Below are positions 1 through 64,000 of a stretch of DNA of 64,000 nucleotides, piece after piece. Made by a program: the position numbers and the translations under genes. Position 1 is the stretch's first letter. The number at the start of each line of letters is the position of its first letter. The notes under the pieces were generated by a model, which saw only the letters and a program-made list of their open reading frames with translations, was not told where the DNA came from and ran no database searches. This stretch comes from Pavona decussata (taxonomy: Eukaryota): NCBI GenBank assembly GCA_977016875.1, contig CDRNST010000020.1, positions 5,022,001 through 5,086,000 on the forward strand, given 5' to 3'.

Positions 1-3000
1 TGTGTCTCACTAACTGGTCCAAGTTCTCTGCAGTCTTTTCCACCATGCTCTGGAGAGGGGTTGGTACATGTCCTTGTTCGTGTCTGTGAACCTCCTCCAC
101 AAGTCACACTGCACTCAGACCATTCGCTCCATTTGGTGTAATTACCATCGATCGCTGAGGATGAATGAATATGCGTCAGCAAACTTTAAATGATGGTTTA
201 GTTTAACCAGGATTAAGAAGATGTAGAAACTCGCTGGAGCAGTTACAGTCAACTCTCTCGTAAGCGACCATCATTGGGGCACGACTAAGTGGTCGCTTAC
301 GGGAGGTGGTCGCTTACGGGGAAGATAAAAAAAAAGCCTAATACTGGATTGATTGATTAATTAATTACATAAAAATATTACCTTAGCAGCTAAAATTAGG
401 CAAATAGAAACTAATTTATTTGATTTTTTTACATCTATTCATTCTTCTGATGAAACTTTGTATAACATATTGGAACAGATCACTGTAACAAGACTAACAA
501 TTCCCGTTTACCTACAGATCTAATTAAAGCCATCTTCTCTGTCTGTAAACTGTCATTAGCTGTCAGCAGTCCGGGGTAGCGTCATTAAAAATTGAACTTT
601 TGTCACTTCTGAATAATGATTTACTGACGATCATATGTGATTATGTTGGGTGGTCGCCTACCGGAAACAGAAAACAAAAGAATATGTGTAATTTCTGGCC
701 TAAGAAATAGTCGCGGTCCCTTAAGAAATTTGAATGATGGTCGCTTACGAGAGAGCTCTTGAAACAGTATTTAACTGAGAAACAGAACGGTTGTTTGCGA
801 AGTGGTCGCTTACGGGAGATGGTCGCTTACGAGAAGTGGTCGCTATGAGAGAGTTGACTGCACTACAAATTTGACGATGTAATCGTAGCTAGAACAGTGG
901 AAATGGAGCAATGGAAATTTCAAGGTACAATTGTCACAAGAAGTCTTTTTTGCGAAACTGTGTAAATATAGCGTGACAAGCCTGTACGACCCCCTCGCGT
1001 ATGTCTTTTAGAGCTAAATTGTTTATCTTAAAGCCTACGTTACTTCCGTATATTTGTAATGGGTTTGGGGGATTTGATAGAGCCTTGTATTTAACCACCG
1101 TATATTCAACATCAAATGCTATTACTGCCTGATGAGTTCTGTTTCTCCTATTTTTCTATATCTTAATTTTAAATATGATCTCTTATTCTGTGTGTGTTGA
1201 CGACGATGTTTTAGATGCCACATAGGGCATTTCATCTGGGTTTGGTTAAGTGCGTGATAAATTTAACAGTACGGTTTATCAACAGAGTTGATAAGGTAAT
1301 TTCGTCAGAAGGGTAAACAACCGAAGGCTAACGTTCATTATTATTATTTATGTTAACTAACCTACGAAGTTGAAAGTAAAAAGAAGTAAGGGATGTAACA
1401 TGTTGAGTGTAGGTCCAAAACTAATTACTTCTAAACTAATGTAATCTTGTTCTCCGGACTACGTTACTGGTTTCCTCATATTTTCAGCGAAAAATTTAAA
1501 CGCGTTCGCTTAAGCTAATTTCGTAAAACGTACGACAGGAATTGTTGTTGCATTCTTGTAACTCCTCAGGTAGTCCCAGTTCACTGCAGTTCTTTCCACC
1601 ATGCTCTGGAGGGGGGTTGGTACACGTCCTTGTTCTTGTTTGTGAACCTCCTCCACAAGTCGCACTGCATTCGAACCACTCGGTCCACTTGGTGTAATTA
1701 CCATCGATTGCTGAGAAAATAAAAATGTGTAAGTCAGTATATTGTTATATTTTCTTGGCTACAGTCTGTTTAAAGATGACGTTTCGTACTTGTGGGAGAT
1801 GTCATCATCCGTTTTTCTTTTGTCACTTGCTTGATAAGCTTGTTTTACACAACCGTAGCAATGTTTTATATTCATCTGTAACATATTCTCTGTTTAGTTG
1901 TTTAATATCATGTTTTCCTGGTTACAATATTTTGGTCTGTTTCAAGGTGTCTTTTCATACTTGCTATTGGAGCTGCAGTTATTTTTTGCTCTTTTATCAC
2001 TTGTTAAGCTTCTTTTACACAACCGCGTCAATGTTTCACATTTGTCTGTAACATTTTCGTTGTTCAGTTGTTTATAGACTACATTGGGGCAATTATATTT
2101 TACGACTAAGAAGAGCAAAAACTCACCGCAGGCATCTGTGTTACATTCTTGAGTCTCGCTAGCTTGCCCCAGTTCACTGCAGTTCTTTCCACCATACTGA
2201 GGCTCGGTGCAATTCCTTGTTCGAGTTTGAGAACCTCTTCCACAAGTCACACTGCATTCAGACCACTCGCTCCATTTGGTGTAATTACCATCGATTGCTG
2301 AGAAAATAACACAAGGCATGGATTAAACCCTTAATACGATTCAGGCTGAGTGGAGCTCTATAATTTCTATTCCTTTTGCAGATACGAATTTTCTTTAAGT
2401 CCATTTTTAGATATTTTTAATGAGGCAATTATTCTTCAGCCTTCTGACTAAGTTAGAGGTTTGTCCTTCAACTCTCTTAGTTCTCAGGTAGAACATTTAT
2501 CGAATAAGGCATTTGGAGTTTTTAAAGGGTTTTTTTCACCTTCACAGTAAAGGCACGGTGGTGTAGTGGTTATTGCTTTGGACTCTCGACTTGGTGGCTA
2601 GAAGATGGTACGGTCGGTAGTGCGGGCTAGGATGGTCTCTACATTACTATCGCCCTCAGTGTTGTCTTAGACAACAAACTTTGCTCCGCATTGTCTCTCT
2701 ATACCCGATTTACCAAAGCAAACAAAGCTTTATCATCACGTTTTTAAAGTGGGGTAGGTAAGATTGCCCTCCAGATCACACGGCCGGAGCTTAACCCGGT
2801 TTTCCTAGCGTGAACCAACTAGGATTATTGCAACTCCCTACTGGATGGGGAGTGCATCGTGGGGTTAGCCCCAGCAGTACGTCGCGGATACCCATTCATA
2901 CACGTCAGGGTCTCTGAAATATTATTTTACTGCATTTTCAGATCTAAATGCAAGAAATGCTTACGGCAGGGGTTTGCGTTACATTCCTGTATCTGTTCAG

Positions 3001-6000
3001 CTGGTCCCAGTTCACTGCAGTTCTTTCCACCGTACTGTGGAGAGGGATTGGTGCATGTCCTTTTTCGTGTTTGGGAACCCCCGCCACAAGTCACACTGCA
3101 GTCAGACCACTTGCTCCATTTGGTGTAATTACCATCGATTGCTGAGAATTTAGAAAGACATATTCAGCTAGTAAGGCCGTTGTAACTCATGTTAGTATAA
3201 ACCTCATCCCTAAGTACTCACTAATCTGCATTCATTAGTTTTAATGCTTCCTATGAAATGTTCGTTTGCTGAAATGCTTATCAATAATTCTTTTGTCTAG
3301 AAAAACTTACGGCATTTTTTTAGGCTACATTTTCTCGTCTCATCAGAAGGTCCCTGGTCTTCACATCCTTTTCCGCCTGGTTTGGGAGGGGGATTGGTGC
3401 AGGTTCTTGAACGATTCTGAACTCCGTCTCCACACGTCACACTACAATCAGACCACTCGCTCCACTCCGTGTATTTACCATTAGCTTTAGGATTTCCACA
3501 AAAAAAGTTCATATGTTGGGATTAATACAGATTTACCTTCTCAGAGTCAACATTAACTCAAACATAGTTTGTGTGACGCCTTTCTTCTCTTAACCAACAG
3601 ACAAATGCTAATACAGATCTTGAAATCCTGTACTACAGCTTTGAAGGATCTCACTTAACCATAACGGCGGTAATTGTCAGAAATGTATGACAACATTCTA
3701 AGGATAACAGAAAATTGCTTTGTTGGCGAGGCATAAACCCATTTTCACCCTTAGTTAATGTCATATTTTCCGGCTCAATCCCGTAAAGATACCGCCATAA
3801 CCCGGACTATGATCCAGATGAAAACTACAGAAATGTGTTTTGTCATGGATAATCATCTGGAAGAGGCTCGGGTGTGAATTAAAATTTCACCAGGAGCTGG
3901 ATAAGTGAAGATAAGTGTATTAAAAAATCGTGCCAGTTGAACTGAATGAACTGCAGATGATTTGCATAGCACTGAGTAAGAATCACACCGATTTTTGCAT
4001 GTCATAAATATCCCGCTCCCTATACAACTGACCGTACAGATTACTTGGTAAAGGTATTCCAACAGTATTGCAACGGTTTCGCAAAGTGATGGGTGGCAAT
4101 TTTGTTCTTTTTTTAAGATTAATTTTTAAATGCTGAAATAGATAGAAAGTACTGGATGGGTAAAATCGTTAGGGCAAATAATAGCATCTTCAAACAAGGC
4201 AAGTTAAAAGATACTTACGGCAAACCTCAGTGTTGCACTCCTGTGACTCCTTATCTGGGCCGAGAAGGACACAGTCTCTTCCTCCGTTCTCTGGGCGAGG
4301 ATTGGTACAAGTTCTGGTACGATACTTTACCCCACCGCCACAAGTAACGCTACACGGCGTAAACGAACACCACTCACTGTATCCACCATCGATTACTGAA
4401 ATAATAAAGAAAAGCGTCTCCTCTTTAATGGGTCTTTGGCTTCTCATTAAAAGCGTTATACTGGTTATAGGTGATTGTGGCTTCTGAGCTTTTTTAAATC
4501 GTATATAAGGACTTGTCTAGGGATTCACTGCAAGACGTTCGGCCCATGGACTGTTTCAAGATCAATTAAATTTCTTAATCTTAGAAGACGCGTAGCGTTG
4601 AAACGAGTTAAAGAACCTAGGGGGGAGATCCGGGCGGTTGTTTGATTGATCCTTCCATTTCACGTAAATTTTGATAGGCTTTGTCATCAACTGTTAGTGG
4701 AATCAATCATAGGAAACTAACAATGAGAGACGTAAGGAACGCTGGAAACAATATAATTTTTAATAATGCATCCGATGCTTCAGATTGTACCAATTCAAGG
4801 TACAGCACTTACAATCATTAACGTGACGCAGGATTGGTTAAAAACGTTCTCCGTGATGCATAATTCAATAAAAAATTGAGGGTTATGCGTTATTGGTAAC
4901 CCCCCTACCGCCCCCCTTCCCCAACCCCACTCTTTGTCACCCTCGCCTGCAGTCCCATGCTTTTGAGAAAAAAAAATCCCCGTTAACCAGCTACCTCGTG
5001 TGATTTGTAATTCTTGTTTAGAGACGATCAGATTGCAGAACGGAACAGAACACCTACAGAAAATAGCATATAACTGAATACGATAAAGCTATGAGCTCGA
5101 CATGATTATTAAATTTCATCTCAAGCATATCAATTTTATATGTGATATAATAACAATCACTACCAACCAATGACAAGTCAAGTTAAAGTTCAGCATTTTT
5201 AAATTCCTATTTGTTTGGCAATTGGCTATAGATAACCTCATGAACAGTGCTAGCAGATAAAAATTTTTCCCTTTGATGTTGCAGATTGGTAAACCGGAAG
5301 GAATAATAGAATTTGAGACTATGAAACTGATTAAATTGGAGTCTTTCAAGGTTCGTAGCCGTGAACTTTGTTATCATCCCTTGCATAAGAACAAAACGTT
5401 TTACGAAGAATTTTGTTTTACTAGGCCTGTAAATGGCATGTGAAAGTTGGAGATCAAGATCAAACCACCACTTTTCGTGCGATCCATCATCTCACCATCG
5501 AAAACAAAGATGGAATTAAAAGATCACACTTGTGTGCTCTAATAGGTAAATATTTTTTACGGTCCGTTGGTTTTTGCCGAGCTGGGCTGGGCCGTTATTG
5601 TGATTGACGGCAGTGAACAAAACAAATCGCTAAATGACTTTTGAAGATTATTAAAAGGCGCATTGATTACCGCATTTACACGTAGCACACTTTCGCGTCT
5701 CCGCGCTTGGTCCCAGGTGCTGGCAGCTCCTTCCACCACAGCATGGTAGGGGGTTAGTACAGGTTCTTGTACGCCTCTGTTCTCCTCCTCCACAAGTCAC
5801 TGTGCACTCCGTGAAATTCGACCACTGGGAATAACCACCGTCAACAGCTATGAAGATACAAATAGTGACTTTTAATCAACAACGAGTAATCTTTTCCCAA
5901 ATAAGTCAAAAACAATTCAAAGGGTGCATTAACATTCTATTGACAAGAAAACACAGAAAACAAAGTCAATTGCAATGATAAAGAAAGTGGTCTTCTTTGC

Positions 6001-7977
6001 TTTGCTTACGCATTAATTAAACCTTCCATCCGCTTAATGTGCCAAAGTAAGTAGTTTTAATTGTCAACATTTCCACATTTTTAACTGGAAAAACGGATCG
6101 CAAAACTTTGCTCGATAATTTTTCTGTCAATTATTACGTTACTGAACCGTATTTGTGACGCAGTTGGTAAAAGTGTAATAACCTGTCAAGAAGATCTAGA
6201 AAAAAATTGCTAACGACTACGAACAATATATAAGAACTGTTTAAACATACGGCATGGGAAGGAGTTGCATATTTTCTTTTCCACAGCTGGTCCCAGGACA
6301 TTACAATTTTGCCCTCCGTTGCTTGGTGGAGGGTTGTTACAGGATCGCTTGCGAATCCTTACACCACCTCCACATGAGGCATTGCACTCTGAAAACTCAC
6401 TCCACTGAGAGTAGCCACCGTCAATAGCTGAAACAAATAAAATTGTCAGACTCCATTACCATCGCAGGAATTTGAAACGCTTTCTTTGTTTTGGCCTTAG
6501 GGATGCATGCATATTTTCGAATGATGATGAGTCTGATGATGACAGTTTTTCGAAACGTCAGCCAAAAACACCAAAAACGGTGTATCTCAGGACTACATTC
6601 CCCTAGATGCTCATACTTTACCGATTACAATCAATTCATTACCATTGAAACAATATTCCATCCCAACATTAATTTTGTTCCAGGAACATAAATTCCTCAT
6701 CCAGACTGACGCTTGCCACAAATTTCAACTCGAGTTTGGCTTTCATAACGCAAATAATTTTGATTGGTTCATGTGTTTTCAGATGCATGTTTTCATTGGC
6801 TAGTAGCAAATATGATTTTCAAGAGCGTGTACTGAGAACATCTATTTCAATCAAGAAATAAATAAACAAAATTTCCCTTCATTTTTCGAATTTTCTTTTA
6901 GAAATATTTTATAAAAGCAATAGAGGACTTTTTTCCCGTGTTCACATAGCCTCATCTAAACACTCGGAGAGTTTGGAGAATTCTCGAAAGTTATGCAAAC
7001 CCGTGACTGCGTATCGGGTTTGCATAACTGTCTCGAATCTCCTAACTCCCCTCGTGTTTAGATGAGGCTATGTAAACAGGGAAAAAGTCCTCTATTGCTT
7101 AAATGATATGCGCAAATATATATTTCATTTTCATTGCATGTTTTCATTTTCTTAATATATTTGCTTTTTTCCTTGAGCAGCCTACGAGGTGTAAATAAAT
7201 CAAGGCCAAGAGAAATAGTTCCTTTGCATTTACTCTCTTATACTGAGCATGTTTACGACGACGAACTGACATTTACCTTGTGAATAACCTTGCGCTGCAA
7301 AATAAGAGAGAGGGGTCATTTAACTAACAATCAAGATAAAAGAATATTTCTGTAGAAGAACATTTTTGCGATAATCCGAAAATGGAAAGACTACATACAA
7401 TATTAAACATAATGAATTAAAAAATAAAAAGAATCATTAGGTTGATTAGCGTTCAAATTAGACGTCTTTCTTTAAGGGTGCTTTCCCGTTGTCTGACTTG
7501 GCCCGACAGACTGGTCTCTTTGTGATTGGGATGCACCATTTTGAAGGCCTTGCTCTACAGATTCTTAAACGTATACGAAATATAATCAATGTTTAAATCC
7601 TACGTTGATTCGGGTTCCTTCAATTTCTGTATAACCCTCTAAGCCGACTAGATCAACAATTTGATCCAACGTATAGCTGCAGGATTGTTGGCCACGGTTG
7701 TGTGTTTCTACTTGCATTAAAAATGACACGAGGTGTAATTTCAAGGAGTTCAAAGCACTGCTATATATCCAGTGCTTCAAACTAGTGCATTCTCGTTTTG
7801 TGAACTGACCAGCCTGGCCGGCCAGTTCTGACAATTTGGAAAGCGATCTAAGGTCGTTTATGAGAAGGTTCAGTATTGGGGCAAATTATGTCCGTATCAC
7901 AAAACTTTGCCGCGTTGGTATGACTTACCTATCAACAGAAGAAGCAAATATTCAGTGAAACAGTATTGAATATCCAT
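1..7977 (-). CDS. Gene A: secreted TSR-array protein (coadhesin/hemicentin/spondin-like), 5' part; 3' end outside window
   Basis: GT-AG exons: 7929-7977 ([16 protein letters not shown], signal peptide), 7277-7294 (AQGYSQ), TSR exons 6251-6427, 5671-5847, 4219-4395, 3311-3484, 2965-3141, 2127-2297, 1534-1710 and <1-154. All phase 1-1 and open, with Trp-rich N-terminal motif, CxxT/SCG, RxRxC and 6 core Cys. Confidence 0.9.
246..860. mobile_element. Tc1/mariner-pogo-like MITE
   Basis: TIRs CAGTCAACTCTCTC...GAGAGAGTTGACTG; left flank TA, right flank CA (decayed TA duplication); many subterminal GGTCGCTTAC repeats; no ORF. Confidence 0.75.
2552..2912. mobile_element. Decayed tRNA-derived SINE fragments (two, apparently in opposite orientation)
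   Basis: A-box-like TGGTGTAGTGG at about 2558 followed by a SINE-core-like segment; 2775-2912 resembles a reverse-oriented SINE body. Family recognised from memory only. Confidence 0.45.
6527..6630 (+). mobile_element. Degenerate Penelope-like terminal fragment with decayed minimal hammerhead core
   Basis: CTGATGA (6533) ... GAAACGTC (6552-6559), but stem II is disrupted. Confidence 0.45.
6915..7100. repeat. About 185-bp foldback palindrome (MITE-like)
   Basis: AAGCAATAGAGGACTTTTT...ACATAGCCTCATCTAAACAC pairs with GTGTTTAGATGAGGCTATGT...AAAAAGTCCTCTATTGCTT; inner arms GTTATGCAAACCCG/CGGGTTTGCATAAC. Confidence 0.8.
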
Positions 7978-9271
7978 GAGCCTGACTAGAACACTAAAAC
8001 GGGGTGAAGAATGACTTGTTAGTGAGGTAATGATAGTGACAACAACGCTTTTTGACTTCCTCTCATAGCTCTTAAGCCTTCACAATGACGCTTTGTTTCA
8101 TGAGTAGCTAGCTAGTGGCTCTAAGGTAACATGTAACAATGGAATCATTGAGTGAGAGTCACATCTTAAATAATTTTGCATTCTAATAAAAGGTTAAGTG
8201 TCTAAGAGGCGGATACTCATTCTTCGCCCTGCTAGTAAGAAGATTGAGCCAATTAACCGATTTTTCTGCACTTGAACTCCCACTTCGACTGGCTTTTGTC
8301 CACTGCCAGGGGCTACCAAAGGTTCGCCTCGATGAATATCTGTTCAGAAGGCCTAAATTGTTTCAGAATTTTGAATGGAATTATGTTGAAAATCTAGCTT
8401 TTTCGTTGGTGTCTTATCACCTAAAACTAAAGTGATACGGGTAATTTTTAAAATTTCTTTTGTTTTCGAATGGACGAAAAATGTCGTTAAGTTTGCGAAA
8501 TTGGATTTTAAGAAAGCCAACGGCTGCTCTTAAATTCGGGGAAAGGGATCTGTGCCATAACATTTTCTGCGAGTTAATGCATTCAGGTAAAGATTCTGAA
8601 CAGCTCAGACTGCAATATTGAAGGCAAGTATCACTTTTAAAGGTCCGAAAACGTTCTTAGGAAAAAGAAAGACATTTGAAATTGTCTCACTATCTGAAGG
8701 TTTGGAACACGTTAAATTTCTTTGAACTTTTGCACACATTCTTTAGTGGCTAATAAATCGTCCTTTCTGTTTGAAAATGGAATATTTGGCAGTTATTATT
8801 TATAATTGTTCTAAAAGTGCAAACAATAGTGTAATTTGAATAAATTAAAATGTAAGTTTTTTTTTCTTTATTTTTTTTTAGAACGTTCTTCAAGGAACGG
8901 AAAAGTTATGCTTTACCTTCTGCTCACAGAAATTATAAAGTCTAGACCTGTGGCAAAAACCAAATTTGACAATTTTTTCTAAAATTTATGTTTGCATATA
9001 GAAAACTTAAAAACCCTGAAAGATATACCGTATGACTTTCCATTGTATTGATAGCAATAGACCATGAGAGAAGTAAATGTTACAATCTCTCTCCTTCTTT
9101 TAGTTTGCTTTGTCTCATGCAACTCGATTTGAAGTCAGCGGGGATAGGACTAAGGTTAAACTGAACTACCCGTTTTGACAAAGGCTCATAGGCGATCAAG
9201 AACGAAGGTCACCTGAAAGCAATAGTCACTTATAAGAGGTACTCAAAATGCAGTTTGTGATGACAACTTAC

Positions 9272-9450
9272 CCAAACGCGACCTGTTGAAGGTAATTGAT
9301 GCAAATTCCTCCAAAATATAGAAAGCCCTTTCCAACGAGCTCGATACACACGAATTCAAAGGGGAGTCTCTGTCAATAGGTGGTCGCTTTGTATAACAGT
9401 TACGGACGTTCCTTGTTGTTCAGTAAGAATTCTCGTACATATTTATAAAA
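9272..9450 (-). promoter_or_regulatory. Putative non-coding first exon and promoter of gene A
   Basis: Consensus donor G|GTAAGT at 9271, conserved in homologous context upstream of gene B (40626). TATAAA on minus strand at 9442-9447 is not clearly conserved. Confidence 0.45.
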
Positions 9451-12400
9451 AGGAACTTTTTGTTCATACGTCTTTTATCTTTACAATAATCAATCATAAG
9501 AAAACACTTTAGAACGGATGTGTTACCGAAAATGATTGGCAGCCGCGGAAGTTATTCCAACGTACTTCACAAAAACAAACTATTGACAAAAGCAGTGACA
9601 AACAGTGTGGCTTTAATTAATTCAACTGCAGTTGTAGTATTCCTTAGGAACGAATGTCCCTTAGCGAAGGTGGCTGTTTACTTGGGTTAATAAATAATCG
9701 TTTCATTTGCTGAAGTTAAAAGGACGAGTTCGAGACTGATAACATTCATGAGCATAAAAAAAACTGTGAGTAAATTAAATCCTCCAAAGTTATTTGATAC
9801 AATGGTTACTTCGATACTCCCGGCCCATAATGTGCAAAAATGCCACCCTCTAGGTAATCGCCGTTTTCAAGAGATAACATAAAATGAACATTTTTGAATC
9901 ATTTAAAAAAACACATACAAGTAAACATTTGACAAATATAGTTGTGTGTTAGGCATAGGTGACACCAAACATTCCACAATGTATCAAAATTCGTATCACA
10001 CCGTGTTAAGACATAATTCTTTAAGGTCAAAAATCGCAAATTTCTAAAATATACGATCAGAGCTAAACCAGGATTATGCCATGTTTACACAAAAATGCTA
10101 AGTTTCAAATTAATGTGTTAAGCCCAAATGCTGCAAGAGGATTAAACCCTTTGGCTTTAAAAGTAAAAGAGAAACATAGAAGGAAGGAACAGAAAATACC
10201 GCTATAAATGGTCGTCGCTGAGTAACCGCTAGAATTCTCCGGCTAAACTCCGTATTTTTCGTTTCTACTGCACAGGTTCAAATCACCTGTCCTCACCACA
10301 CCAACATCAAATTCATATACTATTTAAATATAATGCAAACCGCTCTTTTCCTGAATATTTTCATGCAAGGGCACATGGCCGTCTATTCATGAAATTAGCC
10401 TTGAGGCAGTTGACACAATGTAGGAAACAGGATGTGTTATTCGCAATTGTAAATTTGAAAGATATCCAATACAAGGTTCCTTTCTCCAAATCGTGAGTTG
10501 AGAGAAGCGAAAGAAATTGTATCGATTAGCGGGTGGTTCGAGAAGGCGATTAGTGACTAGCTGTAAAACAGCATGCTTTCAAGGGATTAGGGTTTCTGCT
10601 GTCAGCTTTAGGACCTCTAATTTCTATGGACCTGATTGTCACAAGGCACTGATTCTTCCGGTGCTAGGGTCATTGTTTTCGTAGTTTGTGTGTTGTTTTG
10701 TTAGCCAATCCTGTGAGGAGTTCCTGTTTGTTTAGCATTCTTGTAGTATCCAGTGTCCTGCCTTGGTGATGACGGGTACTGTATCTCACGCAAAGAGATA
10801 TGACATGAATCTGGAGTAAAATTAGAAATTTTGGACCTGACAAGTAGACAATGTCTTGCATATTTATTTCTCGCATAAGCAGGAGAGTGAAATATTAAGA
10901 CCAGCCAATCGGCCATTAGCCTCAAAAAGGAAAACGTCTTGTATAAAAATAGCGCATTAAGGACTCTTCGTTTCAGTTTAAGGGATAAAATGCATTCTCC
11001 ATACACTTCTATATAATCCAAGAAATGAAAATGCATCTTCTCGCCACAAGCCAAAGAGAATATTTAAGGACACGACATGTCGTCTGAGTCATGTTTGACT
11101 TCTGACATCTCAATATTGTAAGAGGGGGGTCAGTGATCCGCAAGATGCACATTGCCAGAGACATTTTTCCGGGATGCGAAAATTTCGTGAAAAGGGCGTT
11201 TGGAAATTGGTGACTATCCGACCCTTTGAGGATTAGGATGCTTAAAATATCGCCACCAAAAAATGTTTTATAGAGGTCACAGGATACCGAAGGCATTCCC
11301 TGAGGCATACCTTTTGTTTCACCTACACATGAGGAGATTGCAAGCCCCTAGGCCATCTTTCTGGAAGAGCATTTGGAAAGAGAAAGTACGATACGGCAGA
11401 GGGTTAAAAAAAAAAAAGAGGTAAACTCGAAAGCTGCATTCGTGCAAATAACTTTAATACCGCCATGTTTGCTGGTTACTCGATTGTAACACTGTAGAGT
11501 TCAAAGTTTATTTCTACTTTTCACTCGCTTGCTAAGAACCGTAACTAATTTTTCACTATTTACAATTATTTGGATATCACGGGTAGTATTTACTTCACTT
11601 GGGTGTAATCCTATAACCCGGTAGTTCGATAAAGGATTCTACNNNNNNNNNNNNNNNNNNNNNNNNNNNNNNNNNNNNNNNNNNNNNNNNNNNNNNNNNN
11701 NNNNNNNNNNNNNNNNNNNNNNNNNNNNNNNNNNNNNNNNNNNNNNNNNNNNNNNNNNNNNNNNNNNNNNNNNNNNNNNTTCTTATACGCAATTTTTCAA
11801 TCATAAGCGGCAATACTCAATTAAGAATTGTAGATGATCTTGGATCACTTCATGCTGATATGAGCGACTCGAGGCCGGAAAATCGACGAAGCTTCATTTT
11901 ATTTCAAACACAGTCCATACATATTGGGGAGTCTTTTATTGTCACGGGTCGCCGCAGAAAAATAGAATTTTAGTTAGCTAACTGTAGACCATAATTCTTT
12001 TCCATACACGCCAACGGGAAATAACAACACACTTGGCCTTAGAAAATGGATAAGCAAACCTGTCAAGTTAATGAAATGTGCAGTGTTTTTTCGGAATTTC
12101 AACCTTCAAGGGGGCTCTGGCCAGCGTTCAGAGGGAATGGTAAGCCTGACTACAACACAACATTCCTTTGAGATACAGGAAATCGCTTTTTTAGAGTTAA
12201 TTCGATCCTCGGGCGAAAGCTTTGGTGGCAGAGACTGTTTCCTCTTGAAGTTCAAACACCAAATAGGCATGTGTACGATAGAAATGAAGGCAAGGTAAAT
12301 TTTTTGTTACCATTCATTCGCTTTTAAATTGTTTTTTCCTTTATTTCTGATGGTTTTTGATCTGTCTGCGAGATAGGTTGCGGCAACGCTTCACGTTGAT

Positions 12401-13823
12401 GAGTCTCTCAAAATGGAGACAAAACTTCTGGATTGACGAAATTAGGCAAGTTCACGTAGCTTTAAAAATAATCATTCCCTATAGAGCTTTATGGTACCAC
12501 GTACCTAAAAAGTTGTTTCTATCGTATTACAAATCGGTGGTACATGCCGGACACACGGCACAATATTTGAGCTATTTAACATTACTTGACATCCAAATCG
12601 ATTTAAAGTTTGGTCTTTAATTTAACAATTGTACGAAAAAAGTTTAACATATTGAAGAGGCCTAACTAACGGAGAAAAAATGTATTTTTAGTAAAATGTG
12701 ATAAATGAAAAAGGATTATATTCTCTAAATTGGGTACCATCCTTGGGAATATTTCGTTGCAAACGATTTTCCTCCGAATGCTCCTGTTACAGCGTTAGCC
12801 CAATTTCTTTACATCAGTCTTTGCGATAAATCTCAGCGAGAAATGATTTTGAACTTCGGCAGAAAAGTTGAGGTTTGTTGGAGAAAAGAATATTCAAGGC
12901 AAGGGTAAACAACGTATTTACAGATGGTTATACAAAGTTGCTCGGGCACTGTTACAACCCAACGGCAACTGAGTGAAACACGTTTCACCATTTAACGTTA
13001 AATGACCACAAATCATCGCTCGCAGCACATACGTACATAGCGGACAGAATCCCCGAATCCGGCAGAGTCACCGAGACTGAGTAGTACTGCGCATGTCAAC
13101 TGTCAGATGCCGCGATATGGGGGCACTTATGAATCTTAGGATAAGCAGGATCGAGACTCCTAACGACTCGTACGATTACCATCAAGACTACTGAGAAACT
13201 TACGACAATGTGGAGGTAGACGTGACAAAGGCATAAGATTTAGTGTCATTGAGATTATCTTATTGCACACATTCCGTGGAGACGAAAGCAGCTCCGCGGT
13301 TTTTCTTCTCTCCTGAGACGCAAACCGTGAGGTCATCCTTGATCTCAAGTAGATCTTCAAAAGGCAGCTTGTGTCTCCAGCGTGGTGAACTCTGATGAAG
13401 TTTCTGTAGTAGCGCCCGACAAGTTTTTTACATACTTTTCTCGATGTCAGAATGTTTCCGTGGAGGCCATCAACCCCGTCGGCATGATTTCACGCACAGT
13501 TTAGGGTTACCAGGCTGGGGATAGATTTACGAAGCCATATCTATCCTCAGTATCGTTCCTTGACAATAGCCTATTGTTAGTCCAACAAAACATTATTGTT
13601 ACGAAACAATTTTTAGGATACATCTTAACTTAAGAGGGCTTTGTGAATCTGTCTAGCTCCGAAAAAGCAAATCTATTTATGTAATCGGACGCTTACGACA
13701 TAAATATTCTTTCGTGACTGCGTCACGCTGAGGGTGACGGGTGAAAAGACTGTGAAATCTCAAAAAGATCATAGCAAATAACAGAAAAAAATTAAAGCAT
13801 GCTATTAATTTATAGCCCGCTCC

Positions 13824-13829
13824 TTTATT
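13824..13829 (-). terminator. Candidate poly(A) signal of gene B
   Basis: AATAAA on minus strand about 555 nt past the stop at 14384. Confidence 0.35.
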
Positions 13830-14383
13830 TCCCAATTTCCAAATAAATGTTACTTACACATATAATTCAAGTAAAGTCAATTGAGGATTTGGTTACCTCA
13901 AGTATATGTTAAAGTTTTCTGACTCTCGTCCCATTACCCAATCTTTTAGGATCCCCTAACCCTTGCCTTAAAATGCAAGCAAAACTGAACAAAAAATAGA
14001 AATAACGTTTGCAAGCATGCGTGCGTTTCTTAAGGCTCCCGAAAATCTATTCTACGTTTACAATGTTAGTATCAATGTTAACTATGTCAACAAGAAAATT
14101 CGATTTTACTTTTTTCGAAAAGTAAGTGTCAAGACTTAAGAAAAACTTTAGGCAAGTTTACTAGCCTAAACTCGCCTCCAGTCGATAGAAAAAATGGATT
14201 TGATACCAACACTTATTAGGCCGGGAGTTTAGAGAAACGAACCACGCCAGAAGAACGTTTACATTGGGGAGCACTGAGTCTCAATTGAATTCCACGATGA
14301 TCTTGTCCCTTCGCAGTACTAAAGATAATTTGTCCTCTTTGGGCTTCTTCTACACCACTACTGCCGTTATAAGAGCCTTGTGT

Positions 14384-17300
14384 TCATTCTTATAAAGAGA
14401 CAAGAAGAGAACAGTTAAATTGAGAAATTGGAAAACAGTGAACGTACGAATCAAGTAGAGAAGAGTCCTTAAAACTGACAAGCAAATAATACAAGGATTT
14501 TCACGAACTTATTTCAAATTGCCTTAAGTATTGTAATTAAGACAAGACAGTGATGCAATCAAAACAGTCCAAATAAATTTTATTCTGTGCAATGTGGAAT
14601 GGAAAAGTAATATTGCTGGGCGGTACATAGACCACTTGCCTAGTCCCAGACTAATTAGTAGACAAATAATAAAAAATAAATACAATTTTCTACAGCACTT
14701 TTCCATGGCAATGATCAAAGCGCTTTACATGAAAAATATGACAACTAAATGAAAAAAAAATCGGCATATCGCAAACGAAAGCAATATACAGACTAACATA
14801 ACACCAAGACTCACGAGACGCTGAAAGAACTTGGACCATAACTACGAACGTTTTCTATTGTTCTATCATGTTTTTGTCATAACTTACCGCAAACTTTTTT
14901 CTTAACATTGCGCAGTTCCGCTGTCAGCTGATCAAATCCTTCAACGGCAAGCACAGACCCCTTTTCACCAGCTATATCACGCAGAATTGTTTTGTCGACC
15001 TTTTTTCCGATCCCTACTGCCACGGTATACAAATCAGCGACCTGCACAACAAAACAAAACAGTAAGCAGGTAATTCTATGGATATGTAAAGAACTAGCAC
15101 GTGATATGTTAAAAGCAAACCCTCTGCCCAAAGCAATCCACACGATTAAAAGTTGACCTTGTGGTCTCTGAGAAACCTGTTACATGTAACCCAAAGAAGG
15201 ACTTGCATCATCTAAGGAAGATTAGTGATACTGTTATGCAAAATTTCCCCTCTAAATTATAACATTATAAGTTATCAAGATGAATTTAACCAGGAGCGAC
15301 ATTCTCGTCGTGGTTAAGTTAACCTGGCGATGAACTGAGCCATAAGCATTTACTGTGACCTGCTGCTAATTCAGTGAAGTCAACTTCACAGCACTTCACG
15401 AAATACCGAGGGTGACAGAAACATCTCAGCACATTCCAGAACCATCTGAAGGTTTTCTAACATTTCTTAAGACTGGCCTAAGATTTGCGAAAACGACTCA
15501 CATTTTCGAGGACGTTTAAAGATTACGCGAAGAATACGCCTGATGGCTTATTTGTCTTTGTTGTGTTATTGCGAAGATATAACTGGGACATTTTTCAAAG
15601 ACTAGAAATGAGTATCCAAAATCTACTGAGATTTCCGTCACACAATTACTTTACTACTCAGTTCTGTTCTAAATCGTTGAAACGGGTTTTAGAAATGGTT
15701 GTCAGTCTTGTTATTGTCTTCTCTTGTTGTTACCGTNNNNNNNNNNNNNNNNNNNNNNNNNNNNNNNNNNNNNNNNNNNNNNNNNNNNNNNNNNNNNNNN
15801 NNNNNNNNNNNNNNNNNNNNNNNNNNNNNNNNNNNNNNNNNNNNNNNNNNNNNNNNNNNNNNNNNNNNNNNNNNNNNNNNNNNNNNNNNNNNNNNNNNNN
15901 NNNNNNNNNNNNNNNNNNNNNNNNNNNNNNNNNNNNNNNNNNNNNNNNNNNNNNNNTATTATATAAGAAAGCATCTATAGAAAAGGGTTACAAAGGTCAC
16001 TTGTCCTTAAGGTCAATATATAATAGACCGTTTGCATCACAAACAAAACATGGCGAGCCGTGGACAGTGCCGGTGACAGCCAGTTCCATGAGGTTTTAAT
16101 ATCAATGTAGAACGCTGGCCATCGAGGTACATGTATATCTTTACGAGGTAGCATCTAAAATAAAAGTGAAGTGAAGTCCTCGTCGTGACGACAATTTTTC
16201 AGTCCGCAGGAGAAATCAAAGTACCGAAGGCGAATCCAAGCCTGAGGAAATAGCTCAGCTACAACAGGCCAAGAATCAAGTAGAACCCTTTGGTTGGTCA
16301 CCAAGTTGAACAGGAAGAAATGAAGTTAGCAATATATTACCCTAACTAAATGTTTGTGAAAATATACCAAATCCCCTTAATTTGTGACCAAAGGACGTAT
16401 TTCGCAATCACAACCCCGACAAGTAGCTTCTTTCTTTCGCAGCATGTGAGTCATTACCGTCGTTCCGCAAGCGATTCTGTCTGGCATTCTATCTTCTGGA
16501 ATATCGACAATAATCCTCTGTAAACCAAACGATTTGAGGACTTTAGACAGTCCACATTATATAAATCGATAAGGGGAATAGTTTCTAAAGAACCTGCAGT
16601 GCTGCGTCGGTTGGGAGTGAAACAAATGTTTCGGTTTATCAACAGAGTTAATAAGGTAATTTGGCCACCGTGAGGAGATTCAAGTGCGGACGTTTCAAGT
16701 GGTAGCCCTTCGTCAGGACGAGTCTATCAAACAAAGGAAAAATAAGAACTGAAAGAAAGAATATATCGAAAACAGTGGTAAGACGAACTTGAGGAAACGC
16801 GAAAACAGCTGCAAACAAAAGCTTAAAATTATGACTTTTAAGCACCGGGGTCTGCCTGGGCCCGAAAACCATAGCAGTTGCTCTTCATAGGGTTGGAGCA
16901 TCGAGCTTTAACGGCTACCATAACGGCTACCAGACATTTTTGGGAGTGTGACGGCACAACGCAAATGAGCAATTATAAAGTAGTAAAGTTTAAATTATAT
17001 TAAGCTCTTTAAAACATGGTACAATTAATTTATTCAATACCTTAGGGTCCTTATGAAACTCAGCAGCAAACTCCGCGAAAGGTCTTGGTTGATTCGTTGG
17101 TTTTCCGTCCGTTAGGAAGATCATAATGTTAGGCTTATCCGGTCTGTCCCCTCCTTGCGGCGAAAACAGGTTGTCCCGAGCTGCTTTCATACCTAAGTCA
17201 GTTCGTGTTTGATACGCCAAGGCTTTACTTATCCTTGAAATCCTCTCCTTCACTTGAGCTTCGTTTTCATTATCTACGTCTTGGAACGTGAACTCAGTAT

Positions 17301-18377
17301 AGGCTTTTTTGTTGAAAGTCACCACACCAAAATGATCTTGGTCTGGAGACTGGTCGAACGAGTCCACCAGTTTGCCCAGAAAATTTATCGCAGTTACCAT
17401 GTGTTTGTTTGTTACGCTCATTGATTTGTCAAGAACAATGCCAATGTCAAGGCCTCCTTTACACGGAGGCGCTAAAGAAAATCAAAGTAACAATTAATCT
17501 TTTGTTTCCTTTATCTGTTTGTTTATAGATACGGTAGCACCGAATGTTTCTTTGTTAATTGAACTTTGAAAGTTATTTCCAGTTTTGTTCTACTTAATTT
17601 TGGGTTTGCTTTCCTGGGTTTTGCGATTGTCAGGTACGTATTCTTTTGTTTCCCTTGGGTTGACTGGCCTAAGCTGTATCAATTGTTAAAAGAAATCAGG
17701 CTCTGGTACTGGCCACAAAAGTGTTCATTGTTTCCCCTAATGGTTCATATTTTACTTATTTCATCGACTTACGGCATTCATTTGTGTTGCATTCCTGTGT
17801 CTCATCTGCTGGTCCTAGTTCACTGCAATCCTTTCCACCATGCTCTGGAGAGGGGTTTGTACATGTCCTTGTTCGCGTCTGTGAACCTCCTCCACAAGTC
17901 GCACTGCACTCAGACCACTCGCTCCATTTGGTGTAATTTCCGTCGATTGCTGAGAAAGGAAGATTTATATTCCATAAAGAAAATTTGAATGAATCAAATG
18001 AAATAAAGGTGCAGTGAAGCGTAGTGTATGGTAAAGCGGTTGTGGTATAGTTTAACGTAGTGTGGTGTGGTATGCTGTAGTTTAGTGAAGTCAGGTGTGG
18101 CATGGTATCATTACGTGTAGTGCGGTGGGGCGGTGTAGTTAAGTGTAGTTACGTGTAGTGTGGTGTGGTGTGGTGTGGTGTGGTGTGGTGTGGTGTGGTG
18201 TGGTGTGGTGTGGTGTGGTGTGGTGTGGTGTGGTGTGGTGTTGATACAAACGAGGCATGAGTGAGGCCATCTTGAATACAACAACTTTTATTCTGAGCTC
18301 CCGTGCCCCATGGTCAGCGACGTAATAACAAACTCAAGACATGAATACATAACATCCCCCTTTCTCTTACAAAAGAA

Positions 18378-18425
<48 letters not shown>

Positions 18426-21155
18426 GAGAAAAAGCAAACAGTAACAATATCAATGTCCAGAGCTAATGTACCAGCTCAGATAAAAGAGTGTCTTCAAAAT
18501 GTGAGGAGTTCCTTACAAGTCCAATTTTACTGGTGGCCTTACTTCCCAGCCAAACAGTGCCACATAGGGACTTTTTTCTGCTTCTCTTGAGTGCCCGCTT
18601 GGGACGGTGAGTCTCTTGTTGAGTCCTTCTGGCTGTGCACAGGGCTCCGCTCCCTTTTGGAGTTCTGGGACGGCCGCTCCCATTGTAGTGTCGTCGCAGG
18701 GACTTGACTTGCTGTTTCAGCATTTGGTGCTGGCGCTGGATCCGGGTTGACACTTGATTGCCGCGCACGATACCCCATGTAGGACTTTGGGCTGTCCTTT
18801 CTCAGGTTACACCGGAGCCGCCGCTCTCCGGTGTCCACTGTATATGACCGAGGTGATGTGTGTTGCTCTTCTACGGTTACGGCTTTCCACTCTTTGGATC
18901 CTGGATTTGGCTTGATTCTAACGTGGTTCCCTGGTTTCAGCGGAGGTATCCACTTTTTGCGTGGGACATGTACTACAGGCTTTGCGGTGGGATCGATTTT
19001 GATTTAATACTTTCCCGGCATCACTCCTGATGCATTTTCCAGCTCTGGGTGCTGATCGAGAAGCTCTTGTACACTTGTATCCAACTTTTGCACTTGCTTG
19101 ATCAAATTGAGATCTTGACACCTTTCCTGAGAGTATAAGTTTCTGTTTGTTGTCGATGATATAAACTTCACATTTATCACTCTGTCCTTGTGTCTCACGG
19201 AGAGGATGACATGGCCTACTGGCGTTATTCGGTGCTGACTGTATGACACGAGTATCTTGCTGGTTGGATTTATTGGAGTGTTTGGTGCTAATTCTTGGAG
19301 TTCACTGGCGCTTAAAACGCTTGCATATGCTCCGGTATCAAGTTGGTATCGCAGGGTCTTGGACCCTGCTTGCGCACTTTCTAGATATTCGTCAGTTTCG
19401 CTCCTCGCCCATTTGTCGTTAACACTATTCACCTCGAGATATGACAGCTGTAGTAGATGCATATCTTGGCCTTGGTCTTCTTCGTTGTTCCTACAATAAT
19501 CTTGATCAATTGTATTGACTCTTCCTGCTGGACTACTGCAGACACTTGCAAAATGCCCCACCTTGTCACACCGTCTACAGGGATAATTTTTCGCGTGACC
19601 CTTTTCTTGGGGTCTGTGGCTGTTGTACCCACACCATGTGCGCTTTTGGGACTTCCCACTGCCGTCTCCTCTGTTCAGTTGCTTTGGCTTTCTTCGCTTG
19701 CCGGGTTGTCCCTTTTTGTCTACAAGTGCATTTACTTCAACTCTCGGATCTTCTACTGCCATTACTTGTATCCCATCTTTGGTAGATTCGAACATGGCAC
19801 CCTATATCTATGGCTGTATTCAAGGTCAGGTTTTTACTTTTTTCTAGGCAGCGCTGTCTCACATGGTCATCCAGGGATTTGCAGGCAATTGCGTTACGGA
19901 TTAGCTTATCTGTCTCAGTTATATCCAGGCCTCTTGCAAAGAGTTTAAAGTCAGTGACTAACCTATCAAATGACTTTCCCTGTTGCTTCCGTCGTCGATT
20001 AAATTTAACCGCTGCCATAAAAGGATTCTTTTTGGCCTCGAGGTGAGCTTTGAACTTCCCAGCAACTCTTTCTAACACATCTCTCTCGCCAACAGTCTGG
20101 ATATATTCTCGTGACCCAGTTTATAAGGATCCCCATTGCAAAGTGGGGTAGATTTCACGGCCCTTGTCGCCAACGAGGCTCATTAAGTTGCAGATCTTTT
20201 CTTTCTCAGTGCATTTGCCGAGTGGTCCCCCAAATGTGAATTCACAATGTTGATAAAATCATTTCCACTCTTTACTCAGGTCTGAAGCCTCCCAGTTCAT
20301 AACCGACCAGTTGTTAGTTGAATTCGTGTATTTTTCTGCCATTTCGAAGTGGTTTTCTTTCTCTTAAAGTCGATTAAGACGTTAAAAATCTCACTACTTT
20401 GACACCATGTTACATTCGAGGCATGAGCAACTTACGGCGTCTTGAATACAACAACTTTTATTTTCAGCTGCCATGTCCCATGGTCAGCGGCATAATAACA
20501 AACTCGAAACATGAACACATAACAGGTGTAGCTTAGTGAAGTCTGGTGTGGTATGGCGTAGTTACGTGTAGTCTGGTGTGGTGAAGTTAAGTGTAGTGTG
20601 GTGTGGTTTGGTGGTGTTAAGTGTGGTTGTGTGTGGTGGTGTTAAGTGTGGTTGTGTGTGGTGGTGTAGAGTGGGACTCCTCAAATCCACGACAAAAGAA
20701 GCATAGCAAGCTAATTTAAAACTTACGGCAGGTGTCTGTATTACATTCTTGTGTCTCACTAGCTGGTCCCAGTTCACTGCAGTCCTTTCCACCATGCTCT
20801 GGAGATGGGTTGGTACATGTCCTTGTTCTTGTTTGAGAACCTCCTCCACAAGTCGCACTGCACTCAGACCACTCAGTCCATTCAGTGTAGTTACCATCGA
20901 TTGCTGAGAAAATGAGAGTGAGACAGTTGTTAGTGCTATACTTGCGGTGTAAGATACCGACTTTGTTGTTGTTAAAATCAATGCTCAGCTAACCCTGACT
21001 ACAAGTGCCTCCATGGTGAGTCGCCATCGTACCCTAATCGCAGAGTTTAGGTATGCCCATCAAATTCATAGCTATAAACGTTAAATAGAAGAAAGATCCT
21101 TGCATTTGGTACGCAACTTAAGCAGTTGCAAAAAGCCTGAAAAAATTCAGGCTTG

Positions 21156-21199
<44 letters not shown>

Positions 21200-24100
21200 G
21201 TACCAACTGAGCTATCAAGCCAACTGGAAGCTGGTCATATTGTCATACTGCTTAAGTTGCCAGGATCTTTCTGCTATTTAATTTTTCATACGCAGTTCAA
21301 AACATATTTTTCATATATCCATATTCAACACCAAATGTCATGATCTGCTACTACTGCCTCTTGCAAAAACTAATAAATATCAGAGGAGTTTTAAAATAAA
21401 TGGTGTTCGCGCAAACAATGCTTTGCCTCGAAACATCAGGCAAATAAAGAAGCTTAACAAACGTCACTGAAAAGTTTTTTTTTTTCAACGTTACCATGCT
21501 CCCACCGATAGCGTAACTCACTGCTCAGTATATAAAGCACGTACAATCCTTGATTCGCTCTGACGAAGGGCAAAAGGCTGGTCAGTTTTCACTGGGACAT
21601 GAGCATAGGCATAAGAATAAAGATAAACAAGGATAGACGCACGCGCAAGAAACCACTCTTTGACGGAGTTCCCGATCAGCACCCCTGGATTTTAAGCAAG
21701 ATGGCGGACGAAACGATTGACTGCTTTGTGCTTATGCTTATGTCGGCCCCGTTCTCATTAGTGAAAGCAGCGCCATAAAAATTAGCACAACAACAAAGTT
21801 CCTAGTCTCCTGCTTATGCTTACGCTTATGGTTATGGTTATGCTTATGGTTATGCTTATGCTTATGCTTATGCTTATGCTTATGCTTATGCTTATGCTTA
21901 TGCTTATGCTTATGCTTATGCTTATGCTTATGCTTATGCTTATGCTTATGCTTATGCTTATGCTTATGCTTATGCTTATGCTTATGCTTATGCTTATGCT
22001 TATGCTTATGCTTATGCCTATGCCTATGCTTATGCTTATGCTTATGCTTATGCTTATGTCCTAGTGGAAACAAGGCTTAACAGTCGAAACGTCTGCACTC
22101 GAATCCCTTTACGGTGGCGAAATTTACGACGGAATTTTCTTCAAGAATAGAGAAAGAGAAAAAATTCTGATCAATATTGCTCACCTATACGTCTTGAAGC
22201 TTACCGCGAGTCATGACATATGTTCGTAAAAGATTCCGTTCACAATAAATGTTTATTGCAGTTTTTAGTTTTTAGTGGGCAACAGCATCCTCTATAAGTA
22301 AGACTTTAAAGAGAACATTAAGGCGCATGGAAAACTACTTAAAACTTACGGCAAGGGTTTTTGTTACATTCCTGTGTCTCATCTGCTGGTCCCAGTTCAC
22401 TGCAGTTCTTTCCACCATGCTCTGGAGGGGGGTTGGTACATGTCCTTGTTCTTGTTTGGGAACCCCCACCACAGGTCGAACTGCACTCAGACCATTCGCT
22501 CCATTTGGTGTAATTACCATCGATCGCTGAGAATGTAAGAATATGCGTCAAACGGTGTTGCTTAATAAGAATTGTGTTTAAGAAGATATATAAACCCCCT
22601 TGGGAAGTAATTACAAATTTAACGGCACGGCTTAGCTCGAATTTTTTAAGAAGATATGAAAAATATCTCGGCCAGTTATTACAAACTTTAAAGAAACACT
22701 TAACCTAGAAGTTCTTATTCGGGTGATAATTTGAGGCTACAATAGTGTTATTGCTAATGCAGTTCGCTTTTTCATGGAGAAAGACAAACAAGTTATCATT
22801 GTACCAAGGATTGTTTAAAGTCTTTGCGCGAACACGGGAAGGTCTCTGCAAGTTCAAGTTCAAGTTAAAACTCACCACAGTGGTCTATATTACATTCCTG
22901 AGAAGAAAAGAAGAAAAGTTCAAAGTGTATGGAAAACTAATGAAAACTCACGGCAGGGGTTTGAGTTGCATTCCTGTGTCTCATCTCCTGGTCCCAGTTC
23001 AGTGCAGTTCTTTCCACCGTACTTTGGAGGGGGGCTGGTACATGTCCTTGTTCTTGTCTGTGAACCTCCTCCACAAGTCGCACTGCATTCAGACCACTCG
23101 CTCCATTTGGTGTAATTACCATCGATCTCTGAGAATATACAAGTTTGCGTCAGCAAACTTTGATTTACGTTGTAGTTTGATTACAGTTGTTTTTAAGAAG
23201 AAGTTGAAACTCCCTGAGATACCTTTTAAGAACTTTTTAAAGTAACATTGAACTAATAATTTCCTATTAAGTCGTTTATTGTAGAGTTCACAACACAATG
23301 TCACTGGCAATATAATTCACATGCGATTTCTGCACGTACAATACATACCGTTGCTGAAATTCCTGCCAACCGAATTCCAAATACTTATGATATTAAAATA
23401 GATTAAAACAAAGCCAAGATATAATAAAAATCTCCCCACTCGAATGAAGTTAATTCGAGGGAGCTTTAACTTCAAAAAACAGGGAATTCTTTGTTGTTGT
23501 TCATAAATAATAAGCCTTGTTGTTTTTCATATGATCGTTTTTCCCACACAAAAAAAAACTTCTCAACACCCAAGAGAAAGAAGAGGTAAAAAGTGGTGAG
23601 TTTCTTTTTAAATATCGTTTTGAAATACCTAACGAAAACGATTTTATGTGAAAGAAATGTGATGTTATGTTTTAAACCTGTTAAATAAATGATAGAGGTA
23701 TTTTTCAGTCAGAGGGTTTTCTTAGTATCAGCCGTTTCTCGTTGACTGAAGGCAGCCTCTATCATTTATTTACCAGGCCTAAAACCTAATCTCACAGTAT
23801 AAAGCGGTATAAAGGATGTTTGTTACATGAACCTAGTTAAATGGCCTAGCTCCCATGAATCTGCTATAGATCAGTGGTAGAGCATCCGTACCAGCAATCG
23901 GAGGATCATACGTTCGAGCACTGTTGGGAGAACTCGGTTTTCTTTTCATAGTATGCATACTATAACTCTATCACGTAAACAATTTGGTTCACAAAAACAG
24001 GTTTTAACTTTGAGCAGTTGCAAAGCATCCTTTAGTGGACATCGTCAAAGTTCATAACGCCCTTAACAAGAATTTTAAAGCAAGTGCGTATAAAACTGAC

Positions 24101-27100
24101 TGATCAAAACTCACCACAGGGGTTTGTATTACATTCCTGTGTCTCATCTGCTGGTCCCAGTTCACTACAGTTCTTTCCACCGTACTGTGGCGCCGGGTTG
24201 GTGCAATTCCTTGTTCGTGTTTGGGAACCCCCTCCACAAGTCACACTGCATTCAGACCACTCGCTCCATTTCGTGTAATTGCCATCGATCGCTGAGAATG
24301 AACGAATATGCGTCAGACAACATTAAATGATACTGTAGTTTAATAAGAATTACGTTTAAGATATAACAGCCCAGTTGGGCCAGTAATTACAAATTTACCC
24401 GTGCAGTTTACAGTCAACTCGCTCTAAGCGGACACCTCTCTAAGGCGAACACCTCTTTAAGGCGGACAGTAAATTTAGTCCCTGCCGAATTTCACTTGTT
24501 TCTCTGTAACTGAACTCTCTCTAAGGCGGACATCTCTCTAAGGCGGACAACGGACACTTTTTTCCAACATGTTGGTTCGAAAAACCTCTCAAGGCGGACA
24601 CCGAATGTTTTAGAAATTTTATAACAGGTCCAAAATTCCAAAAAAAAAAAAAAATAGCGCAATCTGATATAAGTGGTTGTAAAATATACCGGACCTAAAG
24701 GGAGCAAGAGGTGAAAATAGAGGAACATTTTGAATTGATAATAAGTTAAGTTTGCCTTATTTACATAACTACTTTTACAAGACAACTGAAATCATATTCG
24801 CAACGAACACGCGAAGGTCGCTAAACATGTAGGACAAGTAGTCAAATAGTCTCAAAAACCCCCAGTCCAACCCCTGGCCCTCTCGGGTGGCTTAGCTTCT
24901 AAGCCCGGCGAAACTGTTTCCACTGTTGGACATGCTAACACGTACTGTAAAGTAAAATACTGTAAAGAAATATAGAATGAGGAAAAGGAAACAATTAATC
25001 TTGCGTCTTTAAAGTTAAGCGGTCTTATAAAGTGGTAGCAAGTGTTTCTGTAAATATGAAACGCAAAGGACAGTTCACATTTATAGGTTTAACTTTGACC
25101 AGACATATATAAATGGACAAAATCAAGGCATTCTCCAGTTTCTTAAAGAGAAGTTCAAGGTATATGGAAAACTACTGAAAACTAACGGCAGGGATCGGAG
25201 TTGCATTCCTGTGTCTCATCTGCTGGTCCCAGTTCAGTGCAGTTCTTTCCACCATATTTTGGAGGCGGGTTGGTACATGTCCTTGTTCTTGTTTGTGAAC
25301 CTCCTCCGCAAGTCGCACTGCATTCAGACCACTCGCTCCATTTGGTGTAATTACCATCGATCTCTGAGAATACACAAGTATGCGTCCACAAACTTTGATT
25401 AACGGTGTACTTTAATTGAAACTCCCTGAGATAGTTGTTAAGAACGTTTTATAGCAACATTTAACCGAGAAATTCCTATTAAGTAGTTTATTATAGAGTT
25501 CGCAACGCGGTGTCACTGCCAATACAATTCACTACGATTTCTGCAGGTAGAATACATACCCTTGCTGAAACATCCTGCCAACAGAATTCCAAAAATTTAT
25601 GATAGTAAAAGAAATTACAACTGACAAAGCCAAGATGTTTTAATAATCTCCACACCCAAACGAGAGTTTAATTTCGGGAAGCTGTAACTCTAAAAGACAG
25701 GGGATTTTTTTTAGTTCATAAATGAGAAGGCTTGTTGTTTTTTCACATGATCTTTTTTCCGACAAAAATAAACTTAAATTCTCAACACCTAAGAGAATGA
25801 AGGGGTAAAGAGTGGAGAGTTTCTTTTTAAATATGGCTTTGAAATATGTCACGTAAACGATTTATGTAAAAGAAATGTGATGTTATATTTTAAGCCTATT
25901 AAATAAATGATAGACGTATTTTTCAGTAAGACTTTTTTCTTTTTTTTTCTCGCGTATGCCCTTCCCAACTGACTGAAGGCAACCTCTATCGTTTATTTAC
26001 CAGGCCTAACATAATATCACAGTTTAAAGGATGTTTGTCACATGGACCTCGTTAAATAGCCTAGCTCTCCTAAATCTCCTATAGCCCAGTGGCAGAGCAT
26101 CCGTGGCAGTAATCGGAGGATCGTATAACCGATTCCTGTTGGGAGAACTCAGGCTTCTTACTGACTGAAAAAAATAGCTCACAATAACTCTATCACATAA
26201 AAGTTAGTTTACAGAAACGAGTTTCAACTTTGAGCAGTTGACAAAGCTTCCTTTAGTGGACATCGTCAAAGTTCGTAACGCTTTTAACAAGAATTTTAAA
26301 GTCAGTACGTATAAAAGTAACTGATCATAACTCACCACAGGGGTTTGTGTTACATTCCTGTGTCTCATCTGATGGTCCTAGTTCACTGCAGTTCTTTCCA
26401 CCGTACTGTGGCGCTGGGTTGGTACAATTCCTTGTTCGTGTTTGGGAACCCCCTCCACAACTCACACTGCATTCAGACCACTCACTCCATTTGGTGTAAT
26501 TGCCATCGATCGCTGAGAATGTATCAATATGCGTCAGACAACTTTGAACGATGGTGTGGTTTAATCAAAATTGCGTTTAAGAACATATAGCAACCAATTT
26601 GGGCCAGTAAGTACAAATTTAATTATAACGGTGCAGTTTATACAACATACGAAAAATATCTGGTAAGTTATTACAAAGTAGTCTCTTTAAAGAAACGATG
26701 AACATATAATTTTCCTATCCGGGTGTTGATTTCACTGGTTGCTTATACAGTTCGTATTGCTACGGAGATAGACAAACAAGTTGTCATTGTACCTAGTAAT
26801 GTTTGAAGTCTGCACCACTGGAAGGGGAGTTTAATTCGAGGGAGCATCAGGTCGAAATAGAGGAAAATTTTGAATTGATAAATAGTTAAGTTTGCCTTAT
26901 TTACATGACTACTTTTCCAAGACAAGGGAAATCATATTCGCAAAGAACACGCGAAGGTCGCTAAACATGTAGGACATGCCTACGTGTACTGCAAAGTAAA
27001 GAAACGCAAAGAAGTATAGAATGAGGAGACGGGAACAATTAATCTTCCGTCTTTTAGGTTTAGCGGTCTTGCAAAGTGGTAGCAAGTGTTCCTGTAAATA

Positions 27101-28542
27101 TGCACAAAATATGAACAAAATCAAGGTATTCTCAAGTCCCTACAGAGAACTTCAAAGTGTATGGAAAACAGACTACTGAAAACTCACGGCAAGCATCTGA
27201 GTTGCATTCCTGTGTCTCATCTGCTGGTCCCAGTTCACTGCAGTTCTTTCCACCGTACTGTGGTGTGGGGTTGGTACATGTTCTTTTTCGTGTTTGAGAA
27301 CCCCCTCCACAAGTCGCACTGCACTCAGACCACTCACTCCATTTGGTGTAATTACCATCAATCGCTGAGAATGTATCAATATGCGTCAGAAAACTTTGAA
27401 CGATTGTATGGTTTAATCAGAATTGCGTTTAAGAAGACATAGCAACCCATTTGGGCCAGTAATTTCAAATTTAACGGTGCAGTTAAGAAAATATGAAAAG
27501 TATATAGGAAGTTAATACAAACTAGTTTCATTGAACCTAGAAAATAGAAACATTGAACCTAGAATTTTCCTATCTGGACTTTAATTTGATTGCCGATTCA
27601 GTTCGCATTGTTACGGAGATAAACAAACAAGTTATAATTGTACCAAGGAATGTTTGAAGTCCTTGAACTGGAAGGGGAGTTTAATTCGAGGGAGCATCCA
27701 GGTTATAATAGAGGAACATATTTAATTCATACAGTAAATATAGTTAAGTTTGCCTTATTTACACAACTACTTTTCCCAGACAAGTGAAATCATATTCGCA
27801 ACGAATACACGAAGGTTACTTAACATGTAGAACATGCTTACACGTACTGTAAAGTAAAGTACTGCAAAAAAGTATAGAATGAGGAAAAGAAACAATTAAT
27901 CTTGAAACTTTAAAGCAAAGAGAACTTCAAAGTGTATGGAAAGCTATTGAAAACTCACGGCAGGGCTTTGTGTTGCATTCCTGTGTCTCATCTGGTGGTC
28001 CCTGTTCACTGCAGTTCTTTCCACCGTACTTTGGAGGGGGGTTGGTACATGTCCTTGTTCTTGTCTGTGAACCTCCTCCACAAGTCGCACTGCATTCAGA
28101 CCACTCGCTCCATTTGGTGTAATTACCATCGATCTCTGAGAATGTACAAGTTTGTGTCAGCAAACTTTGAATAACGGTGTAGTTTAATTAGATATTTTCA
28201 AAGAACTTTTCTTTAATGGAAACTCCGTGGGATGGTTGTTAAGAACGTTTCAAAGTAACATCTAACCGAGAATTTCCTTTTAACTAGGTTATTATAGAGT
28301 TCACAACCCAGTGTCACTGCCAATACAATTCACATGCGATTTCTGCAGGTAAAATACATACTCTTGCTGAAAAATCCTATTAACCGAATAATTCTAACTA
28401 CTCATGATAGTAAATAAATTACAACTGACAAGGCCAAGATATTTTACGAATCTCCACACTCAAACTAGAGTTCAATTTGGGGGGAACTTTCAGTAATTTT
28501 AAATGCTAGGGGAATTTCTAGTTCATAATTAATAAGGACATC

Positions 28543-28580
<38 letters not shown>

Positions 28581-31500
28581 AAAGGTGATGTTTTTCACAT
28601 GATTACCGTCCCCACACAAATGAACTTAAATTCTCAACAACCAAGAGAAAAAAGAGTGAAGACTTTCTTTTTAGATATACTTTGAAATATTTAACGTAAG
28701 CGATTCATGTGAAAGAAATGTAGTATAAAGGATGTTTGTTACATGAACGTAGTTAAATGGTCTAACTCCCAAGAATCCTTTAGCTCAGTGGACCAGCAAT
28801 CGGAGGGTTCTACGTTCGATCCCAGTTGGGGGAACTCGGTTTTCTTTTTAGCTTCTTTTTCCTAGTATCCCTGTATTACCGACTGAAAAATTACCTCACA
28901 ATAACTCTTTCACGTAAAAGATTTGGTTCACAAAAACAGGTTTTAAACTTGAGCAGTTGGCAAAGAGTCCTTTAGTGGACATCATCAAAGTTTGTAACGC
29001 CCTTAATGAGAATTTTAAAAGTCGGTACGTATAAAGTAACTGATCAAAACTCACCACAGGGGTTTGTGTTACATTCCTGTGTCTCATCTGCTGGTCCCAG
29101 TTCACTGCAGTTCTTTCCACCGTACTGTGGTGTGGGGTTGGTACATGTCCTTGTACGTGTTTGAGAACCTCCTCCACAAGTAGCACTGCAGTCGGACCAT
29201 TCGCTCCATTTGGTGTAATTTCCATCGATAGCTAAGAATTTTTGAGTACGCGTTAAGTAACTTTAGTTAACACTGCACTTTATTTAAGAATGCTTTTTAA
29301 GAGCAAATTATTACTCCCCGGGACAGATACTCAGAACTGGTTGTTTTAAAACAAAAATTAACCGAGAATCTCTAATTGTTGGTTTTCATTAATGCGACAA
29401 CATAAGCTTGGTGGCGTGTACAAAATTCAAACACACAGGAATAAAATGGTACATAAAAAGGAATAGGAGAAAAACGTGTGGCCGTGTATTAATCTTCAGA
29501 ACAAAGTTATCGAGAAACCGATTTTCAGGAAGAGAAAAGAGAGAAATCAACCTCACGCGTGAAATAAAAAAAGATAATGAACCCAATATTCCCTGGTCCC
29601 CTACGGAATTGAGAAGATGACACTTTTCCATTATTGCCATACTTGAGAATTGAAACTGGAGAAATACAAAATATTGTTTCCTCTTTTACATTTTTAACAT
29701 TCTTATGATTCTGGCTGCCACAAATTTTGATCAAAATTTCAACATATTTTATTCCTTAAGCAACGCAATATAACAACAATCAATTTTCGTAGATTAATTT
29801 TTGTACTAATGTGTTGAACATGATGAGAGAAGCGCTTTGTGATTACTTTAGGGGAAGTTTTGGGACGTTAAGAATTTCAATGACGTCATACAAAAACCAA
29901 CAATTTGGCTGCTTATTATAGCGTTCATAATACCGTGTCACATCAACACAGTTTACATCTAATGTATCGAGACAGTTAACGTCATCATTTGAAAAGTATA
30001 CCAAACGAAATCGAAGTACTTATCAGATTGATAAAAGTTACAATGATACCAAGACAGATTCAAAGTTTCTGGTCTCGACAACAGCTTAAATAATTCGAGG
30101 AAGCGTAAACTTCAAACGAGAGGGACGATTTTGTTGAGTTGATGAATAGTTAGACTAGTCTCTTTCACAGGATTACGTTCGCAAACAAGGGAAAATAAAA
30201 AATTTTTCATGCAAGGAAGATGAGATAGCAAACAAGAAATAGTCAAATACATCACTCACTTTATGTTGTCGAAGAGCCTTGAAAAATTATAGCAAGTGTT
30301 TTTAGTTTGTATCGTAAACATTTTAGTTCACAAACATATTTTAGCTTTGAGTAGGTGACAAAGCTTTCTTTATTGGTAGTCTTCAAGGTTTTATCACTCT
30401 TTATCTTTTAAGGTGCATGAAGTAACTGATTTGAACTCACGACAGGGTTCTAGGTTACATTCCTGTGTTTCTTCTTCTGATTTCACTTTATTGCATTTCT
30501 TCCCAGAAAACTTGATTATTAGACTGCATAATGTTAGAGTATTTACATCTCCGGAAATAAATTCAAGATGCCTTTAAATTTACTTTATTAAAACTTACGG
30601 CAGGGATTTTTGTTGCATTCTTGTGTCTCTTCAGCTGGTCCCAGTCCTTTGCAGTCCTTTCCTCCATACTGTGGCGCGGGATTGGTACAATTCCTTGTTC
30701 GTGTCTGTGAACCTCCTCCGCACGTTGCACTGCACTCAGACCATTCGGTCCATTCGGTGTAATTACCATCGATCGCTGAGAATATAAGAACCGGTGTTAA
30801 AACCGTAGCACAATTCTGGCTGCATTGAGCTTGTTAATTTCAATTTGTTTTATACGTACAAATATTCTAAGGCCCATCTTAGAGAGAATTTGTGTCAGCT
30901 TTCGTCATGACTTAACTGAACTTCTTGAATACTTTTCATCTCAGAAAAACGACGTTAAAGAAAAAAAATCAAATTTTCAGGTCTATGTGGAATAAATACT
31001 TACGGCAGGGGTTTTTGTTACATTCCTGTGTCTCATCTGCTGGTCCCAGTTCACTGCAGTTCTTTCCACCGTACTGTGGCGGGGGGTTGGTACATATCCT
31101 TGTTCGTGTTTGGGAACCCCCTCCACAAGTTGCACTGCACTCAGACCACTCGCTCCATTTGGTATAATTACCATCGATCGCTGAGAATATACAAATGCAT
31201 GTCGAGCTATCAAAAATGTTGCATTTAAACTCTAAAAAAACAACTTTGTAGTGTTTTATACTGAATACCTATCTTTCAGTGAATTTCTTCAAAAAGTACA
31301 AAACATTGTCCTAGGAAATTAAACGTTGGTGGAGGATATGATAAACTTGACCAAAATTTCCCGTAAGCATTCCCATAATGTTCATTTATCGAATGGAACA
31401 ATGTTTTCTACTTGACTGTTTTAGTTAATCCACTAGCTATATCTTCTTTTATTATTGTCTTGTACTTAGTTATGTTTTTAAATTGACTCTGAAAAGCCCC

Positions 31501-34500
31501 GTGNNNNNNNNNNNNNNNNNNNNNNNNNNNNNNNNNNNNNNNNNNNNNNNNNNNNNNNNNNNNNNNNNNNNNNNNNNNNNNNNNNNNNNNNNNNNNNNNN
31601 NNNNNNNNNNNNNNNNNNNNNNNNNNNNNNNNNNNNNNNNNNNNNNNNNNNNNNNNNNNNNNNNNNNNNNNNNNNNNNNNNNNNCGCTACCAATGAACTT
31701 ACGGCATGGCTTTGGGCTGCATTTTCTCGTCTCATTAGCAGGCCCCTGGTCTTCACATCCTTTTCCGCCAGGTTTAGGAGGGGGATTGGTGCAGGTTCGT
31801 GAACGATTCTGAACTCCGTCTCCACACGTCACACTACACTCAGACCACTCGCTCCACTCCGTGTATTTGCCATCGGCTTCAATATTTCCGGAAAAAAGTA
31901 AGTTAGATACCGATTAGAAAATATATTTTTTGTCCTCCTGATCTTTGGCAAAAAAATAAAATAGAAAGACGTGTACTATGGATGTTTGATTTGTCAGTCT
32001 TCTATAGCGTTCAAATAAAACCTACTGAAAGGTATTCCACCGCGTTACTGGAAAGCTGATCAATTTTGAGTTCAAGTTGTTCCAGTAGCTTAATAAATTG
32101 AAGTGAATATAAAAAATCATACTGAACTGCATGAACTGCAGATGAATCTGCATGATGGATTTTACGTTGTAAAAGCACAGCAACGGTACATTTGTAAATT
32201 CAGAGTTCCAATTATGTGCTTATTTTCTCTTTCGAGATTGAGGGTGAAATTACTTATAAAAATGTACTAGAATCTTGTAATCTTGACAAAAGCCGAGTTA
32301 AAAGAAACTTACGGCAGGCCTCGGTATTGCATTCTTGCGACTCCTTGCTTGGTCCGAGATGATCGCAGGTTTTTCCTCCGCCTTCTGGGGAAGGATTGGT
32401 ACAAGTTCTGCTACGGTGCTTCACTCCACCGCCACAAGTGACGCTACATGCTGTAAACGGACACCAATCACTGTATCCACCGTTAATTACTGGAATAATA
32501 AAGAGAAATGTCTCCTTAATTATGCCTCGGCTACTGGAAAGAATTCCCTGATTATAAGATGTACAGGCATATGTGGCTCCGAAGGGCTTTTAAAGGCGTT
32601 TCCATGCAGTGCTTTGGTAAAGTAAACAATAAGCAAGGAACCGCACGACGAAAATGCTACAAGTATACGCAGGATCTGTAAAAGATCTAATCAGCCAAAA
32701 ATATAAATGACTCAAATTTCTGCAAGGCTGATCGGACTGCGTAGAAAACTTAACACGATAGCGACATGATAGAGACCAAACTGAGAAGTTTTGCTTTTCT
32801 CATTTAACGTATTGCGACAGCGACATGATATTTCAGTTCTATTGTTTATTGTTCATAGTCACGCGCTATGACGTGGACGGATGTCTGAATTTGGGCCCAT
32901 CCGAAATCGGCTACCACATGCATTTGGTAGACCACTCGACTCGCGTTCGTGTTCTACTCTTTGCTCTGCTACACCGTGCTGACGAGAGCCAACCAGCTCG
33001 AAACAGCTGTCCACGGTTGCCGCATTCTGTTGATTCTCGGTATGGTCTCTATCATGTCGCTGTCGTGTTAAGTTTTCTACGCAGTCCGATCAGCCTTGCA
33101 GAAATTTGAGTGTTTTGGTAACCGTACCTAAAGTCCTTAACTCGCTTCAGACATTCGTCTCTTAAGTGAAGCGATGTTAATCATTTAATTCAAAGAATTT
33201 CGTCCATGAGGATAGCAGATTGTACGTGACGATGTATTGGAAGGTGGAAGAAGATAAAAAGCAAGACAAATGTAGTGTATAGCGTTTCTACAATTTTATC
33301 GTTCAGTGTGATTGACTTGATTAGTTGTGTTTCATTTAAGACATCTTTTGACGGGCAGTCAGAATGAAGGACGAAACTGGATACTAACAGAAAAGGTCCA
33401 ATAAGCTACAAAATAAAATAACTAAAATCGAAACTTAAGTCACCTCAATCATCCAGGCGCAAACAGTTCAATTTTAGGAACAATAAAAGTCTTACCGAAT
33501 GTTTTGAAAAGGTTGGCAATGAAAACTTGAGGACTTTTTGTGAAACGACATCGCAACAGGGCTTTTGTTTTGTTATGCTTCGTTTCGTTTTTAGAAGATT
33601 CAGAATGACGCGAAAGAGAGAAGACAGGTGAAAGAAGAGAGAGGAGAGGAGATAAGACTTAAATGGAGATTTTGGACAACATTACTTGAGCGGGCCCGTT
33701 TTCAAATGAAATATCAAGTAAAACTTATAATAATTGCTTATGTTGAGCATTTCCTTATTCCAGTGTGATATGGAAATAGAAAACCTCTGAAAAGCACCTG
33801 AAGCGAAGATTTTCTTGATATAAATCGCACAAGATTTGGAATTTTTTAAGGTTTGCAGATATCACATTGTTTTCATCCTTTACATAATCATTCACTGCTT
33901 CACCTTTCATTTAACACGCCAGGTCTGTTCGCCATTCATGCTTATTTTGTCAACTTTAGTTTATATCGTTAGTAAAAAAAAAAATAACATAATTAATATC
34001 ATTTATATCAGTAATAATTACTATTAACGCTTTTTTGTAATTTCCCGTGTATGGTAATTGAACATTTAAAGTTCAACACCCAACCAACGGTTACGTTTTT
34101 CACTGTTGTCAATTGCCTTAGAAAACAAAAAAAGTCTAGTTCATAGGAGGACTTCCTGACTCTGGCCCCTGGCCTATTGGTTAAATCCGTAATTATGATT
34201 GACGGTAATAATAAATGCAATCGCTAGTTGGATTTTGAACAACAGACTTCTCTGTCATCGAAAGGCACAGTGATTACCGCATTTGCATGTGCTACACTTC
34301 TGTGTCTCCTCGTTAGGTCCCAGGTGCTCGCAGCTCCTTCCCCCACAACATGGCAGGGGATTATCGCAGGTTCTTGTACGCTTCTGTACTCCTCCTCCAC
34401 AAGTCAAGCTACACTCGGTGTAATTCGACCACTGGGAATAACCACCGTCAACAGCTATGGAGAAAAAATACTGACTTCTAATGGTTCAGCTGTAACGTCA

Positions 34501-37500
34501 TAGCCAAAGATTTCAATAATATTATGAAAAAAAAAACACATAAACAAACTAAACAAGACCATTTTTTGACATTGTAATTCATTTTGTTTAATATCATAAT
34601 TTGTTAGTAGTTTTAATCCCAATTTCCACCTGACAATGTATAACTGAGAAAGCCGTTGCATCACTGAAATAAGTTGTTTATTAGTTTCTCTCTGTGTTAT
34701 CAGACTAAAAGTCATCTGGCACGCTGAGCAAGAGAGGTGACAAGTGAGAAGCTGATGCTTTATTATTTAGCTGTAGCTGTTTATAGATTTATTGTTAAGG
34801 TTGTTTTTCTTAAACTCGGATCCAGACCCCCTTTTCACTAGTATGTATATAGTTGTAAAAATTTTAACGGTCACTTTTGAAAATGTATGTTGACTAGCAT
34901 ACGAAACATCAAGTTATATAAAATGCACAAGTTTCGTTTGTTTATCAGCGCTGTTTGTATTTTATATCTGAGCAAGATGTTAAGCAACTGCAACGGAACC
35001 CCAGAAAAACCTCAAACAACTAAGAATAGTATGAGTCCGATTATACATACGGCATGGAAATAAGTTGCATCCTTCGCGTTCCTCTGCTGGTCCCATGCCA
35101 CTACACTGTTTACCTCCGTTGCTTGGTTCAGGGTTATTACAAGATCGCTTGCGAATCCTCCAACCACCTCCACACGACTCACTGCACTCTGAAAACTCAC
35201 TCCACTGAGAGTAGCCACCGTTAATAGCTGAAACAAGTGAAAGTTTTATTTTCAAATTCCATCACAACAATTTTGATTTTAGGTGTGATAGTTTAGCTTG
35301 GAACGTAGTGCAAAATGGGAAACGGCATTCGACTAGATAGCCCAATGGACCCTTTAATTCTTGGAAAGAATATTGTGTTGCCCTGGGTTCATTCTTGCTG
35401 CTCTTGTACTTTTTATTATAATCGTCATCATCTGAACAATATTCCATTCCTCAACCAAGCATTCAACTGCTCATTCAGAGTCCTCGCATCATTATACCTC
35501 AATTTTTGTACGTCACGATCGGGTAATGAAATGCTTTTAAAGGAAGTGACAAAAAAAATATAAACGCCAATACACCCCACACAGGGAAACGCGGCTTGAT
35601 TGTGAGATTAAAGAATGAATAAGTCGCTACAGATAACATTCAAAGTCCTTGAAGGAGATACCATTTGTAAGTCAATCAAGCTACTTATCATCAAGCAAGC
35701 TCCAAACGGCAAAATATCATGCATGAGAGCAGCAAAGCTCAAGAAATTAAAAAAAAATATATATATTATTTAAATAACCCCAATTCTATTAAGAAAGAGG
35801 CATTGCAATAGGCACATGCAGGTGAAAAGACAAAAAAAGTTCTTTCCGCAATTTGAGGTTAGATACAAAGATTGATAAGGTTTTTATGTCTTCACCCCTT
35901 CTAATATTATTGCTATGTGCTGCATGTCCTGGGCTCAGTTTGCTGGGCAAAAGATAACACACAAACCATGATTTGCTAAAAATGGCTATGAGCAAAAGTC
36001 TCATAGTGGTCCATAGTCCTTTTTATTTTTTATATAAATTGAACTAATGTATGGCTATGAACAAAGGCCCATAGGCACCTCATTACCAGATCAGCGAAAG
36101 GACTACTACTGTCCTGAATTAACCATTAATGATTTCGCCCAGTAAAGGTGAGGGCAACCAAAACGCAGGACTAGGAAAAGAGGACAGGGCCACGGGGAGG
36201 AGGTGGGAAAAAATAAATGAATAAAAGGCGGCTGAATTCGCTCTGAAGAAATTGTAATCCGCTCGACGAACGTGGTGCGTGTCTTGGTGCAAAGGCTAGA
36301 GGGCGGTACAATATTGATTGTCCGGGCCCTACCCGGTGACCCTGGTATCGTGACATTATGTCACACGATACAACAAAATTCCTAACGATACTTCAATACT
36401 GAAGAAACAGATAAACAACAGATCGGATCAAAGACATAAAAATCCTATTTCTAAACAAATATTCCTTTTAATTTCTCAACATTTTTTATCTTTTCTTCTT
36501 TGAGTAACTCAAACCAAACAGTTTCTTTGTATATAATATCAGTTTTACAAGAGTTACCTTTTGAATTCCCTTGTGCTGCGAAAAAAAGAAGAAAAAAGTT
36601 CTTTAAATGAGAAACACATCGCGATATTTATTTATTGGGAGGGGATCAGAGCTACCTTAAGTTTTCGAAAATTTATGGTGGCTCTGAACCTTACCTACAA
36701 ATTTTTTAACTTTGCAAATGCTCATCACATTTCCATAACAAAAAACTGGACCTCTGAGCCCGTTTTTGAGTGAAAACCACTTAAAGCCAACCTATTATGT
36801 CTAGAAAAAAATCAAAAGTTTTTACTCAATGATTAGGCATTTGTTTTATTTCAGTATTGTTGTATCAGCTGATAAAAAAGTGGTAGCATTGACCCCTAAC
36901 GTATAAGTACTTGAAAGTGCTGGAAACCAGTGCCAGCCACCTTTAAAATTATAAAAATTGCACATTATAGTCGATGCTGATGTAAGTGGCCATACTCCAG
37001 TTTCCATAACATGGTCGCTGTACTGCTACAAACGGAGTTTTAAAAAGATGGTCATTTACAAGAGATTATAACTGAAGCTTTGTGTTGTGAAGTTAATGTC
37101 AACGGCATGTTACGAAGGTATTCTTATGAAGCCGCTCTTAAAAATCTGGTTTTTGCAAATTGTGTATTTCCCCTTTCATTGTCTACTTTTCTATTTTATT
37201 TCATGCGAAAACATAAAACGGTATTTTAACAGGTTACAGCGCTAAATNNNNNNNNNNNNNNNNNNNNNNNNNNNNNNNNNNNNNNNNNNNNNNNNNNNNN
37301 NNNNNNNNNNNNNNNNNNNNNNNNNNNNNNNNNNNNNNNNNNNNNNNNNNNNNNNNNNNNNNNNNNNNNNNNNNNNNNNNNNTAAAGCTCTCTGATACTA
37401 AAACTATATTGAGCTCCTATGCTATTCCCTCAGGGAAAGTCAAGTGAAGGTAGCTTTGAAAGTTCTCACTATGTTGAGAGAACTCGAGATGGTAGCCTTC

Positions 37501-37549
37501 TGCATCCTTCTCAATACGTCATAGCCCCTGCTGCCAAAAACCTTCCTCA

Positions 37550-37608
<59 letters not shown>

Positions 37609-38040
37609 GTATGGTGTCCCTGACGAGGGCGCACGCCACAGAAAATGTAACCAACGGTNNNNNNNNNNNNNNNNNNNNNNNNNNNNNNNNNNNNNNNNNN
37701 NNNNNNNNNNNNNNNNNNNNNNNNNNNNNNNNNNNNNNNNNNNNNNNNNNNNNNNNNNNNNNNNNNNNNNNNNNNNNNNNNNNNNNNNNNNNNNNNNNNN
37801 NNNNNNNNNNNNNNNNNNNNNNNNTCGTCTCCTATTTTAGTCTTTTAATGACACTGTTCACCTGTTTGTGATTTCTACTGTAACTATAATATTCTCTAGT
37901 GCTACTCGCGTAGGAAGTTTTCTTGTAAGCTAGGGACTAACTTGGAAAAGCATGTCATGGAATTTTACGATTTTTCGTTGCAACGTCTTACCTATCAGTA
38001 GAAGAAGCAAAACTTCCGCGAACCAGTATTGAATATTCAT
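14384..38040 (-). CDS. Gene B: secreted 16xTSR + C-terminal VWA protein (about 1161 aa), tandem paralog of gene A
   Basis: Exons: 37992-38040 ([16 protein letters not shown]), 36558-36575 (AQGNSK); TSRs 35051-35227, 34278-34454, 32313-32489, 31703-31876, 31004-31180, 30599-30775, 29055-29231, 27959-28135, 27188-27364, 26336-26512, 25187-25363, 24115-24291, 22952-23128, 22350-22526, 20727-20903, 17773-17949; VWA 17041-17471 and 14888-15041; terminal 14384-14388 (E-stop). Lengths sum to 3486 nt with consistent phases. The N-gap at 31504-31684 could hide another exon. Confidence 0.9.
14888..17471 (-). CDS. von Willebrand factor A domain of gene B (two exons)
   Basis: [19 protein letters not shown] (DxSxS), [22 protein letters not shown], ending KKVC; complete MIDAS and flanking Cys pair. 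Confidence 0.92.
16632..16720 (-). mobile_element. Penelope-like terminal repeat fragment with degenerate hammerhead core
   Basis: Minus strand CTGACGAAGGGCTACCACTTGAAACGTC then ACGGTGGCCAAATTAC...; related copies at 21550-22125 and 1271-1298. Confidence 0.55.
18010..18241. repeat. (TGGTG)n / (GTGTA)n pentanucleotide microsatellite, continuing at 20525-20670
   Basis: Directly visible; split by the LTR element. Confidence 0.9.
18242..20524 (-). mobile_element. Internally deleted Ty3/Gypsy LTR retrotransposon (2.28 kb)
   Basis: TG...CA LTRs at 20408-20524 and 18242-18354; 5-bp flanking repeat GGTGT; PBS TGGTGTCA (tRNA-Leu-like) at about 20400; PPT AAGAGAAAGGGGGA at 18355-18368. Disrupted gag (MAEKY...[11 protein letters not shown]), CCHC knuckle [14 protein letters not shown], protease LDTGA, integrase tail (SPRSYTV). 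RT, RNase H and integrase core absent. Confidence 0.92.
21081..21281 (-). mobile_element. tRNA-derived repeat flanked by inverted repeats
   Basis: 21150-21221 minus strand: paired GGCTTGA/TCAAGCC ends, A-box TAGCTCAGTTGG, B-box GGTTCGAATCC; outer arms TTAAATAG-AGAAAGATCCT...CAACTTAAGCAGT inverted. Confidence 0.7.
21575..22077. mobile_element. PIF/Harbinger-like MITE with expanded (TGCTTA)n subterminal repeat
   Basis: Imperfect TIRs AGGCTGG..TTTTCACTGGGACATGAGCATA / TATGCTTATGTCCTAGTGGAAACAAGGCT; flanks AAA and TAA; hexamer array 21811-22057. Confidence 0.7.
23680..23960 (+). mobile_element. tRNA-derived SINE copy in TSR intron; co-duplicated copies at about 25880-26170 and 28720-28890
   Basis: A-box TAGATCAGTGG / TAGCCCAGTGG / TAGCTCAGTGG and B-box-like GTTCGA at the same position in three homologous introns. 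Confidence 0.65.
24411..24690. mobile_element. Truncated pogo-like MITE end
   Basis: TA|CAGTCAACTC start, repeated CTCTAAGGCGGACA motifs; absent from sister introns. Confidence 0.6.
30441..30505 (-). pseudogene. Truncated TSR pseudo-exon
   Basis: Reads [21 protein letters not shown] with GTGAGT donor; 5' part of the domain is missing. Confidence 0.7.
32710..33111 (+). mobile_element. Penelope-like element remnant (pseudo-LTR with inverted partial copy)
   Basis: 32710-32787 is the reverse complement of 33034-33111; contains a hammerhead ribozyme. Confidence 0.7.
32973..33017 (+). ncRNA. Type I hammerhead ribozyme
   Basis: ACCGTG-CTGACGA-GAGC-CAACCA-GCTC-GAAA-CAGCTG-TC-CACGGT: 6-bp stem I, full core, 4-bp stem II, palindromic minimal stem III, GUC cleavage triplet ending at 33011. 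Confidence 0.85.
37383..37607 (-). mobile_element. 3' fragment of an R4/Dong-like non-LTR retrotransposon abutting (AAT)n
   Basis: Tail peptide [20 protein letters not shown] resembles the C-terminus of restriction-like-endonuclease LINEs; the junction lies in the (ATT)n tract 37549-37607. Confidence 0.45.
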
Positions 38041-38400
38041 GTGGTAAGTAAAGACGCTGAAAAGGAGCGAAAAATGTTTTGTGAGTGAGATGATGATAGC
38101 AACGCTATAAGCTTAAACTATAAGTGTGGAATTCCTTAACGCAAGTCATCTTTTAAACAAAATTCTACTCTGCTACAAAGTTAAGTATAATATCTGATTT
38201 TCTTATTTTCTTATTGCCTGTTCTAGATGGCAGATCAATGTAGGGGGGGGGGGGGGAGAAGGAGTCGCGAAAACTTTACTGAATGCAAAAGAGAGAGAAG
38301 AGCTCAACGTTTGCCTTGAAAGGGCTCAAGTTATTGACATCGTCGAGTTAATAATCTATTGCCTTGTAAAAGTGTGAGAATTAATATTTATTCTATCAAC

Positions 38401-39942
38401 AATAGGTGCACTAATAACGTCACGAGATTTCACACCCCGTCGAGACTCAGACAAACAAAGTCCAATTTTGTAAGAGATGTAGGGAAGAATATGTGAATGG
38501 CGAGCAGTTCGCTTCGATCTTTAACGGTTTTAACCGACGAAGACGACGTTCCTGGCTCTAAATTCGAAAGAAAACCAGAGGAATACACAGTCGGAGCAAC
38601 TAAAACGGTGGGTAAAGTGAAGGGGCTTAAAATTAAGCGGTAAAAGTGAGAACTCATCTCTATCATTTCTCAGGAATCGGCAACTGAAGAGATCCACAAG
38701 ATTAGGATCGAAACCGCGGTCTTGCCTGACCATTGCCTAAAATGCCACAGAATTTACGAACGGCTGAAGGACTCGTAGCAGCCCCTAGCCAAAGCAACAC
38801 AGAAGAATTGCCTCAATAATCAGTCTAAGGTGTAATCAGGAGGAAAATACTAAGTTCCCGTAACATAAACACAAACTTCACAGTTACAGAGCGGAGCGGA
38901 GCGATAACGAAAACACAGCTGTAACTAAAGCCGCTTTTAGCCCTCAAATTAACGCATTGTAGAGCTTTTAAAGAAGCTACAATGCTAAAGAAAGGATCAA
39001 GAGAAAAATAACTGTGATAAGTAACATAACATCTTGCCACAAAAGCAAATAGCCGGGCCCGGCAATACAAAAGCTGCAAGATAATGATTATTACACGGTT
39101 CAAATCCTATCTTTACAAAGATAAAAAGAGAGGCTATACTGCCGCAAGACACACTGAAATCAGTGTCTTGCGGCAGTATAGCCTCTCTTTTTATCTTTGT
39201 AAGGAAAAGGATTTGAACCAAATGCCACAAACTGCATAAGAACGACAGTCGCTACACAAAAAACAGCAAGAGGGCCATTAGATAGAACACAAAACCCAGA
39301 CATGACCTTTGAGATAAAAATACCAAACATGCGACATTTAAGCACGTGGCTTTGTTCAGTTACTATCATAAATGGCATTTAATAAGAAGAAAATACAGCG
39401 CTAAAAGAAAATTTACAGGGAGCGCCGCTCATACAACAGAGGGCGTTCCTTAAAAGACGTACTCGTTATAGCAAAACTATAACTGAACATGCCTAAAACA
39501 CGCGAGTGGGAGTCGCGCAGGCCTATATTCTTTCCTTTTTACACTGGTTATGTTTTTCTCCGTAAAGAAATCCCGCGAACAAGCAGCTAGCCAACGCTTG
39601 CACTTCGCAACATCTTGTGTTGGTTTCAGAAAAGGAACGAATACTTTCTTCCCTGATTGCCCAGCCTTTTTGAGGGATTTCGGCCACTTGTCAGGATACC
39701 TCCCGTCTGTTTTGCATTCACCCCAACAGCAGTGTTTGGTGGTTACCATTTCGGTCCGTCTTGGACGCTAACTACGCGATTTCACCAAGTTTTTCGCTTT
39801 TTGGTATTGTTACGGCAGTACTCGCTCATACATTTTCCTTTATCACATCCCAATGTTTGTCTGAGTCTGTGCAGGGGGTCTTATAGGATCTCATGTGACA
39901 AAATCTATTTTTAGTGATAGTGCACAGCGCTATTGGCCTATT
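38401..39942 (-). mobile_element. Non-autonomous DNA transposon carrying a truncated THAP-domain ORF (39477-39749)
   Basis: MVTTKHCCWGEC...FVPF...KRWLAACSR matches a THAP N-terminus but lacks the final C..H; ends AATAGG..TGCACTA / TAGTGCA..CCTATT are imperfect TIRs; no counterpart in the gene A intron. Confidence 0.55.
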
Positions 39943-40626
39943 CAGACCTGCTTCAAGTCTCGTGGCGGTAAGAATCCAGGTTCATTTTTTTAACTACTAA
40001 TGCACATTTCAATGTTGAACGTATTATATAAGTCACAGTCCACTGCGATTAAAATGCTTTTAGACGAACAAGACAGGGCATTTCATGTTTACTTAAATGA
40101 AAGCTTTTCTACAATATTCTATAATAATAAGCAATATCTATAATATATTCAACTCATTCTATAATATATTCTTCAAGCAACTTAAAGTTACACTATAACA
40201 ATTGCGTACAAAAATTGAACAGAAATGTTTTTGGAAAAAACATTCGACAAATTTTGTAAAAAATTTTCTTTTCACTTAGTTATGAACAGCTCAAAAATTT
40301 CATGATAACGATGGTAAGTTGCGTTGGATGGCTTTCATTTGAATGATAATTTTGAGACCTTGCTGTCAAAATTGAAACGTTAAAATTACAATATTTTACA
40401 GTCTCGGGTAGTGATCATCGTTAAAAGAGGAAGACATGTTTTTAATCTCTTCTTGGTTCCTTTGTTCCGTTTTCTATCAAAGGCCGGTCATAAAACTGAA
40501 CTTCCTTTTGTGACATCGTAAGCGACCATACTACTAACGATCTAGAATGATGGACACCTACTGACCAATAGTCACTTCAAAGGGATGGAGTGTTCAGCCA
40601 AAGTGCAGAGTTCAGCGACAACTTAC

Positions 40627-40720
40627 TCAAACACACAATTTGATGAAAGTGACAATTTCCTCCGAACTTGTGAGAGGCTACTGGAAAGCAGTGCTAGCAT
40701 AATTACAAATATTGATGAAT
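40627..40720 (-). promoter_or_regulatory. Putative non-coding first exon of gene B
   Basis: GTAAGT donor at 40626 in sequence homologous to 9200-9315; upstream boundary approximate. Confidence 0.4.
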
Positions 40721-41099
40721 TACCTAAATGTTCTCATTAATTGTAGCACAGTTAAACCGATCTTACGATCGGAGGTATCTTGCACTACAACGTTTGCTAC
40801 GTTTGAGTTGAGACTGATTCAAACAGTATTGAATAAGTTGAGGTTGTCGTTCAAATTATAAGGCCGCGTTCGAGACTGATTTGACTTGACTACATAAATA
40901 TCCGCCGAACAAAATGTCCATGATGTAAATTAATGTGATTTGATGGGAGTAAATTAATTCCTCCCAAGGTGTTTGCTGCAACTGAAATTTGTTACAACAT
41001 TCTGGTCGCCTAATGCAAAAAATGCCACCTTTTCAGGTAATCACGGTTTTCAAAAGAAACGATAAAGGGAAACCTTTTGATTGAGTCACTTGGTAAAAT

Positions 41100-44000
41100 A
41101 TACAAGTAAACATTTGTAAACATAAGAACATGAATAGGCCTTGCGTCACACCTCACACAAAAAATTTTAAACACAATTCTCATCGGGTGTAACGTCGCAG
41201 TTTTCAAAAGACAAGATGAAATCACATGAATTGGATGAATTAGATTTAAAAAATACAAGTAGTATTAAATCATTTACGAATTATAAAAAAAATGTTCTGT
41301 CGTGGCTAGCACGAACTCATCCTATCGAAATTCTTGCTTAAGAAAACCCCAATTTCTAAAGGATAAGACCATAAAATTAAAGCAAATCTGAAATCAGGGA
41401 ATTTTTGGTTAGACTGTTCAGGTTTTGAATAATAAAAGTGAACACTTTAGACGTAAACAGGAATTCTGCCGTATTTACACTAGCCTGAAAGATGTTAAAT
41501 TCAAATTACTTTCAATGCTACAAGAAGATTAAACCCTTCAGTGTAAAAACGAAAAAAAGAAACATAGAGAAATACCGCTTTCAATACTCTATTCTGTGTA
41601 TCCGGAAGTTGTTTGGCTTCTCCGCGTTGCACAGATCCGAATCACCTGTCCTAGCCAAAATCGAAAGCAAATGCCTTTTAATTACGATGCGCGACTCCCT
41701 CTTACTAGACAATTCCATTCGAGGGCACAAAGCCAGTTATTTATAAAAATATCCTTAGGGCAGTTTAACACAAATTGCGAAAGAACATAAATTATCCGCA
41801 GTTGTCAAGGTGAATTTTATGCAGTCGCATCTCGCTGTCTTTTCAGGGAAGCGAAATGTTTCTTAATGATAGGGAGTGTTTCGAGAGTCGTTAGAAACAA
41901 TTGTAAAACAACATTCAAGGGGAATGAGTTTCTGCTCTGGAGGTTCAATGGGGACTGTTTATCATTCTTCTACTATCCCGTCTCCTTCCTAGTTGACAAT
42001 AAGCGCGCTGCACGTGCTATTCATTGCCTGGCAACTATCTCAAACTAGATATCGTGCCGAGGTCCTAAGCTGTACGTAGATGTCGTGCGTCGTAGGTACT
42101 GAAATGCAGTTGTTATCAACAATTACTCAACCAGTTGAAAAAGTATTTCTTTCTATTTATAATCACCAAAATATGTATACCTTAGCTTTACTACGGTACA
42201 AGTATTTAATGTCGAATGACTGTGTTTATCACTACTCAATAGAACCGATTGTATACAAGAGGGGAGGGGAGGGAAGTTTAGGACAGCGGAAGACTATCAC
42301 ATGTTTTTAGATGCAATACAATACTCCTTTGCATCTCTACAATACATTGTGTTAATTAGTTCCAGTATTCTTTTGTATCTCTGGAATGTTGGAACCGCGC
42401 TCTAATCGGTTCCTTGATAGTAGACATTTCTAGAATCAACTCTGATTAGTTATCATCAAGACATTCAAGATATTTCACGCAGCATAAATTTAGCGGGGTT
42501 TTCCATTGACAGATCGATACTATGATCACGTGCTGTGTTTTTGGCCTATTGAGACACATCACGAAAGAATTCTTGCTTAGGTTGCAGACAGTTTGTTTAA
42601 ATTTTACTATATTTAAGATATTCTTTCTCCACAGTATACTCTATAGTGTGCTATCCTGTTCATCGCGTAAATCTGCATACCGTGCGTTGGTGGGCTACAG
42701 AAAGGACGTAAACAACACAGTAATTTATGAAATGAGGCAGAGCTGACAGAAAACAAGAAGGTCCACTTGAAACATTCGGACAGGAAAGTAGGCAAATTCC
42801 GAGAAGAGAATTGTTTTGTATGAATCGTTGTCTTGTTCAGCTTAACAGTCTCATTTCGCCTCTAAGACCCCTACTAACATTACTCCCACGAAAACCATTC
42901 CCGAAATCTCTGGCTGAAACATTCGCATTACTCCTGTTAAATCTGTGATCATAGAGTGATCCGACAGAGAGGATTCTGGCTCTGTAAATAAAACTATGGT
43001 ACAAGCTAAAGTCCAGAGACCCAGGAAAGCCCAAGTCAGCACGTGCCTGCTCACCGAAGGACTGGAATGGTAGGGGGTAAATATTGTGTAGACGCACTCT
43101 ATGAGCAGTTAAACCCGAACAACAGGATAATGAAACAGGATTAGCAACGGCTTTACGTAGATGTCGCTTTCTCCGAGTGAAACAAAGGAAATACGAGACA
43201 TCTACACTCGGGGATATCTTTTCTGAGCGTTAAGGCAGCAGAGGCTAGCGCAGTGAACCTTCACGCCTGGTGGTACTGTTCGCTGCCCAACCAATTGCTT
43301 AACAGACGCTTCACCGCATTGAAGTTTAATTAAATGACCAGATGAAACTTCTTTTTACACACTTCTGCTACCAAATGTACAAGTCAACATTTTGAAACCT
43401 TAAATAGGCCTTGCGTCATACCTGGCAAAAAAACATTCTATCAAACAATTCTCATCGGTTCTAAAATCGCAGTTTTTAAAGATAACATGAGATCACATTA
43501 ATTGGTTGAACGAGGTTTTCAGAAATTCAAGTAACATTAAATTATTTACCAATCATAAATAGATGATGCGTCGCGCACGAAACATCCCATTGAAATTCTC
43601 AGTACATGGTGTCAAGATAGCATTCTCTAAGATAATCGCAAGTTCTAAAACTGAAGACATTAAATTGAAGCAAAGATATCAGCAAATTTTTGGTAAGACT
43701 GTTCACGTTTTGAATAATAAAAAGTGAACTTGTCAGAACTAAACACGAATTTTGTCATATTTACACTTAGTCCACTTACTGAAAGATGTAAATTAAACTG
43801 AAATAAGTTTGCCAAATCCTATATGAAGATTAAGCCGTTGAGTTTAAAAATAAAAAAGGAAGCAAATATTGGAAGACAGATAAATACCGCTTCCAATGCC
43901 CTATGCTGAGTATCCGCAAGTTGTTGGGTTCCTTGGTGTTATACAGATCCAAATAACCTGTCCTTGCTAATGTCGGAGCATACACTTTTTAATTAAAATG

Positions 44001-45226
44001 CAGGAGGTCCTTTTACGAGATAATTACTCACGAAAATAGCCTTTAGCCGAGATAAATTATGCGCAATTATCAAGGTAAAAAAAGGCGTAGTACAATCTCT
44101 TTGTGTTTTGAGGGAAACGTTCTTTTTTTTTTATTGAAAGGGAGCTGTTATAGAGTAATAAGAAGCAACAGTGTAACAATATTCTAAAGAAACTGGTTTC
44201 TGCTCGAAATCACATGGGGAGTTTAACAGGTACTGTTTATCATTCTTGTACTATCCAGTCTGCTTCCTTGACAATAAATGCGTGGTGCACGTGCTACTCC
44301 CTGAAAGCAATCTGGTGGGAAGGTAGCCGGATTTCGTGGATAGTAGGTGGATGGAGTGCGTCATAGGTACTAAAATGCATTTGTCCTCGGCAATAACTGA
44401 ACTGGCTGAAATAGTATTTTATTTGTAAATGGAAACCCATAAATGTATACCTTCGCTATACTACGGTCTCACTCCTGGATACTGAGAAGCTATTGTATAC
44501 TAGAGGGGAGGAGAGTTGTATTCTAGAGGGGTTGAGAGTCGAGTTGGAGAATTGAAGATTATCGCATATTTATAGATAAACCACAATACTTCTTTGCATC
44601 TTTACAATATACTGTATTGATGTTCCAGTATTCTACCGTTTCTCTGGATTATGGTTACCGGCGCTCTAGTTGGTTTGGTGGAATTAACTCTGATTAGTTA
44701 TCATCAAGAAACAATCAAACAATCATTGAAACTATGATCTATATATCAAACAATCATTAAAACTATGATCATGTGCCTATCAAGAAGCATTACAACAGAA
44801 ATCTTGTTAAAGGTTGCAGATGTAAAGTCTACATCGCGGTATACCTGTAAATCGTGTTTTAGAAGGTTTCAGAAGGGATATGACAAAATAAATTAACTCG
44901 TGAAACGTGGAGGATGATGATTTAGATGCTAAAAGCTTTCGAGGCAGGGTGACAGTAACAAGAAGTTCCACTTGAAGCTGTTAGACAGGAAAGCTGGTTT
45001 CTCCCGGGACGCACTCTCCCCGAAGGACTGCAAAGGTACGGGGAAATATTGTGTAAGTGCACCTTACCGGAAATTAAACCCAAACAGCGAGGATAATGAA
45101 ACAGGATTAACAACAGCTCAACGCAGATATCTATATCTCCTTGTCAAGCAGAGTAGAAGACATCTGCACGCGGGAGTATTTGTTCCCAGTGTTTAGATAT
45201 GAGCGGATATGAGCCTTCACGCCAGG
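41100..45226. repeat. Diverged tandem duplication of a ~2-kb non-coding block (41100-43270 and 43380-45226)
   Basis: Collinear anchors: AATAGGCCTTGCGTCA (41134/43403), ACTGTTTATCATTCTT, AACTCTGATTAGTTATCATCAAGA, GGATAATGAAACAGGATTA, CCTTCACGCC. Confidence 0.85.
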
Positions 45227-45337
45227 CGAGGGAGGGAGACAGTAATACCGAGTTGGGTTTAACATATTGTCTCAGGGTGTAGCTTAACTATATTTCAAAC
45301 GCAATCAATACACCTTCATTGACCTCAACAAATCAGT

Positions 45338-45343
45338 TTTATT
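45338..45343 (-). terminator. Poly(A) signal of gene C
   Basis: AATAAA on minus strand about 35 nt after the stop codon. Confidence 0.55.
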
Positions 45344-45377
45344 GAGTTAAAATTGAATTGAGGTTTAACAAAAAATT

Positions 45378-47615
45378 TCACTTCTTTTGCAGTTGATAGT
45401 CGGCGTCACGTGATCTCTTCTTCAAGGCCATGAATGCGACACCGAATGTGGTCAGGCCTGTAATGAGGGCCATGGCTACAACAAGTGGGATGTTCAATCC
45501 ATCTGGAGGAGAAATTACACATCATATAATATTTGTTAGGTTTTCCTAATTGTTTGCTTGTTTGATGGTCACATGCCTCTTGCAACGCAAAGCATGAAAA
45601 GAACTGCGCAGTGAACCGGTTTGACAGTCAATATACAACGCCACTTGTACATCAGTTCTTTTGGTTTGAAAGTGTTGTTATAAGACCCTTCGAATCTAAT
45701 TTTTTGGGGGGTGTTTTGTTAACAAAAGATTTCAAAACTTCGGTAATCATGTAATAGAGACTTTTAAATATGCAACAAGCCACCAAAGCGAGTTGCTCAA
45801 CAACATCTTCGAGACAAGTGAATAAAAATTATCCATAAATTTTTCTGAACAAATCCTTTCTCAATAGAACACGACGACCAAACATTACTTCAATTTAATG
45901 TAAAAACATTTTTACTTGATTCGCAAAACGTCTTTTTAGAATAGTAAAGAACACTTCTCTTGGAAATTCAAATTTCAAGATGATTATAAAATATTCTTAT
46001 ACCATATTCCAGTCGATGTAAATTTGAGTTTGAAGCATTCGGCAATTTTAGAAAGTATGTTAGGAAAGCAAGCCAAGCTAAATAAAAGAATTGCATCTTA
46101 ATACTTAATTTATAGGTCATACAATTACCTACCCATTATGTCTATTTTACGGGGAACAGAGTTGTCATCTTCCTTCTGATAGTCCGCGTCAGTGTAATCC
46201 AGAGCGATTGGTCCTTGTGCCAGGGAATATTCTCTATAATCTTCGACATCGCGTCTAACTCGGGCGTTCTTTCTACATCCCTGAGCGCACCTGGATTGTG
46301 CATCGGATGCATTGCAAATGACAACTTGACAGTGAATGAAGACAAACGCCTGATCCACAAACTCAAAGGCTTCTAAACCAAATCGATAGTAGCCCTTGGG
46401 GGAGAGGTAGATTTCTACCGTATCATCAACGGCGCAGCTGGTGAAAAAAGAAATTGCAATCACTTACTTGGAGGCAGTTGTCTACAATTGAAGACTATTC
46501 TTTCAAGTTGAACTCTGTGTATTGATTTGAAGTAAAACTCTTTTTGTAGTACAGTATTTAACGCCTTCGCCGACTCTCATTTGGTTTAGAGAAAATGGTA
46601 TGATTGCAGAGCGTATTAAGAAAAAATAAGATGCTTAGCACTTTTAAACGGCAATAACAGACATTTGATGTTACCCTTCATTCAGTATGATGTGTTTCTT
46701 GGGATCATTTTCATCAGGAGTTGGTGTGGCGAAGCATCTTCTGCCGATGATTGACAGCCGCTTGTCATTGCTATCAACCCTTCCTTGAACATACATGTTT
46801 TGACGGAGTTTCAGTGATAGAGGGAAATCATCAGGGCCATAAGCAGTTTCAAACCTGAAATTATAAGAAAAAATAGCCAATGAATTGAGTGAAACGTCAC
46901 ACCGCAGATTGGTTTCTGACCACTATACCATCTTTCTGTTTGGTGAGGTTACATCCACATTTAATTTTGTTGGCAATGAAGTAAGATGATATGCTTGGGA
47001 AAATATGTTTGAACTGATTCGCAATAATGGGCAACAAAAAGGTATTTTTTATAACAAAGAGCTTCTTGGTATAAACTATGACAAATACTACATCTGTTTA
47101 AAGACGGACGTCGTTGAAAAATAAATTCATTTTCAATTCTGTGTGTTGTTTACGGGTGTATTTTTAAAGCATTTCTTTGTTTTGGGTAAAAATTTAACGA
47201 ACTTCGTACCTTTTGCTGTGGAACAATTCCAGGACGACAGAAAAGTTTCCTTTTCCTTTTTCAGAGAACACAAGTTTTCGATTTTCTGGTTTCATTCCAA
47301 CCGCTGTTGCCACTCTGGAGTTGGAATAAAAGCAACTGAAAGGGATCTCGATCTCCCTGACGCGTGTTATGATGTCAGATTGTTTCAGTGGAATCTCCAG
47401 AACCTTGTTGCTGTATACAATGGCGGATTTGGTATGCCTCCGTTTGGTGTTGCATCCAGTCAGCTGTGTTTTGAGATTAAAGTGCGTGGAAGTTTCAGTT
47501 GCTCCGCATTTTGGGTCCAGGAGTCGAAGATGCTCACGGTCCATTCCTTTGAGGATGGTCTTGGGGATAGTGATGGACATGTCGTTTGGCAGGCATTTCA
47601 CGATGACTCCTTTTG
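45378..47615 (-). CDS. ZP module, furin site, TM helix and short tail of gene C
   Basis: ZP-N with 4 Cys ([12 protein letters not shown]...IPFSCFY); ZP-C ([16 protein letters not shown]...SRCAQGC); RVRR furin consensus; LAQGPI external hydrophobic patch; [25 protein letters not shown] then [14 protein letters not shown]. Confidence 0.92.
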
Positions 47616-50600
47616 CTAAATAGTAAAGAGATTACAGGTATTTACTAAAATAAGCTTTTATGATTGGTGGAATAGTCGAATAGACTTCCCTCATAGCGTA
47701 GAATTAGCGTTTTCCTCTCCTCTTTTTCTTTTTATGTGTGCATTTGTGCTTCAGCTGTCTTGCTGACCTGTATTTTATTTCTATTTAATACTGATGTCAA
47801 CTGGCTGCCTGGTTCCGCTAGTCCCTATGATTATTCCAGGCAGCCAGTACTCTAATTATTACTTTTAATATTTTCTTTGTTGTTGTAGTACAAATAAAGA
47901 TTGATTAAAGATCGATTGAGTCGACTGGAACATCTTACCTTCACACGAATGCTTGTCGTCAGCTAATGATAATTCTGCGTCTGGACATGTGCATATGTAA
48001 CTTCCAAGCGCGTTCGTACAGTCGTGGGAGCAACCGCCGTTGTTTACTGCGCATTCATCGATATCTGAAAAAGTAGTTTTTAGATTGTTATTATTCTTAT
48101 GTTGCAGTACATTCAACCTAAAATTATCAACAGGTTTAAAGCAATTTTTTATTTCCACAATGTGTTCCATTAGATCAGCTTGTATGTGCAGCTGTATGAG
48201 TGTTTGTACACTATGCTCCATTTAGGCCTGGATTGGAATTGGGCAATCATTCATTGGTGTCTATGGGTAATCATAAAAGTTAAAAGTTAAAAGTGTGTTA
48301 TTTAATAGTTCCGGTTTGATTAAATATTCTAGAGTACGAGTAAACTCGTGTTGAGAATTCATTATTGTGTTTATTTTCCTTTCACAGACACATCGGTAAC
48401 TTCTGGACACATTTTCAGAAGTTTCATGTTTTTGGCATAATTTGTTATTTGCTATTGTACTTCCGGGTCTTCAATAAATATTCTACAAGTTTTTGTGATC
48501 TTCTTCGCGATCTTTTGCTGTATTACCCACCTTACAGGCACATTGGTAACTTCCAGGAAAATTTACACAAGTTCCTCCATGTTGACAAAGCCGCTTAGTA
48601 TGGTAGTCATTTATATTTGAAATGAAAGCATGGTCCCTAATTACAGACGGTGACCAAACAGCAGAAAATACCGTTGAAAGCCCTCCATTTGAATGGATAT
48701 GCAGAAATTACATCAGAAAGTAATAAACGTTCAAGAAGGTTCAACTAGTAGGGTGTCGTATAATCAGATAATTCAGAGCCAGGCCTGGATACAAATTAGA
48801 AGATTATAAAAGCACACTTTTGGGAGGGGGAGGTGTACACTTTGGATGTTTTAACTAACTTAAGAGACAAACTGCGGTTCTTTGTGTGTTCCACTTACCG
48901 GTGCATGTTTCTCCGTTTCCTGAATATCCAGCTTTACAACTACAGGTGTGGGATCCCTCATTATTGCTGCACACGGCATTGACATCACAGCGGTGAGAAT
49001 TCGTAGAACACTCGTTTATATCTGTTATCAAAATGTGACGAAAGATTCGTTAAATCCATGGTTGAAGCGAGGTTGGAGTGGTTGCCAAAATAAATTATGT
49101 TGTAGTTCGAAGGGGGGACATTTTACCTTAAAAGCATTTTGGTTATGTCGCTATGAAGGTTGGCGAATAGAACTGTAAGATCGGGATTGTTCCTATTATT
49201 GTTAGTGTTGGTTAATAAACATTGCAAAACATTTTACCAGAGCACGTTTGTCCGTCTCCTGTATATCCAGCTTTGCAAGTACAAGTGTAATATCCCTTCG
49301 TGTTTTTGCAGGCGGCATTGACATCACAAATATCCGCAATGGAAGAACACTCGTCTATATCTACAAACAAAAATAACGCACAGTAGAAAAATGCGTTTTG
49401 CCTGTACATGAATTAAATGTTATCAGGAAGCAAGTAAACACCAAAGTTCAACTGATGGAGTATAATAGAATCGCAGGATTTAACATATTCAGGAGATGAA
49501 TTAAAAGAACGAGGGCCACATTTTTGTAGTTTAGTCAAAGATTATAAAAGTACACTTTTGGGAGGGGGAGGTGTACACTTTGGATGTTTAACTAACTTAA
49601 GAGACAAACTGCGGTTCCTTGTGTGTTCTACTCACCTGTGCATGTTTCTCCGTTTCCTGAATATCCAGCTTTACAACTACAGGTGTGGGATCCCTCATTA
49701 TTGCTGCACACGGCATTGACATCACAGCGGTGAGAATTCGTAGAACACTCGTTTATATCTGTTATCAAAATGTGACGAAAGACTCGTTAAATGATGGTTG
49801 AAGCGAGGTTGGAGTGGTTGCCAAAATAAATTATGCTTTAACTCGAAGGGGGGACATTTTACTTTAAAAGCATTTTGGTTATGTCGCTAGGAAGGTTGGC
49901 GAATAGAACTGTAAGATCGGCATTGTTCCTATTATTGCTAGAGTTGGTTAATAAACATTGCAAAACATTTTACCAGAGCACGTTTGTCCGTCTCCTGTAT
50001 ATCCAGCTTTGCAAGTACAAGTGTAAGATCCCTTCGTGTTTTTGCAGGCGGCATTGACATCACAAATATCAGCAATGGAAGAACACTCGTCTACATCTAG
50101 AAACAGAAATAACACATTGTAGAAAAATGCATTTTGCCAGCACATGCAATAAAAAATGTTATCAATGAAAGAAGAAAGCTACAAAGTTCAACTGATGGAG
50201 TGTCAAAAAACCGCGGGATTGAGAATTTTGAGGAGCACAGCTGTTTTAAGAGGAGGCCACATTTTGGTATTTTAGCTGAAGACATGAGTACTTTTTACGT
50301 GTTTTACTTACCAGTACACGTTTCTCCGTTCCCTGAATAGCCAGCTTTACAACTACAGGTGTGGGATCCTTGATTATTGGTGCACACTGCATTGACGTCA
50401 CAACGGTGAGAATTGGTTGAACACTCGTTTATATCTGTAACCAAAATATGAATCAAGTTTATTAAATCTATTGACTTCAACAGGGCTCCGCACGTAACTA
50501 ACAAGGGAAACTTCTGCGTTAGAAAAACACTGGAATCCTGACATGCGGCAGTTACAAATGAAGCAGACAATAATGCGAAACAATTATCCAGAAAATACTC

Positions 50601-53600
50601 TATTTTATTATGAGCTTTAGTTTAGCATTTTATTCCTACCAAATAATTTTTATTATTTTTATTGTAATTTTTCTTTTTCACACTTTTTGTTGTATATATT
50701 TTATGTTTGCGCTTTTTATTCATCACTAGTTAAAGATTACAGAGTGGCAATCGAAAGCTTGTTAATATGTTTTTAGACTTGTAATCAGAGAACGCTTAAA
50801 ATCTTGTTATGTCTTATCCTGGTTACTCGTCCATTTTTAAATTTATTAAATTCATTGTTCGGTTGGTCTGGTCTGTAATCTAACATAATCAAGCCCGATT
50901 AAACAGAATTACGATTTCTTGGTGTAGAAATTGGAAGTTCGTCTAAAGGCAGTAATTTTATGAAATTTAGGTCTGATGCAGGGAGCTTACCAAACGAATT
51001 TATGTCGTAGCTATGAAATGGAATATTGTGGCCTAACAGTATTTGGGATTCGGTAGCTTAGTAGTTTTGTTTAGTTGAATAAACAAAAAATACTTTACCA
51101 GCACATGTTCCTTCATTATATCCAGGTTTGCAATTACAAGTTATCGGGGCTGTTGCTATTGTAGTCTGTTAATAAACATTGCAAAACATTTTACCAGAGC
51201 ACGTTTCTCCATCTCCTGTATATCCACCTTTGCAGGTGCAAGTGTAAGATCCTTGGGTATTTTTGCAGACGGCGTTGACGTCACAATTGTTAGAGTTGGC
51301 AGAACATTCGTTTATATCTGAAAAAATAAACATAGTGAAAAGTCAGTCCAGGTATAAAAAGGTTGTTCTGATAGAATAATAGATAATATCTTATGTTGTC
51401 TAAATTAATATACTTGTGAAGCAAGTAAATGAAATTTGTTGGTAAAGTGACTTTCGTTTCTTACGAAATATTACAAAAATCAGGTAATAAGTACATCATC
51501 AATTAATGCAATCCCATAGACTGTTCGCACTTATTACTTAGAGCAGATAGCTTAGACCTAACCAATTTTGAAACTTAAAGTTTTTTTCATCTATAGTCAC
51601 CCGAAAATACCATCATTAAATGTCCTTGAAGAAATACATACATAAGTCCTAGGTTCGGAATTTTAAGCTCTTCATATAGTAATTTTTTTTTGGTACTTGT
51701 TCGTTTATAAAGGAGTGGGCCCTTTTCATTCAGTAAATAAAATTACATAAAATTTTACCAATGCAGTTTCTTCCATTCCCTGTATATCCAGCTTTGCAAG
51801 TACAAGTGTAGGAACCTTGGGTATTTTTGCAGATGGCATTTATATTACATCGGTGAGAGTTGGCAGAACATTCGTTTATGTCTGCAAACAAAAAAGATGA
51901 TAGTTTATTTAACAGATCATCATTCGTCGTTGCTACAGTAGATAAGCTGTTCCTGCAGCTATAAAATAGAAGGGAGGTCGATGGAAAACCACATTTAAGA
52001 AAGTCTGATATGGATTATCTTTTGGTACGTTTAAGTACAGTATTTATAAGGAACGGTAGCACATCAGAAGCAGACGTAAAATTTGCGTAAACAATGCCCC
52101 AGGCTCGAACGAGAGAAATTGTAGATAGTCCATATCAGTAAAGATGTCCTGTCATGTTAATCAAATTGAATCCTGAAACATATAATTGTATACATAATTT
52201 CACATAAACTTTACCAGAGCAGGTTTTTCCGTCTCCTGTATATCCTGCTTTGCAAGTACAAGTGTAAGATCCCTTCGTGTTTTTGCAGGCGGCATTGACA
52301 TCACAAACATCAGCAATGGAAGAACATTCGTCTATATCTAGAAATAGAAATAACGCAGTACCGATAAATGCACCTTACCTGGACACGCCTATAATGTTAC
52401 AAGATAGGAAGCAAGTTAGAAAAGCTCGACTGGTAGCGGTCGTATAATTGGTGTAATTTTTAGGGGTTAGGCCTGCACAAAAATTACAAGTTAAAAAGCA
52501 CATATTTTGGGACGAGTGGAACGTATGTGGTAGTTTATCTAAGCGGCATAAAAAGGTGTTTATCTTGTACTGCACTTACCAGTGCATGTTTCTCCGTTTC
52601 CTGAATATCCAGTTTTGCAACTGCAGGTGTGTGATCCTTGATTATTGGTGCATACGGCATTGACGTCACAACGGTGTGAGTTAGTAGAACACTCGTTTTC
52701 ATCTGCAAATAAAATACAACGTAAGTTCATTAAATTTATGTTCATTTGTCTGGTCTGTTTTTGCTCTAACAATCTAGCAGGCTTAAGACAGAATTACGAT
52801 CTTTCGGTGTAGGGTTAGAAATCAGTTTATCTGTGAAATTCGAAACATGCAAAATTATGTTGAATCTGGTGTATGGTATGGTTGAGAAATTGATGTAGTG
52901 TAGAAATGGATGTAAACTTTACCAGAGCAGGTTTTTCCGTCGCCTGTATATCCTGCTTTGCAAGTACAAGTGTAAGATCCCTTGGTGTTTTTGCAGCCGG
53001 CATTGATATTACAAATATCAGCGTTGGTAGAACACTCGTCTATATCTAGAAACAGAAATTGCGAAGGGCTGATAAATAACATCTTGATTACACTGTTTTT
53101 ACTTATTTTGCCTTTTTGTTGATATGTCCAGAAATGCACGCTGATGAGATGCATGAACTGTATAATAGACATCAGAAAGTGTCCCCTACCCTAAATTCCT
53201 ACTAAAACACAAATAATTCTGTCAAACATGAAGTCATATGAAAATGACAAAAAGGTCTGTCTTTTATAAAGTACCTAAAATCAGGGTTAGGTGCATTTCT
53301 GGACATAAGTGGGTTTTTGTAGAAAAGGGAGTGGATTTTTTTTTTTTTGTTGACAATTTTTATTTGCATACATGACATGAGATTTACAATACTGAGCACT
53401 ATTAACAACTATTAATGTCTTTTAGTGAAAACTTTTTCTTATTTTTACTAACAAAACATTACTTTACATCAAATACAATTTTACAAATATTACACTGATT
53501 CCGTACAAAATGATCAAGCTACAAAGCAACTGCTAAAGATTTTTACTAAATTAAAGGAAAAAATATATATTTATATAAAGCAATTTTTAAGGAAGAAGAA

Positions 53601-56600
53601 CTGCCCATCAAAGTCTAAAATTTGACAAACACTTATTAGCGACAGCAATCTGTTTTAGAGTCTGAATTCTATCGGAAAGTCGTAAAAGGAAGCTCTGGAA
53701 GCTCAGTACACCCCCGCCTTTGCTTGTACAGAGGATGTAGTATTTTGCTATGAGTATTGAGTAGTTTAAAGTCTGCCAATATGAAGATTTTTCGAAAAAG
53801 CCGTAAAGTATATTACTTTGATTTAAAGAAAGCTTGTCATGGGTCTTTTGTAGCCACCAGTCTTGAAATGTATTCCAGAAGGAGTGCACTTCGGTGCAGA
53901 GGACGAACAAGTGGTGTAAGGTTTGTCTCTCATTTTTGCACAGAGAACAGATGTCACTTTCGGCTATTCCATCGCGGTGTAAGCTAAATTGGGCGGGTAG
54001 TATGTTGTGTATAATTTTATATTGAAACATCACTAGTTTGACCTCTTTTGTAATTTTAAACGGTAACTGGTATACTTTGTCAAGTGTTTTTTCGGTACAG
54101 CCCTGTCTCAAAATTTTATTCTGGGAGTTTGGTGGTTCAAATGTATCTGTTAAGATTGACGAGTAGATAGAGCCAGTGGACAAGTTTGTCACGGAGTTTT
54201 CTTCAGCGTTGGTATGATTCTGCGGAGTTATTGTTTTTTTTCCACAAAGATGGAATGGCATCTAACAAACCATAAAATGTTGTAAAGGGCACCTGTAGGT
54301 TATACAAAGTCTTAAACTCAGAGTAGCTGCAGAGATTTCCGTGTCTGTTAAATAAATCACATACATAGACGATGTTGTGCATGGGAAAACCATCTTTTAT
54401 AGAAAACCGGTTTCTTATCAATTAAAATATTGCGATTGTTCCAAACAATTTCATTCTTAAAGTCTGCTCATTTTTCTTCGACTTTTTGAAGTCATGCCAA
54501 TACAACAGAATTGAACGGTAGAAAAGGGAAAGGTTTTCCAGCGAGAGCATCTTAGGATCGTAATTGCATCTGGTTAAGAAAAAGAGGTTACCGTGTTGTT
54601 GGACCATAACATCAGGAATAATTTTCCAAGAGGAGGGTACCTCGTTTTGGATTCTTTTCATCCATGTAATTTTCAAAGCTTTCTCCGTGATTGCGAAGTC
54701 GCACATTTTTAACCCGCCTGGATCTTAATGTTTAATAAAATAGCAAAAGCACAATATTTTACCAGAGCAGTTTCTTCCGTTCCCTGTATATCCAGCTTGG
54801 CAGGTACAAGTGTAAGATCCCTGGGTATTTTCGCAGACGGCATTAACATCGCAGCGGTCAGAGTTAGAAGAGCATTCGTTGACATCTGCAAAAAAGTTAA
54901 AGCATTTTCATTGAGCATGTGCCTTGTCTCCCTCTTATTTATTCATTTTATTTTTGCGTTCTTTTTACTTACAGTGAAACTTTTATTTGGTTCGTTTGTT
55001 TTGTTCTGTTCTATTTTATTCACTCCTGTTAATATAGCGTTAGGTTATGATTGTGGTCGCTTTGATGGCCAATAAAGAATAAGCCTCACTCCACTGCTTT
55101 TTTTCACGAGTCCTGGTAAACTCGAAAGCACGGATTATTCGCTAATTGAAAAGTTGCCCTCGTAGTCCAGCTGATAATCTCGAATGTCCAACAAAACCTT
55201 CCCCCCGAATTTCAGCCATCTAAAAAGTCATTCATTGAACTGACTTAGTTGTACAAACATGAAACATTTACCAGAGCAACTTTCTCCATCTCCATTGTAT
55301 CCAGCTCTGCAAGTACAAGTGTAAGATCCCTCGGTATTTTTGCAGACAGCATTAGCATCACAAATCTTATCGATGGTAGAGCATTCGTTTATATCTATAA
55401 ACGAAAGAGGACGTGATATCAGTAAACAAATCAATCAAAGTTGGTAATTTAAAGAAATACTGTCAGCCACTTGTGTACCTAAATAAGCACAAAATCCTGG
55501 CGTGAAGAACCACCGGTAATGTAGACTGTTCAGTCCACTTACCGGTGCATGTTTCCCCGTCTCCTGAATATCCAGCTTTGCAAGTACACGTGTGGGATCC
55601 CTGATTATTGATGCACACCGCATTGACGTCGCAGCGGTGAGAATTGGTGGAACACTCGTCTATATCTGTAACCAAAACATGACGCAAGTTCATTAAATCT
55701 ATGGATCATTTCTTTACGTTTGTTTCTGATTATGTAAAATTCAAAGAGCAGGTATTGAATACGAGGTTGAGTGCGGGTACCAAATGAATATATAACGTAA
55801 CTGGAAGAGGAAATAGTTCGCTTTATTATTTTGAAATCAGTTGTTCCTTCATTATAGGTGATAAACGCAACATATCTTACCAGAGCACGTTTTCCCATCT
55901 CCGTTATATCCAGCTTTGCAGGTACAAGTGAAAGATCCCTCGATATTTTTACACACAGCATGGATATCACAAATAGTAGCATTGGTGGAACACTCGTCGA
56001 TATCTAAAAACGCAAATGATGAAGTATTTACACTGAGGCTAATGAGCAATGTTATTAATTTCTAAGCGTGTACGGGTTGTCCATGCTTTTTCACTCCCTA
56101 ACTCTGTACTAATCCAGTTAAACCCATTTATCTTGAGTCCGTCTCAGTTGATTTCTGCTATTCAAGCAGGAAATTGTTTTCACAGAAGCGCATTTTGCAG
56201 TTGTGTGTCGAGTAGTCTGGCCGTCAGCTTAGGTACCACTGGACTTCTCTCTGAAATTCAGGGACCATTTTTATAAAACATTAAGACTTACAATTTGGAA
56301 CCTTTTCATTGCATGCGCATGTAGAAAAAGAGTTCAATAAACATTGTTAGACTCTATATCACCACTAGTGAAGTCGTTTTAAACTCTTTATGGAGTTTAT
56401 TTTTGTATTTTTGTCTGCGCATGTCAAACCAACAGCCCAACTGTAAACTACATACAGATGAGTTTTTTTTATGGATCTCAGCATTGCTACTAGAAATGTA
56501 GAATTCCTGATTACTGCTGCACACGGCATTGACGTCACATCGTTGATAGTTGGTACACTACTCTTGTATATCTGTTACGAATGAACGGATTTTTTCTCCA

Positions 56601-59600
56601 AACTGTGTTTTGTTTTTTGATTCTTTTTTTTGTTGTTGTTGTTGTTGTTGTTTGTTTATGTTTTTTTTTTTTTCGCGGCCTTTTCTGATTTAAGATCATG
56701 TAACACGATTAAACGAATTACTGTCTGAACCGTCGTTTTGCAAGTCAGAAAACAATTGATTCAAAAGCTTAAAATATTGAGTCTGAGGTAGGGTGTGTAA
56801 GACGGAATATTTTGGCCTAACATTATCTGAAATTCGGTTATGTCGCTTAGTGTGTATGAATAAAACAAAACATTTTACCAGAGCATGTTTGTCCATCTCC
56901 TCTATATCCTGCTCTGCAAGTACAGGTGTAAGCTCCCTGGGTGTTTTTACAGACTGCATTGACATCACAAGTATGGGCACGAGTAGAACACTCGTCGACA
57001 TCTAGAAACACAAATGACGTAAGGTCCAAAAATACATCTTTATTACGTATTTTAACTTAATTTGCTTTGTCGATGCTTGTTATAATGAAACAAATGCCCC
57101 CGTGAGTCACTTCTATAATTAAACCGACTATAAATATGCGAATGTAGCATTATTGGTAAACCAGAATCGAGAGGCATCAGTGTGCACAAACTATTTATGA
57201 GTTAACGTTTGGTGAAGTTAAAATATTAAATGAAAAGAGGATTGCGAAGTATTCGTGTCTTAAAGCAACAAAAAACTGGTGTTACTTACATCTTACTCTA
57301 TCTCTGTAGAATTTTGCTTGTCGAAGCCAAGAGAGTATTATTAGACATTGATTAGTTAACACCTAGATTCTAGGCTCGTATGTAAATAAGCTTCTTTAAA
57401 GTAAATGCAGTTTCTAGGCTCGTATGTAAATAAGCTTCTTTAAAGTAAATGCAGGGAGTGGGTCTGTACGTTTAGTAAAACATTTTACCTGTGCAAGTTC
57501 TTCCATTCCCTGTATATCCAGCTTGGCAAGTACAAGTGTAAGATCCCTGGGTATTTTCACAGACAGCATTCACATTACAACGGTCAGATTTGGCAGAACA
57601 TTCGTTTATATCTAAAACAAAGTAAAGTGTTAGTTCACACATATTGCCCTCAAAATATTTTTCCTCTTTTGTATTTCTTAACATATTTGTGAGGTAAGTC
57701 AAATTTGATACCGGTAAAGAAGAAACGTTTTAATTTTAAATGTGTCTAAGAGCATACAAAGTGAGCTTTCTTTAGTACTGACACAAACGCTCGAAAACAA
57801 ATATAAGCCAATGCACAGTTAGAGTATTGATTACAGCTTTCATCTTAGACCTAGCCAATTTTGTAATGGAAAATTTGTCTTTACTTCGTTGTAAGAACCT
57901 GTGAAACTCACAGCCGACAAAAAAGCGACAAAACAATACAGGAAAGGAAATCGATAGCGGAACCTACAACACAAACACAAAGCTGTCAGGTTAAGTCAAG
58001 AAATTTGAAGAAATATCAGCCTAAGATTTAAATTTCAGGATTTTTATCCCTTTAGTCGGCCATTTTTCTTTGTTGTTCATTAGCGGCCTGGGCCTTTACA
58101 TTTGGTAATCACCTTACCAGTGCAGTTTCTTCCATTTCCTTTAAATCCAGCTTTGCAAGTACAGGTGTAAGATCCCTGGGTATTTCTGCAGATTGCGTTA
58201 ATATTACAACGGTCAGAGTTGGCAGAACATTCGTTTATATCTGCGGACAAAAAAAGTGTTAGTTAAGTTAACAGATCATTAGTTGTTGCTTCAGTGCATC
58301 AGCTGTTTCTGTGCCTATACAGTAGAAGGGAGATGAATGAAAAACACATTTCAGATTATCTTTTGGTACGTCTAAATACAGCGTCTACAAGATGCTTGAT
58401 CGGTTGTAGAATTAAAAGTTGCGAAAAGACCGCCTTATGCTCGAATAGTGTTGCTAAATAAAAATCTGCTCTAAGTAAACTCAGAGCTGATCATTTTCTG
58501 AGCTCGTAATGTCTTCATCGAAGAGAAATATAGAAGGGAGTAAAATTCATGAAATAATAATGTGAAATGAGGATTTATAATTATCCGCACCGAGGCAGTA
58601 AATGCGCTAATTGTTTTGGACCCGATAGTCATTGAGCATGTGCCGAAAGTCCCTTTTTAAGCGTGCGTCCTTTCTCCATAGAACGTGATGGAAAACGGAG
58701 CTGTATAGTAGACTTTCAGTTTACTTACCAGCGCATGTTTCACCGTTTCCTGAATATCCAGCTTTGCAAGTACAGGTGTGGGATCCCTGTTTATTGGTGC
58801 ATACGGCATTGACGTCACAACGGTGAGCATTGGTGGAACACTCGTTTATATCTGTAACCACCACATGACACAAGTTTATTAAATTCATTGTCCATTTGTT
58901 CTGATCTGTTTGTAGTCTGACATAATGAAGCCAGATTAAATAAGAATTACGATTTATCGGTGCAGAAGTTAGTTCTTCGTTTAAAGACAGTACATTGGTG
59001 ACATTGGTGAAATTAAAGGTTTGATGCAGGAAGGTTGCCAAACGAATTTATGTCGTAGCTAACAGGGAATATTTTTTTTGCGAAATCTCGGTTGAGAAGT
59101 TTGAATCCTCTGAGAGACTGTATATTCATAATATTCAAAGTACAAGAAATGAGTTTGAGGTAGAGTGTCGGTACTAAATGCATTGATATCGTAAGTGTAT
59201 GAAAGAGCAAATAGTTTGGCTTAATTATTTTAAATTCGGTTATTTATTTCAGTATATTTCTGTAAACACAAAATATTTTACCAGAGCACTTTTGTCCATC
59301 TCCTGTATAGCCAGCTTTGCAAGTACAAGTGTATGATCCCTCGATATTTTTACACACGGCATTGCTATCACAAATATCAGCAATGGTAGAACACTCGTCG
59401 ATATCTAAAAACGCAAGTGACGATAAATACGTCTTGATTAATTTGTTTTAACTTAATTTAATTCGATGATCTTTGTTAACCCAGTGTCTGGCTGTCCAGG
59501 CTTTACCTCTCCCCAACTTTGTCCGAATTTATTTTGAAGCCGTCTAAAGTAGTTTTCTACACTTCGAACAGGGTTTTTCTCCATCATCGGTCTTCTCCTT

Positions 59601-62600
59601 AACCTGGCCTTCAGTTTGCTGACCAGTGCAGGCCTCTCCGTCTCCTGAATATCCAGGGACGAACATCAAACTAACATCCCAACTTGTAAAGTACAAGTGT
59701 ATGGAACCCTGCTTTGCAACTATTATTGCTGCACGTGCCATTGACGTCACAGCGTTGAGGATTTGTGGACCACCCGCGTTCGCGAAACAAAACCCGGAAA
59801 AAGGCGTCTGCTCTCCCAGGCTAGGGAATGGGCCTTTATTTTCAGTAAAACAGCAATACCAAAACAGTTCACCTGTGCATTTTCTACCATTCCCGGAATA
59901 TCCAGCTTGGCAAGTACAAGTGTAAGATCCCTGGGTATTTTCACAGACGGCCTTCACATCACAACGGTCAGAGTTGGCAGAACACTCGTTTACATCTGAA
60001 AAAAACGCAACGCAAGTTTAGTAAACAGATTATCACTTGTCCTTGCTAATGTGTATAAGTCGTTTGTATAATTACAATCGACGCAGCTATTAAATTTTAA
60101 ACCTATATAGTAAGTCAGTCAGCAAGCAAAGACGAGTATTGGTTATCTTTTAGTACAGCTTTGAAATATAGCGTAAGAACTCCACAGTAGCTCAACAGTG
60201 CTTGATTTTGAAAGCAAAATTCGTAGATACTAGCGCTAAAGCAGATGAAAGGTGTCCTTTAACAAGTGCTCCATACTAGAATTAAATAGAGTTTAATGTA
60301 ATCATTATCTGCCTCAGCTGAGTCATACAATAAATTCTTGACGGAATTGGAATTCAGAAGTGTAATTGAATAAGTATATAACATTTACCAGAGCAAGTTT
60401 TCCCATCTCCTGAATAACCAGCTCTGCAAGTACAAGTGTAAGATCCCTTGGTATTTTTGCAGACGGCATTGACATCACAAATGTCAGCGCTGGTTAAGCA
60501 TTCGTTTATATCTATAAAGAAAGGTTGAGTGATTTCAGTGAACACAAATGTTCTCGTTGCTAGTTAAAGGAACATCTACGACCCATCGTAATAAGGGGAG
60601 ACCATGGTTTATTCATCGTTTATTCGTCGTTCGTATAAAAGTGTATATCTGGGAGGGAGGGGGTGGAATAATAGAAAATCATTTTACCTGAGCAATTTCT
60701 GCCATCTCCTGAAAATCCAGCTCTGCACTTGCAAGTGTAAGATCCCTCGTTGTTTTCGCACGCGGCATTAGCATCACAGCTGTGAGTATTGCTTGAACAC
60801 TCGTTTATATCTATAGAACAAATTTCTTTGTCAGTACGAGAATACATTTTCTGTCAACAGCAAGGGTAATTGTTTTCTCCCGGGGTCTACTTCAATTTCA
60901 ACTATCAGTACGTAAGTAAGCTTGTAAAGGTTTGTATTTGATTATAATCGAGTGGGTCTCGATTAATGTTACTTTCCTGGAGCAAATAAATATTGATCAA
61001 TATACATAAATCACAACAGGCTAAAAGTTGGCTTGGCGAGAAATAAAACAGTAATTGTCTGTCCAAAATACTCTTCGAGCCACAATAACATCGTGTTTTT
61101 GCTTAAAATTATTGTGAATTTGCTATTTTTTCGACCTTTATAGTATTATGGTAAAACAAACTTTAATTTTTTCACAGTCTTGATCAAACTGGCCAAAGAA
61201 AGGTAGCTGTGGTGAGCCATGCCTTTGATACTGTCAACATCCATTGAGCCATTTCTTCTCCTCTACCTTGACTTCCAATCGCTCAGTTTGGTCTGCCTTT
61301 TAGGTCGGATTTACCCTTAGATGAATTTAAGGCTTGCTTACCTTCCTCGCAGTCCCTTCCTGTAAATCCTTTGGCACATCGACAGAAGTAGGTGCGACCT
61401 GCACGTGCTGTACATGTTCCTCCATTTTTGCAAGGGTTCTTGAAGCAAAGATTTGCTACGAATGCAAGCAGATTACTTAGACTATCTGAATTATCACTGA
61501 CCCCATTTTAAACCTACTGGAACAGTAGTCACTGTTCCCTTATCTACATCAAGAACTCGTTTTTGTGCTCCATTTATTAATTTCTGACAGACTCCAATTT
61601 CGAGTGTCTTAACAACTCACAAGTGAACCCAAAATATGATAATGACAAATTGGTGTTTAAAGCGGTGTTCGATACATCACATTCATATTTTCGGTATTGG
61701 ACTGGATCTCGCTTTCCATGGAGGCCCTTGCAGTGGAATATGTTGGAAATATTTGCATGTAAATGATTCCCCTGCTTGAGCCTCATCCAGGCTAGTTCCA
61801 GTTCAATACCGAGAATACGAGTACGGTCTACTAATTGCTGTAAAAGTAAAACAAAGGTAATTCCTCTGACCAATCACCAGACGCAAGCAGCTCAATGAAC
61901 CAATCAGCATTCGAAGGAAATATACGAAGGTGGTGTCAAGTGTGGGAAAATGCCTGCGAACGAGTCATTATTATTAATTTTTTTTTTGTTTCTCATTGGT
62001 TAGGAAACTGGCGCGAATCTTGGAGTTAACTAATCACAGAGAGTCATAAAGCAAACCAAAGTAAACGCGAATTACTTTCGACGCTCAATTGAAAACCAAC
62101 TTTAAGACCATTAACTGACTGTGCACTTGTCCCATGATACTGAACGATGGCTTACTAGACAGCTGATAATAACCGTCTTCCTTTCAGTAGTAGTTAGAGA
62201 TAAAAATAATTTCATCAGCTTGTCTCTAAAATCATCAGTTTCATTCGAAGGAAATACATAAAAATGGCGTCAAGTGCTGGAAAATACGTTCGAGCGAGTC
62301 ATGATTGTTTTTTAAGGTTTGCTTCTCATTGGTTGAGAGACTGGTATGAAGTTTGCAGGAAGGCCTTAGGTTCGACTCCTTATAGGTGCAGTCAGATTCC
62401 CTTTTTCCGCGTTTGTCTGTGTCACTCACTGAACAATACATCATTATCGTTGACAAAAAAAGTGTGGGTTGACCAGAAACTTTCCTGGCATTTCTCTAAA
62501 TTGTTTTTTCTCAGCAATTCTATACATTTGTGGTTTTGACGAGTGTGTGGACCAAAAAGGCCAACACGCGACCTTTTGTAAGAAAGCTGTCGAACACTTT

Positions 62601-62791
62601 TCAATTTCCTTTTCGTAGCTTTGAAATCCAGTGTTCTTAAGTGAAGTAGTTTAACAATTGAAAACAAAATCCTGTACCTTTTTGGCAGTTTTGTCCGTAA
62701 TATCCTCCTGCGCAATCGCAATGGTAGAATTCACCTGCAATCACTCTACAAGTTCCTCCATTTTGACATGGTTCTTCTAAGCAAGGATCCA
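45378..62791 (-). CDS. Gene C: multi-EGF + zona pellucida (ZP) domain transmembrane protein (uromodulin-like); 5' end not found in window
   Basis: EGF exons 62678-62791 and 61342-61455; 123-nt cbEGF exons with low coordinates 60688, 60389, 59873, 59282, 58729, 58118, 57489, 56879, 55881, 55543, 55272, 54763, 52923, 52580, 52215, 51759, 51195, 50312, 49974, 49636, 49238, 48899; cbEGF 47939-48064; ZP 47210-47615, 46675-46854, 46133-46437; TM and tail 45378-45502. Splice phases are consistent. Confidence 0.9.
51099..51141 (-). pseudogene. EGF exon 3' remnant
   Basis: [14 protein letters not shown] plus GTAAAG donor; no 5' half. Confidence 0.6.
53432..54718 (-). mobile_element. 5'-truncated L1/Tx1-clade LINE (ORF2 C-terminus), frameshifted
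   Basis: [18 protein letters not shown] post-RT motif; zf-[14 protein letters not shown]...CSLC...HLFVLC...FW; split over three ORFs (54422-54706, 54203-54421, 53608-54261). Confidence 0.88.
56505..56571 (-). pseudogene. cbEGF pseudo-exon with stop codon, 3' truncated
   Basis: After the acceptor it reads [22 protein letters not shown]. Confidence 0.75.
57368..57454. repeat. Perfect 43-bp direct tandem duplication
   Basis: TTCTAGGCTCGTATGTAAATAAGCTTCTTTAAAGTAAATGCAG occurs twice. Confidence 0.9.
59624..59767 (-). pseudogene. cbEGF pseudo-exon disrupted by insertions
   Basis: Fragments [15 protein letters not shown] and [10 protein letters not shown] separated by inserted sequence; acceptor lost. 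Confidence 0.7.
61830..62447. repeat. Cluster of short interspersed repeats (related copies 61830-62100 and 62240-62360; SINE tail 62361-62447)
   Basis: CATTCGAAGGAAATA...CGAGTCAT...TTCTCATTGGTT occurs at both about 61908 and 62242; GGTTCGACTCC B-box at about 62369. Confidence 0.55.
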
Positions 62792-62824
62792 CTGCGAGGA
62801 AAAGGAAAACACGCATGAATAGTA

Positions 62825-63678
62825 CACCTTTTGCCCTTCATTATCAGGAAATACATTTTCATTAGTGTTAAAAATTAAATCATGAAAGCGAATATGTAAT
62901 CATTGTATGAAAACAGACAAACGTTTTAATTTTCAGTGTCGTCAATGAGGCGTTTTACATAGCCGAAGAACGTTCATTAATGCGAATATCAGTTCAATTT
63001 AATGGAAATAACAAACTTTTAAGAAAATGAATAGACATTAGACGCTTCTTAATGTTCTTTAACGAGGAAAAAAATTCATTACAAGAGAGATACAGTCAGC
63101 GTTACAATCAAGCAAGTCTTAGCTCTATCCTTCAATCAACTCCCTATTCAAACATCGTGGTACATGCAAGTCTGCATAAACCTAAACCCCGCTGGACATT
63201 TTCTGGCAATTACCGTGTTCACGTTTCTACTCTTCTCGCGGGGATCTTCAAACGCCCTAACTATCTTTTCACGATGCTCAATTGGGATACGGTTTCGACG
63301 AACTCTGTGCTCCATTACTGCGAAACCAGTGTGCACATGTACAGCATCGTTTTTAAATTTAAGCATCGATATAAATCCATTGGGAAATTAGTCAGAAACC
63401 ACGTAACTAAAAATCTTTTCTAGTTGAAATTTTATTCGCGCAATGGAACGTTAACCCTAGGTTTATGAATCTTCATTCGCACTAAAGAATGTTGTTTTCG
63501 ATAAAACGCTATTCTGATTGGCCGTAATGAATCTTCTTTTCGATGCAAAACTCCTTAATGACTCTGCCACAAATTGAAATTTTTCATTTCCTAGTTAAAC
63601 TGATTATACATTAATGTTATTGACCAATGTTTGCGCGCTAATGAAAATTTATTTCCTGATAATGAAGGGCAAAAGGTG
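62825..63678 (-). mobile_element. Non-autonomous Tc1/mariner (IS630-like) element
   Basis: About 41-bp TIRs CACCTTTTGCCCTTCATTATCAGGAAATA-ATTTTCATTAG (1 mismatch), TA on both sides; internal ORF RNRIPIEHREKIVRAFED resembles a transposase HTH start. Confidence 0.85.
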
Positions 63679-64000
63679 TAAAGACCATAGCGCAGCTGAG
63701 TACAAGACATTGCGTACTTTACACTGAACTATCTGAGGACACGCCCAAAAAGGATGTATTTTTGTTCAACATTTTTTTAGCGGAAATATAACAATAAGAT
63801 TTTACTTAGATAATCACTTTGTTCCAAGCGGGGAAAGAGATTCCTTAGGAAAAAGGTTGAATCAGGTTGGTTTCAGCGGGAAACTCAATTGCAAATTTGA
63901 CGGTCGATTCTCAAACTCATTAATAATTCATCACGCCAAAACAAAGCAAAGCACTACCGTGAAGGAGGTTTAGAAATGTGATCTTAATTATCATAAAATT

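Follow-up and report, generated by a model that had tools for sequence, protein, structure and literature searches.

What do repeats with nine and seven cysteines do, side by side, at the N-terminal end of two coral genes, when the TSR is a textbook six-cysteine module? In cnidarians, too, TSRs have been described as six-cysteine modules (PMC5446238). The window analysed here, a stretch of 64,000 nt from Pavona decussata, encodes both genes, A and B, on its minus strand (Table 1). In each, the first four repeats have 6/9/7/6 cysteines (TSR1/TSR2/TSR3/TSR4), and six were counted in 18/18 of the complete TSR exons other than TSR2 and TSR3. The first-pass annotation had reported the same counts and had seen in the extra cysteines a candidate head for covalent polymerisation; our re-count agrees with it in both genes, and its coordinates for the four TSR2 and TSR3 exons proved exact.

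Table 1. Parts of genes A and B, with the codons of the extra cysteines (positions in the window).
Feature	Position	Strand	Remarks
Gene A exon 1: start codon, hydrophobic signal peptide of 16 residues, phase-1 donor	7929..7977	-	Block conserved with gene B; N-terminus of the type in the Oculina proteins
Gene A TSR1 exon, 6 Cys	6251..6427	-	PF00090, 51 bits
Gene A TSR2 exon, 9 Cys	5671..5847	-	PF00090, 31.5 bits
Gene A TSR2 codons of the vicinal pair (TGC TGT), C3-C4 loop	5738..5743	-	
Gene A TSR2 single extra Cys codon, between C5 and C6	5678..5680	-	
Gene A TSR3 exon, 7 Cys	4219..4395	-	PF00090
Gene A TSR3 extra Cys codon, next to strand-A Trp	4367..4369	-	
Gene A TSR4 exon, 6 Cys, closes fixed head	3311..3484	-	PF00090
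Gene A stalk TSR exons within window	11..3141 (3141-2965, 2297-2127, 1710-1534, 154-11)	-	154-11 truncated by window edge
Gene B exon 1: start codon, signal peptide of 16 residues	37992..38040	-	
Gene B TSR1 exon, 6 Cys	35051..35227	-	PF00090
Gene B TSR2 exon, 9 Cys	34278..34454	-	PF00090; extra codons 34350-34345 (CC) and 34287-34285
Gene B TSR3 exon, 7 Cys	32313..32489	-	PF00090; extra codon 32463-32461
Gene B TSR4 exon, 6 Cys	31703..31876	-	Assembly gap 19 nt downstream
Gene B stalk, 12 canonical 6-Cys TSR exons in assembled sequence	17773..31180	-	
Gene B VWA exon 1, DxSxS (DKSMS) and TDG motifs	17041..17471	-	PF00092, 96.5 bits
Gene B VWA exon 2 and stop, C-terminus KKVCGKL	14877..15041	-	TGA 14879-14877; join backed by P0019 and Oculina proteins

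Each repeat occupies a single phase-1 exon of 171-177 nt with AG/GT borders; the head is fixed at four TSRs, and the stalk of canonical TSRs behind it varies. TSR2 carries three extra cysteines, a vicinal pair (CC) in the C3-C4 loop and a single cysteine at C5+3, between canonical C5 and C6 and within KC-x-x-C-K-C. A 13-residue stretch of TSR2 holds four cysteines (C3, CC and C4). TSR3 carries one, immediately C-terminal to the strand-A Trp (WCSF in gene A, WCPF in gene B), and 12 residues separate the two single extras, TSR2 C5+3 and TSR3 W+1, which stand on either side of the TSR2-TSR3 junction. Both repeats depart in this way from the TSR norm of three disulfides and six cysteines. In other respects they are ordinary TSRs: canonical C1-C6 are all present, invariant and alignable to TSP-1, the Y/W-x-x-W-x-x-F of strand A and the R-x-R of strand B, marks of the elongated three-strand fold in which aromatic strand A stacks on strand B, are invariant, and profile PF00090 scores TSR2 at 31.5-37 bits and TSR3 at 40-44 bits (cut-off 21.6 bits). 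The extra cysteines probably add disulfide bonds, within or between chains.

The encoded proteins are predicted secreted rods, with a short signal peptide, the four-TSR head, a TSR stalk and a single C-terminal VWA domain. Gene A continues beyond the window with two further TSR exons and both VWA exons (L036). The exons of gene B encode TSR and VWA domains only, and its VWA domain, a PF00092 profile match, has a predicted metal site, with MIDAS-type DKSMS, QTRTD and TDG readable in the exon. Three assembly gaps interrupt this part of the contig. The first (11643-11779) is intergenic, lying between the 3' end of gene B and the start of gene A; the second (15737-15956) falls within the intron separating the gene B VWA exons, which the spliced relative P0019 joins directly; and the third (31504-31684) falls in the TSR4-TSR5 intron of gene B, from 19 nt past the TSR4 donor. 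None of the three affects the finding of extra cysteines in TSR2 and TSR3. The gene B stalk also contains a decayed partial TSR (30573-30397) and, inside one of its introns, a gag-like retroelement.

The extra cysteines had been presented as a feature of "both paralogs", which is true of genes A and B, but the family is larger: two further tandem paralogs with the same 6/9/7/6 head adjoin the window, giving four genes on one contig, each with one C-terminal VWA tail. Across the 602-Mb genome, PCCGGR, GGYS[DE]WCxF and KCxxCKC followed by a donor each matched exactly four times, always within the tandem cluster, and reversed-pattern controls returned 0 matches for GGYS[DE]WCxF and 0 for KCxxCKC with donor. 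Motifs that occur exactly four times each, and in one cluster only, are not a chance pattern. The genome also holds more distant TSR-VWA paralogs (contigs C35, C326 and C171), which lack the 9/7 head and have only 6-Cys TSRs. Pattern matches on contigs C59 and C120 were rejected, as they are not TSRs. Four coral metatranscriptome runs compared with positions 2900-8150 gave no splicing or expression support for the genes; the contigs covering that interval belong to a related coral, are 90-95% alike and unspliced, include intron sequence and have joints off the splice sites.

An identical 6/9/7 head is found in Oculina patagonica (XP_078378562.1 and XP_078378572.1), in Acropora muricata (XP_067021197.1) and in several further coral assemblies (L029-L035); since Oculina and Acropora fall in different scleractinian suborders, both suborders are represented. 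All 9 cysteines are invariant in 11 TSR2 sequences, in which 28 other columns vary, and all 7 in 11 TSR3 sequences, in which 32 other columns vary. The first-pass annotation had noted that neighbouring residues differ between the paralogs while the extra cysteines are kept, which comparison of the exons confirmed, and it had staked its reading on conservation in orthologs; the extra cysteines are indeed invariant in the four paralogs and in relatives from both suborders. These orthologs emerged only from searches with alignments containing a longer relative. When the TSR2 exon alone was the query, a word search recovered only eight canonical 6-Cys exon ORFs, owing to a length filter. With the VWA exon as query, HMMER run on the whole library brought up chiefly proteins with several VWA domains and fragments the size of one exon, and no family member of full length. 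A degenerate DNA pattern for the 10-residue motif, run on JGI metagenome contigs, gave chance matches only, on GC-rich bacterial contigs.

Could such constancy be a neutral quirk of the lineage, or have arisen through gene conversion between recently duplicated genes? Little distance separates paralogs A, C and D (dS 0.1-0.35), as conversion or recent duplication would have it. Against this, the cysteines are invariant over both suborders, dS between species has reached saturation (>1 against L031), all four of the extra Cys codons (4/4) show synonymous TGC/TGT turnover, and constraint within the head is strongest on the TSR2 and TSR3 exons, with dN/dS of 0.09-0.25 versus 0.13-0.71 for TSR1 and TSR4. 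A neutral origin is thus highly improbable and effectively refuted. By these sequence measures, the four-cysteine package is under purifying selection across Scleractinia.

We used AlphaFold2 to ask how the extra cysteines might pair, with the TSR2-TSR3 pair of an annotated Oculina protein as a stand-in for genes A and B. A 12-row alignment gave a pLDDT of 44, and a usable model came from a 56-row alignment (pLDDT 95.6, with a pTM of only 0.55). Aligned with crystal structures of TSP-1 TSR2-3, the model matches them across both domains (115-116 columns, rmsd 3.8 Å) and so describes an extended rod, a geometry that may simply be inherited from an alignment made up mostly of canonical 6-Cys TSR pairs. 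The vicinal pair can be satisfied locally, because its place in the C3-C4 loop, at the N-terminal tip of TSR2, is next to the canonical cap disulfide; it would form a vicinal disulfide or re-pair with C3 and C4. This bears on the premise that odd cysteine counts leave partners over. The counts per repeat are odd, as claimed, but there are four extras in all, which is even, and with CC paired locally at most two are left "odd". These two single cysteines could form either an intrachain staple or a link between chains.

In the former case, TSR2 C5+3 would bond TSR3 W+1 in a 12-residue loop over the junction, CC would be bonded locally, and the protein would be a monomer in which the extras do no more than strengthen the TSR2 tip and make the TSR2-TSR3 joint stiffer or kinked. 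Much in the sequence is consistent with such an arrangement: the extras are even in number, the single ones always co-occur in adjacent domains, and the motifs are found only as one package. Two odd cysteines in adjacent domains, 12 residues apart, classically point to a single intrachain bond, paired extra cysteines of neighbouring modules in repeat proteins usually bond together, and a single spare cysteine would suffice for a homodimer, all of which argues against bonds between chains. A fold-back is also sterically conceivable, given a Gly-Gly in the linker and the free outer edge that strand A is known to have. However, the confident model is extended like TSP-1, with the two residues some 25-35 Å apart (an estimate from strand length on the extended rod), and the junction, at pLDDT 91-97, gives no hint of any other packing. 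We regard the intrachain bond as possible, though rather doubtful. Since the single extras are by this estimate too far apart on an extended rod, the model mildly favours the interchain option.

The reading that we tentatively prefer, at somewhat less than an even chance, is that CC pairs locally and that the two single extras join heads through interchain disulfides. On a TSP-1-like rod these two cysteines would be unable to meet within one chain, and we propose that, being out of reach of each other, they would bond between chains instead, so that heads would assemble as homodimers or oligomers, or would be tied to a different matrix protein. Rods would then be covalently linked close to the N-terminus and would carry their VWA domains at the free end. 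Two points of general knowledge count in favour: exposed unpaired cysteines are normally held in the ER until paired, and spare cysteines drive covalent assembly in fibrillin, VWF and mucins. Covalent polymerisation is offered here as a hypothesis, and "bundles or networks" of rods as speculation.

By analogy with other secreted proteins, the extra cysteines might instead serve redox or exchange chemistry, CC being a strained, labile switch and the single extras, partly reduced, exchanging with matrix partners, or the TSR2 tip might be a metal site. Precedents are found in the VWF A2 domain, which also has a vicinal pair (Cys1669-Cys1670), described as a redox switch, and in ADAMTS13, where partially reduced thiols of the C-terminal TSR region (TSR5-8/CUB) form disulfide links with another matrix protein, VWF (PMC6916347). 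The reactive cysteines of ADAMTS13 are canonical ones, partly reduced and chiefly in CUB, unlike the conserved supernumerary cysteines of the coral family. The clustering of C3, CC and C4 in 13 residues fits with a switch or a metal site; on the other hand, no CxxC or other redox motif is conserved nearby, even though TSR2 ends in C-x-x-C-x-C, and secreted proteins with free thiols usually face thiol-mediated ER retention. We consider such chemistry distinctly unlikely.

The closest structural parallel is human TSP-1, whose TSR2-TSR3 pair (1LSL, 3R6B and 7YYK) has the group-1 fold, the same six cysteine positions and ~50% identity. It has Gln-Met or Gln-Phe where the coral family has CC, and exactly three disulfides in each TSR, unlike the 9- and 7-Cys repeats; TSP-1 trimerises through cysteines outside its TSRs. 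VWF, gel-forming mucins and fibrillin-1 all form interchain disulfides by extra cysteines, and the 9-Cys hybrid domain of fibrillin carries an unpaired one, but their resemblance to the present family is analogy and not homology: none of its exons or orthologs has a CTCK, VWD/D-assembly or hybrid domain, and the spare cysteines sit on a TSR scaffold. Properdin, one of the top structural matches once TSP-1 is set aside, is a TSR-only rod that oligomerises via its terminal TSRs, although its oligomers are non-covalent and head-to-tail, and it has neither a VWA domain nor the CC motif. Apicomplexan TRAP-like adhesins run from an N-terminal VWA through TSR and a transmembrane helix into a cytoplasmic tail; the coral proteins reverse this order, with TSRs leading to a C-terminal VWA just after which the protein ends.

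Among corals, the two Oculina proteins share the architecture of the genes described here, with TSR2 72-88% identical, and their genes are likewise in tandem (adjacent locus tags), with stalks of varying length; their name, "coadhesin-like", is an automatic database label. Coadhesin itself, from Acropora millepora (UniProt B3EWZ3) and Stylophora, is a secreted TSR and VWA protein of the extracellular matrix, found in skeletal proteomes and skeleton-secreting cells (PMC3748352, PMC8086859, PMC13060117). As described, it is set apart from the present family by a reported FA58C/discoidin domain, whereas the Pfam lists of the Oculina proteins hold TSP1-type and VWA domains only. We found no published description of the extra-cysteine head.

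In conclusion, a 9-/7-Cys pair that is unchanged across the deepest stony-coral split marks out a functional site in a family of secreted TSR-VWA proteins that is expanding in tandem and has gone unstudied, and whose database relatives are named after coral skeletal-matrix proteins. If the bond is intrachain, the head would contain a new disulfide-stapled TSR junction, of interest to TSR structural biology. If chains are joined through the spare cysteines, this would explain how the rods assemble into an insoluble matrix and would give a simple handle on the assembly of coral extracellular matrix. It is a possibility, though an unlikely one, that stony corals evolved a cysteine-studded two-TSR module that joins rods, head to head or staggered, in a disulfide-linked extracellular network. 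Were this true, it would be a VWF- or fibrillin-like assembly principle of independent origin, and the module may be peculiar to Scleractinia and linked to the organic matrix, extracellular or skeletal, of these corals.

A six-frame motif scan of the window, combined with an exon finder, resolved each TSR as a single phase-1 exon of 171–177 nt with AG/GT borders. TSR2 encodes nine cysteines and TSR3 seven in both gene A and gene B, and all 18 remaining complete TSR exons encode six. The first-pass annotation had proposed the same counts, and its coordinates coincide exactly with exon boundaries, though the strand is minus. Alignment against TSP-1 and within the family places an adjacent cysteine pair (CC) in TSR2 in place of the two residues immediately preceding the Gly-Gly of the C3–C4 loop, six and seven residues past C3 and five and six ahead of C4; a third extra cysteine lies three residues past C5 (C5-x-x-C-x-C6), and TSR3 carries one immediately after the Trp that is the central aromatic in strand A. 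Pfam assigns all head exons to TSP_1, and except in cysteine number the repeats are group-1 TSRs in all tested respects.

Coordinates of features in the window and at the upstream loci L001 and L002
Feature	Position	Strand
Window (contig handle G000:C20)	G000:C20:5022001-5086000	
Gene A first exon	7977-7929	-
Gene A leader Cys	7962-7960	-
Gene A TSR2	5847-5671	-
Gene A TSR2 sequon	5818-5810	-
Gene A TSR3	4395-4219	-
Short-loop stalk exon, window	2127-2297	-
Short-loop stalk exon, L001	1072-1242	
Short-loop stalk exon, L002	1347-1517	
Gene B first exon	38040-37992	-
Gene B TSR2	34454-34278	-
Gene B TSR2 sequon	34425-34417	-
Gene B TSR3	32489-32313	-
Decayed TSR remnant	30397-30573	-
VWA exon (Pfam)	17471-17041	
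Gene B stop codon with surrounding donor consensus	14877-14894	-
Assembly gap, intergenic	11643-11779	
Assembly gap, gene B VWA intron	15737-15956	
Assembly gap, gene B TSR4–TSR5 intron	31504-31684	
gag-like ORFs	18542-20120	-
Dinucleotide microsatellite	21741-22076	
EGF-ZP gene	45380-63000	-
ZP-N (Pfam)	47631-47197	-
ZP-C (Pfam)	46463-46128	-
zf-RVT fragment	53611-54261	-

Both genes run from a short first exon with a 16-residue hydrophobic leader, through a fixed head (TSR1–4) and a stalk of canonical TSRs (12 in gene B; four in gene A inside the window and two beyond), to a two-exon VWA domain with MIDAS-type residues and a stop soon after. The exon joins rely on phase and the splice consensus, and on the annotated proteins of Oculina and Acropora; the transcript contigs for the gene region are all unspliced and come from a related coral. 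The assembly gaps were left unfilled, and none touches a TSR2 or TSR3 exon. The two VWA exons separated by one gap are directly joined in spliced relatives (P0019 and the Oculina proteins), while the gap beginning 19 nt past the gene B TSR4 donor could hide a stalk exon. The gene B stop codon falls in a sequence that fits the splice-donor consensus well (TGCG|GTAAGTTATGA); the end of gene A is the same (…VCGKL). The gene A leader contains a cysteine (MDIQYC…), presumably removed with it, where gene B has Trp. Gene B stalk introns hold a ~330-nt microsatellite and a retroelement remnant with gag-like ORFs and a weak zinc knuckle; between two intact stalk exons lies a decayed TSR of which the C-terminal third remains.

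Searching the 602-Mb stony-coral genome with the pattern PCCGGR revealed two additional copies upstream on the same strand. Since both loci (L001 and L002) have heads with 6/9/7/6 cysteines in TSR1–4 and VWA tails of their own, the pair of paralogs first recognized, both of which do carry the extra cysteines, belongs to a family of four tandem genes, with the head common to all, spanning G000:C20:4966000-5060000 (L001, L002, the gene A remainder L036 and the window). Genome-wide, patterns for the TSR3 motif and the TSR2 C-terminal motif matched exactly these four genes, and their reversed controls matched nothing. Elsewhere in the genome, on other contigs, more distant paralogs with a TSR-VWA architecture (VWA 48–56% identical) have two to four canonical TSRs and no extra-Cys head. 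Stalk length varies widely among the four genes, from roughly 3 canonical TSRs to 12 or more; a 171-nt stalk exon without two loop residues (CTEPQYGG versus CTNPxPxxGG), present in three of them, marks common stalk ancestry despite this expansion.

Orthologs were reached through word searches using alignments. Oculina patagonica has two adjacent genes (XP_078378562.1/KAL9966592.1 and XP_078378572.1/KAL9966591.1), named coadhesin-like or hypothetical, whose proteins share the leader, TSR1 (6C), TSR2 (9C), TSR3 (7C) and TSR4, followed by a stalk and a VWA at the C terminus. In Acropora muricata, XP_067021197.1 contains the leader and TSR1 as well as a TSR2 with nine cysteines; an Acropora-like genome locus (L035) has the full head and VWA, and ENA, JGI and Logan coral contigs (L029–L034) supply three further heads, complete or partial. 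The two genera lie on either side of the basal scleractinian split, Oculina in suborder Vacatina and Acropora in Refertina. Across 11 sequences of each repeat, all nine TSR2 and all seven TSR3 cysteines are invariant, versus 28 and 32 variable other columns, respectively. TGC/TGT turnover occurs at all four extra codons, and dN/dS between paralogs is 0.09–0.25 for TSR2 and TSR3 versus 0.13–0.71 for TSR1 and TSR4, synonymous sites being saturated in comparison with another species. Orthologs thus keep the extra cysteines, whose loss the first-pass annotation had named as grounds for rejecting its reading; the observation holds, and the feature is both conserved and specific. Oculina's adjacent copies, together with two different TSR3-type exons on contig ERZ25067879:ctg73317, indicate that tandem duplication recurs across corals. 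No copies were found outside stony corals, an absence that means little because the searches were limited by word and length.

All A. muricata RefSeq isoforms of the head gene terminate by intron read-through after TSR2, and two spliced JGI transcripts change frame within TSR2 just ahead of the CC pair and then stop (P0278, P0396, P0397, P0398 and P0399, compared with L035); these early ends may reflect a truncated isoform, unproductive splicing that is regulated, or an artefact of the gene models. An N-F/Y-T sequon in TSR2 strand A, whose N10 and T12 do not vary among 11 sequences, and an N-Y-T sequon starting every stalk repeat make N-glycosylation along the whole rod probable.

Although relatives are automatically named coadhesin-like, this family lacks the discoidin domain that has been reported for skeletal-matrix coadhesin. 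In a published survey of TSR proteins from cnidarians, the TSRs are described as having six cysteines, and TSR-VWA architectures are listed but not detailed further (PMC5446238). Text searches of the open-access literature found no description of a 9/7-Cys TSR pair or of a CC in the C3–C4 loop. Two minimal secreted proteins from the representative library (P0085 and P0094; 267–291 residues) combine a signal peptide with a single reduced TSR and a single VWA, the latter 42–44% identical to that of the family, and may be a basal form of the architecture. Adjoining the cluster, a separate large gene with about 20 calcium-binding EGF exons, ZP-N, ZP-C and a transmembrane-like exon encodes a uromodulin-type ZP protein; one intron contains a reverse-transcriptase fragment, a retroelement remnant. 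Coral skeletal matrix protein lists include ZP-domain proteins.

AlphaFold2 modelling of the Oculina TSR2–TSR3 segment gave a pLDDT of 44 with a shallow alignment, and of 95.6 (pTM 0.55) with 56 tandem-TSR rows. The latter model superposes on TSP-1 TSR2–3 crystal structures (115–116 of 118 columns, 3.8 Å) and is thus an extended rod, a geometry possibly imposed by an alignment of mostly canonical repeats. The four extra cysteines are even in number. Judging from the known TSR fold, C3, CC and C4 would cluster at the TSR2 N-terminal cap, where two local disulfides could form, either a vicinal CC bond plus C3–C4 or a re-pairing among all four. This would leave odd cysteines at the TSR2 C-terminal end and mid-strand A of TSR3, 12 residues and, estimated from residue spacing on an extended rod, roughly 25–35 Å apart. 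Two odd cysteines that occur together on either side of a Gly-Gly linker usually point to one intrachain staple; a bond between them seems rather unlikely, as that spacing would put it out of reach, unless the extended geometry is itself a product of the canonical-dominated alignment. Redox-labile or exchange-competent thiols, with precedents in the vicinal pair of VWF A2 and the thiols of ADAMTS13 (PMC6916347), appear improbable here. At the estimated spacing, the odd cysteines would be too distant to pair within one chain and would instead be available for interchain bonds, as first proposed; the modelled geometry mildly favours this reading, and we tentatively consider such cross-linking a fair possibility, short of an even chance, with polymerisation of these coral proteins plausible.
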